DNA of 63,021 nucleotides, the filler included, from Stramenopiles sp. TOSAG23-6 (Eukaryota): assembly GCA_900128565.1 (NCBI GenBank). It is 11 parts of 11 records of this genome, joined end to end, with 100 filler letters (N's around TTAATTAATTAA, not from the genome) between each part and the next. Parts side by side here need not be neighbours in the genome. Positions count along the whole stretch, not along the records: positions 1 to 6,697 come from LT636662.1; positions 6,798 to 13,494 come from LT636663.1; positions 13,595 to 20,288 come from LT636664.1; positions 20,389 to 27,070 come from LT636665.1; positions 27,171 to 33,834 come from LT636666.1; positions 33,935 to 40,584 come from LT636667.1; positions 40,685 to 47,324 come from LT636668.1; positions 47,425 to 54,058 come from LT636669.1; 3 more parts are not named here. The stretch is one strand, 5' to 3'. Every line of letters starts with the position of its first letter. The first letter of the stretch is position 1. The notes under the pieces are model-generated. The model saw only the letters and a program-made list of their open reading frames with translations, was not told the origin of the DNA and did no database searches. A program made the position numbers and the translations under genes. Below are positions 1 to 63,021 of this stretch, piece after piece.

Positions 1-59
1 GAAATTTTGTACCTAACAAATTTTAGTTTTTTTTTTTGAAATATTTTTCCAAAAAGCAT
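1..59 (+). mobile_element. 3' half of introner-like intron (ends AT)
   Basis: GAAATTTTGTACCTAAC...GAAATATTTTTCCAAAAAGC-AT at the contig start, followed by an open coding exon. Confidence 0.75.
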
Positions 60-222
60 ACACCGTGCTAAACAAATAGGAGTGACTAAAAGTTTAGAAA
101 TAGGACCAGGTAACGTTCTTTCTGGATTAATGAGAGCTGAAGGAATTAAAAGTGTATCGTGTAATGGTGATCATCTTTGTGATTTGGCTAGTTTAAATGA
201 AATAGTAAAGTTTATGAAATGA
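60..222 (+). CDS. Malonyl-CoA:ACP transacylase-like, last exon
   Basis: Translates HRAKQIGVTKSLEIGPGNVLSGLMR; EIGPG..L.GL is the acyltransferase C-terminal motif. Confidence 0.7.
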
Positions 223-283
223 TTAATAAAAAAAATGTTTTATTCTTTTATTCTACGTAAATTATTTAATCTTCATCATCTTA

Positions 284-3211
284 TCATAATTCTTCATCGT
301 CTTCGTATTCACTTCCCGTATACTCTTCATAAGAATCATCATCTTGATTATTTTTACCATCCGTTAGAATAGGAAAGTCTGAATTTTGAATTTGCTTTTC
401 ATTTTCATCATATACAAATTGTTTTGGGCCACTTTCAAAAATCAAACTTTTTCCGAAAATATAACTGAATTTTTCGAGTCGTAGCCATCGCCCGTATTGA
501 TCATTCCATTTTTCACGATTCGATTTCATCAATCCTCGCAATTTTGTTTTTCTTCGAAGATGGTGTTTTTTATACAATGTATTCAATTTTGTATTTATCC
601 CTTTTTTCGAAATATATAAAGGCAATAATGAAGCCAAAAAGATAAAACTTGCAATCATAAAAGTTGTTAAGATTGTACCATTTGTATCATTTTGAGTAAC
701 TCTATAATAACTATGTCTTACTTGCAAGCCTTTGCCATACGTTTCAACTCGTCCATTGAGTGGATCTCTTCGTAGAACATTGACATAATAACTGACATTA
801 TTCTTGACGTAAATATCTTCATACGCCCAACCTGATACAGTCCAATTACCACCACCATGACCACCTTCACTACCAGTACGATGCGCACTAGGTTCATTCA
901 TATTCAAACTATTTGTATTCCAAAGTCTTTCAGAAGCAGCAGCTACAGTCTCATATACACGAGAACTTGCCATGATATTTGATGGTTCGAAGTTACCGAT
1001 GCTCATCAAATATTTCAATCTTCTATTTCCTTCATTTTCTGATTTATTATCTGTACTATCCGTATTATCTGTATCCGTGACATTTCTATCTTTAAATGGC
1101 GTACTTTCATGACGATTTGTAGCTTGTATTGAAATACCATTTCTTTCAACACCACATCCTGTCCACATCACACAGTCAGTAGGTGGAACATTTACACCAC
1201 AAGAACCTCTCTCACGAATATTTGCGTTACAATCACTTCCATCTTCATGTATCAAAGTATGACCAAAACTATCCATTTCCGATTTGCAATCTGGCCGCTC
1301 AACATAATTTAATAAGTATTGCTCTCGCTCTACATTTGTAGTTTTCCAAAATACTCTAATCATAGGCAAATTTCTACTAGGAATTTCCACTGCACAAAGC
1401 GAGTCGACTAATACTGTTGGTACACATTTACCTTGGTGAGAAGTCTTGTTTTTATTTGTATTCAATGATTCTTTTGGTAATTCTGAACCATCTCGTGAAC
1501 TATCTAATAATCCCCATAACCATCCCGGTGATTTAGGAAGAACCCAATCAAAATTTACTATAGAATCCTTCTTTGTATCTGGTTGAAAATTACAGCAATG
1601 TAATAAACATTTCGATTCGTTGTCGTCAAAGTCGCTACACTTCATTGTACTATCTATGATTGCATCAGTCATGTTGACATAAAGAGGATGTGCATTTGGT
1701 ACATGAAGAGATTGGGCATAGGTATAATCTTGTACACCTATAGGATTGGCATCACTTAATGTACTTGCATCATTTGCCTTGAGTTCGACACTTACTGAAA
1801 ATGAACTCGATGATAATCCATACACGGATATTAACCATCCCCCATGGGTTACTGGTAGAGATATAGTTTGTATTGAAGAAACGTAGTTAGATTGACTTAC
1901 AATAGGTGAATGACTTACAGGTCGGTATTTAGAACTGATTTGAAGTTTGAGTCCTCCGAGATCTGTTATTGATGCTTTTGTCAATGTAAGAACTATTTCA
2001 CATGCAGAATCACATTGTGCTTGAAGTATTGAACTCTGACTTCCTAAAATATTTATTTCAAGAATAATATCATCAGAATCAGTTAACTCTGTTTCAAATT
2101 TTATCTGCGTAGATGTAATTCCAAATCCTGCAACATTTGCAATTTTTTCTTTCAAACTTATTAAAGTAGCATTATCTTTCATTTTCGATACTATGTTATC
2201 TCCTGTAGCTTTTAAACGAATGATCACATCCTTTATTCCATGAAACCCCCAACAATTTTCACCAAAATTTAAAGCAGGATATTTAACAGAAGAATGTGAT
2301 AAAGCTTCAGCAGCCGCAATATCCGCAGCTTCTTTTGCCTTTTCTATTGCAGCATTTACATCCACTGTACCAAGACCATCATTTTGAGCCTTTACCTTTG
2401 CATCAAAGAGTGTCTTTGATCTCGCAGTGTTTTCAGCTGAATACCTTTCAATATCAACCAAAAAGTCATCAGGTCCTTGTGGTAAATATCCAGTATTCTT
2501 ATCTGGAAATGGCCACGTCATTTTAGATCGAGTACCCTTTACCGTTGTGTTGTTCCCAGTATGTGATGCCGGAGGTGTAGTTTCGAATAATTGCCACATT
2601 TTTTGTCCTTTCCAAAGAATTTGTGGTTTCACAAAAATTTCAGATAAACCAGAACAAGGTTCCAGTTTAAATGTAATAGTAGCACCACTTGGGTTGTGTA
2701 GTGCTTTTATATTCTCTGCGTCTAAAACATAGTGATAATGTTTATATCCACCAACATCAACGGTATCTCTAATTTCATCCCAATAACCAGAAAGAGGAAT
2801 ACATTTAATACCTTTCTCTACAGTAACTTTCTCTTCTTTTAAGTCTTTATCAAACACTCGTTTTTCATATGACAACATAGAGTTTGGGTTTTTATACAAT
2901 TTTGCTGTACTAAGAGAGTTTATCCCTGAAATTTGTAAATCTTTTCCATCAAGTAATCCCAGAGGATCTTCACAGGCTTTATAACGATAAGGGAATAAAT
3001 GAGGGTCTTTCAGACCAATATCCATCCCAGTATCGGAAAGATCTGTGGGTTGTTGAACAATTAATATATCTGATGGATTTTGAGAGTATGCTACATTAGT
3101 TGCAATAACTATTCCCACTTGAGCATTGGGTAGAGTTATGAAAAAGTTATACACAAAGAAGACATTAAATGCAAATATTACTACACCACAACTATTGCGA
3201 AAGCAGGACAT
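284..3211 (-). CDS. Large membrane-anchored secreted protein, weakly NDNF-like
   Basis: 986-aa ORF (first ATG at 3211) with a hydrophobic N-terminus, Cys-rich ectodomain, C-terminal TM segment and acidic tail. Confidence 0.65.
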   Translation of the reverse strand: MSCFRNSCGVVIFAFNVFFVYNFFITLPNAQVGIVIATNVAYSQNPSDILIVQQPTDLSDTGMDIGLKDPHLFPYRYKACEDPLGLLDGKDLQISGINSLSTAKLYKNPNSMLSYEKRVFDKDLKEEKVTVEKGIKCIPLSGYWDEIRDTVDVGGYKHYHYVLDAENIKALHNPSGATITFKLEPCSGLSEIFVKPQILWKGQKMWQLFETTPPASHTGNNTTVKGTRSKMTWPFPDKNTGYLPQGPDDFLVDIERYSAENTARSKTLFDAKVKAQNDGLGTVDVNAAIEKAKEAADIAAAEALSHSSVKYPALNFGENCWGFHGIKDVIIRLKATGDNIVSKMKDNATLISLKEKIANVAGFGITSTQIKFETELTDSDDIILEINILGSQSSILQAQCDSACEIVLTLTKASITDLGGLKLQISSKYRPVSHSPIVSQSNYVSSIQTISLPVTHGGWLISVYGLSSSSFSVSVELKANDASTLSDANPIGVQDYTYAQSLHVPNAHPLYVNMTDAIIDSTMKCSDFDDNESKCLLHCCNFQPDTKKDSIVNFDWVLPKSPGWLWGLLDSSRDGSELPKESLNTNKNKTSHQGKCVPTVLVDSLCAVEIPSRNLPMIRVFWKTTNVEREQYLLNYVERPDCKSEMDSFGHTLIHEDGSDCNANIRERGSCGVNVPPTDCVMWTGCGVERNGISIQATNRHESTPFKDRNVTDTDNTDSTDNKSENEGNRRLKYLMSIGNFEPSNIMASSRVYETVAAASERLWNTNSLNMNEPSAHRTGSEGGHGGGNWTVSGWAYEDIYVKNNVSYYVNVLRRDPLNGRVETYGKGLQVRHSYYRVTQNDTNGTILTTFMIASFIFLASLLPLYISKKGINTKLNTLYKKHHLRRKTKLRGLMKSNREKWNDQYGRWLRLEKFSYIFGKSLIFESGPKQFVYDENEKQIQNSDFPILTDGKNNQDDDSYEEYTGSEYEDDEEL

Positions 3212-3532
3212 CTTTTTGAAAATCACAAGGTTATGATTCTGCAATTATTTGATTTGTTTATTGGTTATTATTGAAGAATTGACATTGTTAAATGAATTTT
3301 ACCTATAATTACCGGCAGTAGTAGTGTGTAAGCAAAAATAAATACTGTCAAATACTCTCAAGTTCGACGGTTTCGTACTATAGGTACCGGGTATCGGTAT
3401 TTCAATTAAGAATATTTATTGTTAAATGTCAACAAACAATGAATGAAAGATGAAAGTAAAAGTGTCAATACATTAATTCACAGATCTGATAGTAGAATGA
3501 AGACCAAAAATTTATAAAATAAAGACTCCAAT

Positions 3533-3868
3533 TTACTTTTTGTCTTTCTTTTTCTTCTTTTTCTTCTTCTTCTTCGTATCAAGATTAGCCATTAAATCTT
3601 CTATAGACGCATCTTTTCCTTTACTCTTTGCGGCTTTCGCAGCAAGTTTCTTCTCAGCTTGTCTATCTGCGATCTCTTTCTTTTTTTTCGCTTCCTCTCT
3701 CAAGCGTTTCACTTCCTCGCGCTTTGCTTTAGCATCTGAAGCTTTGTCTGCGTTAAACGCACGGTCTCCTATTCCCGATTTACCACCACCGCCAGCTGCT
3801 TCAGCAGCAGCTTTGGCTTGATTCCGTGCCCTAGCAGTAGCTGATTTTTGTCCATTTCCTCCTCCCAT
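3533..3868 (-). CDS. SERF/4F5-like small basic protein (At2g23090-type N-terminus)
   Basis: N-terminus MGGGNGQKSATARARN. Confidence 0.7.
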   Translation of the reverse strand: MGGGNGQKSATARARNQAKAAAEAAGGGGKSGIGDRAFNADKASDAKAKREEVKRLREEAKKKKEIADRQAEKKLAAKAAKSKGKDASIEDLMANLDTKKKKKKKKKKDKK

Positions 3869-4347
3869 AGTATTCTTGAACTGCTTCTTTGAATTAAAAT
3901 GTGTGCTTATTCGTGACGTTCACTGTAAAAATTTAGACACCGTGGTTACTAATATTTGTGTATTGTGGTGGTGTGCTCTGTGCTGCTGCTCTGTGCGCTG
4001 CTGAATAAATACGTTCACTTCCGTTCACTTTTTCGCACTGGATGAAAAAGCGAGAATTGCGATTGCCGGATTGGTACAAAAATCCGTACCTAAACCAAAA
4101 AAAGAAAAATATATCGGTTAGAAAAAAAAACAAAAAGATTACTACCTACGATACACACTATAGTTGTTGTTGTTGTTGTTGTTGTTATTGTAGACCCTGA
4201 TTATCAAGGTGACAAATTATTTGCAGTCTTTTTCGATTTTATTGTTAGAATGAAAAAACATTGATTCATTGTACGATTAGCCCTTTGCGAGGATTCTGTA
4301 TCATAGTCAAATTAGTTAGTATATAGTATATAGTAAAGTAGTAGATA

Positions 4348-6314
4348 ATGGCAAAAGTAGTACAATCGAGAGAGACAAAAACAATACAGGCATTGGACAT
4401 TCGCGCTCGCGCATCAAGCGACCCTCTTGATTATACTCCAACATTTCTACGACATAGTTCTAAAAATAGAGATCAGAAAACCATAGTTGTATCAGATATT
4501 CATAATAGTAGTAATGGTAGTGAAATAATGGGCTTTTCGCCTGACGAAAAAGTAAACCTTCGTTCAAAAATAGCTCTTGGTATTGGTGAAGCAGCGCAAA
4601 CAATATGGGTACTTGTTGCTGGATTTTATCTTAATATTTTTCTTCTAGAAACATTGTGTATGTCAACGTCAACGGTTGGTATATTTCAACTCTGTGGGGG
4701 AATTTGGGACACAATTAATGATCCGTGCATAGGAATACTTAGTGATAAAACAAATACTCGTTTTGGTCGACGCCGGCCGTGGCTTCTAGGTGCTGCTATC
4801 CCTGCAGGGTTTTCCTATTTTTGTATTTGGATAGGACCAGATATGGGAGAAACAAGTTTATTTGCGTATTGTTTGACTTGTTATATGTTAATATCAGCAA
4901 GCATCACTTCGATTCAAGTTCAAATATCGTCTCGTACGTTTTCAAAATTGATTTTTGTACCTACAGTTTTTTTCATAGACAATTTTGTACCTAACAATTT
5001 TTTTTTTACGAAAAAAAAAAAAAAATATCTCTTCACAAAATTTTCACTCCAGAGTTAACGCGTGATTATGATGAAAGAACTGAGCTTGCCATGTGGCGAT
5101 TAGGTATTGGCAATGTACTTGGATTAATTGCTGTGTTTTTACATTCACTTATAGTTCAAGCTTATCCTGAAAGTTCAAAATTGGATGGATTTCGAATTTC
5201 AGGTTTTGTGATGGGAACAGCAATTTCTTGTTTCGCACTTTTTGCATTTTTCAATATTAAGGAAAAATTTGATATATCAACAGAGTCAAAGGACGAAATA
5301 CCTTTTCTAGTTGGTTTAAGACATGTTTTTTCCAACTTTGCTTTTATTTGTGTTGAGGGTGTTTATTTATTTGGTCTAACCGCAGTGGTGATAGTGCAGA
5401 CAAATCTAGTATTATTCTGTAAATATATTTTAGAAGATGAAAGTCAGGTTTCTTATCTAATTTTACTTGTCCAAGGAATGGCAATGTTGTCTCTTCCCTT
5501 TTGGAATTGGTTCAGCCAAAAGTATAACAAAAAAATAATGTACCATGTTGGTTCACTAGTAGTTGCAATATCATTAGGAATGATGTTTTTAATTGATAAA
5601 GGGGATATAATATTTGGATATTTCATAGCCGGTGCACTTGGTTTTTGTCTGACTGTTGTTTATTTAGTACCGTACGCAATGTTACCAGATGTTATTGAAG
5701 AAGATGAATTGAGAACTGGTAAAAGACGAGAAGGCATATATTGTGGCTTTTTTGTTGTATTTATGAAACTATCAGTCACAGGATCTTTAGCTCTTTCAAA
5801 TTTTGTACTTGGTATTTCAGGTTATAAATCCCCAACTGCTTTGTGTAGCACAGTGTCAACTGATTTGAAAGCAACTGAGTTTTTAGAAACTCAAAAGGAT
5901 TCAGTTTTGTTGGCAATTAGATTAATGATAAGCCCTGTGGCTATTGTGTTTCTAATAGGGGCAAATATTTGTGTACGAAATTATCCAATTACTCGAGAAA
6001 GCCACGCGAAATCTGTAGAATTAGTAAAAGCTAGGAAACAACATGCAAGCCAGGAAAAAACAAATATAAAAACAATGCGTTCTTTAGGAGCCATTGACGG
6101 TTTGAATACATTGGGTGAAACAAAATGTAGTACTCAACATATTGGATTTGGGAAATTACCCGTGGCTGTAAATGATGTAGGTATACGAATTCATGGAGAT
6201 ATTGAATTTGGGAAATTACCCGTGGCTGTAAATGATGTAGGTATACGACTTCATGGAGATATTGAAGATCATGATGAAAGAGATAATGTTAATGATAATG
6301 ACATTGAAAATTAA
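4348..6314 (+). CDS. MFS transporter, GPH/MFSD2 family (exons 4348-4933, 5044-6314)
   Basis: WDTINDP.IG.LSD, RFGRRRPW and MLPDVIEEDE..TGKRREG motifs; splicing restores QISSLTPELTRDYDERT. Confidence 0.9.
4934..5043 (+). mobile_element. Introner-like intron GT-TT
   Basis: GTACGTTTTC...GTACCTAAC...CACAAAAT-TT; removal restores the SLTPEL motif. Confidence 0.8.
6140..6265 (+). repeat. 60-bp coding tandem duplication (IxFGKLPVAVNDVGIRxHGD x2)
   Basis: Two near-identical 60-nt units. Confidence 0.9.
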
Positions 6315-6418
6315 AATGTAATGTAAAGGTATTTAAAATAGTAACATATGAAGTAAAATATGAAGTATAATGAAATCAAATTAATTTGATGAGCAAATTT
6401 ATATATTAATTTGTTTTC

Positions 6419-6697
6419 TTAAAATTTGACTTTATTCAATAAATTTAAAGATACTTCAATTCCTTCTATATACAAACAACTTTTCTTTACAAAAACTCTT
6501 TTTGTGTTATATTTTGCTTCATATTTTGCCAAATATTCATTCATTACTTTGAGTAAATCTGTATATGAAGATTGTTTCTTTTTCAAAACTCTATAAAAGG
6601 CAACGATTGTAATCCAAATAATATGTTCTACAACAATTCTCATTTGCGATGGAAACGAATTTGTTTTATTGTTTTCATTTCGATTTGTTTCATTATT
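6419..6697 (-). CDS. C-terminal fragment of an unknown gene
   Basis: Open frame running into the contig end. Confidence 0.35.
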   Translation of the reverse strand, partial: NNETNRNENNKTNSFPSQMRIVVEHIIWITIVAFYRVLKKKQSSYTDLLKVMNEYLAKYEAKYNTKRVFVKKSCLYIEGIEVSLNLLNKVKF

Positions 6698-6797
6698 NNN
6701 NNNNNNNNNNNNNNNNNNNNNNNNNNNNNNNNNNNNNNNNNTTAATTAATTAANNNNNNNNNNNNNNNNNNNNNNNNNNNNNNNNNNNNNNNNNNNN
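6698..6797. other. Contig-joining spacer N-TTAATTAATTAA-N (also near 13495, 20289, 27071, 33835, 40585, 47325, 54059, 60790, 61906)
   Basis: Identical six-frame-stop linker flanked by Ns. Confidence 0.97.
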
Positions 6798-7080
6798 GAA
6801 ATTTTGTACCTAACAAATTTTAGTTTTTTTTTTTGAAATATTTTTCCAAAAAGCATACACCGTGCTAAACAAATAGGAGTGACTAAAAGTTTAGAAATAG
6901 GACCAGGTAACGTTCTTTCTGGATTAATGAGAGCTGAAGGAATTAAAAGTGTATCGTGTAATGGTGATCATCTTTGTGATTTGGCTAGTTTAAATGAAAT
7001 AGTAAAGTTTATGAAATGATTAATAAAAAAAATGTTTTATTCTTTTATTCTACGTAAATTATTTAATCTTCATCATCTTA

Positions 7081-10008
7081 TCATAATTCTTCATCGTCTT
7101 CGTATTCACTTCCCGTATACTCTTCATAAGAATCATCATCTTGATTATTTTTACCATCCGTTAGAATAGGAAAGTCTGAATTTTGAATTTGCTTTTCATT
7201 TTCATCATATACAAATTGTTTTGGGCCACTTTCAAAAATCAAACTTTTTCCGAAAATATAACTGAATTTTTCGAGTCGTAGCCATCGCCCGTATTGATCA
7301 TTCCATTTTTCACGATTCGATTTCATCAATCCTCGCAATTTTGTTTTTCTTCGAAGATGGTGTTTTTTATACAATGTATTCAATTTTGTATTTATCCCTT
7401 TTTTCGAAATATATAAAGGCAATAATGAAGCCAAAAAGATAAAACTTGCAATCATAAAAGTTGTTAAGATTGTACCATTTGTATCATTTTGAGTAACTCT
7501 ATAATAACTATGTCTTACTTGCAAGCCTTTGCCATACGTTTCAACTCGTCCATTGAGTGGATCTCTTCGTAGAACATTGACATAATAACTGACATTATTC
7601 TTGACGTAAATATCTTCATACGCCCAACCTGATACAGTCCAATTACCACCACCATGACCACCTTCACTACCAGTACGATGCGCACTAGGTTCATTCATAT
7701 TCAAACTATTTGTATTCCAAAGTCTTTCAGAAGCAGCAGCTACAGTCTCATATACACGAGAACTTGCCATGATATTTGATGGTTCGAAGTTACCGATGCT
7801 CATCAAATATTTCAATCTTCTATTTCCTTCATTTTCTGATTTATTATCTGTACTATCCGTATTATCTGTATCCGTGACATTTCTATCTTTAAATGGCGTA
7901 CTTTCATGACGATTTGTAGCTTGTATTGAAATACCATTTCTTTCAACACCACATCCTGTCCACATCACACAGTCAGTAGGTGGAACATTTACACCACAAG
8001 AACCTCTCTCACGAATATTTGCGTTACAATCACTTCCATCTTCATGTATCAAAGTATGACCAAAACTATCCATTTCCGATTTGCAATCTGGCCGCTCAAC
8101 ATAATTTAATAAGTATTGCTCTCGCTCTACATTTGTAGTTTTCCAAAATACTCTAATCATAGGCAAATTTCTACTAGGAATTTCCACTGCACAAAGCGAG
8201 TCGACTAATACTGTTGGTACACATTTACCTTGGTGAGAAGTCTTGTTTTTATTTGTATTCAATGATTCTTTTGGTAATTCTGAACCATCTCGTGAACTAT
8301 CTAATAATCCCCATAACCATCCCGGTGATTTAGGAAGAACCCAATCAAAATTTACTATAGAATCCTTCTTTGTATCTGGTTGAAAATTACAGCAATGTAA
8401 TAAACATTTCGATTCGTTGTCGTCAAAGTCGCTACACTTCATTGTACTATCTATGATTGCATCAGTCATGTTGACATAAAGAGGATGTGCATTTGGTACA
8501 TGAAGAGATTGGGCATAGGTATAATCTTGTACACCTATAGGATTGGCATCACTTAATGTACTTGCATCATTTGCCTTGAGTTCGACACTTACTGAAAATG
8601 AACTCGATGATAATCCATACACGGATATTAACCATCCCCCATGGGTTACTGGTAGAGATATAGTTTGTATTGAAGAAACGTAGTTAGATTGACTTACAAT
8701 AGGTGAATGACTTACAGGTCGGTATTTAGAACTGATTTGAAGTTTGAGTCCTCCGAGATCTGTTATTGATGCTTTTGTCAATGTAAGAACTATTTCACAT
8801 GCAGAATCACATTGTGCTTGAAGTATTGAACTCTGACTTCCTAAAATATTTATTTCAAGAATAATATCATCAGAATCAGTTAACTCTGTTTCAAATTTTA
8901 TCTGCGTAGATGTAATTCCAAATCCTGCAACATTTGCAATTTTTTCTTTCAAACTTATTAAAGTAGCATTATCTTTCATTTTCGATACTATGTTATCTCC
9001 TGTAGCTTTTAAACGAATGATCACATCCTTTATTCCATGAAACCCCCAACAATTTTCACCAAAATTTAAAGCAGGATATTTAACAGAAGAATGTGATAAA
9101 GCTTCAGCAGCCGCAATATCCGCAGCTTCTTTTGCCTTTTCTATTGCAGCATTTACATCCACTGTACCAAGACCATCATTTTGAGCCTTTACCTTTGCAT
9201 CAAAGAGTGTCTTTGATCTCGCAGTGTTTTCAGCTGAATACCTTTCAATATCAACCAAAAAGTCATCAGGTCCTTGTGGTAAATATCCAGTATTCTTATC
9301 TGGAAATGGCCACGTCATTTTAGATCGAGTACCCTTTACCGTTGTGTTGTTCCCAGTATGTGATGCCGGAGGTGTAGTTTCGAATAATTGCCACATTTTT
9401 TGTCCTTTCCAAAGAATTTGTGGTTTCACAAAAATTTCAGATAAACCAGAACAAGGTTCCAGTTTAAATGTAATAGTAGCACCACTTGGGTTGTGTAGTG
9501 CTTTTATATTCTCTGCGTCTAAAACATAGTGATAATGTTTATATCCACCAACATCAACGGTATCTCTAATTTCATCCCAATAACCAGAAAGAGGAATACA
9601 TTTAATACCTTTCTCTACAGTAACTTTCTCTTCTTTTAAGTCTTTATCAAACACTCGTTTTTCATATGACAACATAGAGTTTGGGTTTTTATACAATTTT
9701 GCTGTACTAAGAGAGTTTATCCCTGAAATTTGTAAATCTTTTCCATCAAGTAATCCCAGAGGATCTTCACAGGCTTTATAACGATAAGGGAATAAATGAG
9801 GGTCTTTCAGACCAATATCCATCCCAGTATCGGAAAGATCTGTGGGTTGTTGAACAATTAATATATCTGATGGATTTTGAGAGTATGCTACATTAGTTGC
9901 AATAACTATTCCCACTTGAGCATTGGGTAGAGTTATGAAAAAGTTATACACAAAGAAGACATTAAATGCAAATATTACTACACCACAACTATTGCGAAAG
10001 CAGGACAT
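7081..10008 (-). CDS. Duplicate of the 284-3211 membrane protein
   Basis: Identical ORF. Confidence 0.65.
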   Translation of the reverse strand: MSCFRNSCGVVIFAFNVFFVYNFFITLPNAQVGIVIATNVAYSQNPSDILIVQQPTDLSDTGMDIGLKDPHLFPYRYKACEDPLGLLDGKDLQISGINSLSTAKLYKNPNSMLSYEKRVFDKDLKEEKVTVEKGIKCIPLSGYWDEIRDTVDVGGYKHYHYVLDAENIKALHNPSGATITFKLEPCSGLSEIFVKPQILWKGQKMWQLFETTPPASHTGNNTTVKGTRSKMTWPFPDKNTGYLPQGPDDFLVDIERYSAENTARSKTLFDAKVKAQNDGLGTVDVNAAIEKAKEAADIAAAEALSHSSVKYPALNFGENCWGFHGIKDVIIRLKATGDNIVSKMKDNATLISLKEKIANVAGFGITSTQIKFETELTDSDDIILEINILGSQSSILQAQCDSACEIVLTLTKASITDLGGLKLQISSKYRPVSHSPIVSQSNYVSSIQTISLPVTHGGWLISVYGLSSSSFSVSVELKANDASTLSDANPIGVQDYTYAQSLHVPNAHPLYVNMTDAIIDSTMKCSDFDDNESKCLLHCCNFQPDTKKDSIVNFDWVLPKSPGWLWGLLDSSRDGSELPKESLNTNKNKTSHQGKCVPTVLVDSLCAVEIPSRNLPMIRVFWKTTNVEREQYLLNYVERPDCKSEMDSFGHTLIHEDGSDCNANIRERGSCGVNVPPTDCVMWTGCGVERNGISIQATNRHESTPFKDRNVTDTDNTDSTDNKSENEGNRRLKYLMSIGNFEPSNIMASSRVYETVAAASERLWNTNSLNMNEPSAHRTGSEGGHGGGNWTVSGWAYEDIYVKNNVSYYVNVLRRDPLNGRVETYGKGLQVRHSYYRVTQNDTNGTILTTFMIASFIFLASLLPLYISKKGINTKLNTLYKKHHLRRKTKLRGLMKSNREKWNDQYGRWLRLEKFSYIFGKSLIFESGPKQFVYDENEKQIQNSDFPILTDGKNNQDDDSYEEYTGSEYEDDEEL

Positions 10009-10329
10009 CTTTTTGAAAATCACAAGGTTATGATTCTGCAATTATTTGATTTGTTTATTGGTTATTATTGAAGAATTGACATTGTTAAATGAATTTTACC
10101 TATAATTACCGGCAGTAGTAGTGTGTAAGCAAAAATAAATACTGTCAAATACTCTCAAGTTCGACGGTTTCGTACTATAGGTACCGGGTATCGGTATTTC
10201 AATTAAGAATATTTATTGTTAAATGTCAACAAACAATGAATGAAAGATGAAAGTAAAAGTGTCAATACATTAATTCACAGATCTGATAGTAGAATGAAGA
10301 CCAAAAATTTATAAAATAAAGACTCCAAT

Positions 10330-10665
10330 TTACTTTTTGTCTTTCTTTTTCTTCTTTTTCTTCTTCTTCTTCGTATCAAGATTAGCCATTAAATCTTCTA
10401 TAGACGCATCTTTTCCTTTACTCTTTGCGGCTTTCGCAGCAAGTTTCTTCTCAGCTTGTCTATCTGCGATCTCTTTCTTTTTTTTCGCTTCCTCTCTCAA
10501 GCGTTTCACTTCCTCGCGCTTTGCTTTAGCATCTGAAGCTTTGTCTGCGTTAAACGCACGGTCTCCTATTCCCGATTTACCACCACCGCCAGCTGCTTCA
10601 GCAGCAGCTTTGGCTTGATTCCGTGCCCTAGCAGTAGCTGATTTTTGTCCATTTCCTCCTCCCAT
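10330..10665 (-). CDS. Duplicate SERF/4F5-like protein
   Basis: Identical ORF. Confidence 0.7.
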   Translation of the reverse strand: MGGGNGQKSATARARNQAKAAAEAAGGGGKSGIGDRAFNADKASDAKAKREEVKRLREEAKKKKEIADRQAEKKLAAKAAKSKGKDASIEDLMANLDTKKKKKKKKKKDKK

Positions 10666-11144
10666 AGTATTCTTGAACTGCTTCTTTGAATTAAAATGTG
10701 TGCTTATTCGTGACGTTCACTGTAAAAATTTAGACACCGTGGTTACTAATATTTGTGTATTGTGGTGGTGTGCTCTGTGCTGCTGCTCTGTGCGCTGCTG
10801 AATAAATACGTTCACTTCCGTTCACTTTTTCGCACTGGATGAAAAAGCGAGAATTGCGATTGCCGGATTGGTACAAAAATCCGTACCTAAACCAAAAAAA
10901 GAAAAATATATCGGTTAGAAAAAAAAACAAAAAGATTACTACCTACGATACACACTATAGTTGTTGTTGTTGTTGTTGTTGTTATTGTAGACCCTGATTA
11001 TCAAGGTGACAAATTATTTGCAGTCTTTTTCGATTTTATTGTTAGAATGAAAAAACATTGATTCATTGTACGATTAGCCCTTTGCGAGGATTCTGTATCA
11101 TAGTCAAATTAGTTAGTATATAGTATATAGTAAAGTAGTAGATA

Positions 11145-13111
11145 ATGGCAAAAGTAGTACAATCGAGAGAGACAAAAACAATACAGGCATTGGACATTCG
11201 CGCTCGCGCATCAAGCGACCCTCTTGATTATACTCCAACATTTCTACGACATAGTTCTAAAAATAGAGATCAGAAAACCATAGTTGTATCAGATATTCAT
11301 AATAGTAGTAATGGTAGTGAAATAATGGGCTTTTCGCCTGACGAAAAAGTAAACCTTCGTTCAAAAATAGCTCTTGGTATTGGTGAAGCAGCGCAAACAA
11401 TATGGGTACTTGTTGCTGGATTTTATCTTAATATTTTTCTTCTAGAAACATTGTGTATGTCAACGTCAACGGTTGGTATATTTCAACTCTGTGGGGGAAT
11501 TTGGGACACAATTAATGATCCGTGCATAGGAATACTTAGTGATAAAACAAATACTCGTTTTGGTCGACGCCGGCCGTGGCTTCTAGGTGCTGCTATCCCT
11601 GCAGGGTTTTCCTATTTTTGTATTTGGATAGGACCAGATATGGGAGAAACAAGTTTATTTGCGTATTGTTTGACTTGTTATATGTTAATATCAGCAAGCA
11701 TCACTTCGATTCAAGTTCAAATATCGTCTCGTACGTTTTCAAAATTGATTTTTGTACCTACAGTTTTTTTCATAGACAATTTTGTACCTAACAATTTTTT
11801 TTTTNCGAAAAAAAAAAAAAAATATCTCTTCACAAAATTTTCACTCCAGAGTTAACGCGTGATTATGATGAAAGAACTGAGCTTGCCATGTGGCGATTAG
11901 GTATTGGCAATGTACTTGGATTAATTGCTGTGTTTTTACATTCACTTATAGTTCAAGCTTATCCTGAAAGTTCAAAATTGGATGGATTTCGAATTTCAGG
12001 TTTTGTGATGGGAACAGCAATTTCTTGTTTCGCACTTTTTGCATTTTTCAATATTAAGGAAAAATTTGATATATCAACAGAGTCAAAGGACGAAATACCT
12101 TTTCTAGTTGGTTTAAGACATGTTTTTTCCAACTTTGCTTTTATTTGTGTTGAGGGTGTTTATTTATTTGGTCTAACCGCAGTGGTGATAGTGCAGACAA
12201 ATCTAGTATTATTCTGTAAATATATTTTAGAAGATGAAAGTCAGGTTTCTTATCTAATTTTACTTGTCCAAGGAATGGCAATGTTGTCTCTTCCCTTTTG
12301 GAATTGGTTCAGCCAAAAGTATAACAAAAAAATAATGTACCATGTTGGTTCACTAGTAGTTGCAATATCATTAGGAATGATGTTTTTAATTGATAAAGGG
12401 GATATAATATTTGGATATTTCATAGCCGGTGCACTTGGTTTTTGTCTGACTGTTGTTTATTTAGTACCGTACGCAATGTTACCAGATGTTATTGAAGAAG
12501 ATGAATTGAGAACTGGTAAAAGACGAGAAGGCATATATTGTGGCTTTTTTGTTGTATTTATGAAACTATCAGTCACAGGATCTTTAGCTCTTTCAAATTT
12601 TGTACTTGGTATTTCAGGTTATAAATCCCCAACTGCTTTGTGTAGCACAGTGTCAACTGATTTGAAAGCAACTGAGTTTTTAGAAACTCAAAAGGATTCA
12701 GTTTTGTTGGCAATTAGATTAATGATAAGCCCTGTGGCTATTGTGTTTCTAATAGGGGCAAATATTTGTGTACGAAATTATCCAATTACTCGAGAAAGCC
12801 ACGCGAAATCTGTAGAATTAGTAAAAGCTAGGAAACAACATGCAAGCCAGGAAAAAACAAATATAAAAACAATGCGTTCTTTAGGAGCCATTGACGGTTT
12901 GAATACATTGGGTGAAACAAAATGTAGTACTCAACATATTGGATTTGGGAAATTACCCGTGGCTGTAAATGATGTAGGTATACGAATTCATGGAGATATT
13001 GAATTTGGGAAATTACCCGTGGCTGTAAATGATGTAGGTATACGACTTCATGGAGATATTGAAGATCATGATGAAAGAGATAATGTTAATGATAATGACA
13101 TTGAAAATTAA
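11145..13111 (+). CDS. Duplicate MFS transporter (intron 11731-11840)
   Basis: Identical ORFs. Confidence 0.9.
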
Positions 13112-13636
13112 AATGTAATGTAAAGGTATTTAAAATAGTAACATATGAAGTAAAATATGAAGTATAATGAAATCAAATTAATTTGATGAGCAAATTTATA
13201 TATTAATTTGTTTTCTTAAAATTTGACTTTATTCAATAAATTTAAAGATACTTCAATTCCTTCTATATACAAACAACTTTTCTTTACAAAAACTCTTTTT
13301 GTGTTATATTTTGCTTCATATTTTGCCAAATATTCATTCATTACTTTGAGTAAATCTGTATATGAAGATTGTTTCTTTTTCAAAACTCTATAAAAGGCAA
13401 CGATTGTAATCCAAATAATATGTTCTACAACAATTCTCATTTGCGATGGAAACGAATTTGTTTTATTGTTTTCATTTCGATTTGTTTCATTATTNNNNNN
13501 NNNNNNNNNNNNNNNNNNNNNNNNNNNNNNNNNNNNNNTTAATTAATTAANNNNNNNNNNNNNNNNNNNNNNNNNNNNNNNNNNNNNNNNNNNNCGATCT
13601 AGCGACAGATCTAGGAAGGGAATTTCTCTAAATACG

Positions 13637-14880
13637 ATGCCTCCTGCAGGGGATGATGTTATTTTTGGTGAAAATGTCATGGGTGAAAAGACTGGCCATT
13701 TGCAGATGGATTCATTTGAAGAAATGTTAAAACTCCTTGTAAATGCGGGGTATTTTCGTGCAGGAAATACAGGCCTTAAAATGTTCGACAAGATTATAGG
13801 TGGCCTCTGTTGGTGTATAACTGCGAGTGCTGCGAGTGTTGATGTTGANNNNNNNNNNNNNNNNNNNNNNNNNNNNNNNNNNTTGGCAAAAAAGTCACAT
13901 TATCTGAAACTGTTGTTCGTTCTTTGGAGCGTATGAAGTGCCCACATCCTTTAAAAGCACATCAAATTCAAGGTCTCGATTTCGCTGCGTTACTTCCTAT
14001 CATTAAATGGGCAGTGAAAGGTGTTGTTGCTTTTCGTGTGGATAACGCTCGCCGTATACGCGACTATTCGCATCATCACTTTCAAAAGCATAATCAATGG
14101 CCTGATGAAATGGACAAAAAGTCAAATTTTTTACATGAGCTGGAAGAAAAATATAGACCGCGTCGCGTAATGAAACGCCCCGTTGAGTTATGGGGGGATC
14201 TTGATAATAGTTCAGAACGTGAGTTATTGCAGACTTGTTTATTAAAATATATCTGTGTCGGAGCAAGATACTGAAGATGCACGAAATCTCGATGGAAAAC
14301 GAAAGAAGAAGAAGAAAACAGGATTTGACATGAAAGTTTCGGACCTTTTCAAATTAGAAGCCGAGAAAGAAGCTGAGGCTCAGAGACAAGAATCTGAAAA
14401 AGAAAAAGAATTATTAAAAGTATTAGCGGAAACAGCAGACGTTGAAGAAAAACAAATTGATAAGAAGCAGGTTGGTTCAATTATGATGCAAGACGTAGAC
14501 AGTATTACATCAGCTGCAGGTACGTTTTCATCTTTTTTCAAATTTATTTTTTTTCGTACGCAATTTTGTACCTAACGATTTTTTTTTTAATTTTAAAAAA
14601 AAAAAAATATATTTTTTACAATAACGATAAAGAAACAAAACTGCTTCAGAAAACGATCCAAGATCGCGAGCCACAAACAAAACGTGGCTTAGAAGCTGCG
14701 TACGTTCTACACTTTTAGATACACTTTTAGATTTCAATATTTTTTTGCTAGAAAAAATCATAACTGACAATTTTTTTCTACATCAAAAAAAAATATTTTT
14801 TCACAATACATATTTAAACGTCGTTTAGCTAATATTGAACGCAAAATAGCCGAAGCAGTTACAGAAAATGCAAAAGATAA
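13637..14880 (+). CDS. CCDC93: Coiled-coil domain-containing protein 93, partial (gap, frameshift near 14250, two introns)
   Basis: LLVNAGYFRA....FDKIIGGLCWCI and MKCPHPLKAHQIQGLDF motifs. Confidence 0.85.
14520..14626 (+). mobile_element. Introner-like intron GT-CG
   Basis: GTACGTTTTCATC...GTACCTAAC...TACAATAA-CG; frame restored (SAADKETK). Confidence 0.7.
14700..14811 (+). mobile_element. Diverged introner-like intron GT-AT
   Basis: GTACGTT...CTGAC...TCACAATAC-AT; frame restored (EAAFKRRLANIERK). Confidence 0.7.
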
Positions 14881-17800
14881 AACACTTCTTTGTAATGATG
14901 ATAGCAATTGCAAAGCAGGCGAAATTATAGGTACTGGGGCAATTTCACCAGTGAGTGAGCGTATTTTAGCAATATTTAATTTTTTGTCAATTCCCGTCGT
15001 TTCTTTGAGTTTTTGTATTGAATTTAGCGATGCATAGGTTGAAATATCTACAAGAGAAAACAACAAATTTAAAGTTGGATTCGTCGATACATCTATACTT
15101 TCGCAGTGTTCGTGATTCCGACACTCTAAACCCAATCGTCCTGCAATAAATGCTGATAAATGGGGATCAACTCGAAGTCGTGTAGCAATTGTTTCAATTA
15201 ATGTATTATTTGAAATACATATTGAAAAAAACAATATTTTATGCAATGCCCCTGTAATATGTTTTTGATATTTCTCATTCAAATTAACCCCATGTGGTGT
15301 TTTTTGTTGAGCTATATCGAAATCAAATGAAAATGTCATTTCTACTGGCAAAGAAGTATTCGAAAACAGTACAAATAAACCATCTACAATGCAGTTGGCT
15401 GCAAGTTGTGTGATATCACCTTCAGCAATCAAAGAATCATAGCTACAAAGATTAAGCAAAACTTTCATGAAGGAGCATGCAATATTTGGTGACATGATTG
15501 TAGTTTCTTTCTTTGCAATGTCTTCATTCTTTGCAGCCGTAAGGTTTAAACGTGTAAGGCGAAGTAATTCCCGAATTATACCTTGAATTCGTTTTAGATC
15601 TTGCTTCAAGGATAGTTCAGAAGAAGATAAAGTTGAATCTTTCATACATTCGTTGAAAGGTATTTTCTTTGCTTTATCTGTATAAACCGAATGAACTCTT
15701 GTACAGATATGCAAAATTTTCGAGAGTTTTTCAAATGATGCTTTCGAGACATCAACACAGAAAGGAAGACATGAAGGTAAAATTGCAGGCGCCCATGGCA
15801 AAGATAACTGTGCTGATAATGGTGTAGCCACTGTACCAACAAGTTCATGTAGTCCCTTGAGATAAGCAAGATCGATCACATGAAATGTTTTATCTCTTAA
15901 GTTATACCATCTTTCATCGCCATCATCATACACGACAAAATGCTGTCCAGATGAACTATTGAAATTTTCAATCACCCCTTCGTACCATTTGCGACCTGCC
16001 CAACGTAATGCTATACGAGATCCTACTAAAATAGATGGATTATTCTTCCATGCTTTGCCATCATCAAGTTTTTGTAAAAATATTTGGCCAGAGTCTTGTT
16101 CCAAAACCCAAGAATCCGTGTCAGTATCATCTTCATTTGGTTCACCTGAATTGTGAAAAAAAAATATAAGAAAAAACCCGTTAGGTACAAAATTTCGTGT
16201 GAAAAAAAACTAAATTAGAAATTCCTGATGAAAACGTACCACGAAGCCTTTGTAAAAGCCACGAAAGTTTTTCTTTGTCATCGTCAGAGCCAGTCATATG
16301 CGAACTTTCAATGTGTCGGGCAAATTTTGGTTCTCGTAGTAATTGATAAAGTCTTTGTTTGTCGCGTGCGTGAAATCCACGCAAGCGCAACCATCGTCCA
16401 TGTATTGTGAAAAAATATTTCAAAAAAAAATCGTTAGGTATGAAATTTCGTATGAATCTCCAGCACTTCTACAGTTTGAGAAGCCACCAGCTTACCAATT
16501 TCTTTCGCTGATATCGAGGGAGACGCTTTAATATCCTGTTCAATTAGAACTCGATAAAACCCAGGCGCTGGTATTTTTGCTTGCATTTTCAGTGTCACTG
16601 TATTTTGATATATAGGACCACTTTTAAGTCCGCTAATAAATATTTCTTTCCATTCACGAGTGTTTTCATTTGCTATATTTTCCTGACACTTTGTGGAGCT
16701 GTCATGAATTTTAGGGTATCCTAAGGATGGATTACCAGCATTTGAATGTTGCACGACACACAGCGATCCAACTATTTTCATCAAACGAGATATTGAACGA
16801 ATGACAGACTCACCTGATACATCATTCACTTTTGATTTTCTATTTGAAAGGTCTTGCTCGGAAATATTAGTTTTGAACATCCCAGGGTTTCGCCAGTATT
16901 GTACAGATAATGTGTTTGCAAAATAGCAGAATAAAAATCCTGAATTTGGGTCATAACAAACAGCATCAGGAGGTACATTTAAACTAAGTTGATTCGATTG
17001 GTCATTATCATTTTCTGGTGCGTTTAAATTTGAATGATCAAATTTGTCTCTATTTACTAACTGGATTTCAATTGAACGTTTACTAGAATTATTTGTGTTG
17101 ATTCTACTCGACTTTTTATGAGAATGTTTATCATTGTATTTTTCTTTGGGTAATAATGGTATTTTATTACTACTAAATATTGTTGAGACATTTCTTTCAG
17201 GTGAAATATTTGAAGAGTCTACAGTTGACAATGGATCAATGGCTGGATCTTCAACATTTGAGTGTGAAGCAGCTTCAGTAGCTTGCATGACACGAAATGT
17301 ATGTTCGGGAAATGGGTGATATGCCATGCGACATTCATAGCATGTCTGACATAAGTCATAGTCTAGACAAGTATTACATTTCCACCTGACACCTTCAATA
17401 GGTGTTTCACGGCAACCATCACAAGTGACATTTAAGTGGGTAGTCTCAAATTTAGCCGAAAGTGACGATGACTGCTCCAATCTGGATTCATTTAAAGGAT
17501 TCGAATCACCTACAACAGCTTTATCAGAAACTTTACTTAAGCTTAAAGCCGCAGCATTCGCAGCATTTCTAGCAGCAGCAGCAGCAGCAATACTAGAATT
17601 TCTATTAGTTGTACTTTGTGCTATAGTTGTTGCATCCACATCAAATACAGGTGATGACGAAACGAATTTTCGGGGATATGATAGACCGTCAATATGTTTC
17701 GCCATTTGTGCAGCTGTAGAAAAAATGTGTTTGTGTGGGCTGCGTTTAGAATTTTGTCGGACCTTTCTACTGTATAAATGCTCTTCGTCGTCTTCTTGAG

Positions 17801-20235
17801 TAAATCTATACTGTTTGGGAGATATACTCTGTGAAGTCATACAATTAGATGCTAATATACCAGAGGAAACGTCTGTGCACCTTGACCACAACCCAGTAGC
17901 ATTTAAGTTTGTGTTGACACCATACGGTGGCGAGCAAGGTGCAGCTTGTTGAATATTGACAACTGAACAATTCCATGTATTCTTAGGTTGTTCGTCGACA
18001 GACACCTCGTCTTTTGAATTTTCAGCCTGAAATGGAGCTATGGCACACATCTGTCCTGGAGTTGCAAATATAAGCTGTTGAGTATTTTGTGAATCATTCT
18101 GATAGCCTTCCATTTCTTCTAATTCTACGGTGGGCGAAGCAGTTCTTGCTTCACCTCGTCGACGGCGAAGTTCGGCAACATGTTTTGCAGCCGCGGCTGC
18201 GTCGCTAAATTTAATATCTTTAGTTTTTTTCGACTGTTTATCACTATTTGATGAGATTTTTGCCGATTGAATAACGTTTTCACGCGAAAGTGGGGTATCA
18301 GTGAGGATTGAAGCATTGTTGGATTTCAATGTGCTTTTGCCCCAATTATGTGGTAAATATATGTGTTGCTGTAAGGTAGTACTAATCATACCGAATGGGA
18401 TCTTGTTTTCGATTTTGTTTTCAATCTTAAAAGTATCAATTATCCTTGATTGTTGGCTTTGAAGCCGCATACCAAAGATGTTTTTACCATCAGTTATTAT
18501 ACTTGAATACAATGGTGGCATATTTTCAAGATCATTATCATCGATATCTCTATCAAATATTCGTCGGTCTTTTCGATACTTCAATGGGTTTGTATTGATA
18601 TGCTTTTCATGATTTTGTTGTTTATGTTTGTGCTTCTCACGATAAAGGTAACATCTGTTTTTTATTTCTGATATTATAGTGGGGGGGGAATCGTATACCA
18701 CTCCCCGATATTGGTACAAGTGCATCCACATGAATTTCTATAGCACAAAGTCCCTTCTGTTGTAAATTTGGTGATGTAATAAAAAGACGATCACAAAAAG
18801 ATAGTAGTTGAGGTTTCCCGCTCAAGCCACACCATATACGCTTGAAAGATCCATCTTTAGGTGAAGTATTTTTTAAATCATTTAAATTAATCACAGATGA
18901 AGATATATACTGTGGTGGTATCACTGAAAATTCAGATAAAGTCCTTTGTCTATAAACTCTACCTCTTATACTTCCTTTCATTCCTGTACCAATTTTACAA
19001 ATCACCGGAGCTATTGATTTTTTATCTGTCTTAATCTTTCCGTTTTCATCATATAAACTTTTGAAGTTAGATTTCTTGAAGTTACAATTAATGGAAAATT
19101 TGGATTGTTTTTCAGATATTCTTGTTTTTGTTTTATTTGCGTATGATAACACATAAAGGAAGGGCCCGTTAATTGCTATACTAAAACCTGATGAGTGTTT
19201 TCTATCAGCAGATGTACACTCATATTCATTTTGATCATTTACATGTTCTACTATTCCTTTTTCCTGTATAAAATTTTGATCATTTACATGTTCTACTATT
19301 CCTTTTTTTTGTATAAAATTTTCAGTATCATCCAGTCTATTTGTTTTATGTCTCTTTGAAAAAATATTCGTTTCGTTTTCATTTTGGTATTTTTTTTTAT
19401 GTCTCTTTGAAAAAATATTCGTTTCGTTTTCATTTTGGTATTTTTCCTTTATCAAAGTTTGATTTGAATAATCAGCACTACTTTTAGTTTCCGAAGCTTC
19501 TCTTTTTGAACCAGGAATATCTACTGCTGTTTCATTAATATTGTGTGAAGTGCTAGGAGAGTTGCATATATTCACTGGCGAGTATTTTGAACCAATAGTA
19601 TGTGAATTTCTAGATTTTTCATTTGTGTGGTTGATTCTTTCATCATTTTCAAATGGCAGCGTTGTAGCAACAGCTGCAAGTCTTCCACCATATCCACACT
19701 CACCAAATGGTTTCAATTCCTCATGTGTTAGTATGCAATTATGTTGCCATGTTCCTATCAATGCCCCATTTGCAGTAAGAGGCGGTGAATAATATGAGGC
19801 ACACCAAGTGACCATATGTTTCAGCTGTGGCTTTATATCCATCATTAAATTTACATCTTTATTTTTGTCATCATGTAAACAAATTTCAACACATTGTAAA
19901 AGCGTAATCATTGCATCAAGTAAACAATTCAACTTTCCTCTTTGTAATACAACAGCAACGATGACACTTGCACACATGGCTGCGTATTGTTGCTTTGATA
20001 ATATAGAATCATTTGCTTTGTTGCAAGATTGAGTTTCATCATTCATTGAAATTTCTTCAGTCATTTGCAACAGTTCTTCTTGAGCAATTTCTAGCAATGC
20101 AGTCAAGGCATCACAATCATCTTTTTTTAATGATAATAAAGGAGCTTTTGTAAGCATTTGTAATATCGATTGCAAAGCTTGTGATTTATTTTTGAGGCTC
20201 TCAATTAGTCTAAAATTTGATACACCCCATATTAC
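14880..20235 (-). CDS. Giant ZZ-zinc-finger/Tudor protein, HECTD4/ZZEF1-like, partial
   Basis: ZZ finger VTCDGC..PIEGVRWKC..CLDYDLC..C; Tudor-like WYEGVI...HFVVYDDGD; introns; frameshift at a G8 run near 18685. Confidence 0.65.
16146..16239 (-). mobile_element. Introner-like intron GT-AG
   Basis: GTACGTTTTCATC...CACAATTC-AG; frame RLRGEPNE. Confidence 0.9.
16400..16456 (-). mobile_element. 3' half of introner-like intron (AT), 5' half missing
   Basis: CATACGAAATTTCATACCTAAC...CACAATAC-AT. Confidence 0.65.
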
Positions 20236-20288
20236 ATGTATTGTAAAAAAAATTAAATTCGAAATTTGTTAGGTACAAAATGTCGTAC
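20236..20288 (-). mobile_element. 3' half of introner-like intron (AT)
   Basis: GTACCTAAC...TACAATAC-AT at the contig end. Confidence 0.75.
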
Positions 20289-20388
20289 NNNNNNNNNNNN
20301 NNNNNNNNNNNNNNNNNNNNNNNNNNNNNNNNTTAATTAATTAANNNNNNNNNNNNNNNNNNNNNNNNNNNNNNNNNNNNNNNNNNNN

Positions 20389-20464
20389 TATTTCAAAAAA
20401 AAATTCGTTAGGTACAAAATTTCGTATGAAAAATAAATTCGAATTTGAAAAAAAAAAAAGATAC
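20389..20464 (-). mobile_element. 5' part of introner-like intron (donor GTATCTTTT)
   Basis: Family core present, truncated by the contig end. Confidence 0.75.
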
Positions 20465-23400
20465 GTTGGTATCAATAATTGAGTCTGACCCAAAATTATA
20501 TCTTTGTCTGAAATTGGTTCTCGAAGTGAACCACTTCGTTGAATCTCTTGCAGTATTTCATTATCACCATACAAGAACGCAAGTTGATTTACAGTATCAA
20601 TATCTCTTTGATTTTTACACTCAATGAGGGCTTGTCCAGAAGGATTTCGAGCATACAATGAAATTTTTAATTTATATGGCACAGAATTTTCACCATCATT
20701 TCGTGCTTCTGGAAACGGTTTTATCATTACACTTTCATTCCATTGGACAAAATGCTCCGGTATAGAGAATTCAATTACACGTATCCATAAAGGAAATCCA
20801 CATTCAACAATAGTCTCTTTGGCAACTGTTATTGGCAAGTTTTTAACCGAAATCCAATCACCGCGCGATTTAATTTTGTTATTTGCTTGATATAATGATT
20901 TTTCTTCTCGTACTATCGTAGTGTTCAACACATTCGCTGCACAGTGTGTAATGATACTACCTGGTAATATGACGTCATCTGCTTCAGAGTCTTTTGTTAC
21001 ACTAGTCACCAGAAGACCTTTATCATGAACGACGAGACCTAATAAGTTAAGACTAAACAAATCAGTTTCAAAGCGAACAATTTTTTTTGTTTCCTCGCTA
21101 ATAGAATCATTCGTTGTATTTGTTGTGGTCATTTTTTTACACTTTGAGCGTGCTGGTGCAGTACATCGAAATGTTTCGTCGTCACATAACGTTGCTACAG
21201 CATATACATTATTACTTATTTTGTTCTTTGCACAAATATGAGCTATTTGAAAATTAACACAAACCTGTTGCATGTCAAATATAGGTTCAATAGTCTTAAT
21301 ATCCTCTTTTACAGCAAAACTTTCTTTTGTTTCAACATTTTGTTGTTTACTCTTATGTGTTGGTTGTAATAAAGGATTCAACAAAGGTATGTTAAAAACA
21401 GTATGAAGTCTCATTCTATTTTCAGTAGCAATGAACAAAGAATTTTCAAGTATTAAAAGTTGTGCTGCTAAACGACACATAAATAAATTTTCCTTCAAGT
21501 GACGTAAAACTGTACATTCCAATACTTCTTTATACCAATTATCGTTATCCACAATTTCTTTTTTCTCCTCACGATTTCGATGATTTCGTTGTTTACTTTT
21601 TTTAGGCATTTCATTTTTTAATTTCCAAAATAGAAGACATTCGTCTTCAACTTTGATAGTATTGACATATTCTACATTAAACAATGACTCTTTTTCATTT
21701 ATTTCAGTGAATTTATCTACATTCCTGACTTCAGATGTAATGATTGATGATGATCCTCCCATTACGTGTAAATAGCCTATTTGTAGATCTGTGCGACATT
21801 TTTTTGTAGTTGTAGTAGTAATATTTCCACTCTGTGCGATGAAACTTTTATCTCGACTTATCTTTATCCAATTGTCATGTATATCTTTTTTATTAGGTAA
21901 TTTCCGTCTTTTTCCTTTCTCAGATTTCTTAGAATTGAATAATTTTTCTACGATTTCTTCAATATTGACATATGCCGACAAAGAAACTATACAACTACCC
22001 AACATGTATTTTGTAAAAATATTTCAAAAAAAAACTAAAAATTGTTAGGTACAAAATTTCGTACGAAAAAAAATAAATTCGAAATTCAAAAAAAAATAAA
22101 ACATACATTACATTATCCTGTTTTGGATCAAGTATATACAATTCAATATTTGCATTAGCTATAAAGTTTCTTACACAAATCTTTGCATCCATAGCACTCT
22201 CCTTACATTCATCGATAATCATCGACAAAGGTAACCCAAATACAATTTCACTCAATACAGAATTTAAATTGGTCGATTGTTGAGATTTATTAGGCTCATA
22301 TATTGGATATTTCCATTTGATTTCGTGTTGCGTGGTACTTTGTACATTTTGTTTTGCTTCGCGTTTATACCAATGAATGTTTTCAATGATTCTTTTACAA
22401 AATTTCATAGTTAAAGAATCCAAGTGCTTCATCTTATCACAGTCCATAGCAACACAAGCAATCACCTTATTAAAACACAATTTTTTATTGCAAGCTTTAA
22501 TAAAGCCAGTGCTAAATAAATGTGAAGCAAATGCACCACCAATATTCAACCATACATATAATAATGATATATTATTGGTCATATTACTTGTACTAGCATT
22601 ACATAATAATGGTACATTTTCATCATAGATAGATTGAAGACGATCCTTGGCAAAAACGAGTTGTTGTATATAAGACGAAATATAATTTATTCCCTTGTTG
22701 ATCAACTGTTTACGTTGGACATTAACATCATCAAATTCTCCCTGCAGTGAGAAAAATATACTACAATCGATATTCGTTAGGTATGATACAAAAATTGGAT
22801 TAGGTTCAAAACAAAAATAATTTGAAATGAATTATGGAAACATATATATTCCTGAATACAAGTACCAGCATCATTGTACAAATGTGGAAGGTCGCTGATA
22901 ATACACTCTTTGTTTACTCCATCTGTTGTTACTATTGCTTGCAACTTTCGTCTATAATTAAAATTAGTCTTACTTTCCTGCTCATCAGAGGTATCTAAAT
23001 ATATATAAGAATTCTCAGTATCATCAAGTGAATTTCTCTGAGCACCAACAATATCCATATCTATATCAAAACGCTGTTCGTGTGTTTCATTGGAATTGTT
23101 CCCTACATTACATCTTACACCAACTTCATCCACTCTAACATAATCTATCGATTTGCCATTCGTTGATTCGCCCACATTCGTCATCGGCATACATAAAGGC
23201 GAAATACAAAGATGTCGATCTAATTCTGGCGCAGTCCACGTGAATACACTACTTGTTAGAGGTGGCAATATATTGTGAAAAATATCTTTAATTCGACATT
23301 CGTTAGCTACACAATTTCATTAGAAAAAAAATAAATTTGAAATTCATGATGAAAACGTATCAAATAAAAACTCAAAAAAAAAATTTCATTAGAAAAAAAA

Positions 23401-25608
23401 TAAATTTGAAATTCATGATGAAAACGTATATATAAGACCTGTACTAAAATCAGTACCTTTCTGTCTGACAAGTAATGTATCTATAGTGCACTGGTTTCTC
23501 ACACGACATCGAATACTACTCAAATTCTCCAAAGGTCGAAGTATAACAAATATTATACCAGAATGTGAAACAATGTTGATATCAATATATTGAGTCTCAA
23601 AAGATAGATCACCACCACCACTGTTATTTTTACCACTCAATGTGGATATAATACTAGTTTCATTCATATGACGTCGAAGACCAAGTATAGTACTTCCTAA
23701 TTTAGTAACATTAAATCTACTTGACCAGGTCCAGTTTATATCGTTCGCGTGAGATTTATCTGTTACAAATCGAGTCTGCAAAAATCCAACATCTTTTGTG
23801 AAATCACTCCAATGCCATGATGCGAGGTCTCCTGCTTGCAATCGTATGATACTACCTTTTAGGATAGTACTGACATTACCATCTATATGACTTTGTCCAA
23901 ATTCCATTTCAAAGTTTGTAAAGTTTTTGATGCGTAATTGAGGGAAAAAATGGATCTCTCGGGATCGAAAGAAAATACCTGGAGCATCGCGTAGAAGAAC
24001 ACCAATTTGAAACTGACTTCGACAATCACCTTCCGCTTGAACTTCTAAAAGTTCTGGTAATCCAACTTTTTGAAGATCAAATTGTGTGGACCATTTACTT
24101 TCAAGTGACATGAATCTACGATTTGCACTCAAACGTCGAATCAAAGCAAATTGCGTTGTATATCGAATGGCAAGGAGCCAGTCGATTAGTTGTTTTTCAG
24201 TACTGAATTTTAGTAGAGCATTCTTTTGATGTATTGATTTCGTTGTACTAGAACATTCAATACTTAAAATGAATGACTGGGACATTTTTACAACTTTACT
24301 TTTAGTTGGAATGTATTTTGGAAAAATATTTCAAAAACAAAACTTAAATTTGTTAGGTACAAAATTTCGTACGAAAACAAATTGGAATTTGAAAAAAAAT
24401 AAAACATACATACACCGAGAAGGACACGACACAGAATTAGATGTAATTTCTGTGGTATTGTTTACTTGTGAGAATCCATGAGATCTCAGACGAGACACTT
24501 TAGTATCCACAGTCAATGAAATATTTCCAATACACTCATTTGAGCCATAAGGTTTTTGTTTTAAACCATGCAATATAGGTAATATAGCTTCAATACACTC
24601 ACCTGAATCATCAAAGACTTTTGAGTTTGGTGGTGTAGGTAATGAATCTATGATACCCATTTTATGCTCTTCTTTACAAGGAGTCATATTCAATTCACTT
24701 TGTTTTACATTTTTAGTTAATTTTGTAGAAATGTTTTGGTCGACACTAAAATATTGAAATAAAGGGACTTGACTACAAGCCCAAGAAATATTCCCTCTAC
24801 GCCCGCCCATGTATTTTGGAAAAATATTTCAAAAAAAATCTAAAACAATTGTCAGGAACAAAATTTCGTACGAAAAAAAAGAACGAATTTGAAAAAAAAT
24901 TAAACATACATACTAATCTTACCAAATACTTTTTGATATTTTTTACCGTCAACACTGATTTCAAATGAATCATCTAAATTGTATAAGCTTGGTAATCCAC
25001 TTACAGTATTACCAATAGTATTAATATCAAACATTTGCTCTATATCTCGTGTATATTTTGGTATTGTTGATGTATCTCGGATACAGATCGTCATGTACTG
25101 TAAAAAAATATAAGTTCCGTTTAATTCTTTTGTAAGGTAAAACGAATAGAATAAAAACTCAAAAACAAAATATTCTCTTAGGTACAAAATTTCGTACGAA
25201 AAAAATAAATTAAAAAAAATTCGAAAACGTACACGTGTCGTCCACCATCAATAATGGACTGATATTCACCAATAAGAGGCAGCTCTGTCCAGACTGGAGT
25301 AGATAGATAACTTTCCCCGTTTGAATAAACATCAGTCTTGTTTTGTGCCAACATGATCGGAACATTTCGTATTGATAAATCAATTGAGTTTACATCAATT
25401 ATAACATGACGACATGAAATATCAGTTCTATACGATTTTTCATCTATATCTTGTGGTATTTTTTCAGTTTCATACACAATTTTTGATGCTATCGAAGAGT
25501 TACCCCATATACCACAACCAGGTGTTACAATAAATTGCACAGAACTGTTTGGTTGAATCGTTGAAGGTGGTCCTTGATTGTTTAGCTTATCTTCATCTTT
25601 GAAAAGAA
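20465..25608 (-). CDS. VPS13: VPS13-family protein, partial, 7 exons
   Basis: SHR-BD/VAB-like motifs (QIGV....APGIF.RS.EIHFFPQLRIKNFT, WSSRF, RVRNQC...L.VRQKG...LPP..S.VFTW) plus PH-like and PDZ-like segments; exons join in frame. Confidence 0.75.
22004..22106 (-). mobile_element. Introner-like intron GT-AT
   Basis: Frame restored QDNVMLGSCIVSL. Confidence 0.85.
22742..22845 (-). mobile_element. Diverged introner-like intron AT-AG
   Basis: ATATGTTTCC...CATACCTAAC...CTCACTGC-AG; frame CIQEYGEFDD. Confidence 0.75.
23268..23429 (-). mobile_element. Introner-like intron AT-AT with duplicated 5' half
   Basis: ATACGTTTTCATCATG occurs twice; frame GLILPPLTSSVFTW. Confidence 0.8.
24311..24409 (-). 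mobile_element. Introner-like intron GT-AT
   Basis: Frame SRCIPTKSK. Confidence 0.85.
24809..24909 (-). mobile_element. Introner-like intron GT-AT
   Basis: Frame GKISMGGRRG. Confidence 0.85.
25093..25232 (-). mobile_element. Introner-like intron GT-AT, extended
   Basis: Frame DGGRHVTICIRD. Confidence 0.8.
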
Positions 25609-25660
25609 ACGTATTGTGAAAAATATGTTTTTAGTTTAAAACTTATTAGGTACAAAAAAA
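25609..25660 (-). mobile_element. 3' half of introner-like intron (ends GT)
   Basis: GTACCTAAT...CACAATAC-GT. Confidence 0.7.
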
Positions 25661-27070
25661 TGTCGCACAGATCTACAAATAGGCTATTTACACGTAATGG
25701 GAGGATCATCATCAATCATTACATCTGAAGTCAGGAATGTAGATAAATTCACTGAAATAAATGAAAAAGAGTCATTGTTTAATGTAGAATATGTCAATAC
25801 TATCAAAGTTGAAGACGAATGTCTTCTATTTTGGAAATTAAAAAATGAAATGCCTAAAAAAAGTAAACAACGAAATCATCGAAATCGTGAGGAGAAAAAA
25901 GAAATTGTGGATAACGATAATTGGTATAAAGAAGTATTGGAATGTACAGTTTTACGTCACTTGAAGGAAAATTTATTTATGTGTCGTTTAGCAGCACAAC
26001 TTTTAATACTTGAAAATTCTTTGTTCATTGCTACTGAAAATAGAATGAGACTTCATACTGTTTTTAACATACCTTTGTTGAATCCTTTATTACAACCAAC
26101 ACATAAGAGTAAACAACAAAATGTTGAAACAAAAGAAAGTTTTGCTGTAAAAGAGGATATTAAGACTATTGAACCTATATTTGACATGCAACAGGTTTGT
26201 GTTAATTTTCAAATAGCTCATATTTGTGCAAAGAACAAAATAAGTAATAATGTATATGCTGTAGCAACGTTATGTGACGACGAAACATTTCGATGTACTG
26301 CACCAGCACGCTCAAAGTGTAAAAAAATGACCACAACAAATACAACGAATGATTCTATTAGCGAGGAAACAAAAAAAATTGTTCGCTTTGAAACTGATTT
26401 GTTTAGTCTTAACTTATTAGGTCTCGTCGTTCATGATAAAGGTCTTCTGGTGACTAGTGTAACAAAAGACTCTGAAGCAGATGACGTCATATTACCAGGT
26501 AGTATCATTACACACTGTGCAGCGAATGTGTTGAACACTACGATAGTACGAGAAGAAAAATCATTATATCAAGCAAATAACAAAATTAAATCGCGCGGTG
26601 ATTGGATTTCGGTTAAAAACTTGCCAATAACAGTTGCCAAAGAGACTATTGTTGAATGTGGATTTCCTTTATGGATACGTGTAATTGAATTCTCTATACC
26701 GGAGCATTTTGTCCAATGGAATGAAAGTGTAATGATAAAACCGTTTCCAGAAGCACGAAATGATGGTGAAAATTCTGTGCCATATAAATTAAAAATTTCA
26801 TTGTATGCTCGAAATCCTTCTGGACAAGCCCTCATTGAGTGTAAAAATCAAAGAGATATTGATACTGTAAATCAACTTGCGTTCTTGTATGGTGATAATG
26901 AAATACTGCAAGAGATTCAACGAAGTGGTTCACTTCGAGAACCAATTTCAGACAAAGATATAATTTTGGGTCAGACTCAATTATTGATACCAACGTATCT
27001 TTTTTTTTTTTCAAATTCGAATTTATTTTTCATACGAAATTTTGTACCTAACGAATTTTTTTTTGAAATA
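25654..27070 (+). repeat. Inverted duplicate of ~20389-21805 (probable chimera)
   Basis: ORF 25697-27118 is identical to part of ORF 20341-22005 on the other strand. Confidence 0.9.
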
Positions 27071-27485
27071 NNNNNNNNNNNNNNNNNNNNNNNNNNNNNN
27101 NNNNNNNNNNNNNNTTAATTAATTAANNNNNNNNNNNNNNNNNNNNNNNNNNNNNNNNNNNNNNNNNNNNTTTTATCTTTTTTCAATTCCGATTTTTTTT
27201 TTTAGTACGAAATTTTGTACCTAACCAACCTAAATAGAATTTGACATTTTTGTTCACAAAACATTGGCTCTTCCAATTTCTTCCTTTCCTAATATGTATA
27301 CTTGTTTTGTCAAGGACGATTTTCAAAAGCCTTATTTACACACAAGAGATTTCATACTTATAGGATTTCCTATAAGTATATTAAGTGTACTTTTTTTGAG
27401 TACTATAGGAACATATTTAATAAGTTCGATTATATAATTTTATTTTTTCAAAATAAACAAATGCTTTTTTTGCTTTTTTTGCTTT

Positions 27486-27791
27486 TTAACGGGTCATTTG
27501 AACAGTTTGTACCTGGTTTGCAATTCTGTTATATCCAATCCCGCATTTTCCATCAATTGTATTTTCGTTTGGAGTAAACCAACCTTCATTATCACAATCA
27601 GTGTAACACTTCCCACAACAAGGCATCATGAACTGGCAACCCCATGGGACCGTACAGTTCCCACAATATCTCAAAACGCAGATACCTCCGCAGCAAGCTG
27701 GTGAGATCTTAAGTGTGACACACTGTGGACTACAAATGCATCCATTTCCCTGAAAGGTACCTTGGAGTTGTTCAGGTGGTACAAGTGGCAT
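27486..27791 (-). CDS. Small cysteine-rich protein
   Basis: 101-aa ATG-stop ORF with many Cys. Confidence 0.6.
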   Translation of the reverse strand: MPLVPPEQLQGTFQGNGCICSPQCVTLKISPACCGGICVLRYCGNCTVPWGCQFMMPCCGKCYTDCDNEGWFTPNENTIDGKCGIGYNRIANQVQTVQMTR

Positions 27792-28022
27792 TGTGTAAGG
27801 AGCAGATGAAAAGAATTCTACAAACTTTTTTTTGTTGAGCTAGGAGTAACGGACACGGACGGCAATTGTTCCAAGTTGGACCCATCAACCGACGACTGAC
27901 CCTAACCCTAGATATTTATAGGACTCAAGGAAAATAAATGAAACTGACAATATTGAATATATTCTTTTAAATTTTTTACTACGTAAGTATATCACTTCTT
28001 TACTTCACAGTAACAGGAAACA

Positions 28023-28502
28023 ATGAAGCTTGATGATTTAGAAAGTCGCATAGCACAAGCCAGAGCCACGGGATTTCTGCATTTGTCTTCATGCAATTTA
28101 AAAACAATTCCTCAGGTTGTCTTACAACTTGGGGATAGTCTCGTGAGATTAGATTTATCGTGTAACCACATTCAAACTCTACCTCCTGAAATTTCACTCT
28201 TTACTCGCCTTGAACAACTGTGGTTGTTTAACAATCCAATACGAGAAATTCCACCCGAAATAGAGTGTGTAAAGCGTCTTAAAGTTCTCGATGTCCGTGA
28301 CACAAATATCACAAATCTTCCAAGAGAGTTGAGTCGATTGAATTATCTTGTTGAAGTGGATACTAGGGGAACTCAATTGAAACAAAATCTCACACAAGCT
28401 TTAAGTGGCGGGACTCAGGCTCTGATGGATATTCTTTCAAAGAAAGATGTAAAAAAACAATTAAAGATGAAATTGACAGCTGCACTCTCCGATGGTTTGT
28501 AT
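28023..28502 (+). CDS. Leucine-rich repeat protein, first exon
   Basis: LxxLxLxxNxIxxLPPEI repeats. Confidence 0.85.
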
Positions 28503-28615
28503 GTATGTTTTATTTTTTTTTTAACAAAAAAATCGAATTTATTTTTTTTTTCGTACGAAATTTTGTACCTAACATTTTTTTTTAGATTTTTTTGAACTAT
28601 TTTTCCAAAATACAT
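28503..28615 (+). mobile_element. Introner-like intron GT-AT
   Basis: Full family consensus. Confidence 0.8.
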
Positions 28616-29044
28616 GAAGGCGAAACACCAAAAAAAAAACCTATCACTCAATGGTCAAAAAAAAAGGTTCGCGGTTTCATTGGTTTTATTGAAGGTGGGG
28701 TATTTTTTATTTGTGAACACTTATCACTTCATTAATGTAACATTTTATGGTTTCAATTTTTTTTCTATTTTTTTTTCGTAGGGAATTTCGTACCTAACAA
28801 ATTTTACAAAAAAAAAATTCACACAGTACAACGTTTTAAAAAATATCAGGATGCATTTTCTCAAATTACCGGCAAGGCTTTAGTTAACATGTGGAGTGGG
28901 GACTTCGCTAAAAAGTGTGGAGGAAACACTGCGGATGCGACGGTAATCTACGATGCAGTTTCAAAGAAAAAAATGGAAGCAAAGAAGATGACAGCTGCTG
29001 CGAGACGAAAATCGGTGAAGACGCCTCCAGGAGCTCCGCCCTGA
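28616..29044 (+). CDS. SAM-like domain C-terminal exons (28616-28699, 28832-29044)
   Basis: Spliced product PITQWSKKKVRGFIGFIEGGRFKKYQDAFSQITGKALV; not in the ORF track. Confidence 0.6.
28700..28831 (+). mobile_element. Introner-like intron GT-AA
   Basis: GTATTTTT...CGTACCTAAC...CACAGTAC-AA; frame restored. Confidence 0.7.
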
Positions 29045-29200
29045 GTACTCAAAAGTATTTTTTATTATACAGCTCATCATAATATAATTTATGGATTTCA
29101 TGTCTACTTAAAGATTAAAATAAAAATATCCGAATTAATCAACTTTTGAAAATACAAATACAATTTGTTTAAAAAAGGCTATCTAATTGTTTGAACAATT

Positions 29201-29731
29201 TTATCTACACCCTTTATTTAAGGACAAATCAGCCATTTTCATATTATTTTCACTTTCTTCATCATCACTACTGCTCCAATCACTCTCCAGATTAGAGTCA
29301 CTACAACTATTCAATACGAGATTCTGCAACAGAGTATCATTTGCAAGGACTGGGCATAGTAAAGAATCATCCGTTTTCCAGAAAGAGACGTTTTTTTGGG
29401 AAATGTCGCTGATAATTTCAGACACAGGAGCTCCAACAGCTACGCGAGAGCGCACAAAATTCACCATGCGGACACGGCCATAAAAGTCTAATTTAAGCGT
29501 AGATTGTAAGGCATGAAAATCGAAACCATGTTTCTCTTTACAGTGATTCCAAAGATCATTTACTGTTTTGAAAGTTTCAGTAGAGAAAAGATCAGTCACT
29601 GCAGAGAGTTCCGTCCCAGCCATTTGAGCCCACTCGTCATCGTCACAGTTTTCTGCCATTCCCACAGGTCCATGGGCAAAACTATCAGACTTTACATTTT
29701 CTATTTCAGATTTCGAAAGATTCAATGCCAT
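29201..29731 (-). CDS. PRMT3-like N-terminal zinc-finger region (no methyltransferase domain seen)
   Basis: DLFS...F......HCKEKHGFDF......LDFYGRVRMVNFVRS. Confidence 0.7.
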   Translation of the reverse strand: MALNLSKSEIENVKSDSFAHGPVGMAENCDDDEWAQMAGTELSAVTDLFSTETFKTVNDLWNHCKEKHGFDFHALQSTLKLDFYGRVRMVNFVRSRVAVGAPVSEIISDISQKNVSFWKTDDSLLCPVLANDTLLQNLVLNSCSDSNLESDWSSSDDEESENNMKMADLSLNKGCR

Positions 29732-29963
29732 TTTAGGCTATCGAAATCTACTAATGTACCTTTTGCAAATAGCACAACTGTAGAGCTATTTTTTCTACCT
29801 TATAGGCTATAGTAGCTAGTTGGACTATGACATTGGCATGACAGACATAAATTTGCACTGACTCTTTAGAATGTTACAATTTGACACTTTTCACCTCGAC
29901 GACTATCTCTTCGACAAGCACTTTCGACAAAGAAACAGACTTATTACAATAGACTATTGAGGA

Positions 29964-30632
29964 ATGACTTCTACACCTCCTATACCACCACCAAAGGACA
30001 TTAAAATAACGTATTTTGATATTCAAGGTGCTGCTGAAGCTTCACGATTGTCTCTGGTAATCGCAAAGATTCCTTTCACCGACGAAAGAGTTAATCGCGA
30101 AGGAATGAACGCTCTGAAAGATGCAGGAAAACTACCTTGTGGTCAACTCCCAATCATGGAAGTTGATGGGAAGTCTATGTGCCAATCAGAGGCAATGGCA
30201 AGGTACTTGGGAAAGCTTTGTAACACATATCCCAATGATCCGTGGATGGCTGCAAAGGTTGATGAAATTACACAATTTATCAACCAAGATATACGCGAGC
30301 GTTGTATCTACCCAAGCTTTCGTGAAAAAGATTCCGTGAAAAAAGCAGATATGCGAAAGGTTTTGGCCGAGGAAACACTTCCAGCGAAGTTTAAAGTACT
30401 CGAATCATATTTATCTTCATCCGGTTTTTTTGTGGGTGAAAGTGTAACGCTAGCTGATTTAAATGCATATGTCTTATTTAATTGGATTGGAATGGAGGTG
30501 CTCGATGGTATTCCAAAGGAAGTTGTGCTAAATTTTCCTTCTCTTCAAAATTTATGTAGAAAAATTAACGAAATTCCTGAGGTGTCCGAGTGGAACGCTT
30601 CTAAAAACGGTGGGAAGATTCCTTGGTTTTAG
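29964..30632 (+). CDS. Glutathione S-transferase, sigma-like
   Basis: TYFDIQGAAEASRL, PCGQLP, CQSEAMARY. Confidence 0.92.
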   Translation: MTSTPPIPPPKDIKITYFDIQGAAEASRLSLVIAKIPFTDERVNREGMNALKDAGKLPCGQLPIMEVDGKSMCQSEAMARYLGKLCNTYPNDPWMAAKVDEITQFINQDIRERCIYPSFREKDSVKKADMRKVLAEETLPAKFKVLESYLSSSGFFVGESVTLADLNAYVLFNWIGMEVLDGIPKEVVLNFPSLQNLCRKINEIPEVSEWNASKNGGKIPWF

Positions 30633-30945
30633 GAAAGCTTTGAAAATAAATAATTTAAAAAAAAAAAAAAATTTAAATTTTGACTTCTAAATCTTGCGTT
30701 ATGGTGTTGTTAGGGTTCGGGTTATTAGATTAGGGTTAGGGTTAGAGGCCATCAAAATTGATTGATGCCTATTTTGTCATCATCACATGAATCTCATCAG
30801 ATCAGACATAAAAATGAAACACAGTTATTAATAATAATATTATTTTATATACTAATGTCAAAATGTTTCCATTCAAGTAAAATAGCAGCTTGTTAATGCT
30901 AATACAAAATCGCCAATATAGTATTTGTAGTTGAGTCAGTCAAAT

Positions 30946-32288
30946 ATGCATCGCTTCAAAATATTTGCGACGACAACCGTGTTTGGATTTGGTTGTGGAT
31001 TTGTGTTCTTTAACGGCAAAAGCTTAATAAGAACAAAAAAGCTAGAAGCAGCTTCTTCTTCAAGTATTATAACTAGTGATGATCTAGTGCTTTACTGTGA
31101 TCGTAGTATGGTTGCTGCCAATAATCCATGCGAAGATTTCTCTGATATACGTGTTTCAAAAGCAGAGGATTGTCATATGGATCAGCTTGGAAATCGTGTT
31201 TGCAGCAAGACCACTACTACAGCTAAAAATGATGACCCCAGCACTTATGATAATGACACAGTATTGCTTGCTGGTGTATTCGATGGCCATGGAGGATCCA
31301 GGGCAAGTGAATTTGTCAAAACAAATCTTTTTAATAGTATAGAAAAACAAATAGTTAAAGACCACCAAAAAACACGAAAAAAACACAAAAAACACCTCTC
31401 ACTTGGTGAGGTTCTAGGTTTTACAATGCGAAATGTTGATGAAGCTTTCAAAGCTTCCGTATTGGAAGAATTCCTGGACGGTAATTGGAAATTAGCGAAT
31501 GTGGGAACTTGTGCAATTATTTCTGCAATTACCAAAAGTAATATCTATATAGCTAATTGTGGTGACTGTAGAGCGGTACTTGCAATACGAAAAAAAGACT
31601 CTCTAGTACCCATTCAATTGTCGAATGATCACAACGCGAGGGAAGTGAGTGAGCAGAAGCTACTGCAAAGTGCGCACTCGGACGAGCATAACGTCGTCGT
31701 GCAGTTTGGAGAAAATCCATACTATGTCAAAGGTGTTTTGCAGTGCACTCGAAGTATCGGAGATTATTATTTGAAAGATTCGACATTCAACAAACATCCG
31801 ATGCCAAATATTTTTGTAGTCCCAGAACCTTATCACCCTCCATATGTAACTTCAAATCCTGAAGTTTCAACTATACCTCGCGATAATAACCAGGCATTTT
31901 TAGTCCTTGCTTCAGATGGCTTATACGACGAACTTTCAAATTCGGAGGTTATAAAGATTGTTGAAAACTGGTTGCATTTGCCAGTGGAAGAAAAATCTAA
32001 AATTTCTAGCAGCCAAATGCTGATTGATGCTGCACTAAAAAATGCTTCAAAAGAAACTGAAGTCCCTTTAGAAATTATTAAGTCCATGCCATGTATGTTT
32101 TATTTTATTTTTTTGTATGAATTTATTTTTTATAAAAATTTTGTACTTAACAAATTTTAGTTTTTTTTTTTGAAATATTTTTCCAAAATACATGTGGTCA
32201 TCTACGCAGAGAACTTCACGATGACATTACTGTAATTGTAATACATTTTGAAAATTTCTCTAAAGATTGGAAAAAGGAAATTCGTTAG
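30946..32288 (+). CDS. PP2C protein phosphatase (exons 30946-32092, 32194-32288)
   Basis: GVFDGHGG, ANCGDCRA, LASDGLYD; spliced exon gives RRELHDDITVIVI. Confidence 0.93.
32093..32193 (+). mobile_element. Introner-like intron GT-AT
   Basis: Removal joins SMPCGHLRRELHDDITV; CATGT repeated at both ends. Confidence 0.9.
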
Positions 32289-32552
32289 GTACAAAATTTT
32301 GTACGCAAAAAAAAATAAATTTGAAATGAATGATGAAAACAAAGAGTAACGCAAGATGAATCTCAGATCTAGATCAGCAGTAAACATTATTATATAATCA
32401 TAAAGTGTGTTGTTTTCTTCATTAATTTCAAATTTAAACATTTTTTCATACAAAAATGTGTACCTAAAACAAAAATATATATTTCTTATTTAGTTCAATT
32501 TATTAATACGATATAATCCTATTATTCACCTATCAGTAAAATCACTTGAAAT

Positions 32553-33834
32553 TTACTTATCAGCAAAACCAAGTTTATCAGTCGCTTGCATGCAGATGAC
32601 CATTTCTAAACAGTATTTCAATTCTTCTCTTTCAGTATACAATGGCAGCTCAACACTATTGAAGCAGGTATGTGCACGAGGATACATACACATTTCCCGT
32701 CGGACGGGCATTATCTTGAAAGGTTTGATAATTCCACCATCTGATTGCAGAAATTGAAAGCCTTGGATGGGCACACGAGCAGTGCCTGTTACAAATTGTA
32801 ATAATCGGGCTCTTTGTTCATGCGAAAATTCCTCAACACATTCCCAAAACCAACGGATAACTTGATGATTGGGATTATAGATACTACAATACACTGTATT
32901 TGATTTCCAGTCTCTAACATCAATCTCCGGAATTCCGCTAATGATCAATTCTAATTCTTGGTAATCAAAAACAGACACAATATGAAGAGGTAAAACGGAA
33001 TAAAACCCCTTCAAAACTTCTGTCAGTTGAGTCTTCACCGCATCATGTACAATATATTTCACATTAAGAGTAATAAATTCATCTCTATTGTCAGCGGTTA
33101 CTTCTTCTTCAAAACCATTTCGTTTTAATGGTATGCATTTGACACTTCCAAACGCATCTTTCGAAGTAATTGAAAAGTCAAGCATCAGATCTTCCACATC
33201 TTCAGGATCCATATCACGGATTTCACAAAGAGAGCGATACATATCCTTATCACAAAATTCTACATCAGATAAAGACAAAGGTAATGCAAGTAAATGCTTG
33301 TACAATGGACGACTTAAATGAGCTGGCATATTTTGTTCCCATAGCAACACTCTGGCTAGGACTGCACCAAAAAATCGAAAAAATTCGAGATGAGCAGGTT
33401 GTACTTCACCTGAGTGTGAACTTAATCTATAAGATGCATCGTCTACCTCAGAATGTACAAAAAGTCCATAATCAGGACGAAATAATTCATGTGCCATTAA
33501 TTCAATCCAATCCTTTGTTACACCACCTTGATCTAGACCTTCTTCACCATCGAACATATATTTTGGAAAAATATTTCAAAAAAAAAAAAAGTTTTTGTTA
33601 GGTACAAAATTTTTATAAAAACCAAAAAAAAAAAAAAAATGGATTTTTTTTTTAAAAAAAAAAAAAATCGATTTTTTTGTTAAAAAAAAAATAAAACATA
33701 CATGATTTTCCACTTCGAGCGCATCTTCACAGAATCATCTTTAAATAAATTATATGAATCAGAGGAGGACTGTAAAACATTAGACCTTTTACATGGAAAA
33801 TCTACTCGAAGTTCCTCTGCTCCACTCTCAACAC
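32553..33834 (-). CDS. HECT E3 ubiquitin ligase, C-terminal part
   Basis: F.GEEGLD.GGV.KDW, LLQFVTGT, PRAHTCFN. Confidence 0.95.
33556..33701 (-). mobile_element. Introner-like intron GT-AT
   Basis: Frame KWKIMFDGEEG. Confidence 0.9.
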
Positions 33835-33934
33835 NNNNNNNNNNNNNNNNNNNNNNNNNNNNNNNNNNNNNNNNNNNNTTAATTAATTAANNNNNNNNNN
33901 NNNNNNNNNNNNNNNNNNNNNNNNNNNNNNNNNN

Positions 33935-33994
33935 ACGAAATTTTGTACCTAACAAATTTTAGTTTTTTTTTTTGAAATATTTTTCCAAATACAT
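33935..33994 (+). mobile_element. 3' half of introner-like intron (AT)
   Basis: Family 3' consensus at the contig start. Confidence 0.75.
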
Positions 33995-34141
33995 ACTAGA
34001 CAAGGTGAAGGTCTTAAACTTGGAGGTTTGTGGGTGATTTCAGGTGACAATAGTAAAGGAATTATCTTCGAGCATAAGGAAAAGTCTTGGGGTGACGTTG
34101 CTTCTGTCGAAGAAGTGAAAGATGCAGTTTTGAAGATGTAA
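33995..34141 (+). CDS. Peroxiredoxin-like 2A (FAM213A) family, last exon
   Basis: GEGLKLGGLWVISGDNSKGIIFEHKEKSWGD. Confidence 0.75.
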   Translation, partial: TRQGEGLKLGGLWVISGDNSKGIIFEHKEKSWGDVASVEEVKDAVLKM

Positions 34142-35043
34142 GATGGAATAATTTTAAAAAAAAAAAAATTTCCGAAAATACATATTATTGTTTATATAAA
34201 GATGCAGTTTTGAAGATGTAAAAAAAAAAATAAAAAAAAAAAAAAAAAAAAATATTTTCCGAAAATACATATTATTGTTTATATAAAGATGCAGTTTTGA
34301 AGATGTAAGATGGAATGTTTTGAGATTGATATTTGAGTGCTAAATAGTTCTGTACCAATACCTACTACCACGAACTTTTGAATTTGATACATTTTATTGA
34401 TGTCACTGTTGTAGAAACTTTTATATAGAAGGGGAATAGTGATTGAAAAAATTATGGAATAGAAAGAAACAAGAAAATGGGTTAGGGTTAGGGTTAGCGG
34501 AAATGGTACCAAATATCACAATGCGCACAACACTAACTAGAATCTATTCGACAATTAATTCACCTGGATGAATTTTTTGTTTGTTGTTGTTGTACAAATA
34601 AGAAAGAAATATTTGATAATTACTTTTATATTTAATTAAGTCAATGTGTACTCTTAAAAACCCGTAGGAAAGGATAATAGTTTTATAAATTGATGACCAT
34701 CAAACTATTTTTTCCATTGAGTACACCAATTTTAATATAAATTCAATATCTTTTTATATATGGCAACACTGCAGCAATGAAATTTCTTCATTGGTTCATT
34801 ACTTCCGTATTCATATCTATTTTTTTTTATTTTTCCTAATTTTTAAAACTAAATATCGGAAATTTTGGCCCGCGATTTCGATTTTCGATTTATTTGGGAT
34901 ATTTCGATTTCGAGAATAAATTTTGGGCACGCGAAAAAGTGCGCAAGTTTGGAAACTAAACGAAACTAAACACGGTATTAGGACACTCTATCTATTAATA
35001 GCTAGCTTAGGAGGAAACACCAACTTTATCTATAGCAAATAGT

Positions 35044-36864
35044 ATGTTTTCAAACCCTTCCAAAGTAGACAAGAAGACTTTGTCAGTCTCGGGAAACATA
35101 GGACCGCTTATCTTGACTGCAACGAGTGATTTACTCTTGCGTGCTAATTGGGAGGTGAATATACAAATAGTAGACGGAGTAAATGCGACGACACGGAAGG
35201 ATAGGTTAGCTGCTGTGACTAAAATTCTTCGCAAGAAACTCTCAGCCCGGGAAATAAAAACTGTGTGGTTAACACTTCTTCTTGTAGAGAGTCTCGTGAA
35301 AAATTGCCACGCGCGCTTTCACGAAGAGCTTGGAAATCCGAAGTTCCAAGCGCAGATGAAAAAGTTATGTACGAAACCAATATCTAGAAGTAAGTCGGAT
35401 CTGAATCAACTTGAAAGTAGTACGGATGTAATGAATAAAGCAATTTCATTGGTTCAATTATGGGGCGAAGCGTTCTTACCTCGTGGAAATGAACCCTGTG
35501 GACGGGCTTTCGTTGAAACATATCATGAATTGAAGCGAGCTGGTATCCATTTTCCAAATCAATATAACGATAAATCGTCTCCCGTATTTACTCCCGAAGT
35601 ATCAAAGTCTGCTACNACAAATAAAGCGGTTAATAATACTTCGTCGGATGTTCAAGCACCTATAGAAGGTAAAGAATCTGAAATTAAACAAAAACAGCGT
35701 GCTTCACTAGGTCATGATTTTGCTGTAATTGCCAATCATCTTGTGTTTCTTCAAAGTATGATGAAAAATGCATCACCTAAAGAAAATTTTGAAACNAATG
35801 TTTTGGCCAAGGAACTCTCAACTGAATGTCGCGATTTTCAAGATAGGTTACAAAATTCTACAAGGCAAGCAATGGAAAGTGATTCTACAACCCTTCCAAT
35901 ACTGCTTGAAATGAATGATGACCTTCTTGAAATTTTAAAAGAATATGAATATGTATGTGCTAATGGGCCACGAAAAAAACCTGATACATCTGATACACCT
36001 AATGTATCATCAAAAGGTGGAACAGTATCTTCGTTGAAAATGCCTCCTAGTCCTCCCTTGGCTTCAAAGCTGACAGAAAATACTCATTCGACAGAGTTAA
36101 TATTAGATAATTTTTTTCAACAAGAACCTTCGAAAGACACTGAGGAACAAGGTGAGAATGATGAAGCTTTGTTTACATTGGATTCACCAAAGAGAAAGAG
36201 TTTTAGAAGAATCCGGTCAAAAACTATAAAACCTACTACGGATAAGAATAAATCGAATTCGTCTAAAAATTCAGTAAAAAGTAAAGAAAATGAAGAACTT
36301 GATGCTTTATTCGGATCTTTTGAAATTACTGAAGAAAAATCTACTGATTTGATGAATATCCCAACTGCTATACCCAAACATATTCGCCGCGACACCAACA
36401 TTAGTGTATCGTCTGGTGAAGAATCACTATTTGGTGATGACTTTGATATGCTAGCAAGAAATGGTTCTGGTAATATGAGTGGAACAAGTCAACCAACAAA
36501 TAGTAACACAACATCTGATACATTAAACAAAGATTCCTCATTTGATTTAGATAGTCTTTACAAACTCTCCAACCGACATAATTCTTTGAGAAATAGAATC
36601 CAACAGAAAATTGGCACACCAGGATCGTATAGTAATAGTAATGAAATGTACAATAATAATAGAATGAATCAACAACAAATGAATCAATATCAGATGAATC
36701 AACAACAAATGAATCAATATCAGATGAATCAATATCAGATGAATCAACAACAAATGAATCAACAACAAATGAATCAATATCAGATGAATCAACAACAAAT
36801 GAATCAACAACATATGAATCAAAAACGACAAAGTGATAATCCATTTGATATATTTGGAAATTGA
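35044..36864 (+). CDS. VHS-GAT (TOM1-like) protein
   Basis: VHS (ATSDLL..ANW...LTLLLVESLVKNC), GAT-like LLEMNDDL, C-terminal NPF. Confidence 0.85.
   Translation: MFSNPSKVDKKTLSVSGNIGPLILTATSDLLLRANWEVNIQIVDGVNATTRKDRLAAVTKILRKKLSAREIKTVWLTLLLVESLVKNCHARFHEELGNPKFQAQMKKLCTKPISRSKSDLNQLESSTDVMNKAISLVQLWGEAFLPRGNEPCGRAFVETYHELKRAGIHFPNQYNDKSSPVFTPEVSKSAXTNKAVNNTSSDVQAPIEGKESEIKQKQRASLGHDFAVIANHLVFLQSMMKNASPKENFEXNVLAKELSTECRDFQDRLQNSTRQAMESDSTTLPILLEMNDDLLEILKEYEYVCANGPRKKPDTSDTPNVSSKGGTVSSLKMPPSPPLASKLTENTHSTELILDNFFQQEPSKDTEEQGENDEALFTLDSPKRKSFRRIRSKTIKPTTDKNKSNSSKNSVKSKENEELDALFGSFEITEEKSTDLMNIPTAIPKHIRRDTNISVSSGEESLFGDDFDMLARNGSGNMSGTSQPTNSNTTSDTLNKDSSFDLDSLYKLSNRHNSLRNRIQQKIGTPGSYSNSNEMYNNNRMNQQQMNQYQMNQQQMNQYQMNQYQMNQQQMNQQQMNQYQMNQQQMNQQHMNQKRQSDNPFDIFGN
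36664..36820 (+). repeat. 15-bp coding minisatellite (MNQQQ/MNQYQ)
   Basis: ATGAATCAA(CAACAA/TATCAG) about 10 times. Confidence 0.95.
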
Positions 36865-36995
36865 TACATACACGTAATTATTAGTAATAAATTCTTTTAT
36901 GGATACTTAATATATTCTTTCTCACTCAAAACATAATAAAAAACCATATATAATATATTATTTTCCCATCCCTTTTTTCCAAAAATATTTTCACG

Positions 36996-38675
36996 TCACA
37001 CAACCAATAATAACAAAAGTATCGCAACAATTGTAAAATATCCAAATACCTGAGCATAGAGCAAAGGAACAAATCGTCGCACGAAAAAAAATATTTTTCT
37101 ATCAGTTATTATACTATCACCGCGAACTAACCTAGGTTTTTTACGTTTTGCCATATCACTATATAAGGAAGAGCGTTCCAAATGTCTAACTCGAGTTAAA
37201 CTACTAGACAGATCTGTATCCACATTTTCACAACTTACACCATAACCAATCTTTGTCATTGGTGCAAGTGGGCCTAAACTATCCAAAGTAAAACGAGAAT
37301 TACAATTTTCTGTATTTCGCTTTGCAGGCCCAAAAAAATTGAATAAATCAAAGACTCCAATGTTGTCACCCGCCATACCCGTACTATGAAGTAAACGTAA
37401 ATCAAGATCACCCAAATTATCATTATCAAATGCATGTTTTGTGTCACCCAAAAACAATCTCTGGTTTTCGAATGAGTTTGTTTGTATTTCCTTCATTTTA
37501 TTATCATTTTCACGCATATTTCGTACATTGCTCAAATTTTCTTTTATGTTGTTGTTGAGAGCATTAAACGATGGGACTTCTCCCCAGTGAATGCTATCAA
37601 TGCTTCCATTGCTAGCTGTGCGTTTTCGTGTCACACACTTCGAACTTGATGAAAGAGAAAAATCTGTAGTTAATACCGTATTGGGGGATTGTAATGGTGA
37701 TTCCGCAATAACGCTTGGAACTACAATCGTCTTTGTATCATGAGAAGAAATCGACATTTTGGATTTAATTCTCATCGTTGCATGATCTGCATGTCGTTTG
37801 TCTTTCCAAATGTTTCCCCCCATTAAAGGCCTTGCGACTACTCTTGAATCTTCCATGTCAATATCAGTATTACTTGACTCTTCATCCCAGTCCAGAGCGC
37901 CTGAGAGAACTTCATAAAATTCGAAATCAACGTCATCTCTCTTTGGTAATATAGGAGCACATGCAGGTTGTTTTGGTTTAGTCATTTTTGGCTGCTGTAT
38001 TATACTTTGATTAGAATTTTGTAATGGTCTTTTTATTGTTTTTGACTTGGACGAGGTTCTCTTAGATAATGAATTTGTTCGAGACCTGCTTTTTGCATCT
38101 CTATCGCGAATGGATGTCGACGTTGTTCTACGTCGTCTAGGCTTAATCGGCGCCGGTGTGACTATTACTCCTTCAATGAGAGAATCAGATATATTCGATA
38201 AAGACACAAGGTTCGTTCCAGCACAAACTTTCAGCCATTTTCGTTCTGCAGTGAGCTCACACAGACGAGGAAGCTCTAACTTAACCTTAGCTACAGTTGC
38301 TCTACCCAGTTTTAGCATATGATCTTTATGCTTCTTGGATCGTTTATTCAATGGTTTTTCATTTTGCTTCAAATCTGATCCACCATGTTCGGCCCAAAAG
38401 CCATTCACCGCAAACACATCTTGGCATAGAGCACAATAACGCTGCCATGCTTTACGTCGTGTTTTCCCTTCATATATCGGTCGATCACCGCACTCACTAC
38501 AACTACCACAGGAGCCATGATATACGAGGGAAGTATCTTCATCAGATAAACTGTGTGCATGCTCTACTGCATCCGCTAAATCATTGTCGTTTCCGACACA
38601 TTGTCCTATTAGAGTCACGACTCCACGACAATGAGCTCTTTTGCATTTAAGTCTCAACTTTATCGGAAGATCATT
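36996..38675 (-). CDS. Unknown protein with a Cys-rich N-terminal region; 5' end missing
   Basis: 553-aa ORF. Confidence 0.55.
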   Translation of the reverse strand, partial: NDLPIKLRLKCKRAHCRGVVTLIGQCVGNDNDLADAVEHAHSLSDEDTSLVYHGSCGSCSECGDRPIYEGKTRRKAWQRYCALCQDVFAVNGFWAEHGGSDLKQNEKPLNKRSKKHKDHMLKLGRATVAKVKLELPRLCELTAERKWLKVCAGTNLVSLSNISDSLIEGVIVTPAPIKPRRRRTTSTSIRDRDAKSRSRTNSLSKRTSSKSKTIKRPLQNSNQSIIQQPKMTKPKQPACAPILPKRDDVDFEFYEVLSGALDWDEESSNTDIDMEDSRVVARPLMGGNIWKDKRHADHATMRIKSKMSISSHDTKTIVVPSVIAESPLQSPNTVLTTDFSLSSSSKCVTRKRTASNGSIDSIHWGEVPSFNALNNNIKENLSNVRNMRENDNKMKEIQTNSFENQRLFLGDTKHAFDNDNLGDLDLRLLHSTGMAGDNIGVFDLFNFFGPAKRNTENCNSRFTLDSLGPLAPMTKIGYGVSCENVDTDLSSSLTRVRHLERSSLYSDMAKRKKPRLVRGDSIITDRKIFFFVRRFVPLLYAQVFGYFTIVAILLLLLVV

Positions 38676-39905
38676 CTTTGCTCATTGTATTGAAGTAGGT
38701 TTCAAATGCCGCTGATCCATCAAAGAACATCTGGAAGTAATCTTGATGATGGCGCATAAACTGAAGGGCATATATTTTGGAAAAATATTTCAAAAAAAAA
38801 AAATGTTAGGTACAGACTTTCATNNNNNNNNNNNNNNNNNNNNNNNNNNNNNNNNNNNNNNNNNNNNNNNNNNNNNNNNNNNNNNNNNNNNNNNNNNNNN
38901 NNNNNNNNNNNNNNNNNNNNNNNNNNNNNNNNNNNNNNNNNNNNNNNNNNNNNNNNNNNNNNNNNNNNNNNNNNNNNNTAAAGCTATTCCTGAGACTTTA
39001 TTATTTTCAGTATTTTTAGTATTTTTAGTATTTTCAGTATTTTCAGTATTTTCAGTATGTTTAGTACTTATTGTAGAAGTTTCAGTACACTCAGAAGGTC
39101 CTGAAGGCCCTCTAAATATTGAACCGATGAATGTTTCGTCAACGATTGGTTTCCCAGCATTATCTGGGATTTTCATGACTGCTATTCTAGATACAAGATT
39201 ACTTGGATTACCACCCTGACGTTTTTTTACATTCCATTTTGCTGCTTTGGCACGTCTTTTCAGTACCATGGCGGTTGAAAAAAAACCTCGAGTAAAAATT
39301 TCAGGAGCTATACTTTGTCGTAATGCAGTGGATATTCGCTGCTCAGTATGTTTGAGAAAAATGACGAGCGGTTCATGACTCTGGAATGAGGAATCATTCC
39401 TTTGAAATAAACCATCAGTACCTTTAGTATTACTCTTTTGTTGATCTACTTCTAAAAATGTTGGATCTACTGTCATGAGATGCCCTGGCTTTGCTAATTC
39501 TGGGACTATGAATTCTATTAATGTTTGAGTATTAGGAACTTGAATAAAAAGCGAATCTCCTGGCGAAGTTCCTAACGGGCAGACAACCGAAAATGGTTTC
39601 CTTGACGAAACCAATTGTTGTTGTGTTGTCCGCTTTTGCACAGAAGTAGACGCCAACTGAAGAGCAACTTCAATGGGAGTATCATCATTAATTCGTTTCG
39701 ATGACAGGGATTTTTGGTCCGCTTCCATCGCATCAAAATATCGAGTAACTGCGATTGACATATTATAGTTTGATTTTCGAAGCAATATCAAGCAATCTTC
39801 CATAGGCAGACATAGAGTAATGGACATTTCCAGTATATCTGCCTCTGTATATAAGCTACGGAGTATTTCAGTTTCCTCTGTAGTTACGGAGGAACCAGAT
39901 CCCAT
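38676..39905 (-). CDS. Myristoylated UBA-like/OTU-like protein, partial
   Basis: MGSGSS start and a UBA-like segment; the exon after the intron end at 38770 reads ALQFMRHHQDYFQMFF...FETYFNTMSK (OTU-like). Confidence 0.5.
38770..38823 (-). mobile_element. 3' half of introner-like intron (AT)
   Basis: GTACCTAAC...CCAAAATAT-AT. Confidence 0.7.
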
Positions 39906-40684
39906 TTGAATAGTGTATCTATATAAAAATCAGTCGTAAAGTTGATGATAATGGCAAAATAATTGAAATCTGATGGAAATACTAAAGCCAAACGCAACGG
40001 GTAATTGAAAAAGATTATACTTCGAAGAAAAAGGAAGAAAAGATACTATCGATCGATCGATCAGATCGATCATTTTTTTTGACCAGAGAAGCAGTTTTGT
40101 GACTTTTTTTGTCGTCGTGTCACTCAAAATCAAAAATTAGGTCAAGTGTAAAGCGCGCGAAACAAAGAAAACAAAGAAATATCTTTTGTTTTGACGTTGA
40201 TGCTTTCTTCTTAGACTTGACCTCTTTTTTGAACACAAATCCATTTATCTTTCTCGTGTAAGATAACTTTCAATTTCATTTACAAGAGGTTCATACTTGA
40301 GAAGCATATATATAGGAAAGCTCGATATAAACAACAAGCAAGCTTTTTTACTGGCGTTTAGCACTTAGTTCACGCTATATCCATGGTTGGGGCTATATCA
40401 AATATATCACCTAAGGAATCGAAGAATCAAGTTGTATGCCTTACGAAAAAAGAAAAGAATATGAATACCCCGAAAACAATAACTACGCGTGCTCCCGTCC
40501 GTTCTTTACGACAAAGATCGTCGTATAAAAAAAAGAATACAAAAAAAAAATTGGAAATATTCCAAATCGTTTTCTTAATAATAANNNNNNNNNNNNNNNN
40601 NNNNNNNNNNNNNNNNNNNNNNNNNNNNTTAATTAATTAANNNNNNNNNNNNNNNNNNNNNNNNNNNNNNNNNNNNNNNNNNNN

Positions 40685-43600
40685 ACAGGTGGTAATATCG
40701 ACATTAAGAGTGGGAAAGGTGCCACAGCAAGTGGTTCTATCAATGTTGTTTCTGGTAGTGGTGTAACAAGAAGTGGTGCTATTAAACTTGGCTCCGGTGA
40801 TGCAAGTGAGGGCACTAGTGGGGGCGTTTTTCTTAGCTCTGGAAATGCTACTGGTGGTGATAGTGGGTCTATTCGTATGATTGTTGGAGATTCTGATAAT
40901 GGGAATGGGGTAAAATAATTATCAGTGCTGGTGCCTCATCTGCAGATGATTCATTAGGTGGTAATATCGCTTTGGGTAGTGGAATTGGAAATACAAGTGG
41001 TAGTGTTCTGGTGTCAAGCGCTAATAGCGCCTCTACAGGTTCAGTATTATTCAAAAGCGGCAAATCATTAGATGGATCATCTGGGGCAGTGACAATTGGC
41101 TCTGGCGATGGATCATCTTCTGGTAGTGTGAACCTTGTTGCTGGTGACAGCGAAAACGGTGTGGCAGGTAATATTAAAATCACAAGTGGTAACTCTGAGA
41201 TGGGTTCTGGTGGTTCTATACAATTGTTGAGTGGTGCTAGTGGTAATGATATGAGTGGTAATGTGAATTTTTCAACAGCCTCATCCATTAGAAGTGGCAA
41301 CATTTCACTAAATACCGGAGGTTCATCAAAAGGTGGTACGGGTAATATCAATTTGAGTACTGGTAAATCAACAAATGGAGAAAGTGGGCGTATCGCTTTT
41401 TCTGCAGGATCTGTCACAGCAGACAAGGGGGGGATTATTTCATTACACGCCGGAAAATCAACTTCGGCTGATGGTATCGGGGGTGGCATAAATGTAGCTT
41501 CAGGATTTGGCGAAGATAAAAGTGGTAACATATCAGTTACAACAGCTAGTAGCACACAAAGCGGCGGGCTAAAAAAGGATTATCTTCTACTGGTGCTTCA
41601 GGAAACATTAAAATTATCGGTGGTGATAGCACAACGGCTGGAGGTAATATGACACTCAGTAGTGGGTCGTCAACTGATGGCCCTGGGGGGAAAGTTGAAA
41701 TTTTGACTGGTACAGGTGTCACAAAAAGCGGCGCCCTTAAACTTTCTTCGGGTTCTGGCATTATGGATAGTGGTGCTGTTAAAATAGGCTCGGGAAATGC
41801 AAGCGATGGATTGAGTGGAGATATTTTGCTTGCTTCTGGAAATGCATCGCATGGTAAAAGTGGGGCGATTCGTCTACTTGTTGGTGATACTAATGTAGGT
41901 GCTGGAGGTGAAATTTCAATCAATGCAGGCGGCACATTTGCTGAGGAGTCCACCGGTGGTAATATATCCTTACAAAGTGGATATGGAAGTAGCACCGGTA
42001 ACGTTTCAGTTTCTACTGACAAAGGAGTATCTTCCGGCCCAGTAACATTCACAAGTGGTACTGCATCTGAAGGCTCGTCTGGTTCTGTGTATATTGGTTC
42101 GGGGGATTCTGCGAATGGTGCTGCTGGTATGGTAAGTATTGTCTCGGGTAATAGTGTTCGAAGAGCTGGCGGGGCCGTGAATATATCTGGCGGTAATGCT
42201 GCAGGCAAAGCTTCTGGTGGATCTGTGACTGTGTCAAGTGGAAGCAGTACATCTGGTACTAGTGGATCAGTTTCATTATTTACTGAAAAATCCATGGAAA
42301 GCGGTGATATTAATATGAACACAGGTTCATCAATAAATGGCAATTCTGGGGATGTTCTTATATCTACTGGGGTTTCAGGGAAATCTGCTGGTTCGGTGAA
42401 GCTGTCTGCGGGTACAAGCGAGAACATCTCTGGTGGCGAGATGTCCATTCATGCAGGTAGTGGCACAGGGGAAACTGGGGTAGGAGGAAATGTTATTCTC
42501 AATAGCGGAAAAGGTGAAATAAAAAGTGGGGAAATCAATATATCCTCGCCCGATGGTGCAAATAGTGGTTCAATTATACTATCCACTGGCGAATCTTCTA
42601 GCGGGTCTTCTGGAAGTGTAAGTATTGCCTCTGGAAATTCTTCCGAATCATCGTCAGGCAATATCGAGTTGAAAGTGGGATATTCGAAAAAAAATGCTGG
42701 GGCCCTTATTCTTAAGGGAGGTGATGGGAAAACATCTGGTAGTGATGTAACATTGCGATCTGGTAGAGGTAATTCAAATGACTCCTCAAGTGGTGGAATT
42801 TACATAGAAACAGCAAAAGGTCCTCAATCTGGAAGTGTTCGTATCACATCTGGATCTTCTTCTGCAGGATCATCCGGTGAATTAGATCTTCGGAGTGGGG
42901 ATTCTTTGAATGGTAAGGCAGGCAGAGTACAACTAAAAGTTGGTAAAAGTAAATCTGGGATTGGAGGTGGTATTACTTTGGTTGCAGGTGACACCTTGGG
43001 GCAAAGTGCTGGAGGAGTCGTCGAAATAAAGAGCGGTAAGAGTGAAAATGGTGATGGGGGTAATATTAGTATGTTAACAGGTGAAGCGAAGGCATCAGGA
43101 GCATCTGGTAGTGTCGTTCTTCAGAGTGGTAAATCAGAAGATGGGTTTTCCGGAGATATTCAAATCAGTACTGGTGACACTGCGCGTAGTCAGTCAGGGT
43201 TAATTAAGCTCTCAGTAGGAACATCAAGTGAATCAGATGGGGGAAGTATTTTAATGAATGGTGGCGCGTCCACATCTATTAATAAAACCGGAGGTGGGAT
43301 TTTACTTAGTAGCGGTAAAGGGATACCATCCGGCAGAGTTAATATTACTACGGCAGAGGGTTCTACAAGTGGAATAATTACGCTATCGACAGGTGCAAGT
43401 ATTGATGGTGCATCTGGAGAAATTGTGATCGACACTGGGAATGCGATTGGTGGGGCATCTGGCGATATCCGAATGTCTGCTGGAAATGGTGCTATCAATG
43501 GAGGCGATATTTTAATCGAGTCGGGTTCATCAAAACAATATATCGGGGGTAATATTACTCTTTCTAGTGGGAAAAGTTCGGATTATTCAAGTGGGCGCGT

Positions 43601-46600
43601 TTTTGTTGGATCTGCAAGTTCCAACTTTGGCAGTGGTCACATCTCAATTCAAAGTGGAAATTCAACCAATGGAGATAGTGGAGACATATTGATTGCTTCT
43701 GGTTCTTCTCAAACAGGCTTAGCCGGAACACTAAAATTAGTTGCGGGTACTAGTGGTAGTCAGAACGGGGCAAATGTTTTAATTTCGGCAGGGAAATCAG
43801 AAGCATTGGAAGGACTTGGCGGGAATTTACTTTTGCACAGCGGTAGTGCTAATGGAAAACAAGGTTTGAGTGGTAACGTTTCAATAAGTTCTGCTGATAG
43901 CAACTCTAGCGGGGATGTTTTAATATCTACTGGAAACTCTTCCAAAGGTCCATCAGGCGCACTCCATCTTAATACTGGGTCTGCCTCTGATGGCCAGACA
44001 GGAGATATTTTAGTAAATGTTGGTACTTCAACTCAAGGATTTGGAGGCGCTATTCAACTTCTCGGAGGATCAACATCTGGGAGAGCAAAAGGTGGCGCAG
44101 TTCAAATAACGAGTGGTGCTAGCAATGATGGAGAATCTGGCTCGATACTTCTAAATACTGCTAGTAGTAGCGGAAATAGCGAAAGTGGCAGTATTCAGAT
44201 TCAAACTGGTAATACAAAAAATGGCAGTTCAGGCAATATCCTCTTATCCGGGGGCGAGAGTACTAATGGGCGTGGAGGATCAATTAATTTACAATCTGGT
44301 TCAGGTTCCACAAATGGCTCAATCGTATTACGAAATGCAAGTGGCCAAAAACAACTTGAAATATCTGGCGATGGAGCTTTACAAATGAATAGTCATACAG
44401 GTAAAAACATTTCGATGCAAAGTGGCAGTAGCTTAAGCTTTGTTTCGGGAAAAGAAGGCCCTGGAGATGTTTTAGTTGGTACTGGTGATAATATATCACT
44501 TCGAGTTCAAAAGGAACGCATTGTGTCACATGTTCCAATCAGTGCCGTTGAGATTCTACAAAATGCAGATGAACGAATTAAACAAAATATTGAAAAGGTT
44601 GATACAGATGATATCTTGCAAAGATTACAAGACCTTGTTGTAAAGGAATATACATATAGTCCGGAATGGCAAGCGGTTCGAAATCTTAGTGAAGATGATT
44701 ACGGAGTAGGTACAAAGAAGGTTCGTGGGCTTATTGCGCAAGAAGTTTACAAGAATTTTCCCGAGTATGTGAATGTTGTCAAGAATGTGGCATATCCCGA
44801 TAAGAACTTTTACATGGAAGATATGTATGAACTAAATAAGCAGAGGATTACAATTGATTTACTTGGTGCAATACAAGCCCAACAACGTCGGTTGAAGATT
44901 GGACCAAACACACCTGATGAAAGTAGCAGTATATCGATCAATACGGCAGACGCCGGATCTTATCATGGTGCAAACAAGAATGGGGGTAGTGGTTCAATAA
45001 GCCTTATCACAGGATCAGGATCTGAAGAAAATTCTGGTGGGATTAAATTAACTTCAGGAGATGCCAAAGGTGCAACTGCAGGCTCTGTAATAATAGAAGT
45101 TGGGAGCAGCGATGTTGCTAAAGGTGGTGATATTAGTATGAAAGCCGGTGCATCATCAAAAGGGGTAGGAGGTGATATTTCAATCGAAAGTGGCACTGGG
45201 ACAACAAGTGGTCAAATTTCAATTCATTCAGGAAATTCTGACACATCAAGTGGCGATATACTGCTTGGTAGCGGAAATGCTGAATCAGGAAATTCAGGTA
45301 ATGTACGAATTGTCACAGGAAATTCACTTTCTGCTGGTTATAGTGGTGATATAATCGTTGAACCTGGAGCAAGCAATGTTAGTTCAGGGTCAAATGTTAT
45401 GATTAAGTCTGGTCATTCTTTTTCAGGAAAAGGGGGGCTTCTTCAAATACAATCAGGCGGAAGTTCAACAGGTGCAAGCGGTGAACTTTTAATGGGGACT
45501 TCAAATTCTACTACCACAACCGGAGATCTCGCTTTGTCAACAGGTTTGGCTGAAAGTGGTTCATCTGGATCAATNNNNNNNNNNNNNNNNNNNNNNNNNN
45601 NNNNNNNNNNNNNNNNNNNNNNNNNTTGGTGACAGTATTTCTAGTGAAGTTGGTGGTTCATTAGATATCAGCGCAGGGAGTGCACCACAAAATGGTGGCA
45701 ATGTATTAGTTCAAAGTGGAACTGGTCAATTTTCGAGTGGAACTATTGAACTTTCATCTGCGTCAGTTGAAAATAATAGCAGTTCTGGAAAACTCAAGTT
45801 AAGCACAGGTAGTGCACATAACGGCTTGTCAGGAAGTGTTGCAATTTCAACTGGCACATCTCATGCTGGCAATTCAGGAGAAGTGTCTATTCGTAGTGGG
45901 TCTGCTGCTGATGGTGTTGCAGGATCCGTCAAAATAAAGGCAGGTACAAGTGAGCATAGGAATGGTGGAGATATTTATATGATAGCTGGTAATGCTACAA
46001 CTGCTTCAGGTGGTGCAGTGCATCTTGTAAGTGGTAAAAGTTTGGCTCAAAGTGGTGACATTTCAATTAAAACCGCAGGTTCTGATGAAGCAAACTCCGG
46101 GTCTCTTAGCCTAGTTACAGGAAATACATTACAAGGAAGCTCTGGTGATATAAAAATCGTTACTGGGACTTCAGAAGTTGGTATTTCCGGAGAAGTAAAG
46201 CTTTCTTCAGGTGCAAATGGAAGTTCTCTCATTTTGACTGATTCTCATACAATCCTTACTGCAGGTTCATCCAGTGGTATAGGGGGTAGTGTGGTTGTTT
46301 CGTCGGGTGGGGGTGATAAATCCAGTGGTGATATTGAAATATCAACTGGTTTTGTCAAATCAAAAAATATCATGGCTAATACTGGTAAAATTTCATTAAC
46401 GACTGGTGACTCATTTGCAGGTGCAAGTGGCTCAATTTCTTTTCGTAGTGGTTCATCAGCACAGGGTTCAAGTGGTTCTGTGTCATTACAGAGTGGTTCA
46501 TCAACGGAAGGCACTGGTGGCAACATGATTGTAGCAGCTGGTAATACTGGTGCTGGTCATGGGGGATCTGTCAATATCTCTGGAGGGGATAGTTCAAATG

Positions 46601-47324
46601 CACAAGGTGGAGGATTCCAACTTTCAAGTGGAAATGGTCAAAAGAAAAGTGGTAATGCATCGCTAACTACTGCCAACACTAGTGATAGTGGTGCAACCGG
46701 TTCTATTAAAATTGAAACTGGTGTATCTGTTGAAGCTGATTCGGGATCGATAAGTATATCATCAGGTAAGAGTTTCGACGGAGCTGCTGGTACAATTTCG
46801 ATTTCTGGTGGCTTGAGCACTGGTGGCTCTGGAGGTTCCGTCATTATTGCAGGTGGAAGTTCCATTGGTTCGAATTCTATTGGAGGTGGTGTTGAATTAA
46901 CGAGTGGCAAAGGTACCCTTTCTAGCGGTTCTGTGAAGTTAGAATCTTCCAATACAGATGGCTTAAATAGCGGAAGTTTATCCTTCCAAACAGGTTCATC
47001 TGTGGACGGATTATCAGGGAAAATTTTGCTTGGATCTGGTGATGCAGATGTGTCGTCTGGCGATATTAAACTTACTGTTGGTATAAGTTCTACAAGCGAT
47101 GGCGGAAATTTAAATATCTCGGCGGGAAACACAACTTCAACAGATGCGAAAGGTGGAACAGTAAGAATTTCCTCGGGAGCTGGTGAAATGTCTGGCGGTA
47201 ATATCGAAATATCTACTAGCTCTGCTACATCAGAAAATACAGAAGCTAACAGTGGCAAAATTTCCCTAACTACGGGTGACTCATTTAAGGGTTCAAGTGG
47301 ATCAGTTATCATTGGTAGTGGTTC
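40685..47324 (+). CDS. Giant Gly/Ser beta-repeat fibre protein with an internal peptidase S74/ICA domain, partial
   Basis: Over 2000 aa of ~14-aa SGxIxIxxG repeats; ADERIKQNI...RGLIAQEV...FPEYV domain at ~44565-44890; frame breaks near 40910 and 41570. Confidence 0.8.
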
Positions 47325-47424
47325 NNNNNNNNNNNNNNNNNNNNNNNNNNNNNNNNNNNNNNNNNNNNTTAATTAATTAANNNNNNNNNNNNNNNNNNNN
47401 NNNNNNNNNNNNNNNNNNNNNNNN

Positions 47425-47523
47425 ATGTATTTTGGAAAAATATTTCAAAAAAAAAATTTAATTTTTGTTAGGTACAAAATGTCGTACGAAAAAAAATTCA
47501 TACAAAAAAAAAATAAAACATAC
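47425..47523 (-). mobile_element. Introner-like intron GT-AT
   Basis: Full consensus, ending at the contig end. Confidence 0.8.
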
Positions 47524-49828
47524 ATGCACCAAATGATTCTTCGTATCTTTGAGTATGTTTATAATTAGGGTTGGGGTTTCGATTATTTTTAGACGTTTTA
47601 GATATTTTAGTATTATTTTTAGTATATCGAAATGTTGAACGAGAGTGAGTCCGATTATGAGTTCGTCGCGACCGACTTGAAGAATGCTCTGAAGATTTAC
47701 TGTCTATTTTAGATTTTGTATTCTTTGGATTAAAAATAAATAAAGGTACTGGGTGGGAAGGACGTTAATATTGTAGAAAAATATGTTATATTTTTGAAAA
47801 ACATCGTTAGATATAAAATTTGTTTTTATGAAAATGTACGATGAAAAAAAAAATGAAATAAGTGAATACAAATTCAAAAATATTTTTGAAATATTTTTTT
47901 CATAGTAAAATTTGTACCTAACAAAAAAAAACAAAAAAAACAAAAAAATGAAATGTAAGTGAATACCGTACAAGTCAAAACAGATACAATCACATCCAAC
48001 ACCAGATCGTTTCATGCGCGCATGTGTTAAATCACTCAAGTCTGTGTCAACACGAAATGTTCCATTTGAAGCTGTGAGTAGTTGAATGGTCATACCACTA
48101 CTACCTAAATTTCGATCAACATAGGAAACATCAAAAATATTGAGTGTGAGATTTACAGCTTCTAAAATATTACCACATGTATTGTGAAAAAAAACAAGAA
48201 TTTTACAAAAAAAAAAAAATCGTTAGGTACGAAATGTACTATGAAAAAAGAAAACTATAAAGTAATACATTCATGATGAAAACGTGCATTCACCCGTTGA
48301 CAGAGAAACACCATTTGATTTAAGCCTGTGGTGAAACGCATGTATTTTGGAAAAATATTTCAAAACAAAAAATTCATTAGGTACAAAATTTCGTACGAAA
48401 AAAAAAACGAATTTGAAAAAAAATAAAACATACATGGAAACGGCGTCTAAATTTAGGTAATAAAGAAGTCCAATCACTGACTGCATCATTACTACATTTA
48501 ATCTCTTCATAGAAATCGTGAAATATTTTTTCGTGATTATTCTTTTTTTGCTTTTGTTTTTGTTTAGAATTAATTCGGTTTTTACGAAATTGATGCTTCC
48601 GACGGGATTTTTGATTTAGTTTATTATGAGTTCTATTACTATTAAGATGTATGGTACGACGCCGTCCAAGAGTGGTGGGATTAGTATTTGTGTTTTGATG
48701 AATTTCACCTCGGGCGAATAAGACTACACTAAATTGATGTCGGACTCCCATGCCTGTGCACTTCTTTAAAAAACATCTTAGAAAAGAGTTAAACATAATT
48801 TCCCAAATCATATCACCACTAGGTGTTAGAACAAACATTTCCAAACTGACTTGGATTAACAGAACTAAATGACACGATCTAGTACGACAGATATATTTTG
48901 TAGAGTTTTTAGTGACACCTGAGAAAACGCAAACCTGTTCTGGTCCTAGTCTATTCTCAGCGAGCTTCCCTAATTCAACACTAGTAGCTAAACCACGAAC
49001 GCGACCACTATCTAAATTTAATTGTGTTAATGCTGAATTATGACCACGAACAAGTTGTTCTACCTTAATCCCAACACCTGCAACATCGGCATACTGAGTT
49101 GAGAATAAAGTTCTTCCTTTCAAAGCTTCACGGACTGTTGGTGAAAAAGTATGTCACACAAAAAAAAATCGTTAGTTTGTCATAAAAAAAAAGAAAAATA
49201 AATTTGAAATTCATCAACGCCACGCACCTGCCCACATCTCAGCCAAATCAATTGTAGACCCAAATCCAAAAGATATCTCTACAAAATCAACACTTGTTAA
49301 TGTATGAGTTGTTTGTCGGAGCCAAACTAGCTGTCGAGCTTGGACATCAAATGCTTCGGCGACTCGTTTGGCAAGACTAATTTTCATGTTTCCACGAACG
49401 CGATCTTTTATAGCGACGACCAATGTCAAACGTCGCTTTTCATCATTCGGATGCTCCAGTTCGACTAATGTACCGGATCTAAGACTAGGAAATATCTCGG
49501 GGTTGATTACAAGTTCTTGAGAAGAAAAATCACTATCATGAACATAAAGAGAGCATTGAACAGGTTTTAGTGGTGTAAGTTCAGCTGGAGGTGGTGACAA
49601 CCAAGCTTTCTTTTTTAGACGTCGCATTCCAAGGCGCCATTTATCTTTTGCATCGCTTGAATCGAGGCGACTTATGACACCCCGGGAAACACTCCGACCG
49701 TCAGAACGATTACGGCGTTGACCACGTAATTGAAGTTGGAGTCTTGTATATTCATTCTGCTTCTGGAGATGAGCAAGCCTAGATCGCCTAGTCTTGCGTA
49801 CGCTCGGATGGAAGTGCGACTGACTCAT
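47524..49828 (-). CDS. DEPDC5: GATOR1 subunit DEPDC5/Iml1, N-terminal part
   Basis: Spliced product contains ELVINPEIFP, RTRSCHLVLLIQVSLEM, GNILEAVNLTLNIF...VDRN and CFDLRPSHPVPLF. Confidence 0.9.
47766..47971 (-). mobile_element. Introner-like intron GT-TA containing an inverted family core
   Basis: Removal gives CICFDLRPSHPVPLF, collinear with the DEPDC5 motif. Confidence 0.8.
48177..48287 (-). mobile_element. Introner-like intron GC-AT
   Basis: GCACGTTTTCATCATG...CACAATAC-AT; frame STGECGNILEAVN. Confidence 0.85.
48340..48433 (-). mobile_element. Introner-like intron GT-AT
   Basis: Frame RRRFHAFHHRL. Confidence 0.88.
49135..49227 (-). mobile_element. Diverged family intron GT-AG
   Basis: GTGCGT...ACTAAC...CACCAAC-AG; frame EMWAVREAL. 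Confidence 0.85.
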
Positions 49829-50107
49829 AAACCGCTGACTATAATGTACCTCTTACAATTATGCAATATGTCTTTGCATCTTCATTCACGTTTTGTATTT
49901 TTCATACTTTTCTACACAGGAATGCAAGGATGACATGTGACCCCATCATGAGTCATGACTTGTCTAAGAGAGGGTTAGGGTTAGGGTTTTTTTAACGGAA
50001 ATACAACCGATGTGAACAGAGGGTTCGAGAGAGAGAGAACCTGTACCAGTACAGTAGTAGTAGTAGTACAACTTTCAACTCACTATCATTAATAATTATT
50101 GAGGGAA

Positions 50108-52296
50108 ATGCCCCGTAAAAAGAAGGGATCGAAAGTCAAAAAGAATGTTAGTTTCGAAGCTCCAATTGTAGAAAATGTCGAAGAGATACCATTCATTCGT
50201 TCTAATAGTAGTCGGCAAAATAAAAACGTGCCACCCGAGCAATGCCCAGGTATGTCAGATGCAGAGTTTGAGCAAGTTCGCGAAGAATGGATTCAGAACT
50301 ATGCTGCATACCTTGATGAAGTGAAGGATTCAGACCCCGAAACGTATAAACGTTTAATAAAAGACCTTCAAGCAAGTGTACAATCTAGGAATAGCGGCGA
50401 GAATGGTTTTTCACCTAAAGTCCCTGGCATGGAAGGAAAAGTAATGGGAAAAGGTGGCATAGTTTCTGATAAAGAACCCGAGGGAATAAAAATAGAGCCT
50501 GAGATAGGGTTTGTCATCAAAACTTTTGATCTTAAAACAGGAAAGAAAGTTTTTATTAATGTAGTTCACTCGCATTTGTTGAAGAAACCGGCAATGAAGA
50601 AAAAAATTGGTGAAGATGGAAAAGAAATTGAAGGATTGAATATTCCTTTAAGCTTAGGTGTTCCTCGACTAGCAAAGGACAAAAAAGGTGCATCTTGTAT
50701 TGTATATGATATGGTTGTGAATAGTGTAGTAATTGATGAAGCAACAAGTGACAAAACGGGGAACTATCGCCATTTTGTTTGCAATATGGCATTGACTTAT
50801 GTTCAACAAAAGTTCCGATGTGAAGTAGATTTGAAATATAAATTACCGCGCACAAAATATATATATGGGGAATCAGATAGTAAATTAGATAAACAAGAGA
50901 AGACGAAACCACGTTCTCAATATATAAGAAAAGACTTAGCACCAAAAATTGAAGAAGTGGGCCGATCAGAGAATCCCAAGAATAATTCGAATTTATCCAA
51001 ATCAAAAGTTGGTGGTAGCCCTAACCCTAACCCGAAAAAGAAAACCGGAGTAAATGTAAAAGAAAACTCTGGAAGCAACAGAGTGACTAAACTTTCTTAT
51101 GCTGCATACAAAATACGATGTCGTTATGAGAATGATCCTCCAGAAGGACGAGAATTGACAGATTATCAAAAGGTCAATGGGTGTGGAGCTCATGTACGAT
51201 TTCATCATGAATTTCAAATTGTTTTTTCATACGAAAGTTTGTACCTAAGATTTTTTTTTGAGATGTTTTGTTTTCATCATGAATTTCAAATTCATTCTTA
51301 CTTTTCCCATCAAATCTTGATGTTTTTCATACCTAACGAATTTCAAACTTGACATATTTTTTCACAATACTTGATAATACACTCCTTGGATTACCCCATC
51401 AATTATTGATATCATTTGATCTATCAAATTTTCGAGTTGTTGATATCATAACATTGTACAATGAATATCAAAAATCATCAATACCATTAAAGGAAAGCCA
51501 AAAATCATCAAAACCATTAAAGGAAAGTGTAAAGAAAAGTATACATATCGAAATGTCAAATAATTTTATCGCTGTTAGTATAGTTGGTTATCGAAAACAG
51601 GAAATATTTTTGCCATGCCCAGTTTTGAAAGGAAACGTTGATGAAATTGCGACATTTAATGGACAACAAAAAACATTAGATATTCTTCTTCAAGTTGACC
51701 CATCAGGCGGTTCTTGTCGAGGTCCCGACCCAGGATCTCGAGCATGGTTACTGGCAAGAGCATTGGAACAACCGAATTCTGCCGGGAAGCCGATAATCAC
51801 ACAGGATACAAAAAGTTTTATTTCTCCTGATAATGATACAATTGCTGAAGTTTCAGATGAAGTCTGGGCGGAGGATGCTTTTCATGCTCAGGATATGTTA
51901 TCTCAGCATTATTTATCCCAAAAACAAGAAAATAAAACAAAGCGTTCGAAAGACAAGGCAGAAGAACGACGAAAAGCAGAAGACGACCCTAATTTAAATA
52001 TTGAATATATTGATGACGTCAATGAATGGGCAAAGAAACAAAATGTAGATATTAAAGCTCCTGTTGGAACTGATGGTTCTATTCAAATTAAGGGAATGAA
52101 TGTTTCTATAGATGCCGAGAAAGTAACCAAAGCAAAACTACAAATTGATAGAAATCGAAAGCTAGAGGAAGAAATTATGAGAAAAAAAGCTGAATCGAAA
52201 CTTGCCGCAATTCCATGCCCGGTCCCACGGTCTCACGACCCCCATAGTAAAGTTCTTTCAGCAACACACGAAATGATGTTTGATTTACTAGATTAA
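50108..52296 (+). CDS. PIH1-domain protein (exons 50108-51193, 51373-52296)
   Basis: IEPEIGFVIKT...KVFINV, IPLSLG.PR...DKKG..C.VYD. Confidence 0.88.
51194..51372 (+). mobile_element. Introner-like intron GT-TT, tandem double core
   Basis: Frame CGAHDNTLLGLP. Confidence 0.8.
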
Positions 52297-52434
52297 AAAT
52301 AAACACAGTATTTTACTACGATTCGATTTTATATAAAAACATTTGGACTACTGAGAATTTTTCTTAAAAACTTTTCTTACAACATTTATGAACATCACAA
52401 TAATCAATCAAGAACGACTTCTCTCGTGTATTAG

Positions 52435-54006
52435 CTACATTACAAAAGCTCCACTAGGAGTCACATCACCTGAAACACTTGTCAGAGTAACTCTTTTTTT
52501 CTTCCTCTTCTTTTCGTTTTGTTCTTTTTCAGAAACATGCGAATCCCTCGAAAGTTGTTTCTGTGATTGTAGGACACTTCCCACCGTTTCATCATTCGCA
52601 CCCCCTTGATTTTCAACAACTTCTTCACCTTCACTTGCTAAAAAACCATCATCATCTTCATCACCATCGTCTTCTTCTTCAGCGGCCGATCCCATTGAGT
52701 CATCTAAATCATCTAAATCTTCTACCTCATCATTTTTACTATCAGACTTGTCACCTTTAGGTACATAATTATTAATTGTACTGGATACTTTTTCACTATT
52801 TCCAATCGAATCATCATTTGGATTCTCCCAACCAAATGAAGTACGATCAACGGAAGAAACATCTCCAACACGAGTCAACAAAACGCGTTTTTTACTCTTT
52901 TTTAGAGGAATGCCATCATTAGTAGTATTCTCACTTGGCTCACCATCAACCGTCTTCCGTTTCCTACTTTGATTTTGATTTCCCCCACTATTTATTTCCA
53001 AATCTGAATCAGTATTTTTACTATCATTTTGTTGCTGAATTTCATCATTTGCTTTCTTGTCATTTTCATTATTTATTGACAAACTAATTTTAGTTTTTTC
53101 AGGTTTATTCTTTTTTACAATTTTCTGGAATATAACGGGTAGTTTACGTCGCATTACTTCAGGGACATCAACGCCTGTAAGTACTTCACCTAACTCACCT
53201 TCCGTAAATGTTAGAAGAGTAATATACCCATCTTGTGAGCTGATTGCAATACAGTCATCACCAGCACCATTAGCACACCAGGTAATATCAGTAATCTGAG
53301 CATAATGTACATTACCAACAAGTGCTATTGGATCAGCTTGTTGAGTATCGTATACTAAAATATTTGACAAAGTTGCAACAGCAAATACTACGCGGTATGG
53401 TAAAGCAATCAGTGGAGGACTCGACGGCACTCCGTTTTCAGGTTCTCGTAGTTTAAATGTTATGTCAAAAAAAAATAAAAAAAAATTCGTTAGGTACGAA
53501 ATTTCGTAGGAAACAAAATAAATTTGAAATTAAAATGACAAAAACGTACATAATCGAGGATGACAACGAACTGCAATTGAGGGCTGATCCATACCAGGAG
53601 TTGGTAAGTGTAATGCTGGTCTAGAAAAAACGCCTCTTAAAAAGATAAATGTTGTTGGTACTGCGGATTCTCCTGCATTCGACATAAAACATCCTGTTGG
53701 TGTGAATAAGAATGATCCATCTGGTGAAGTACTCAACCGACGAAAAAAAGTAGGAACAGTTTCGTCCATGAACATTGCATGTTTTTTCTGAGGCGCTCTA
53801 CGATTTTTCCCTTTCTTTTTATTCATCTCGTCGGTTTCGTCATCATTTGAATCTTTTCCTTCATTTTTTCCTTCACTTTTTCCTTCATTATCAGAATGAA
53901 CTGTTTCAGAACCTACAGGTTTGTGACACAGTGATCTATGTTTTACAAGTGCTTTCACAACGCATGTAAATCGCTTGCCCTTGGATGCTGCAAAACGCTT
54001 CATTCC
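52435..54006 (-). CDS. CHAF1B: Chromatin assembly factor 1 subunit B, C-terminal part
   Basis: TFFRRLSTSPDGSFL.TPTG, LPYRVVFAVAT, NVHYAQITDITW, SSQDGY. Confidence 0.92.
53457..53549 (-). mobile_element. Introner-like intron GT-AT
   Basis: Frame VRCHPRLFKLR. Confidence 0.9.
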
Positions 54007-54058
54007 ATGTATTTTGGAAAAATATTTCAAAAAAAAATCGTTAGGTACAAAATTTCGT
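54007..54058 (-). mobile_element. 3' half of introner-like intron (AT)
   Basis: Family consensus at the contig end. Confidence 0.75.
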
Positions 54059-54158
54059 NNNNNNNNNNNNNNNNNNNNNNNNNNNNNNNNNNNNNNNNNN
54101 NNTTAATTAATTAANNNNNNNNNNNNNNNNNNNNNNNNNNNNNNNNNNNNNNNNNNNN

Positions 54159-54234
54159 TTTCTAATTTAATTTTTTTTTCATACGAAATTTCGTACCTAA
54201 CGATTTTTTTTTTTAATATTTTTTCACAATACGT
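54159..54234 (+). mobile_element. 3' part of introner-like intron (ends GT)
   Basis: CGTACCTAAC...CACAATAC-GT. Confidence 0.75.
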
Positions 54235-55116
54235 GTAATGATTACAAAGCTAAAAACAGAATGTGGTTACCAATTCACATCTAAGTTAGAAGGAATGTTC
54301 AAAGATATTTCAATGTCAAAAGAAACAAATAGAAACTTTCTTGAAAGTTCACGGCTAAAAAACTCCAAGATAAATTTATCAGTGTATGTCTTAACCACAG
54401 GATTTTGGCCAACTGTTAGCGTACCTGTGTGTAATTTACCAAAAAATGTTTTACATTGTAGCAAAATATTTCGTAGTTTTTACCTAAATAAGTATAACGG
54501 ACGACGTTTGCATTGGCAAACAAATATGGGTACTGCTGCTCTGAAATTACACCTGCCAAAGGGAAAAGAGGGGCAAACTCGAAAAGAACTTTATATGACA
54601 ACATATCAAATGTGTATACTTATGTTATATAATGATTCCGATACATTAACATTTGCAGATATAAGAAAAAAAACAAATATTCCTTTGGCTGAATTGAAGA
54701 GATGTCTTGTATCGTTTTGTATTCCAAAGTGTAAACTTTTGATAAAACAACCAGACCCAAGAAAATTTAAAAAAATTGATGATTCAATGACATTTACGTT
54801 TAACGATAATTTTAAATCGAAACTATTTCGTGTGAAACTTCCACTTGTAAGCATCGTCGAGAATAAGTCTGTAAAATCAGGTATTCCTTCTGGTGTTAAT
54901 GAGGATAGAAGACACCTCATTGAAGCAGCCATTGTTCGAATTATGAAAGCTCGAATGCAATTAGATCATAATGCCCTCATTGCTGAAATCGCCCGACAAT
55001 TGAACTCTCGTTTTCGCGCTACGCCACAACAAATGAAAAAATGTATTGAAAGCTTGATTGAGAGGGAATATATTGAACGCGACAAGAATGACAGAAAAGT
55101 GTATATGTATATATAA
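54235..55116 (+). CDS. CUL3: Cullin-3, last exon
   Basis: KLKTECGYQFTSKLEGMFKD, IEAAIVRIMKAR. Confidence 0.95.
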   Translation, partial: VMITKLKTECGYQFTSKLEGMFKDISMSKETNRNFLESSRLKNSKINLSVYVLTTGFWPTVSVPVCNLPKNVLHCSKIFRSFYLNKYNGRRLHWQTNMGTAALKLHLPKGKEGQTRKELYMTTYQMCILMLYNDSDTLTFADIRKKTNIPLAELKRCLVSFCIPKCKLLIKQPDPRKFKKIDDSMTFTFNDNFKSKLFRVKLPLVSIVENKSVKSGIPSGVNEDRRHLIEAAIVRIMKARMQLDHNALIAEIARQLNSRFRATPQQMKKCIESLIEREYIERDKNDRKVYMYI

Positions 55117-55222
55117 TGAAAATAGCTGTTGAATTTCTTATTTTATTCAAAATTTTCTGTTTCTTTTTAACTTCCCCTTTGTTTCTTATCTTTTTTTGAT
55201 TTTTTTTCATCTTTTTATCTCC

Positions 55223-56122
55223 TTACGATGGTGGGATTGCATTAGGTGTATCCAGTATATCAGGATCCAAATCAGGATTCATATTTTTCATTTTAGCCTT
55301 AATTTGTTCGAGAGGCATGTGCATTTTTATAAGCATGAAATATTTCTTATATCGAGGATCATCTTTTGCTTTCAATGCGTTGGGGTCTGTATTGACTTTT
55401 TTTTTTGGTTTTGAGGCAACAATTGGTTTTTTTCCTTTGGAGTCTGACACATTTGGAATCACAAATAGTGAATGCAGTTGTTTCACGAAATCTTTCTTTT
55501 TATTTGATTCACCAATAACGTCATCAGCTTGCTGCTCCAATATAGGTTGTCCTAGCCTCGCCATGCAACTCATTAAATCAGTCACTTTTATGTATGCATC
55601 GCCATCTACAGTCATACCTGTTGCTAAGCTATCAAATGTGTAATCTAGTGCACTATCTCGTTTTTTGTTTCCTCGCTTGATTAGCTTATCCATAAATAGC
55701 GCAAAATCAACAAATGTCACAGTGTCCATATCAGTTGTTCGAGTCATTCTCGCTACCATGTATTCCAAATCACCAGTTACCTCATCTGTCATTGATACAC
55801 CGAATTTTTCATAAAAGTGTCGAAGTTCTATAACTGTTATTTCGTTTGATTCATTTGGATTGAAATGCTGAAATGCACTTCTATACGCATCAATCAACAC
55901 AAAAGATAAACCTTCGTCCTTTAAGATATCGTCATCCTCGTCGCCATTGAGTTGTCTTTTATGAATACGGTCATTGTTCAATTCTACTGAGTCTTTTTTC
56001 TTTTTTTTTTTTTTTGATTTGATAGGTGGAGGTGGGCCTGCGAGTAAAGCGCCCAATTCATGTGATGCTTTCTTTTTCTTCTTCTTCTTGTGAGAAGCTG
56101 CGATATCATCGAGTAGACCCAT
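55223..56122 (-). CDS. EF-hand-like protein with a CCDC53/WASHC3-like C-terminal motif
   Basis: Degenerate EF-hands; KDDPRYKKYF.LIKM..P......KM....LDPDIL. Confidence 0.7.
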   Translation of the reverse strand: MGLLDDIAASHKKKKKKKASHELGALLAGPPPPIKSKKKKKKKDSVELNNDRIHKRQLNGDEDDDILKDEGLSFVLIDAYRSAFQHFNPNESNEITVIELRHFYEKFGVSMTDEVTGDLEYMVARMTRTTDMDTVTFVDFALFMDKLIKRGNKKRDSALDYTFDSLATGMTVDGDAYIKVTDLMSCMARLGQPILEQQADDVIGESNKKKDFVKQLHSLFVIPNVSDSKGKKPIVASKPKKKVNTDPNALKAKDDPRYKKYFMLIKMHMPLEQIKAKMKNMNPDLDPDILDTPNAIPPS

Positions 56123-56385
56123 TCTTTTTTTTACTATCTGAATCTAAATCGTAGATTCGGGGCAAGAAAAATCATGCATGTCGATGTCGATGTCCGTTAT
56201 TTTAAGATTTCGTTTTTCTCGGCGATTTTGGCGGTTTGGTTTGCGTTTGGATACTACTTCGACTATTTATATAAAATTCTCGATCGTATCCACGGTGTAT
56301 AGGTGAAAACGTAGTACTACTTACTTTGTATACTTTTCAAAGAAATACAAACCGTGCTTGAAGTTACAAACTCTATACACTCACA

Positions 56386-58373
56386 ATGCAACATTTTCTT
56401 CTGTATGGCATATTCTTTTTTGGTTTCCTTCAAATTAATCCATCCGAAGGAAGTGGAACGAATACATTTTGTCCAAAACCACTAATCTTCCCAAAAAATA
56501 AAACCCCATCAACCAAAACTGCAGTCATTGAGTGTCAGCCTAATTGCTTTCTTCCCGTAGATGAGATTGCTGGGTATAAGTACCACGATGTGGCTCTTTT
56601 TAAGCTGGTTTATTTTGGAGTTGGTTCAGTCCTTTTGTGGGCCACTGTAGTAACACAGGTGTATAAACGAGAAAAAAGAAAACATTATCTTTTCAATACT
56701 ATGCTTATTGCCATATTATGCGCGGTACTTACGTCATATCTTCCATTGTTAATATACAATAGTGACATGAATGATCATTATTGTGCAGATGCAACCTCGC
56801 CGTTGAAACAGGGGGAAATAAGCATCAGTAAAATTTCGGAAACTGATCATTGCATTGTACAAGCTATTTCATTTACCTATTTTATTCTCGTTGCTTGCTA
56901 CATGTGGCTGAGTGTAGCATTTCAAATATACACCAGAGTGCATCATACTCCAAAATATATGACACAGAGAAAACAAATTATGATGTTGCTTCTCCCACTG
57001 CTACTACCGTTTGTTCATATAGGACTACTTTTGTCAGAAAAAGCATTTGGTTATTCGTCTCCAATGCACCTCTGCATGTTCAATGCATCATCTGTAAAAG
57101 AAGCATTTTTTCACTTTTATGTTCCGATCATAACAATTTGGTTTTTAGGAATCATTTTGCTTTTCTTAACTTCTTTCCATATTGGTTTTACAGCAGGGGA
57201 AGTAGGCTTACAAAAGAGAATGTATGTTTTATTTTTTTTCAATTTTTTGTCTAAATTTTCTTTTCGTACGAAATTTTGTACCTAACAAAAAACAATTTTC
57301 AAATATTTTTCCAAAATACATGGCATGTAAATTTTCATGAGGAATTTCAAATGTTTTTTTCACAAAGAAAATTTCATACCTAACGATTTTTTTTACTAAA
57401 AGAAATATTTTTTCACAATACATGTATACCTCTTATTTATTTACTTTCATTTAGTATAGTTGTGGGGCCTATTCTAATATATCAAATATTAATGTTTGTA
57501 GAATTTAATGATAATGTTCTACAGACAAGTGCAAATAATTGGCTTAATTGTCTTCGCGCAAATAAATTTGTAGGTATTGAAGATCCAGCAACAGATTGTG
57601 ATGCAATACTTTCTAATGATTGGAGTAGTTGTGTGGTGGAATTTATCAGTGGTCGTAAAGAATCTTATTCAAATTGCGTTGGTAGTGATAAAAAAGGCAC
57701 GAATTCAGGTTGTGGATGCGGTTCCAATGTAAAATCTTTGGGTTTTATCATTGAGGGATTCCCAATTTTTTTTGAATTGTGTGTAGGCGCTTCAAGTTAC
57801 CTTATTTTTTTCCTATATTTTCCTTACATGAAACTTTTAAGGAAATGTCTTCATCATAAAAAGGATGATAAAAAGAAGAAACAAAATGATAAAAAGGAGA
57901 AAAAGAATGAGAAAAAGGAGAAAAACAAGAAAAAAAATGAGAAAAAAGAAAAAAAGGAAAAGAAGAAAAAGAATGAGAAAAAAGATGATAAAAAAGACGA
58001 TAAAAAAGATGATAAAAAGAAGAAGAAGAAAAAAAACGATGTTAAGAAGAAGAAGAAAAAGAGTGACGAAAAAGACGACAAAAAAAAGAAAAAGAACAAA
58101 AAGAACAAAAAGAAACATGTAAAAAATCCATTAGCACTTGAAACTAAAATGGAGGCATTTGAGACTAAAATTGATGTCCAACTAGACAGTGTATCATCAT
58201 ATTCATATTCATCCGATTCTTCTTTATCATCACTAAGGGGCAGGGATGGCAAAAAAATACGTTCCAGAACAATTCAACCGAAAGACTTGAGAAATAAATC
58301 CAAACATAGTCATCCTAGACGAGTCGATTCCAAGGAAATTGCTCAATCAATGCTTGCACCTGAGATGCCATAA
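56386..58373 (+). CDS. Multi-pass GPCR-like (Frizzled/Smoothened-like) membrane protein with a Lys-rich tail; includes a 5-nt microexon
   Basis: Signal peptide, CP.PL..P and C.P.C motifs, multiple TM segments; exons 56386-57221, 57322-57326, 57424-58373. Confidence 0.7.
57222..57321 (+). mobile_element. Introner-like intron GT-AT
   Basis: Full consensus. Confidence 0.88.
57327..57423 (+). mobile_element. Introner-like intron GT-AT
   Basis: GTAAATTTTCATGA...CATACCTAAC...CACAATAC-AT. Confidence 0.85.
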
Positions 58374-59020
58374 AGTTCTAGAGATTCAATTTATCTTGGA
58401 AATTAGGATTATTGAGAGAGAGAGAGAGAGACAAACTTTGCAGTACATTTATTTTTATTGTTGTATAAGAAAAATCAGCTACAAATAAATTGTCTGAATG
58501 AGTAATAGATGATTTTAGCAATGAATAATATTGAATTGTTATACACAATGATAAATCTATATATATTTCAGATTTTTTACAGGTAAAACTGGACTTTAAT
58601 TTTTTCTTGATAATAAAAATATCACTAAAAATCATGATTCTTCATGTATTAATTTCGAAATGTTAAAAATAATAAAAAATAAAAAGTTACTATGCACGAG
58701 TTCATGAACAACAAAAGTAAAACACAAAAGTGTAGCGAAAGTGATGAAGACTCGTCAACTGACTGATTTTAATACGATTGGATTGCGATTTGAGATTGAT
58801 TGCCGGATTTGAATAAATATTGGATTTTTTTCGATTTTTTTTTTCGATTTCATCGGTTTTCTTTTTTTTGTCGGTTATATTTGCGAAATACTAATAATAT
58901 CGCAGCTAATAATCACTAGTATGCCTCAAGATATTCTATTTAACGACGACATGGCATAATCATTCAATCTTGTAAAAACATCATTGCGTACTTCAAATAG
59001 CTACGACTGATAATAGCGTC

Positions 59021-60220
59021 ATGAAGGCATATTGTATAAGAAGTATATATATTTTATTATTCGTCTTTTCATTTGCGACGTCAAGTAGTGTTCATGTGAC
59101 AAGCGAAAATTTCGAGAAGCAGGTTGCGCGAAAGGACTTTACGCTTTTACTCTTTACGGCCCCATGGTGCGGGCACTGTAAAAGACTTGTACCAATATAT
59201 GATACAGTAGCAGACACGTTCAACAAAAATCAATCAAACGTACTTGTCGCGTCTGTGGATGTAACTACCGAACAGGCTCTCGTGGCTCACTTCAATGTAT
59301 CTGGTTTTCCAACGCTTCTATGGTTTTCTCCAGATAGTGAACCCACTATTTATGAAGGAAGCATGACTACAACTGATATAATCGATTTCTTGAATTCACA
59401 GATGGGTGTTGTGCAATGTAAAGAAAAACGCAGACCAAAATACTTTGTAAACATTAACTCCATCACCTCTTTTGGCACTACCGTTTTAAACCCTTCAAAA
59501 CACGCATTTGTATTGTTCTTTGCACCTTGGTGTAGTCGTTGCAAATCACTTTCAACTTCTTTTGAATCACTAGCTTGGACATTTCGTGCTGAGCCTACTA
59601 TAGTCATTGCGCGTGTTGATGTCACAACTCAAAAAGAATTAGCTCAAGAATTTCAAGTCACGAAATATCCAGTGCTGAAATTTTTTGGTGCCTCTCCTAC
59701 TGGAGATAAAATAGTTGAAGAATATGCAGGGAAACATGAAATACAAGATATGGTAGCATTTATTAATATAAAAGCTTTTACCAAACGTTTAGTTGGTGGA
59801 GATTTTACTTCTGATGTTGGACACCTCAAAAACTTTGATATTTTAGTTTCTAACCTAATCAAAGACTTAACGCAAAAAGAAGACGCAGGTCGTGTAGACA
59901 AATCTTTGGAGGCACTACTTGACGCAACATCTTATCAAGTTGATAAGACAACTGGGGTGACGAATCATGTAATATCAGGACATTCTGTTGCACCTCTTGT
60001 AGCACATGCATATTTTAGCAATACTCATTTATATCAAGATGTTTATTCAGTAACTGCAAAAAATGTAGTACAAAAAGGTACACAGTGGCTGCTCATTGAA
60101 CAAGCAAGATTAGAAAGGCTTTTAAATAGCAAAAGCTTGACTGTGGAAAAACGGGATATCTTTATCATCAGGAGAAATATTTTGGCTGTTTTTGTAAAAC
60201 ATGTTTTAAGACATCGTTAG
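59021..60220 (+). CDS. Protein disulfide isomerase, ERp38-like
   Basis: Signal peptide, APWCGHCK, APWCSRCK, ERp29-like C-terminus. Confidence 0.9.
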   Translation: MKAYCIRSIYILLFVFSFATSSSVHVTSENFEKQVARKDFTLLLFTAPWCGHCKRLVPIYDTVADTFNKNQSNVLVASVDVTTEQALVAHFNVSGFPTLLWFSPDSEPTIYEGSMTTTDIIDFLNSQMGVVQCKEKRRPKYFVNINSITSFGTTVLNPSKHAFVLFFAPWCSRCKSLSTSFESLAWTFRAEPTIVIARVDVTTQKELAQEFQVTKYPVLKFFGASPTGDKIVEEYAGKHEIQDMVAFINIKAFTKRLVGGDFTSDVGHLKNFDILVSNLIKDLTQKEDAGRVDKSLEALLDATSYQVDKTTGVTNHVISGHSVAPLVAHAYFSNTHLYQDVYSVTAKNVVQKGTQWLLIEQARLERLLNSKSLTVEKRDIFIIRRNILAVFVKHVLRHR

Positions 60221-60398
60221 GTGAGACATTGTTTCCAAGGGGAAAAAAGTATTTTGGAGATTATTTTAACTAGAAAAAAAAGTATTTTGGAGATTATTTT
60301 AACAATACAATCTTACCAATAAATTCAACAAGTGATTAGTGCTTTCTCTCTTTATTGTTCTCTTTATTGTTCTCTTTATTGTTTTTTAATTAAAAAAA

Positions 60399-60724
60399 TT
60401 ATTCAATAGGTAAAATATCAGGAATTTGATTCACATGAGGCAAAGCCATATTATAGCATTTTATCAACTCTTGGCGGGTCAAAGGTCGAGTCGATCCGTT
60501 TTTCTTCATTGTACATGAATTGTAAAAAAAGTATTTCAAAAAAAAAATTGTTACGTACAAAATTTCGTACAAAAAAAAAAGGTTAAATTTGAAATTGAAA
60601 TGAAAACGTACACTCTTTCGATATCGACAGAGGGCCAATACTTTCACGAATTAAGCGCAATACTTTCAAATCAGCACGATTACACAATCGTCGAACTTGC
60701 CTATTTTTACCTTGATTTATTGAA
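60399..60724 (-). CDS. RsuA/RluB-family pseudouridine synthase, last two exons
   Basis: Spliced product SINQGKNRQVRRLC...LKVLRLIRESIG...RPLTRQE. Confidence 0.8.
60515..60611 (-). mobile_element. Introner-like intron GT-AT
   Basis: Frame SKECTMKKNG. Confidence 0.85.
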
Positions 60725-60789
60725 ATGTATTTTGGAAAAATATTTCAAAAACAAAAAAAATCGTTAGGTACAAAATTTCGTACGAAAAA
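60725..60789 (-). mobile_element. 3' half of introner-like intron (AT)
   Basis: Family consensus at the contig end. Confidence 0.75.
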
Positions 60790-60889
60790 NNNNNNNNNNN
60801 NNNNNNNNNNNNNNNNNNNNNNNNNNNNNNNNNTTAATTAATTAANNNNNNNNNNNNNNNNNNNNNNNNNNNNNNNNNNNNNNNNNNNN

Positions 60890-61036
60890 TTTTTTTTTGT
60901 TTTTAAAAAATTTTTTCCCAAAAAAAAAAAAAAAAAATTTTTTTTTTTTTTTTTTTTTACTATTTTTTTTTTCATATGAAATTTTGTACCTAAACAAACA
61001 AACAAAAAAAAAATTTTAATATTTTTTTCAATACAT
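60890..61036 (+). mobile_element. 3' part of introner-like intron (AT)
   Basis: GAAATTTTGTACCTAAAC...TTCAATAC-AT. Confidence 0.6.
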
Positions 61037-61159
61037 GCAGTTAAATTTGTGAATGAAGATTTCATTTCGATGTGTGAAAAATATAAAAACCTAATCGAGT
61101 ATAAAAATCAAAATTTAACACGAAATACAACAAGTCAACTTGGCCTTGAAGCAAAACGA

Positions 61160-61905
61160 AACCCTAACCCTAATGATGATTTTGTAATGATTGGAAATAA
61201 TGGGTTACAATTTAATAATAAACCCTAACCCTAATATGATGATTTTTTGTAATGATTGGAAATAATGAGTTACAATATAATAATAAACCCTAACCCTAAT
61301 ATGATGATTTTTTGTAATAATACAATTTAATAATAATACAATTTAAAAATATGTATGTGAATATTAATTACGTGTATATGTACAAATTACTTGATGTGAA
61401 AAAAAACGTTTGGTACAACATTTCGATACAAAAATATGAAATATGCGATTTTGCAACATATACGAATAATTAGGGTTAGGGTTAGGGTTAGGGTGTATAT
61501 GTACAAATTACTTGATGTGAAAAAAAACGTTTCGTACAACATTTCGATACAAAAATATGAAATATGCGATTTTTCAACATATACGAATAATTGTACAATT
61601 TACTTGATGTGAAAATGATTATATTTTATTTTAAAAATAAAAAAGAAAGATTTGATACAAAACCAAAACTTGTTTTTTTATTTTTTCCTTTTTTTTTATT
61701 TTTATTTATTATAATGTATGGACACAACCACCATACATTCATTTATGTATACATTCATTTATTTTGTCGCTAGGAAGACATCCTCCTCCTCCCAACAACT
61801 CTTTTTTTTTATTTTTGTTTTATTTTTTTTTATTTTTATTTTTTATGTATGGACACAACCACCATACATTCATTTATTTTGTCCCTAGGAAGACATCCTC
61901 TTCCT
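61160..61905. repeat. Complex tandem repeats with CCCTAA/TTAGGG tracts
   Basis: ~65-bp units containing AAACCCTAACCCTAAT, ~120-bp units flanking (TTAGGG)4, and a duplicated GGACACAACCACCATACATTC unit. Confidence 0.8.
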
Positions 61906-62218
61906 NNNNNNNNNNNNNNNNNNNNNNNNNNNNNNNNNNNNNNNNNNNNTTAATTAATTAANNNNNNNNNNNNNNNNNNNNNNNNNNNNNNNNNNNNNNN
62001 NNNNNCTATGAGTCTATGACATGACAGAAACTTTTGACACGTGTTATGACTCGCGAGTCGCGACACGTGTCACAAAAAAAAAACTACCTATATACACTTC
62101 GACTTCGAACATCTTCTCGAATCTCTCTCGACGTCTCTCAGAGAAATATAAAATTGTACTAGACTGAAGCATTATTTGAAAATGGAACGAGTGGCAGAAT
62201 TAAGATAATAGGATCATC

Positions 62219-63021
62219 ATGAAGTTATTAAAGAAAGAAATTAGTAATAAGGATGGAGAAGGTATGATTCTTATTCTTCCAGAACATGCTGAAGACATGT
62301 GGCATGTGTATAATCTTATCACTGAAGAGGACCAAGTTCGAGCTACCACGTTTCGCAAGGTTGTGACTTCATCATCTACAGGATCAACGACATCTGAAAA
62401 AAAAAGAGTAATGCTAACTCTCAAGGTTGAACAAGTTGATTTTGATCCAGCTGAGGGTTTAATTCGTGTAAAAGGTCGTAATATAGAAGAAAATCCGTAC
62501 GTTAAAATGGGTGCGTATCACACCATTGACTTAGAAATAAATAGGAAGATTCAATTAGCCAAACCATGTTGGGACGCTGTGTTTCTTGAGCGCCTTGAAA
62601 CTGCAATCGACGTATCTAAATCTGCTGATCTTGCAGCCGTCGTTATGCACGAAGGTTTAGCTCATGTTTGTCTTGTCAGTCAATATATGACGATAGTACG
62701 TGCAAAGATTGAACAAAGTATACCCAAGAAACGTCGCGGATGAATAAATTCTACGAAGCTATCTTACAAGCTATTGTGCGTCATATAGACTTCGATGTTG
62801 TAAAATGCTGTTTACTTGCGTCACCTGGTTTTATAAAAGACGATTTCTTCAAATATATTTTTAGTCAAGCTGCTAAAAGAGGAGAGGGTGAGAAAGAGTT
62901 GAAGGCATTATTTGAGCATAAAAATAAATTTGTAAAGTGTCATTCAACATCTGGGCATAAACATGCATTGAATGAAGTACTTGGAGACAGTAGTGTCATG
63001 GCTCCAATGGCTGATACAAAA
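62219..63021 (+). CDS. PELO: Pelota/Dom34, partial, frame break near 62740
   Basis: EDMWHVYNLI, KMGAYHTIDLE, IPKKR; continues as NKFYEAILQAIVRHIDF...LASPGF in another frame. Confidence 0.93.

What the first reader, a model, noticed from the sequence alone, without database searches (positions are those of the whole stretch)
4934..61036. Window-wide family of non-canonical introns, mostly GT-AT, with a free 3' dinucleotide
Seen: a 93-206 nt repeat interrupts conserved genes 24 times in full and about 12 times partially. Cutting from RTAYGTTT to exactly 2 nt after the CAATAC/AAATAC motif restores the frame and known motifs (PP2C RRELHDDIT, HECT FDGEEG, DEPDC5 GNILEAVN, CHAF1B, VPS13). By my count the acceptors are AT 16, AG 3, TT 2, CG 1, AA 1 and TA 1, plus GT in two partial copies. 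Only 2 of 24 are GT-AG, and I found no intron outside this family. Known: spliceosomal acceptors are almost invariantly AG (AC in U12 introns); mass non-canonical introns are described in Fritillaria, Amoebophrya and euglenids. Inference: this lineage has a splicing system that defines the 3' site by the branch site, spacing and the upstream motif rather than by AG. I know of no description of this GT-AT system.
Basis: partly seen in the sequence, partly recalled or inferred. Interest (0 to 1): 0.95.

Follow-up and report, generated by a model that had tools for sequence, protein, structure and literature searches.

The report
Transposon-derived introns ending in AT
An uncultured marine protist carries many copies of one small mobile element that act as introns, and most appear to be cut out at an AT where almost all known introns end in AG.

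Summary
The window is a chain of ~6.7-kb contigs joined by N linkers, and the first contig duplicates the second.

About 40 loci belong to one ~95-110-nt repeat family. I fixed both ends for 23 full copies.

- **Frames.** Cutting from RTAYGT to 2 nt after ACAATAC/AAAATAC gives the longest through-frame in 23 of 23, against +1 and +2 controls.
- **Ends.** 5' ends are GT 20, AT 2, GC 1. 3' ends are AT 15, TT 3, AG 2, CG, GT and AA 1 each.
- **Orthologues.** They support non-AG ends in the MFS transporter, CAF1B, HECT, DEPDC5 and cullin.
- **RNA.** One metatranscriptome contig skips exactly 22742-22845, an AT..AG copy. This confirms the 5' cut and the 3' position. No AT acceptor is shown in RNA.

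My reading is a transposon-like introner. It carries a U2-type 5' site and a TACCTAAC branch site, and it inserted at AT. The 3' AT is probably the second copy of that target.

In 12 of 15 AT-ended copies an AT also precedes the GT, so GT..AT equals AT..AC in product. The RNA junction and the copies without that AT favour GT.

Branch-to-3' distance varies from 25 to 51 nt, so spacing does not set the site. Six literature searches found no description.

The parts
11731..11840 (+). Intron 1 in the MFS_2 transporter gene, GT..TT. The same DNA is duplicated at 4934-5043.
   Evidence: Frame test. Pfam MFS_2 positions 120, 121 (split codon) and 122 are continuous across the junction. Orthologues read QITSLTPELT and the rule gives QISSLTPELT.
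14520..14626 (+). Intron 2, GT..CG. An acceptor 3 nt upstream (TA) fits the frame equally well.
14700..14811 (+). Intron 3, GT..AT, with 5' flank GC.
16146..16239 (-). Intron 4, GT..AG. The AG sits at the position homologous to AT in the other copies.
16400..16497 (-). Copy 5: only the 3' half of the element, ending ACAT. The donor is uncertain (GGTAAG region).
22004..22106 (-). Intron 6, GT..AT, in the VPS13-like gene.
22742..22845 (-). Intron 7, AT..AG. This is the only junction seen in RNA.
   Evidence: RNA-run contig X8 record 27 joins 22846 to 22741 with no mismatch, while DNA-run contig X2 record 4 runs through the element. No slide of the cut is possible.
23268..23429 (-). Intron 8, AT..AT. 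The 5' half of the element is duplicated in tandem.
24311..24409 (-). Intron 9, GT..AT.
24809..24909 (-). Intron 10, GT..AT.
25093..25232 (-). Intron 11, GT..AT, with 5' flank GT, so it has no AT..AC equivalent.
   Evidence: The AG 5 nt upstream of the rule's acceptor gives a stop codon. Frame test.
25609..25691 (-). Intron 12, GT..GT, with a diverged 5' half.
28503..28615 (+). Intron 13, GT..AT.
28700..28831 (+). Intron 14, GT..AA.
32093..32193 (+). Intron 15 in the PP2C gene, GT..AT. An in-frame AG 33 nt upstream would add 11 residues.
33556..33701 (-). Intron 16 in the HECT ligase gene, GT..AT.
   Evidence: PDB alignments start at the split codon M of MFDGEEG. The upstream exon ends ...KWKI.
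48177..48287 (-). Intron 17 in IML1/DEPDC5, GC..AT.
   Evidence: The DEPDC5 alignment starts at the split codon C of CGNILEAVN. Frame test.
48340..48433 (-). Intron 18 in IML1/DEPDC5, GT..AT. No in-frame GY..AG alternative exists.
49147..49227 (-). Intron 19 in IML1/DEPDC5, GT..TT by the rule, or GT..AG if it ends at 49135.
51194..51372 (+). Intron 20 in the PIH1-domain gene, GT..TT. It is a composite copy and has no in-frame GY..AG alternative.
53457..53549 (-). Intron 21 in CAF1B, GT..AT.
   Evidence: Human P-VYFELRP aligns with P-RL-F(split)-KLREP. Pfam positions 302, 303 and 304 are continuous.
57222..57321 (+). Intron 22, GT..AT, lying 5 nt upstream of intron 23.
57327..57423 (+). Intron 23, GT..AT. 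A 5-nt exon, GGCAT at 57322-57326, lies between introns 22 and 23.
60515..60611 (-). Intron 24, GT..AT, with 5' flank GT. The flanking frames are short.
54159..54236 (+). 3' half of a copy at a contig start, upstream of the cullin-3 exon. It ends ..CAATACGT.
   Evidence: There is no AG between the branch site and the conserved RVMITKLKTECG.
47425..47526 (-). A nearly full young copy cut by a contig end. Other copies cut by contig ends lie at 6798-6856+, 20234-20288-, 20389-20471-, 26988-27070+, 27171-27265+, 33935-33994+, 38768-38821-, 54006-54058-, 60725-60789- and 60891-60998+.
32245..32341 (-). A copy antisense to the PP2C gene, at the end of its reading frame. It does not act as an intron of that gene. 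Further copies that interrupt no frame lie at 32406-32490+, 47769-47882- and 47894-47924+.

Best explanation
The elements are introners: short, non-autonomous, transposon-like repeats that became spliceosomal introns. The host is an uncultured marine stramenopile. The only near-identical public protein carries the source label GSMAST32, which I read from recall as a MAST-type label.

Each copy brings its own U2-type 5' splice site (G/A-T-A-Y-G-T), a yeast-like branch site (TACCTAAC) and a T-rich tract. Each ends in ACAATAC or AAAATAC.

Insertion went into AT, in a loosely palindromic YAT|G context, and duplicated it. The second AT therefore sits at the 3' end of the intron. Restoring the reading frame requires a cut after C-A-T, where other eukaryotes use C-A-G.

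**Shown:** the family, the frame restoration, the agreement with orthologues, and the exact 5' cut and homologous 3' position for one copy in RNA.

**Inferred:**
- the major spliceosome removes them;
- its second step here tolerates T, and other bases, at position -1;
- the site is set by the conserved 3' motif plus 2 nt;
- the AT is a target-site duplication.
For: - **Family and copy structure:**
- **Frames:** 23 of 23 restored, including 1,565-codon and 620-codon frames after removing 7 and 3 copies.
- **MFS transporter:** three orthologues have SLTPELT exactly as the GT..TT cut gives. The public CDS P0121 used the next AG and lacks LTPE. Pfam positions are continuous.
- **CAF1B:** F-KLR at the junction matches human FELR.
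- **HECT and DEPDC5:** the alignments begin at the split codon.
- **Cullin:** there is no AG between the branch site and conserved residues.
- **RNA:** one contig skips exactly 22742-22845 while a DNA contig keeps it.
- **Target site:** AT precedes the donor in 14 of 23 copies.
- **Orientation:** all 23 copies that interrupt a frame are in sense.
- **Abundance:** element bins reach contig depths of 15,000-34,000 in a seawater DNA run, against 0.5-5 for the exons. This is a rough sign of very high copy number.
Against: - No AT, TT, CG, AA or GT acceptor was seen in RNA. The single RNA junction ends in AG.
- In-frame, stop-free GY..AG alternatives exist for 21 of 23 copies.
- RNA-library contigs also contain element sequence at high depth, and one contig (X4 record 16) crosses an exon-intron border unspliced. 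Retention or DNA carry-over therefore cannot be excluded.
- The terminal inverted repeat is only about 4-6 nt, and no empty site or autonomous partner was found. The transposon mechanism is inferred.
- No snRNA or splicing-factor gene could be examined.
Confidence: 0.7

Rival explanations
1. The register is shifted by 2 nt. The young copies are AT..AC introns (ATGTATGT...AAAATAC), a known non-canonical class that the minor or the major spliceosome can remove.
For: An AT precedes the GT in 12 of the 15 copies that end in AT, and in all nine young GTATGT copies. Both readings then give the same mRNA. AC is an accepted 3' end.
Against: - The RNA junction of copy 7 cuts exactly before the R of RTAYGT, and no slide is possible.
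- Copies 3, 11 and 24 end in AT without an AT flank.
- In the MFS gene a 2-nt shift would turn the conserved L into F.
- The 5' motif is GTAYGT. From recall, the U12 motif is ATATCC.
- The branch site lies 25-51 nt from the 3' end. From recall, that is far for U12 introns.
Confidence: 0.12
2. The introns are ordinary GT..AG introns that use the next AG inside the element or the exon, as the public gene model does.
For: P0121 joins ISS to QLTRDY through the AG 9 nt downstream. Of 23 copies, 21 have some in-frame GY..AG alternative. The one RNA junction ends in AG.
Against: - The AG choices remove residues conserved in orthologues: LTPE, F-KLR, GNILEA and RVMITK.
- Copies 18 and 20 have no such alternative.
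- The AG nearest to copy 11 gives a stop codon.
- The alternatives lie at unrelated places, whereas the rule uses one homologous position in all copies.
Confidence: 0.06
3. The elements are not spliced by the spliceosome. They are dead insertions, amplification artefacts, DNA-level eliminated sequences, or introns defined by a hairpin as in euglenids and Amoebophrya.
For: Short inverted ends (GTA...TAC) are present, and element sequence is abundant in RNA libraries.
Against: - Frames are restored in 23 of 23 copies.
- An independent seawater DNA run holds exon plus element at the same low depth as the exons, while an RNA contig lacks the element.
- Folding is weak, with a mean z of -0.76, and the two ends pair in only 4 of 23 copies.
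- Strong 5' splice-site and branch-site motifs are present.
Confidence: 0.04

Closest known systems
Introners of Micromonas, Aureococcus, Chrysochromulina and other protists (PMC9860276, passages read; PMC12130899, passages read)
   Same: Both are high-copy, short, non-autonomous elements in sense orientation inside genes. They carry part of the splice signals and take the rest from the duplicated target. Families that carry the 5' site and co-opt the 3' site from the duplication are described.
   Different: Described families end in AG, rarely AC. The 2025 survey says it discarded families with unfamiliar splice sites unless RNA supported them. Here the co-opted 3' end is AT, and it drifts to TT, AA, CG and GT.
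Non-canonical introns of Fritillaria borealis (PMC13326754, abstract and passages read)
   Same: [quoted passage not shown]
   Different: Fritillaria is an animal, with a non-canonical 5' end as well and duplicated U2AF subunits. Here the 5' site and branch site look canonical and only the 3' end departs. The U2AF status is unknown.
Introner elements of Amoebophrya (PMC7789003, abstract and passages read)
   Same: The host is a marine protist. The introns are repeated and have inverted repeats at both ends and short direct repeats across the exon-intron borders, so the cut can slide.
   Different: Amoebophrya has 8-20-nt inverted repeats that form hairpins, and no conserved end dinucleotides. 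Here the inverted ends are about 4-6 nt and no hairpin is predicted. GT is kept in 20 of 23 copies.
AT-AC introns (U12-type and rare U2-type)
   Same: Twelve of the 15 AT-ended copies can be written as AT..AC.
   Different: The 5' motif, the branch-site distance and the one RNA junction do not fit.

Membership tests
Introners (transposon-derived spliceosomal introns) | Many near-identical introns at unrelated positions in unrelated genes | tested here: met
   There are 23 full copies and about 11 copies cut by contig ends, in MFS, VPS13-like, PP2C, HECT, DEPDC5, PIH1, CAF1B, cullin and other genes.
Introners (transposon-derived spliceosomal introns) | Removed from the mRNA | tested here: inconclusive
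   One of 23 junctions was seen in an RNA-run contig. The other 22 rest on frames and orthologues.
Introners (transposon-derived spliceosomal introns) | Marks of transposition: target-site duplication and/or terminal inverted repeats | tested here: inconclusive
   AT flanks both sides in 12 of the 15 AT-ended copies. The inverted ends GTAT/ATAC are short. No empty site or autonomous element was found.
U2-type GT-AG introns | GT (or GC) at the 5' end with a GTRNGT-like motif and a CTRAY branch site | tested here: met
   The 5' ends are GT 20, GC 1 and AT 2 of 23. TACCTAAC-like motifs occur in nearly all copies.
U2-type GT-AG introns | AG at the 3' end | tested here: not met
   Two of 23 end in AG (three if copy 19 ends at 49135), and 15 of 23 end in AT. 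Orthologues reject the AG alternatives in 4 genes.
U12-type (minor) introns | RTATCCTT 5' motif and a TCCTTAAC branch site close to the 3' end (feature recalled, not from a call) | tested here: not met
   The 5' motif is RTAYGTTT. The branch-to-3' distance is 25-51 nt. No U11, U12 or U6atac gene lies in the window, which says little for only 63 kb.
Structure-defined non-conventional introns (euglenids, Amoebophrya introner elements) | A stable pairing that brings the two intron ends together | tested here: not met
   The mean fold z-score is -0.76, and end-to-end pairs occur in 4 of 23 copies.
DNA-level eliminated sequences (ciliate IES) | Absent from the bulk (somatic) DNA | tested here: not met
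   A seawater DNA-run contig spans exon, element and exon at the same depth as the exons. The standard genetic code gives long frames.

The most novel reading that the evidence does not exclude
In this stramenopile lineage essentially all nuclear introns descend from one introner family, and the spliceosome has lost the AG requirement at the 3' splice site. GT..AT would be the normal intron form. The cut would be placed by a conserved ACAATAC-type motif 2 nt upstream, with the last two bases free to drift. This would imply a changed second-step recognition, for example lost or diverged U2AF1, Slu7, Prp18 or Prp8 contacts.
Probability: 0.45. Interest if true: 0.85.

Novelty: new variant of a known kind. 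Interest (0 to 1): 0.72.

Why it matters
If RNA data confirm it, this would be a free-living protist in which a canonical 5' splice site and branch site are paired, genome-wide, with a non-AG 3' end created by a transposon's target duplication. That would make it a natural system for asking what really fixes the 3' splice site.

It also shows how an introner can spread without supplying an AG.

There is a practical side. Gene models for this organism that enforce GT-AG are wrong at these introns. The public CDS P0121 loses four conserved residues (LTPE) and gains one (Q), a net loss of three. Introner surveys that filter on canonical ends would miss the family (PMC12130899, methods passage read).

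Tried and rejected
- **Whole genome:** none is held for this window.
- **JGI metagenome contigs:** a protein-based scan with the 305-aa VPS13-like exon found no relative. An exact 19-nt core pattern found 3 unrelated loci, L001-L003.
- **Same pattern elsewhere:** 0 hits in viral contigs and one chance hit in a Bacteroidales MAG, L004.
- **Rfam and tRNA scans of the window:** nothing.
- **Long public model of the VPS13-like gene:** none found.
- **Reads on 20 kb spanning three contigs:** I then laid one contig.
- **RNA cover in the laid runs:** too thin to show more than one junction. Parts without cover say nothing.
- **IML1 Pfam continuity across the 17-aa exon:** inconclusive, with 28 profile positions against 18 residues. 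Human DEPDC5 has 24 residues there.
- **Hairpin definition of the ends:** rejected.
- **Branch-point spacing as the ruler:** rejected.
- **Earlier findings of this scan:** none.
- **Papers:** two papers on MAST single-cell genomes and one on Incisomonas (PMC5778133, PMC8163842, PMC12614181; 'find' passages only) do not discuss non-canonical introns. Their supplements were not seen and might bear on this.
Full report
**What the window is.** The 63,021 bases are not one molecule. Contigs of about 6.7 kb are joined by linkers of 44 N, TTAATTAATTAA and 44 N. Contig 1-6697 is an exact copy of 6798-13494. G+C is about 33%. No whole genome is held.

The genes are eukaryotic:
- a cullin-3 C-terminal part;
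- an MFS_2 transporter, PP2C, a HECT ligase, IML1/DEPDC5, PIH1, CAF1B, a VPS13-like protein, a VHS-GAT protein, a GST and a thioredoxin-domain protein.

The best cullin relatives are only about 55% identical. The MFS exon has one 97%-identical public protein, P0121. Its source label is 'GSMAST32.ASY1.ANO1.132.1 assembled CDS'. The next relatives, at about 50%, include proteins from Triparma and Tetraparma, which I recall as stramenopiles. I therefore take the organism to be an uncultured marine stramenopile. Reading GSMAST32 as a MAST-type label is my recall.

**The repeat family.** The core TTTTGTACCTA with up to one mismatch occurs 40 times against 2.3 expected. With flanks, the copies fall into two groups.
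- A young group reads GTATGTTTTATTTTTTTTCAAATTCGAATTT...CGTACGAAATTTTGTACCTAAC...GAAATATTTTTCCAAAATACAT.
- An older, more diverged group reads GTACGTTTTCATCATGAATTTCAAATT...TACCTAAC...TTTTCACAATACAT.

A blastn search with seven copies gives about 40 loci. Most contig ends of the window lie inside a copy. The assembly therefore breaks at this repeat, and the density seen here, about one per 1.6 kb, is a lower bound.

In a seawater DNA run, bins holding the element reach summed contig depths of 15,000-34,000, against 0.5-5 for the exons. The tool warns that this is not a copy number, but it points to a very abundant repeat.

In 23 of 23, cutting from the R of RTAYGT to 2 nt after ACAATAC/AAAATAC gives the longest open frame across the junction. 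The controls were acceptors moved by +1 or +2.

Removing copies 6-12 yields one 1,565-codon frame in the VPS13-like gene. Removing copies 17-19 yields a 620-codon frame in IML1/DEPDC5.
- The 5' ends are GT 20, AT 2, GC 1.
- The 3' ends are AT 15, TT 3, AG 2, CG 1, GT 1, AA 1.
- Nine 3' halves at contig ends finish in AT 8 times and GT once.

All 23 copies that interrupt a frame are in sense orientation. Four copies that interrupt no frame lie in either orientation.

**Frames alone do not fix the site to better than 3 nt.** In-frame, stop-free GY..AG alternatives exist for 21 of 23 copies, and none for copies 18 and 20. Orthologues decide between the readings in five genes.

1. *MFS transporter, copy 1.* The rule gives ...IQVQISS-L-TPELTRDYDERT. 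Three orthologues read QITSLTPELTSDYDERT, QITSLTPELTSDYDERT and QIGALVPELTLDYDERT. Pfam MFS_2 runs to position 120 at the last full codon before the donor and resumes at 122 at the first full codon after the acceptor. This intron is GT..TT and the cut cannot slide. The public CDS P0121 instead uses the AG 9 nt downstream and reads ISSQLTRDY, so it lacks LTPE.
2. *CAF1B, copy 21.* Human ...AVRCCP-VYFELRP... matches ...AVRCHP-RL-F-KLREP..., with F as the split codon.
3. *HECT, copy 16.* Alignments to HUWE1 and Rsp5 start at the split codon of MFDGEEGLD. The six residues coded by the element are not aligned. The upstream exon ends ...KWKI.
4. *DEPDC5, copy 17.* The alignment starts at the split codon of CGNILEAVNL against human QGNYLEAINL. 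The nearest AG would remove GNILEA.
5. *Cullin, a half copy at a contig start.* Conserved RVMITKLKTECG follows the element directly, and no AG lies between the branch site and it.

**RNA.** One search found three RNA runs and several DNA runs from seawater that hold parts of contig 20389-27070. When they were laid on that contig, one RNA-run contig (X8 record 27, 174 nt, no mismatch) joins 22846 to 22741. It therefore skips exactly copy 7.

On the gene strand this intron reads ATATGTTTCC...CTCACTGCAG, and neither border can slide. A DNA-run contig (X2 record 4) runs through the same place unspliced.

This proves removal at the RNA level for one copy. It proves that the 5' cut lies before the R of RTAYGT even when R is A. 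It also proves that the 3' cut lies at the position homologous to the AT of the other copies.

It does not show an AT acceptor in RNA. Element sequence is also abundant in the RNA libraries, and one RNA-run contig (X4 record 16) crosses an exon-intron border. Retention or DNA carry-over therefore cannot be excluded.

**GT..AT or AT..AC?** An AT precedes the donor in 14 of 23 copies. It does so in 12 of the 15 that end in AT, and in all young copies. For those copies the two readings give the same mRNA. I prefer GT for four reasons.
- The RNA junction fixes the register.
- Copies 3, 11 and 24 end in AT without an AT flank.
- A 2-nt shift would replace the conserved L by F in the MFS gene.
- The 5' motif is the U2-type GTAYGT.

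**Where the AT comes from.** The same AT on both sides, with a preference for Y before it and G after it, looks like a 2-nt target-site duplication of a small DNA transposon with short inverted ends (GTAT...ATAC).

In the older copies the last two bases are AT in only 7 of 15. My own rough estimate is that this is about what neutral drift at their overall divergence would leave. The motif ACA(A/G)TAC just upstream is kept much better. That is the sense in which the 3' dinucleotide is 'free'.

**What does not set the site.**
- The distance from the last CTRAY-like motif to the 3' end ranges from 25 to 51 nt in 21 of 23 copies.
- Some young copies hold an unused TTTTAG about 10 nt after the branch site.
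- Folding is weak, with a mean z of -0.76, and the two ends pair in 4 of 23 copies.

A ruler from the branch point and a hairpin are therefore both unlikely.

**Comparison with what is known.** Introner surveys describe families that carry the 5' site and take the 3' site from the duplicated target. Those families end in AG. The 2025 survey states that families with unfamiliar ends were discarded unless RNA supported them (PMC9860276 and PMC12130899, passages read).

Fritillaria has mostly non-canonical introns with AU and AC 3' ends and duplicated U2AF subunits (PMC13326754, abstract and passages). Amoebophrya has repeated introns with inverted and direct repeats and no conserved ends (PMC7789003, abstract and passages).

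The present family shares the origin by mobile elements. It differs in pairing canonical 5' and branch signals with a fixed-position, non-AG 3' end.

Six full-text searches found no description of GT..AT introns or of introners in MAST-type stramenopiles. Passages of three papers on MAST genomes do not mention them either. Their supplements were not seen.

**Verdict.** The AT is best read as a transposon footprint. Whether the spliceosome itself is altered remains open.

Noticed in passing
window 1-6697 and 6798-13494; linkers at 6698-6797, 13495-13594 and so on: The window is a chain of contigs joined by N44-TTAATTAATTAA-N44 linkers. The first contig is an exact duplicate of the second.
   Followed up: yes
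window 20389-20530 and 26930-27070: The two ends of contig 20389-27070 are reverse complements of each other over at least about 140 nt, with identical flanks around the cores at 20418- and 27041+. This looks like an inverted chimeric assembly end.
   Followed up: partly
window 11731-11851 versus protein P0121: The public CDS with the label GSMAST32.ASY1.ANO1.132.1 splices this intron at the next AG and lacks the conserved LTPE. Other models of this organism may be wrong at family introns as well.
   Followed up: partly
window 57322-57326: A 5-nt exon, GGCAT, lies between two family introns. A young copy inserted 5 nt upstream of the donor of an older one, so the frame needs both cuts. This would require ordered or recursive splicing.
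   Followed up: partly
window about 18690 (minus strand) and about 41570 (plus strand): There are reading-frame shifts at a C8 run and an A6 run inside otherwise continuous genes. They are probably homopolymer errors and not introns.
   Followed up: partly
window 41553-45574 (+): A 1,340-residue frame has 38-43% G+C against about 33% elsewhere. It has strong G over C skew, repeated SGNI..GG motifs and a Peptidase_S74 (endosialidase chaperone) domain at residues 1006-1073. Its origin is unclear.
   Followed up: no
window about 61440-61500 (minus-strand reading): CCCTAA repeats (four units seen) lie beside a weak family-like match, as at a chromosome end.
   Followed up: no
window 23268-23429 and 51194-51372: Two introns are composite. 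One has a tandem duplication of the 5' half with a second, unusable donor. The other has an internal partial second copy.
   Followed up: partly
window 6139-6266 (= 12936-13063): A 60-nt tandem duplication near the 3' end of the MFS gene repeats about 20 residues. The repeat is also present in P0121.
   Followed up: no

Follow-up and report, generated by a model that had tools for sequence, protein, structure and literature searches.

The relaxed intron ends seen in this stramenopile probably belong to introner copies of one transposon-derived family, which an adapted major (U2-type) spliceosome removes. Few eukaryotic signals are as conserved as the GT and AG at intron ends, and an A tolerated at position +1 is usually read as a mark of the minor spliceosome; here, this tolerance appears to accompany the major one. 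In the 21-Mb assembly, a pattern made of the branch box TACCTAAC, a gap and the donor core gave 4942 donor-plus-branch matches, namely 4449 with GT, 236 with AT, 220 with GA, GC or GG and 37 with TT or CT, counts that take in assembly duplicates and some secondary matches within introns; reversed-pattern controls gave 1, 3, 3 and 2 matches, respectively. Branch-plus-acceptor matches numbered 2216. About one tenth of the family copies thus start with a dinucleotide other than GT (AT, GC or GA). The first-pass annotation had described relaxed donors, and its AT and GC motifs are confirmed in the sequence; GA and GG, to which the relaxation also reaches, had been missed. Donors were called by an exact rule on the +3 to +10 core, the masked profile scan having been misled by poly-T. 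The branch box was observed 319 times against 12 expected, with the branch A lying about 42 nt before the end of the intron; for 73 of 272 boxes, the span searched held no donor with one mismatch or fewer. AT donors are spread over the subfamilies, the nearest neighbour sharing the donor at a frequency of 0.29 compared with 0.24 expected. GY-AG ends were found in 6 of 196 frame-supported introns, a set enriched for non-GT introns by design. Metagenome scans for the intron family and for the U5-U2 snRNA cluster returned no match in either case, in a collection from which near-identical genomes may have been left out. Cullin sequences matched best at 43-55% identity, which gave no placement of the organism.

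We found U1, U2, U4, U5 and U6 in the assembly, with a U5-U2-U1-U4 cluster. The 5' end of U1 is AAACGUACAUG, as compared with AUACUUACCUG in the Rfam consensus, and it carries three changes (U2 to A, U5 to G and C9 to A). The family donor CAT/GTACGTTT, where the slash marks the exon-intron border, is the exact complement of this 5' end, so that the complementarity check proposed at first pass came out in favour of an adapted U1. Among frame-supported donors, the mean pairing out of 11 with the organism's own U1 and with the canonical one was 9.8 vs 7.2 for GT, 8.6 vs 6.2 for AT, 9.1 vs 6.4 for GC and 8.7 vs 6.2 for GA. A canonical U1 5' end accompanied by an Sm site was not found in the assembly. 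The U1 gene, which is putatively expressed, scores 54 bits, below the Rfam gathering score of 69.5, and its loops are diverged. U2 is unchanged, and GTACCTAAC pairs, as read by eye, with U2 GUAGUA with one extra bulged C. In Prp8, the segment 1164-1562 is nearly identical to the human protein around the loop that contacts the 3' splice site, so that no protein change accounts for the terminal tolerance. A zf-U1 match was to a long protein, not obviously U1-C, and a zf-CCCH search did not identify U2AF35.

Two readings had been left side by side at first pass, a derived U12 system and a U2 system with relaxed terminal recognition. The second agrees with the presence of the five major snRNAs and with the exact match of U1 to the family donor. 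A derived minor spliceosome, as in Physarum, appears extremely improbable, and the first reading is without support. Searches for U11, U12, U4atac and U6atac (RF00548, RF00007, RF00618 and RF00619), each scoring 41-50 candidates, gave nothing at E<=1 in this incomplete assembly, and the SNRNP25 and PDCD7 families (PF18036 and PF16021) had no match there in a search run without a positive control. Failure to find U12 parts in this assembly does not prove their absence. Neither the RTATCCTT donor motif nor the TCCTTRAC branch point occurs in any of 235 introns, TATCCT was observed 271 times against 294 expected, TCCTTAAC is likewise unenriched, and the branch A stands about 42 nt before the intron end. 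The proposed snRNA search therefore came out positive for the major set, whose U1 fits the donors, and negative for the minor one. In favour of the minor spliceosome, Physarum U12 introns are described as interchanging AT and GT starts and as having AT-AG, GT-AT and AT-AT ends (10.1101/2020.10.12.336362), and in our set the 56 introns with A at +1 include 6 that end in C, as against 5 of the 177 with G at +1 (p 0.025). However, three of the six AT-AC introns follow an exon ending in AC and are explained by a duplicated target. An AT-AC junction is also predicted in the arginyl-tRNA synthetase gene.

The window, that is, the whole stretch of 63,021 nucleotides analysed, contains the four donors listed at first pass, all at the positions given and all on the minus strand: ATATGTTT at 22845, ATACGTTTT at 23429, GCACGTTTT at 48287 and GTATCTTTT at 20464. 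They belong to copies of about 100 nt of the genome-wide family, each 57-127 nt from a downstream family branch box, and the DNA sequence agrees with AT..AG (22845-22742), AT..AT (23429-23268) and GC..AT (48287-48177) ends. In a VPS13-like gene, the predicted AT-AG intron (22742..22845, minus strand, 104 nt; donor TAT/ATATGTTT; branch box TACCTAAC at 22776..22783) keeps the frame on removal, a register shift of -2 creates a stop codon, and the donor pairs 9/11 with the organism's own U1, as compared with 4-7 for four in-frame GT-AG rivals. Its AG acceptor at 22742 is degenerate and was set by frame, the masked profile favouring 22740 (score -2.8). A 422-nt exon (22846..23267, minus strand), part of one 1291-codon open frame and aligned at its start with the VPS13 relatives P0001 and P0003, separates it from the second AT-donor intron, a predicted AT-AT intron of 162 nt (23268..23429, minus strand; donor TAT/ATACGTTT, U1 pairing 9.5/11). 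An internal tandem duplication of about 55 nt gives this intron a second donor-like copy at 23360; the outer copy keeps the frame, and the inner one has only 8 open codons upstream. The exon beyond (23430..24310, minus strand) encodes a VPS13 adaptor-binding (VAB) domain (PF25036, E 1.4e-10), and the same gene holds three GT-AT introns of the family, at 22004..22106, 24311..24409 and 24809..24909 (minus strand). The intron at 20389..20464 (minus strand) starts with GT and has C at +5 (GTATCTTTT, U1 pairing 7.5/11), a pyrimidine at +5 being a common family variant (168 matches); the contig end removes its acceptor, and an inverted duplicate carries the same intron, starting at 26995 on the plus strand. 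Finally, an IML1/DEPDC5-like gene contains a predicted GC-AT intron of 111 nt (48177..48287, minus strand), which preserves the frame and pairs 9/11 with U1, as compared with 5/11 for the rival GT donors that lie in frame at -6 and -24. Homologue searches with the VPS13 exon and with the IML1 exon gave no match.

Across the assembly, the reading frame survives equally often with non-GT and with GT donors: it is preserved at the predicted ends in 47/56 AT, 11/13 GC and 10/11 GA introns (68/80 for non-GT introns in total) and in 133/153 GT introns. An alternative register of -2, with a variable start and an AC end, was rejected, as it produced 7 stops over 61 informative junctions, where the predicted register produced none, and the joints of RNA run X4 also speak against it. 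In one gene, removal of eight introns with AT, GC, GA, GG and GT donors yields a single 320-codon frame. Moreover, removing an AT-AT intron joins residues 224 and 225 of UvrD, and removing a GA-AT intron joins 198, a split codon and 200 of GlnRS, both in exact colinearity with the solved proteins; PDB searches with two short exons gave no useful match. In RNA run X4 aligned to L042, the joints 6984>7148 and 8314>8439 are those of GT-AT predictions. The pieces of one contig of this run begin at 6919 and stop at 7257, where the predicted GC-AT and GA-AT joints lie; these joints are listed on one side only, in this contig of depth 2.4 from a strain differing slightly from the assembly. No joint over an AT donor was seen in the runs aligned to L042. 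For the contig of the VPS13-like gene in the window, the run search gave shares of only 0.05-0.11, which carry no weight as evidence. Runs X1-X3 are mostly unspliced, with depth heaped on repeats, and their listed joints, which link different intron copies, were disregarded.

It could be argued that the adapted U2 machinery splices the family but that most non-GT copies have decayed and are retained, poorly spliced or spliced at a nearby GT. Indeed, a GT lies in frame no more than 30 nt away in 50 of the 67 non-GT introns supported by frame (the acceptor is unchanged in 33 and is an AG in a further 17), and all three in the window (22845, 23429 and 48287) have such rivals. For the intron at 23429, the homologues are divided, the AT scoring higher with P0001 (79 vs 71) and the GT at 23438 with P0003 (70 vs 57), and variation at +1 and +2 is about as frequent as at +3 and +5, which is compatible with drift. 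We nevertheless consider this explanation unlikely. The remaining 17 of 67 have no such GT, the rival pairs equally well with U1 in only 1 of 67, the colinearity of UvrD and GlnRS requires a non-GT donor, and the X4 contig ends at 7257, before the GA and not at the GT four bases further. In addition, pyrimidines are depleted at +1 (37 vs 236 for A) but not at +5 (168 vs 200 for A). That the non-GT starts are errors of amplification or assembly, in an amplified genome rich in repeats, is highly improbable. Exact and inverted duplicates do occur in the assembly, and in L042, near 3237-3340, at least one intron copy is the site of a probable mis-join. However, errors would hardly produce about 10% of non-GT copies with A favoured 6:1 at +1, and unspliced contigs span the GA donor at 7258 (X2) and the AT donor at 3237 (X1) with at most one unlisted difference each.

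The last two bases of the intron duplicate those of the exon, as in a transposon target-site duplication: the two pairs match in 22 of the 40 cases where neither is AT, as compared with a permutation mean of 6.6 and a maximum of 15 (0/2000 reach 22), and this signal is absent at positions -3 to -6. First pass had missed that the variable acceptor is largely the duplicated target site. In the profiles, the element ends show a short complementarity and may thus be inverted repeats (GTAT.TTTT and AAAATAC). These putative repeats and the variability of both termini would suit a structure-guided or non-spliceosomal removal in which the terminal bases are irrelevant, as in the nonconventional introns of euglenids. 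We regard this as quite improbable. The two ends do not covary, A at +1 being accompanied by C at -3 in 37 of 56 introns and +2 variants retaining A at -4, and both the complementarity of U1 to the donor and the high conservation of the branch box point to the spliceosome. A pairing between the two intron ends was accordingly dropped. No autonomous element with matching ends was identified, and the PHIS-type (PF13359) transposase loci of the assembly have, in the DNA covered, no ends matching the intron family.

For the adapted major spliceosome, we propose the following scenario. The element would run from GTAYGTTTT to YCAMAATAY, between two copies of a 2-bp target site that is mostly AT. Together with the downstream copy, the element would make up the intron, which gives the usual GT..AT ends and an exact excision, a pattern seen in the DNA and at two splices in RNA. 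The three-position change of U1 would allow an 11-nt pairing with CAT/GTACGTTT. This long duplex, the strong branch box and the fixed motif before the 3' end may set the cut sites by position, and changes at +1 (almost only to A) and +2 (C, A or G) would therefore be tolerated, as in about 10% of the copies. The first and last intron bases are normally in contact, as known from yeast work; with most introns here ending in a base other than G, this contact has probably lost its role as a checkpoint. In its broadest form, the proposal is a tentative one, to which we give slightly less than even chances: one transposon family may have retuned the major spliceosome of this lineage, with U1 rewritten at three positions to fit the element end and the duplicated target, including exon position -1, neither terminal dinucleotide being proof-read any longer, and AT, GA, GC and GG starts as well as AT, TT, GT, AC, AA and AG ends being spliced efficiently by a conserved U2, U5, U6 and Prp8 core. 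Such a system would be a natural test of the contacts that the catalytic core truly needs, in which a transposon invasion can be tied to a U1 change nucleotide by nucleotide. On the practical side, gene-finding programs will overlook introns by the thousand in this lineage, and an AT start is by itself insufficient to call a U12 intron.

Several of these features have counterparts in known systems. ISL2EU transposons (PHIS superfamily) also make a two-base 5'-AT-3' target duplication, within an A/AT/T target, whereas the base following the duplicate here is most often G (PMC4482050). The introners of Micromonas, Aureococcus, dinoflagellates and Amoebophrya are likewise short, resemble one another and number in the thousands, and their target duplication provides one splice site; they have terminal inverted repeats, which the family described here may share. 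Unlike them, the acceptor here is a 2-bp, mostly AT duplication, and U1, reported as apparently absent in Amoebophrya, is present and fitted (PMC11282704, PMC12130899). Besides its mixed termini, Physarum polycephalum shares an snRNA that coevolved with a transposon-like intron; unlike U12-type introns, including the transposon-expanded set of Physarum, the present ones come with no U12 motif or minor snRNA found, with common GA, GC and GG starts and with a branch point some 42 nt before the intron end (10.1101/2020.10.12.336362). Fritillaria borealis, which has lost the minor spliceosome, has non-canonical U2 introns of transposon origin, removed by the major spliceosome. A target duplication, YAY at the exon and intron ends, frequent AT 3' ends and, as far as the profiles suggest, inverted ends are common to both systems. 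In contrast, Fritillaria donors are diverse and mostly AG, as compared with 90% GT and one dominant family here, and its U1 5' end is described as being without sequence adaptation, a U2AF duplication and m6A changes being invoked instead (PMC13326754; PMC11282704). In Entamoeba and Mastigamoeba, the U1 5' end has likewise changed to fit an atypical donor: the U1 described here shares the ACGUAC core with Mastigamoeba and the extra A facing +7 with Entamoeba. The changes described in these amoebae face +3, +4 and +7, whereas here C9 to A also faces the T at exon position -1, and the introns, unlike theirs, are transposon-like and have non-GT and non-AG ends (10.1101/2022.06.08.495308).

The four minus-strand donors singled out by the first-pass annotation, at 22845 (AT..AG), 23429 (AT..AT), 48287 (GC..AT) and 20464 (GT, with C at +5), were all found in the sequence, and all belong to one family of introns with a median length of 100 nt. 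The consensus of this family is (CAT)|GTAYGTTTT, a T-rich spacer, TTTTGTACCTAAC, a second spacer and TTTTYCAMAATAYAT|. We counted donors over the whole assembly (21 Mb, AT-rich, eukaryotic, with exact and inverted duplicates) using one pattern in which the first two bases alone were varied. With duplicated contigs and secondary matches included, it matched 4449 GT, 236 AT, 220 GA/GC/GG and 37 TT/CT donors against 1-3 for the controls, so that 493 of 4942 matches (10%) were non-GT. Judged by eye, the 100 GA/GC/GG matches listed comprised roughly one half GC, one third GA and one eighth GG. Over 653 kb of unselected sequence, single deviations from the consensus affected +1 in 9/139, +2 in 10/140, +3 in 9/139, +5 in 15/145, +6 in 2/132 and +7 in 2/132 cases, and for 73 of 272 branch boxes the span searched contained no donor with one mismatch or fewer. 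Since deviations at +1 and +2 are about as frequent as at +3 and +5, GT is conserved no better than its neighbours. A outnumbers pyrimidines far more at +1 (236 versus 37) than at +5, likewise a G position (200 versus 168, from patterns that additionally demanded AT|GT and with +5 T possibly inflated through G loss in the T run); selection therefore still keeps a purine at +1. AT starts form no subfamily and show no covariation with the element's 3' end, and are thus independent point changes. A at +1 together with a final C was mildly enriched (6/56 versus 5/177, p 0.025), half of these introns being duplicated AC targets.

Other members in the window, all on the plus strand, have position-defined ends TT (4934-5043, MFS transporter) and CG (14520-14626, CCDC93), the frame agreeing in both, or flank a 5-base exon (57322-57326, between introns 57222-57321 and 57327-57423). 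TTAGGG repeats occur inside some intron copies and in a telomere-like stretch at 61159-61600. The window also holds a very long Gly/Ser-rich repeat protein (41553-47376, plus strand), part of which may resemble a peptidase S74 chaperone domain. The window, a series of contigs separated by N spacers, contains an exact duplicate contig (1-6697 and 6798-13494) and a 1420-base inverted duplicate (20389-21808 and 25651-27070), both typical of amplified single-cell assemblies.

Such donors had been ascribed either to a derived U12 system or to a U2 system with relaxed terminal recognition. The U12 part of this proposal is rejected: U11, U12, U4atac and U6atac were not found in the assembly, which is incomplete, U12 donor and branch motifs occurred in 0 of 235 introns, and the organism's own U1 is complementary to the family donor. 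Nor were the minor-spliceosome proteins SNRNP25 and PDCD7 found in this incomplete assembly, in searches run without a positive control. The GTATCTTTT donor is not a U12 donor but a +5 variant like many others in the family. The U2 part is supported, as all five major snRNAs are present and U1 fits the donor. The U5, U2, U1 and U4 genes form one head-to-tail cluster of 640 bases (L033 9-645, G000:C1146), with U6 on a separate contig, and the branch-reading stretch of U2, loop 1 of U5 and the ACAGAGA box of U6 equal the Rfam consensus. The U1 candidate scores 54 bits (E 8e-12), under the gathering score, and its loops I and II have diverged from the consensus protein-binding loops. Its 5' end, AAACGUACAUG against the consensus AUACUUACCUG, carries three changes, which sit opposite +7 T, +4 C/T and exon -1 T; with these changes, U1 is perfectly complementary to CAT|GTACGTTT. 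A search of the assembly for a canonical U1 end accompanied by an Sm site found none. In the window, own U1 pairs with 9/11 positions at 22845, 9.5/11 at 23429, 9/11 at 48287 and 7.5/11 at 20464, as compared with 6-6.5 for canonical U1.

We then asked whether the non-GT donors are used. From about 1 Mb deliberately enriched for non-GT donors, 290 distinct introns were called, of which 235 with a clear acceptor were kept and 55 dropped. The predicted ends did better than +1/+2 shifts in 47/56 AT, 11/13 GC, 10/11 GA and 133/153 GT introns. Once an AT-AT intron is removed, UvrD residue 224 is followed by 225, directly after the DEFQD motif, and in GlnRS the excision of a GA-AT intron connects 198 with 200 through one split codon (Pfam positions 161, 164). 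In the VPS13-like gene (PF25036, minus strand), taking out 24311-24409, 23268-23429, 22742-22845 and 22004-22106, the second and third of which begin with AT, leaves a single open frame of 1291 codons, and the relative P0001 is collinear with it on the flanks of both AT introns (171-448, and weakly 1162-1286). Counting against non-GT use, an in-frame GT lies within 30 nt of 50 of the 67 frame-supported non-GT introns, 22845 faces four open GT-AG rivals, GT rivals also exist for 23429 and 48287, and at 23429 the relatives P0001 and P0003 disagree between AT and the GT rival. However, only 1 of the 67 has a GT rival that matches the U1 pairing of the non-GT donor, and 17 have none.

Sequencing reads were examined at a thiamine-diphosphate enzyme gene in L042, which we take to be ILVBL-like, where removal of eight introns (AT, GC, GT, GA, GT, GT, GG, GT) leaves one 320-codon frame. 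The RNA run X4 contains two contigs from which 6985-7147 and 8315-8438 are missing, just where leftmost placement puts the predicted GT-AT introns. The first contig aligns in pieces that start at 6919 and stop at 7257, precisely the places predicted for the GC-AT and GA-AT joints, one side each at depth 2.4; by position, the GC-AT joint would also fit an out-of-frame GT lying four bases further on. No AT-donor joint was seen among the reads at this locus. Elsewhere in L042 (3237-3342), an AT-starting copy lies between two unlike exons, presumably riboflavin-synthesis-like and PAN2-like; this is probably a mis-join at a repeat, because a contig of run X1 departs from the assembly inside the copy.

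The terminal dinucleotide of the intron repeats that of the exon upstream, without signal at -3 to -6. Where both dinucleotides were non-AT they were identical in 22 of 40 cases, against a permutation mean of 6.6 and maximum of 15. They represent a 2-bp target-site duplication, and the short ends of the element that it encloses appear to be inverted. A cut two bases earlier is rejected, as it gives 7 stops versus 0 among the 61 junctions where the readings can differ, adds a stop at 22845 and is contradicted by the X4 joints. Copies of the family lie close together in both orientations at 47766-47970, inside the IML1 gene, and as a pair between two genes at 32240-32500; such two-way insertion would be consistent with a DNA transposon. 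PHIS/Harbinger-type DDE transposase frames occur in contigs L199 (389-1648, plus strand) and L200 (both strands), one with a neighbouring second frame and with four identical copies in the assembly. AT target duplications, as here, are described for ISL2EU elements (PMC4482050), whereas the PHIS-type transposases found have no ends matching the intron family. Altogether, the donors are a real feature, and this is probably transposon-driven non-canonical U2 splicing.

The mechanism we propose starts from the observed signals, the snRNA sequences, the fit of frame and homology, and two GT-AT splices. U1 would bind an 11-nt site and so fix the register despite a mismatch at +1 or +2, and the acceptor would be fixed by position, through the branch box and the motif that precedes the 3' end. 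The contact between the first and last intron bases, as in yeast, would then not be needed. Prp8 is unchanged around the loop that contacts the acceptor. SNRNP27 is present, and the METTL16 family was not found in the assembly. METTL16 loss is linked to +4 U donors (PMC10581693); a loss here, as the negative search suggests, would fit the +4 C/T donors.

Introners provide the background (PMC11282704, PMC12130899). Our literature search, outside which most subscription papers fell, turned up neither this combination nor a U1 change opposite exon -1. The Fritillaria system works alike, but its U1 is not changed (PMC13326754), whereas here it is; U1 coevolution is common to Entamoeba, Mastigamoeba and this genome (10.1101/2022.06.08.495308); and Physarum has a U12 system (10.1101/2020.10.12.336362), unlike the one described here.

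What the first reader, a model, noticed from the sequence alone, without database searches (positions are those of the whole stretch)
32088..32198. Introns have MITE architecture: GTAT...ATAC inverted ends and a 2-bp target duplication that supplies the acceptor
Seen: the 5' end GTAT(G)TTTT and the 3' end AAAATAC are inverted repeats. The 2 exonic nt before the donor equal the last 2 intron nt in 14 of 24 copies (13 AT/AT, plus AG/AG at 49135-49227), and the repeat is sometimes longer (CATGT here). Known: Introners of Micromonas and Aureococcus are DNA transposons that co-opt a splice site from the target duplication. Inference: this is an AT-targeting element whose duplicated target becomes the acceptor, so splicing is scarless.
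Basis: partly seen in the sequence, partly recalled or inferred. Interest (0 to 1): 0.85.

Follow-up and report, generated by a model that had tools for sequence, protein, structure and literature searches.

The report
Repeat-derived introns that end in AT
A roughly 100-base repeated element interrupts many genes of this marine protist and seems to be spliced out as an intron that ends in AT instead of the usual AG, which standard gene finders miss.

Summary
The window is eukaryotic: about 6.7-kb contigs joined by N linkers, with stramenopile-like proteins. It carries 32 non-redundant copies of one ~100-nt element. Nine "A" copies read AT|GTATGTTTT...CGTACGAAATTTTGTACCTAAC...CCAAAATAC-AT|G and are 85% identical on average.

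- **Precise removal.** Removing GT...AT joins long ORFs in 13 of 14 non-AG introns. It also restores PP2C, IML1 and CAF1B/HIR1 domain continuity.
- **No usable AG.** Twelve of the 14 lack any in-frame internal AG.
- **Strand bias.** All 22 copies whose strand could be called lie in sense orientation.
- **RNA evidence.** Two metatranscriptome contigs from two studies start exactly after ...CACAAAACAT at 27265. The junction recreates a conserved transporter motif. This shows RNA-level splicing with AT as the last two intron bases and rules out the AT...AC register for that copy.
- **Canonical relatives.** Family members with canonical ends carry AG where the others carry AT.

My reading is an introner-like family that makes GT-AT introns, a new variant of a known kind.

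The MITE and target-duplication part is only partly supported. The inverted ends are 4-10 nt and occur only in subfamily A. AT/AT could be a duplication or a site preference. Some copies have the 3' AT without a 5' AT. I found no transposase and no empty site.

The parts
32093..32193 (+). Focal intron (subfamily A, 101 nt, GT..AT) in a PP2C phosphatase gene
   Evidence: 387 open codons upstream and 30 downstream after removal; a homolog HMM scores 333.2 bits for this removal, 317.7 for the internal GT-AG and 298.9 unspliced. DNA contig X3 record 14 runs from the exon into the intron as far as 32129.
32090..32094 (+). CATGT, repeated at 32191-32195, so the cut could be drawn in several registers
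22004..22106 (-). Subfamily A intron, 103 nt, AT|GT..AT|G
   Evidence: 241 and 538 open codons either side.
24311..24409 (-). Subfamily A intron, 99 nt, in a VPS13-like gene
   Evidence: 139 and 298 open codons. VPS13_VAB domain downstream.
24809..24909 (-). Subfamily A intron, 101 nt
   Evidence: 112 and 158 open codons.
28503..28615 (+). Subfamily A intron, 113 nt, in an LRR gene
   Evidence: 163 and 39 open codons. LRR domains upstream.
33556..33701 (-). Subfamily A intron, 146 nt, ends ..ATATAT, just before the HECT domain
   Evidence: 43 and 333 open codons, no AG inside. HECT domain.
47425..47523 (-). Subfamily A intron at a contig end; the 3' flank is linker N
48340..48433 (-). Subfamily A intron, 94 nt, in an IML1 gene
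   Evidence: 240 and 22 open codons, no AG inside. IML1 profile position 177 falls on the last residue of the upstream exon.
48177..48287 (-). Subfamily B intron, 111 nt, GC..AT, in the IML1 gene
   Evidence: the IML1 profile resumes at position 208 on the first residue of the downstream exon.
53457..53549 (-). Subfamily B intron, 93 nt, in a CAF1B/HIR1 propeller gene
   Evidence: 169 and 339 open codons, no AG inside; profile 215-301 before the intron and 310-383 after it.
57222..57321 (+). Subfamily A intron, 100 nt
57322..57326 (+). 5-nt micro-exon (GGCAT) between two elements
   Evidence: only removal of both introns separately gives a 596-aa ORF. The other three options stop at aa 284-299.
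57327..57423 (+). Subfamily B intron, 97 nt
60515..60611 (-). Subfamily B copy with GT before the donor and ..CAATTCAT at the 3' end
   Evidence: The flanking ORFs are short (44 and 37 codons).
51194..51372 (+). Nested or tandem B-type intron in a PIH1 gene; the 3' end is unresolved (GT..TT at 51372, or GT..AT 3 or 6 nt further on)
   Evidence: 366 and 307 open codons.
27171..27264 (+). 3' part of a B-type intron (5' end lies off the contig), with RNA-supported 3' junction after ..CACAAAACAT
   Evidence: RNA contigs X10 record 1 and X7 record 24 begin at 27265; the downstream exon 27267-27434 is the conserved C-terminus of SPX-CitMHS transporters.
16400..16495 (-). Intron with family 3' end ..CACAATACAT; the donor is unresolved
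   Evidence: with donor GTAAGC at 16495 only acceptors after AC or TG are in frame. AT needs another in-frame GT donor.
20236..20288 (-). 3' part of a copy at a contig end, ..ACAATACAT|G
38770..38823 (-). 3' part of a copy beside an N gap, ..AAAATATAT|G
54007..54058 (-). 3' part of a copy at a contig end
54159..54234 (+). 3' part of a copy before the cullin exon, ..CACAATACGT
60725..60789 (-). 3' part of a copy at a contig end
33935..33994 (+). 3' part of a copy at a contig start
4934..5052 (+). Canonical GT-AG intron with the family 5' end and core, in an MFS_2 gene (duplicate at 11731-11849)
16146..16239 (-). Canonical GT-AG family member. It ends ..CACAATTCAG|G in the same register as ..CACAATACAT|G
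28737..28826 (+). Probable canonical GT-AG family member
   Evidence: The flanking ORFs are short.
49135..49227 (-).
   Evidence: 208 and 251 open codons.
32245..32340 (-). Decayed copy without a GTAYG donor. It lies antisense over the last codons and stop of the PP2C gene
   Evidence: (E=4.6e-8).

Best explanation
An introner-like element family of about 95-115 nt has colonised the genes of this marine stramenopile-like eukaryote. I infer that the spliceosome removes it from pre-mRNA as a GT...AT intron.

Each copy carries these parts:
- a yeast-like 5' splice site, GTAYGT;
- a conserved core, CGTACGAAATTTTGTACCTAAC, that contains a CTAAC branch-site motif;
- a T run;
- a 3' box, TTTTTYCAMAATACAT.

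The second cut falls right after the final AT, 33-46 nt from the branch-like A. That is the same position where the canonical family members have AG. The removed piece equals the inserted DNA, or the insert plus one copy of a 2-nt duplication, so the reading frame is restored exactly.

Shown: the repeat family, frame and domain restoration, sense-strand bias, and one RNA junction. Inferred: catalysis by the major spliceosome, use of that branch site, and mobility. For the mode of spread I lean to a non-autonomous DNA element that inserts at AT|G sites, at about 50%.
For: **Repeat family**
- 32 non-redundant copies in 63 kb.
- The 8 aligned A copies average 85% pairwise identity; composition alone predicts 39%.
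- 11 of 21 contig ends lie inside a copy.
- In the DNA metagenome X3, summed depth is 25,562-41,105 in element bins and 4-9 on unique sequence, with 5,768 contigs laid.

**Precise removal**
- 13 of 14 non-AG introns join open frames on both sides, although their lengths fall in all three mod-3 classes. The 14th abuts a linker.
- 6 of the 14 have no internal AG. Another 6 have only out-of-frame AGs.
- PP2C HMM scores: 333.2 bits for the 101-nt removal, 317.7 for the internal AG, 305.1 for the database model, 298.9 unspliced.
- The IML1 and CAF1B/HIR1 Pfam profiles continue across three introns.
- The 5-nt micro-exon is needed for a 596-aa ORF.

**RNA level and strand**
- 22 of 32 copies could be assigned a strand from flanking ORFs. 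All 22 are sense and none antisense (p=2.4e-7).

**Register of the cut**
- RNA contigs from two studies start at 27265, directly after ..ACAT.
- The X10 loose end plus the window exon recreates the motif ..ALAIS.AMA.P.SSFPN that is conserved in homologs P0121, P0126 and P0132.
- Family members 16146-16239 (..CAATTCAG|G) and 60515-60611 (..CAATTCAT|G) differ only in the last intron base.
- GTAYGT is invariant at the 5' end.
Against: - Only one junction has RNA support. Its 5' exon lies off the contig, so the cut could sit 1-3 nt further right if the upstream exon ends in T, TG or TGG.
- No RNA contig bridges the focal intron.
- For 16400-16495 the strong donor GTAAGC is in frame only with an acceptor after AC or TG, not AT.
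- 51194-51372 would end in TT in the family register.
- Mobility is not shown directly: no empty site, no presence/absence variant, no autonomous partner.
- No copies were found in JGI metagenome contigs.
- Selection alone would also produce the sense bias.
- The summed depth is not a copy number.
Confidence: 0.8

Rival explanations
1. The same segments are AT...AC introns: the cut falls two bases to the left, at |ATGTATG...AATAC|. They would be removed by a U12-type or an AT-AC-tolerant U2-type spliceosome.
For: For every AT/AT-flanked copy this register gives the identical mRNA. Intron 16400-16495 with donor GTAAGC is in frame only with a cut right after ..ATAC or after TG. Intron 51194-51372 reads cleanly as AT..AC. 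That an A-first, C-last pair is tolerated by spliceosomes is recalled knowledge, not from a call.
Against: At 27264/27265 the RNA reads ..GCCA|TGGCT. An AC acceptor would leave ..ATTGGCT in the mRNA and break the conserved AMA.P motif. GTAYGT sits two bases inside such an intron. Canonical family members place AG in the +2 register. Three copies end ..ATAT-AT. The 5' end is not RTATCC, and the CTAAC motif lies 33-46 nt from the 3' end. That distance is too far for U12-type introns, a limit I recall rather than tested.
Confidence: 0.12
2. The element spreads by reverse splicing and reverse transcription, as proposed for fungal introner-like elements, or by another mechanism without target duplication. 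It would not be a MITE. The upstream AT would then be a site preference (AT|G), and the inserted DNA would be exactly the intron GT...AT.
For: All 22 callable copies are sense. Subfamily B has no inverted ends. Copies exist with a 3' AT but without a 5' AT: 60515-60611, and 27171-27264 as inferred from RNA. An AT/AT match across all introns cannot prove a duplication (PMC9860276 methods passage).
Against: All 9 A copies have AT on both sides and ATGTAT/ATACAT ends, as a 2-bp-duplicating DNA element would. A decayed copy lies antisense over the end of the PP2C gene. Passages read in PMC9860276 say most non-fungal introners show DNA-transposon signs.
Confidence: 0.35
3. These are ordinary old introns whose similarity reflects very strict splicing signals in this lineage. 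There is no mobile element.
For: Canonical GT-AG introns share the 5' end and the CTAAC core. Every intron found in the window looks alike.
Against: The 85% identity covers segments that are not splice signals. Contigs break inside copies. Summed depth on the element is extreme. Decayed copies lie outside ORFs. Two copies sit 5 nt apart.
Confidence: 0.07
4. The elements are cut out of the DNA, like the internal eliminated sequences of ciliates, and are not spliced from RNA.
For: The excision is precise and flanked by short repeats.
Against: The 22:0 sense bias would not be expected for DNA excision. The copies carry spliceosomal 5' and branch motifs. The joined form was seen in RNA contigs only, among the joints shown. 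Only 15 of 121 joints were listed.
Confidence: 0.02

Closest known systems
Introner elements of Micromonas pusilla and Aureococcus
   Same: Short non-coding repeats present in many genes. They are spliced out without changing the mRNA. In M. pusilla IE1 the donor is carried by the element and the acceptor is taken from a 3-nt target duplication (review PMC11282704, passages and section 6; PMC9860276 passages).
   Different: Those use GT/GC-AG termini and have clear inverted ends and duplications. Here the acceptor is AT, the inverted ends are weak, and the duplication cannot be shown.
Non-canonical MITE-derived introns of the tunicate Fritillaria borealis
   Same: Many transposon-derived introns with 3' ends AC or AT. 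An exonic TAC before the intron is linked to formation of the 3' site. They are removed by an adapted spliceosome (as summarised in PMC11282704; I did not read the original paper).
   Different: There the 5' end is mostly AG and the termini are diverse. Here the 5' site (GTAYGT) and branch motif are canonical and only the last base departs from the rule.
Introner elements and non-canonical introns of Amoebophrya
   Same: Repeated non-canonical introns with 3-5 nt direct repeats across the junctions and inverted repeats at the ends (PMC7789003 passages).
   Different: Amoebophrya shows no preferred terminal dinucleotides and has 8-20 nt inverted repeats. Here there is one dominant pattern, GT-AT, and almost no terminal pairing.
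U12-type and AT-AC introns
   Same: The A copies can formally be written AT...AC. GT-AT is listed among rare U12 subtypes (recalled, not from a call).
   Different: The 5' box and branch box do not match, and the branch motif is 33-46 nt from the 3' end. The RNA junction excludes the AC register in one copy.

Membership tests
Introner (repeat family that creates spliceosomal introns) | Many similar intron sequences at unrelated positions in unrelated genes | tested here: met
   Copies lie in PP2C, VPS13-like, LRR, HECT, IML1, PIH1, CAF1B/HIR1, cullin, transporter and GPCR-like genes.
Introner (repeat family that creates spliceosomal introns) | Removed from RNA so that the coding sequence is restored | tested here: met
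   ORF joining in 13 of 14 non-AG introns. Domain continuity. One RNA junction seen in two runs. For the other copies this is inferred.
Introner (repeat family that creates spliceosomal introns) | Recent mobility: presence/absence between strains or species-specific positions | not testable with these tools
   No whole genome is held. JGI metagenome contigs hold no copy.
MITE (miniature inverted-repeat transposable element) | Terminal inverted repeats | tested here: inconclusive
   GTAT(G)TTTT / AAAATAC, or 6 bp if the flanking AT is included, in subfamily A only. There is no covariation and the consensus fold is -3.4 kcal/mol. Subfamily B has none.
MITE (miniature inverted-repeat transposable element) | Target site duplication | tested here: inconclusive
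   12 of 14 non-AG introns are AT/AT. The match is the same across all introns, so it could equally be a site preference. 60515-60611 is GT/AT, and 27171-27264 is inferred to be CA/AT.
MITE (miniature inverted-repeat transposable element) | An autonomous partner with the same ends that encodes a transposase | tested here: not met
   No transposase domain in the 33 ORF pieces scanned against Pfam. This covers the window only; the genome could not be searched.
U12-type intron | 5' box RTATCCTT and branch box TCCTTAAC close to the 3' end (features recalled from memory) | tested here: not met
   The 5' end is GTAYGTTTT. The branch-like motif is GTACCTAAC, 33-46 nt from the 3' end. No snRNA or other Rfam hit in the window.

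The most novel reading that the evidence does not exclude
In this lineage GT-AT is the main intron class, with thousands of copies seeded by one introner family. Its major spliceosome has changed so that a T is accepted, or preferred, as the last intron base next to a long conserved 3' box. If so, published gene sets for such assemblies miss or truncate a large share of genes, and genes read as decayed may simply be interrupted by these introns.
Probability: 0.55. Interest if true: 0.85.

Novelty: new variant of a known kind. Interest (0 to 1): 0.78.

Why it matters
Introners are the best current explanation for bursts of intron gain. A family that keeps a textbook 5' site and branch site but ends in AT would be a natural experiment on how the spliceosome picks the 3' splice site.

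It also has a practical cost. The database model of the PP2C gene (P0001) forces a GT-AG intron and drops nine conserved residues. About 14 of the 18 complete introns in this window are invisible to standard gene finders.

The label on the nearest database protein points to the marine stramenopile (MAST) group. I read passages of three papers on MAST single-cell or metagenome assemblies (PMC5778133, PMC8163842, PMC12614181). They report low gene counts for some MAST-3 assemblies. None mentions non-canonical splicing in the main text; their supplements were not seen. Functional conclusions drawn from such gene sets may need rechecking.

Tried and rejected
- **Whole genome:** none is held for this window.
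- **Read laying over several contigs:** I then laid one contig. No RNA contig bridges the focal intron, and the displayed joints were dominated by cross-mapping between copies.
- **Upstream exon of the 27171 intron:** a 13-nt motif from the RNA loose end has no match in the window.
- **JGI metagenome contigs:** 0 matches to a full-element pattern. The 3 matches to the 19-nt core are unrelated sequences with 38-44% GC.
- **Earlier notes of this scan:** nothing by place or by sequence.
- **Rfam:** no family reached its gathering score in the window.
- **Consensus RNA fold:** weak, and no compensatory changes.
- **Internal GT-AG reading:** rejected for 12 of 14 introns. For the focal intron it is rejected by homolog score.
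- **Frame analysis to fix the register:** it cannot separate GT..AT from AT..AC where both flanks are AT.
- **Coordinates:** searches used coordinates one base off for five copies. One search repeats the internal-AG count with corrected coordinates.
- **Literature:** searches for 'introner' together with MAST terms listed 15 of 49 papers, none of which holds 'introner'. A search for 'GT-AT' introns in protists found nothing similar among the 15 of 65 papers listed.

Full report
**What the window is**

The window is eukaryotic DNA of about 33% GC. It is not one molecule. Contigs of about 6.7 kb are joined by N44-TTAATTAATTAA-N44 linkers. The first two contigs are identical. One contig carries a perfect 1.5-kb inverted duplication of its end.

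ORFs encode ordinary eukaryotic proteins: PP2C, VHS/GAT, PIH1, PDI, MFS_2, VPS13-like, HECT, IML1, CAF1B/HIR1, cullin, GST and LRR.

The PP2C exon is 99% identical to a database protein whose source label begins 'GSMAST'. The next hits are stramenopile proteins at 30-38% identity. I take this only as a hint to the organism group.

**The observation**

The focal intron reads ..CCAT|GTATGTTTT...CCAAAATACAT|GTGG, with CATGT on both sides. It belongs to a repeat family.
- nhmmer found 36 hits at E<0.01, which is 32 non-redundant copies.
- Subfamily A has 9 copies: AT|GTATGTTTTATTTTTTTT..TTTTCGTACGAAATTTTGTACCTAAC..TTTTGAAATATTTTTCCAAAATACAT|G. The 8 aligned copies average 85% pairwise identity over 28 pairs.
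- Subfamily B starts GTACGTTTTCATCATGAATTTCAAATTT, shares the same core, and ends TTTTTTCACAATACAT.
- Four family members end in a canonical AG.

The element is very abundant.
- 11 of 21 contig ends lie inside a copy.
- In an independent DNA metagenome (X3), summed depth is 25,562-41,105 in element bins and 4-9 on unique sequence. 5,768 contigs were laid. The tool warns that this is not a copy number.

**They must be removed, and not at an AG**

One search lists 14 non-AG introns with both ends in the window.
- Removing GT...AT joins open frames on both sides in 13 of them, for example 241+538, 387+30, 366+307 and 169+339 codons. The 14th abuts a linker.
- Their lengths fall in all three classes mod 3, so they are not in-frame inserts.
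- Six have no AG inside. Six more have only out-of-frame AGs. Two, including the focal one, have an in-frame internal AG.

For the focal gene I built an HMM from 39 homologs.

| Model of the PP2C gene | Score (bits) |
|---|---|
| 101-nt removal | 333.2 |
| Internal GT-AG | 317.7 |
| Database model P0001 | 305.1 |
| Unspliced | 298.9 |

P0001 skips nine residues that homologs keep.

Pfam profiles run on across three further introns.
- IML1: profile position 177 falls on the last residue of one exon, and position 208 on the first residue of the exon after next.
- CAF1B/HIR1: positions 215-301 lie before the intron and 310-383 after it.

Two elements lie 5 nt apart at 57222-57423. Only removing both separately, which leaves a 5-nt micro-exon, gives a 596-aa ORF.

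**RNA or DNA, and which register**

Of 32 curated copies, 22 could be assigned a strand from flanking ORFs. All 22 are in sense orientation (p=2.4e-7). That fits splicing of a transcript.

Where both flanks are AT, the mRNA cannot tell GT..AT from AT..AC. One copy breaks the tie.
- RNA contigs from two metatranscriptome studies, X10 record 1 and X7 record 24, start matching at exactly 27265, right after ..CACAAAACAT. Before that point they carry 173 and 146 unlike letters.
- The exon that follows, 27267-27434, is a genuine coding exon. It has 79 homologs at E<=0.001. The best is 65% identical and aligns to the last 54 residues of an 840-aa SPX-CitMHS/Na_sulph_symp transporter.
- The end of the X10 loose sequence, translated in the frame of that exon, gives ..ALAISSA. 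Then comes a Met codon split at the junction (A|TG), then ALPISSFPN from the window. Homologs read ..ALAISAAMAFPISSFPN.

So the transcript is on the + strand, the element is in sense, and the last two intron bases are AT. An AC acceptor would leave two extra bases in the mRNA and is excluded here. The upstream exon ends ..CA, so in this copy the AT is not a copy of the 5' flank.

Caveat: the 5' exon lies off the contig. A cut 1-3 nt further right cannot be excluded if that exon ends in T, TG or TGG.

Three further points favour the same register.
- GTAYGT is invariant.
- ..CAATTCAG|G (16146-16239) and ..CAATTCAT|G (60515-60611) differ only in the last intron base.
- Three copies end ..ATAT-AT.

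Two introns do not fit cleanly. 16400-16495 is in frame with its strong donor GTAAGC only for a cut after AC or TG. 51194-51372 would end in TT.

**How it most likely works**

The element brings a strong 5' site and a CTAAC branch motif 33-46 nt from the 3' end. It also brings a T run and a 12-nt 3' box that is conserved in 24 curated 3' ends. The second step uses the AT after that box. In five of the nine A copies it passes over an AG that lies closer to the branch motif. Catalysis by the major spliceosome is inferred, not shown.

**How it spreads is open**

The A copies are all AT/AT with ATGTAT/ATACAT ends, as a DNA element with a 2-bp duplication would be. Against that:
- the AT match is the same across all introns, which a published criterion calls ambiguous (PMC9860276, passage read);
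- subfamily B lacks inverted ends;
- some copies lack the 5' AT;
- the fold has no covariation;
- no transposase domain is present in the window.

Reverse splicing, or insertion without duplication at AT|G, remains a live rival.

**Comparison with what is known**

- Micromonas and Aureococcus introners use canonical ends.
- Fritillaria has AG-AC and AG-AT introns of MITE origin (from a review).
- Amoebophrya has repeated introns with no preferred termini.

A single family with canonical 5' and branch signals and a uniform AT acceptor matches none of these. I found no report of it.
- Three MAST genome papers hold no mention of non-canonical splicing in their main text. Their supplements were not seen.
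- Among the 15 papers listed of 49, none holds both 'introner' and a MAST term.

**Verdict**

It is not established for the MITE architecture or for the duplication supplying the acceptor. I rate it a new variant of a known kind.

Noticed in passing
window 6698-6797, 13495-13594, 20289-20388 and eight more linkers: The window is a chain of separate contigs of about 6.7 kb, slowly decreasing in length, joined by N44-TTAATTAATTAA-N44 linkers. Distances across linkers have no biological meaning.
   Followed up: yes
window 1-6697 and 6798-13494: Two consecutive contigs look identical: same ORF coordinates offset by 6797 and 100% identity over the stretch compared, apart from a single N at 11805. 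This is probably a duplicated assembly product.
   Followed up: partly
window 20389-21808 and 25651-27070: The two ends of one contig are perfect reverse complements of each other over about 1.4 kb of real sequence. This looks like an amplification or assembly chimera rather than biology.
   Followed up: no
window 40685-47324: This contig differs from its neighbours: 39-44% GC, strong positive GC skew, no copy of the element, and one very long ORF (over 1,300 aa, continuing after a gap) with a Peptidase_S74 (endosialidase chaperone) domain. It may be of foreign origin (virus, bacterium or transfer).
   Followed up: no
window 32245-32340 (-) and 32245-32292 (+): The last codons and the stop of the PP2C gene, after the conserved ..VIVIHF, lie on the antisense strand of a decayed element copy. 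The gene's tail may have been recruited from the repeat.
   Followed up: partly
window 57322-57326: A 5-nt micro-exon between two element-derived introns is required for an open 596-aa frame.
   Followed up: yes
window 25078-25232 (-): In the VPS13-like gene two donor/acceptor pairs are both in frame: GT two bases upstream with ..ACAG, or the family GT with ..ACAGTACAT. This could be alternative use of AG and AT at one intron.
   Followed up: partly
window 36633-36852 and 57837-58133: Coding tandem repeats: a 15-nt unit (Asn/Gln/Met-rich) in the VHS/GAT protein, and a Lys/Glu/Asp-rich 9-21-nt periodic stretch in the GPCR-like gene.
   Followed up: no
window 61180-61309: A 65-nt tandem duplication contains AACCCTAACCCTAA, a telomere-like motif, on a short contig rich in other local repeats (61372-61592, 61673-61877).
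   Followed up: no

Follow-up and report, generated by a model that had tools for sequence, protein, structure and literature searches.

Five nucleotides, GGCAT, separate two adjacent introners in a receptor gene of the marine protist Stramenopiles sp. TOSAG23-6 (GCA_900128565.1), and we propose that they form a real, probably functional 5-nt exon generated by two independent insertions of a GT-AT introner family. The main productive mRNA can be expected with some confidence to keep GGCAT, the two introner copies being removed separately, and it would then encode a protein of 596 amino acids. The gene lies in LT636670.1, which occupies positions 54,159-60,789 of the 63,021-nt stretch of DNA analysed here (the window, to which coordinates refer unless a contig or locus is named). 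The window is AT-rich, with a GC content of 0.23-0.44 in 2-kb bins, and the assembly is fragmented, with 21.1 Mb in 6,236 contigs. The parts of the gene, all on the plus strand, are as follows.

56386..57221 (+): exon 1 from the ATG at 56386, encoding the N-terminal region and helices 1-5 as predicted, in an open frame with five hydrophobic segments; ends in the AT target.
57222..57321 (+): intron 1, a subfamily A family copy of 100 nt; donor GTATGT, acceptor AATACAT, no AG; its end is CCAAAATACAT.
57279-57286 (+): branch motif TACCTAAC of intron 1; branch A at 57285, 36 nt from the intron end.
57322..57326 (+): candidate microexon GGCAT, 5 nt, predicted to supply the last base of a Met codon, an Ala codon and the first base of a Cys codon of the mRNA.
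57327..57423 (+): intron 2, a subfamily B family copy of 97 nt; donor GTAAAT, which lacks G at +5, acceptor AATACAT, no usable AG; its end is CACAATACAT.
57377-57384 (+): branch motif TACCTAAC of intron 2; branch A at 57383, 40 nt from the intron end.
57424..58373 (+): exon 3, with helices 6-7, a Lys/Asp-rich tail and the stop at 58371-58373; rival acceptors are the AT at 57426-57427 and the AG at 57453-57454.

A first, sequence-only reading had placed two family copies 5 nt apart, with GGCAT at 57322-57326 and both insertions after AT, and this description holds: the copies at 57222-57321 and 57327-57423 are complete, AT stands directly 5' of each, and both have a GT donor, a T-rich body, the TACCTAAC motif and an AATACAT end. 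Its in-frame peptide QKRMACIPLIY is likewise recovered, the frame being open when both copies are removed and GGCAT is kept, and the junction probe that it proposed agrees with this model. The final AT of GGCAT doubles as the target site of copy 2 and as a competing acceptor; its distance to branch point 1 is 41 nt, the family median. Short direct repeats at both junctions allow the boundaries to slide through four registers for intron 1 and seven for intron 2, none of them ending in AG, while an AT...AC register is formally possible at both junctions. The letters GGCAT rest on the GT...AT register of the family, and the mRNA is identical in every register.

The frame from the ATG at 56386 enters copy 1, and a second frame, already open inside copy 2, continues as far as the stop at 58373; for the 279 and 141 codons tested, such openness of the flanking exons has P ~1e-13 in random sequence of that composition. 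The predicted host protein is a Frizzled/cAMP-receptor-like seven-transmembrane (7TM) protein, 596 residues long in the two-intron model. Since Pfam matches neither host exon (there is no match for exon 1, exon 3 or the paralogue L012), the family label comes from the domains of homologues: an exhaustive search found 23 of these at E<=0.001, and Dicty_CAR, Frizzled or 7tm_2 is present in four of the eight scanned. An Atlas feature match of 0.93 between L012 and Frizzled-type clusters is a lead only. Two paralogous genes are present in the genome, L012, which is intronless and resembles both exons, and L010, which has one family copy 8 codons upstream of the host site; the sites of the intron pair are empty in both. 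By hydropathy, the joined host model has seven hydrophobic segments, as does L012, and the pair is located just before helix 6. The C-terminal third of the host, in exon 3, is a long Lys/Asp/Asn-rich low-complexity tail that is absent from L012. Word-index protein searches with exon 1 among longer and similar-length proteins found no same-species protein at E<=0.001, and a related-locus search gave 97 candidates with one weak locus (28 residues, not used) and no close relative. Seawater metagenomes contain sequence near-identical to the window DNA; a two-motif pattern for the spliced GGCAT junction had 0 matches in metagenome contigs. Of the words at window positions 55000-60000, a fraction of 0.07-0.23 recurs in each of four metatranscriptome runs, a measure of whole-segment word sharing that is not specific to the GGCAT junction.

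Splice models were enumerated by frame and then scored against an HMM of the four closest homologues (P0001, P0002, L010 and L012) and pairwise. The frame runs into a stop if GGCAT is simply skipped or if one of the copies is retained. The sequence-only reading had argued from the frameshift caused by skipping; the plain skip does end in a stop, but the argument is insufficient by itself, because nine single introns with GT or GC and AG ends also keep the frame open, as do several non-canonical cuts. One of the nine is the canonical GT-AG intron 57222-57454, for whose exclusion homology was needed. Frame alone thus does not prove a microexon. Homology, on the other hand, settles most of these cases. 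Counted from the conserved Trp of helix 5, the spacing W0-G22-P31-Y34-F38-P44 is found in P0001, P0002 and L010; the two-intron model matches it without gaps and is top or joint top in the pairwise scores against these three proteins. L012, the remaining member of the four, exceeds this length by two residues and gives higher scores to two rival models. In the HMM comparison, the two-intron model reaches 202.2 bits versus 169.8 for GT-AG 57222-57454, which is also 29-49 points lower in all four pairwise scores. Models of the same or nearly the same length are inseparable by HMM score (199-203 bits), a model with a 9-nt exon being 0.6 bit higher, and the family acceptor rule is therefore needed to choose among them. 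Homology is taken here to fix the sequence before insertion, not the present mRNA.

The family itself has three of the properties expected of introners. First of all, many similar intron-sized copies are found at unrelated positions. A pattern of branch point plus 3' end has 6,884 matches in the 21.1-Mb genome, as against 218 when the pattern is reversed as a control; double hits and duplicated contigs are counted, so that the figure is not a copy number. A first-look DNA search of the genome gave 1,767 family candidates, and 90 distinct complete copies of 81-133 nt are found in many genes at unrelated sites. Second, removal restores the frame exactly. A clean frame test started from 87 distinct strict copies (fetched loci plus the window), of which 35 have clean 120-nt flanks; the other 52 were left out because their flanks were short, contained N or showed the signal of a neighbouring intron. 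A cut from GT to the consensus AT opens the frame in 30 of the 35, whereas the other two frame classes are open in 2/35 and 0/35, and four copies are closed in all three; with a looser filter (47 copies), the frame is open in 30 at the consensus AT versus 3 and 5 in the other classes. The gap-free spacing of the host also belongs here, as does a kinesin gene with a back-to-back copy pair, whose flanking exons match Pfam up to position 292 and from position 293. In an iron-sulphur-protein gene with such a pair (L078), the Pfam fit is within one position, not exact. Third, the insertions are absent from the homologous positions of the paralogues L012 and L010.

When the 3' end is left free, the consensus-end dinucleotide in 117 copies is AT in 82, TT in 13 and AG in 3. 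Where a single copy is followed by an AT whose last base is the fourth of the next exon, the consensus acceptor is still used in two of three cases (the third is closed in all frames) and in four of five looser rows (the fifth is doubtful). At the 5' end, the donor is GTATGT or GTACGT in 81/90 copies, with A at donor +5 in 7/90. AT precedes the donor in 70/90; the remaining 20/90 lack it, and the invariant 5' end is therefore GT, not AT, which bears on the AT...AC sliding register. The distance from the branch A to the intron end is 30-48 nt across the family. Older copies in the window, with branch motifs at 14565, 16191, 22787, 25656, 51326 and 54190, end variously (AG, GT, TT and others). 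Copies with internally duplicated halves, giving composite introns of ~160-190 nt, are seen at ~51195-51375 (+) and 23270-23430 (-), and a 52-nt exon (48285-48336, minus strand) lies between two copies in an IML1 gene, the second copy having a GC donor.

The motif TACCTAAC is the yeast-type branch consensus plus one C, and it coexists with the ordinary GUAGUA of the U2 snRNA that we find at L088:129-325. The introns are likely to be removed by the major spliceosome, from an acceptor that does not depend on AG. Three other intron classes were considered and rejected. A canonical U2 GT-AG intron has no AG available in any sliding register of either intron, and AG models fail homology. The U12-type consensus has the donor RTATCCTT and the branch site TCCTTAAC; the donors here, GTATGT or GTACGT in most copies, and the invariant 5' GT do not fit a U12-type AT-AC intron. 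Hairpin-defined non-conventional introns of the euglenid/Amoebophrya type would require folding, for which introns 1 and 2 have z scores of -0.33 and -0.56 against shuffles, with the ends unpaired in both minimum-energy folds. As in a MITE, on the other hand, there is a probable target duplication together with a terminal inverted repeat; the repeat is short, ATGTAT/ATACAT for copy 1 and 5 nt for copy 2, and includes the duplicated AT. Such ends fit a MITE-like element in which the right-hand copy of the target would serve as the acceptor.

The two copies belong to different subfamilies, with both ends of copy 1 of the A type and copy 2 assigned to B, and they are only 61-64% identical (0.61-0.64), which supports independent insertion. 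Other copies are closer to each than the two are to each other (84-86 of 88 copies for copy 1, 76-81 of 88 for copy 2). The closest relatives in this sample of 88 are 0.87-0.93 identical to copy 1 and 0.75-0.79 to copy 2, which suggests that copy 2 inserted first. The divergence between the copies rejects tandem duplication of one copy, and one composite 202-nt element is rejected too, the removal of all 202 nt leading to a stop. The sequence-only reading had claimed independent insertion and precise removal; independence stands, on the subfamilies, the intronless paralogue sites and the homologue spacing, whereas precise removal is a step that we infer and to which a frame-keeping skip, discussed below, is an alternative.

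The sequence of events that we envisage is as follows. Two non-autonomous MITE-like introner copies of different subfamilies would have inserted at different times after two ATs that lie 5 nt apart, each insertion duplicating the AT. Each copy would bring with it a U2-type donor, a branch point and a long consensus acceptor whose final AT is one of the duplicated target copies, so that removal from GT to AT would restore the original sequence exactly. The introns would be defined singly (intron definition) and removed consecutively, since two spliceosomes cannot sit 5 nt apart.

To see how unusual such an arrangement is, a single two-anchor pattern was run genome-wide, giving 28 matches for spacers of 0-30 nt and 70 for 31-60 nt. 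For the 0-30-nt census, rows without the branch motif in the first copy were set aside and four matches were merged as duplicates, leaving six pairs at 0 nt, two at 1-12 nt and one at 13-30 nt; the two at 1-12 nt are the GGCAT pair and a pair with a 4-nt spacer, GTAT, in contig C3746. Many short-spacer pattern matches proved false on inspection, the first or second copy being missing, and were dropped. At 31-60 nt there are 55 distinct places by eye, of which 29 are in the branch-anchored list and 18 of 26 fetched have the motif, giving 47. The availability of AT (1.12, 1.85 and 3.12 sites for 1-12, 13-30 and 31-60 nt) predicts ~17 and ~28 pairs in the two shorter classes, where 2 and 1 are seen. 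Exons of 1-30 nt between copies are thus strongly depleted (3 versus ~45 expected), with a fairly sharp rise above 30 nt, and the six strict 0-nt pairs are about half of the ~13 predicted from the ready-made AT target. Contigs often break at copies, a caveat for these counts in that close pairs may be lost selectively. Looser patterns and by-eye calls bring the numbers to roughly nineteen at 0 nt, four at 1-12 nt (spacers of 2, 3, 4 and 5 nt) and roughly eleven at 16-30 nt. For 1-30 nt this still falls far short of the number expected, and neither the strict patterns nor the looser patterns nor the by-eye calls yielded a genuine pair separated by 6-15 nt. Besides the GGCAT pair, the closest pairs are the following.

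G000:C3746 (L075), oriented 977-980 (-): 4-nt spacer GTAT in a PAP2-like gene; inclusion leaves the frame open and a plain skip leads to a stop; the spacer with the next GT reads as a perfect donor.
G000:C752 (L157:812-814): 3-nt spacer; the first copy lacks the branch motif and the second ends in AG.
G000:C1941 / C1272 (L034:701-702): 2-nt spacer GT in a pfkB-family kinase gene; inclusion, or a skip with the acceptor 2 nt upstream, gives the same protein.
L014, L018, L020, L022, L026, L027, L028, L030, L033, L049, L066, L076, L077, L078, L096, L097, L106, L110 and C3669: ~19 back-to-back pairs (0 nt), in kinesin, iron-sulphur-cluster and other genes.

Within-pair identity is 0.56-0.78 in the ten pairs measured (nine at 0 nt and one at 4 nt). 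The upstream exon of the 4-nt-spacer gene has no homologue, only a sub-threshold PAP2 match at E 0.025, and that case consequently rests on frame. The 3-nt pair suggests one-step removal where the frame allows it. GGCAT is a rare survivor, neither unique nor the shortest of its kind, and the depletion suggests that exons of 1-30 nt are usually mis-spliced.

The inclusion model has points against it: donor 2 lacks G at +5, models of near length tie in the HMM scores, L012 favours two rivals, and exons of 1-30 nt are depleted. The main alternative is a skip with rescue, in which the pair is removed as one unit and the AT at 57426-57427 is used, giving a protein three residues shorter. This could happen in one step, or recursively, with the microexon's own CAT, which abuts donor 2, acting as a ratchet point, and its corollary is that very short exons survive in the genome only where such a rescue exists. 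The frame would be open, helix 6 would be kept, the branch-to-acceptor distance of 44 nt is within the 30-48 nt of the family, and the resulting protein ties with the best model in the pairwise score against P0002. Furthermore, a frame-keeping skip is available for all four spacers of 2-5 nt (by an AT at -2 for 2 nt, in frame for 3 nt, by an AT at +5 for 4 nt, and as described for 5 nt here), while an AT ending at +4 or +7 is found in only 17/82 copies, and the 6-15-nt spacers are those for which no genuine pair was found. This four-case pattern is, however, small and post hoc. The spacing would be three residues short of P0001, P0002 and L010, and the frame class concerned is open in 0/35 clean single copies; where a copy has an AT at +4 available, that AT is left unused, and skipping GGCAT should therefore mostly yield a frameshifted product. 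Branch point 1, acceptor 1 and donor 2 are moreover all present, although dispensable under one-step removal; in the 3-nt pair, by contrast, the branch motif of the first copy is gone. We thus regard the skip with rescue as unlikely, but as an alternative to be taken seriously.

Two further alternatives are, in our judgement, both very improbable. In the first, a single canonical intron is removed and there is no microexon, the candidates being GT-AG 57222-57454 (233 nt) and GC-AG 57206-57402 (197 nt). Both cuts leave the frame open and end in AG, the acceptor at 57454 follows a pyrimidine-rich run, and the GC-AG model has the length of the homologues. The GT-AG cut, however, deletes the conserved P-L-x-Y...F-S and half of helix 6, with the loss in bits given above, and needs an acceptor 71 nt away from the branch A, where the family has 30-48 nt; the GC-AG cut scores 197.2, makes family sequence exonic and loses G22, which all four homologues have, and AG stands at the consensus end in only 3/117 copies. 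In the second, the gene is dead or poorly spliced, the copies being plain MITE insertions, the second of which inactivated a dispensable receptor paralogue. Two paralogues are indeed present, short exons are depleted and no transcript of the gene was seen, but both large exons are free of stops and frameshifts although the copies differ by 7-25% from their closest sampled relatives, the splice signals are intact, and family copies in conserved genes restore the frame.

A protein of the same length could also be obtained through other non-canonical cuts, either as a single GT...AA intron, 57222-57418, or with an acceptor at 57427 and an exon of 9 nt at 57318-57326; between these and the two-intron model, two or three codons differ. 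Their HMM scores are within 1 bit, but they need acceptors at -5, or at -4 and +4, for which the frame classes are open in 0 and 2 of the 35 clean copies, and we give them slightly less credence still. Least probable of all, hardly worth entertaining, is an assembly or amplification artefact or one composite 202-nt element: the window does contain duplicated and inverted segments and gaps at family copies, but the two copies are unlike each other, the 5 nt must be coding for the flanks to join into a single homologous protein, and removal of the 202 nt leads to a stop.

Several features of the window were noted in passing. The whole 6.8-kb piece at 1-6797 is directly duplicated at 6798-13594, and 20289-21808 and 25651-27170 form a perfect inverted duplicate of 1,520 nt, both of which are probably amplification or assembly artefacts. 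The N gaps (N runs around a TTAATTAATTAA linker, for example 27071-27170, 33835-33934, 47325-47424, 54059-54158 and 60790-60889) are mostly inside or beside family copies, and it follows that the assembly breaks at these introns. Long intron-free frames of 1,359 and 627 aa at 41553-47376 (+), with GC 0.39-0.44 and a Peptidase_S74 chaperone domain, are possibly from a tail-fibre-like or foreign gene. Short CCCTAA arrays, which we take to be telomere-like, occur at 61160-61495 and at many loci inside introns and apparently also inside exons. At 62204-63021 (+), a frame presumably of pelota/eRF1 type stops at 62741-62743 and seems to resume in a different frame; the break contains no family copy.

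The following comparisons refer to excerpts of the papers cited. Like the introners described in PMC9860276 and PMC12130899, the family consists of many look-alike introns at unrelated sites with a short target duplication and a terminal inverted repeat; in PMC9860276 these features have counts of 49/130 and 72/177 families. The 3' end here is AT, unlike those of PMC12130899, where the 3' sites in the methods passage are only AG and AC. In Fritillaria borealis, genome-wide non-GT/AG introns are processed by a U2-type spliceosome, are linked to introner transposons with weak splice sites and are accompanied by duplicated U2AF (PMC13326754). The present family resembles that system in its genome-wide escape from GT/AG under a U2-type spliceosome, but differs in that the 5' GT and the branch point are nearly invariant and there is a single dominant 3' consensus. 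The non-canonical introner elements of Amoebophrya (PMC7789003) share with it repeated introns, direct repeats over the exon-intron borders and inverted repeats; theirs, however, have inverted repeats of 8-20 nt, hairpins and highly variable ends, whereas here the repeats are 5-6 nt and there is no excess of folding.

Microexons of 1-5 nt are already known. Plant microexons of 1-15 nt are described in PMC8831610, Arabidopsis APC11 has a 1-nt exon, with sequential intron removal around 1-nt and 9-nt exons as the plant model (PMC4674806), and human MPC1 has a 4-nt exon (PMC9929638). GGCAT, if included, resembles constitutive microexons whose length is not a multiple of three in that it is frame-critical, too short for exon definition, a candidate for sequential removal and missed by annotation, and frame, homology and the family acceptor rule agree with its predicted inclusion. 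Those known cases are old, conserved and flanked by ordinary introns, whereas GGCAT is young and lineage-specific and lies between two mobile insertions with AT acceptors. As in stwintrons and ratchet points, an acceptor lies at or near a donor, with removal in consecutive reactions. A stwintron is an intron whose donor, branch point or acceptor is split by another intron lying inside it (PMC6616335); here both copies are complete and side by side, and neither interrupts a splice signal of the other, so that this class was rejected. From a zero-nucleotide ratchet point the locus differs in the five coding nucleotides that separate the consensus sites, unless the skip with rescue holds and the CAT abutting donor 2 acts as such a point. 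In the openly accessible articles searched, we found no microexon between introner copies and no GT-AT introner family; what is added here is a microexon between two introner copies together with a genome census of spacers.

If inclusion of GGCAT is confirmed, the locus would give a direct view of how a microexon originates when two mobile introns insert independently within a few bases of each other. AG-free 3' choice is also put to a natural test, the ATs at 57320-21, 57325-26 and 57426-27 competing within 9 exonic bases, and the ancestral protein results from only one combination. A gene finder that relies on GT-AG would arrive at an open-frame but wrong solution, 57222-57454, and lose half a transmembrane helix. 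More broadly, and only tentatively, we suggest that new microexons and ratchet points arise when one member of the GT-AT introner family inserts beside another, that neighbours 2-5 nt apart are removed singly, with a choice between ATs 4-5 nt apart made without AG, and that selection removes most exons of <=30 nt while sparing the 0-5-nt pairs. If this is true, the pairs with spacers of 0, 2, 3, 4 and 5 nt would be a ready-made series for the study of 3' splice-site definition without AG recognition, and of the birth of microexons.
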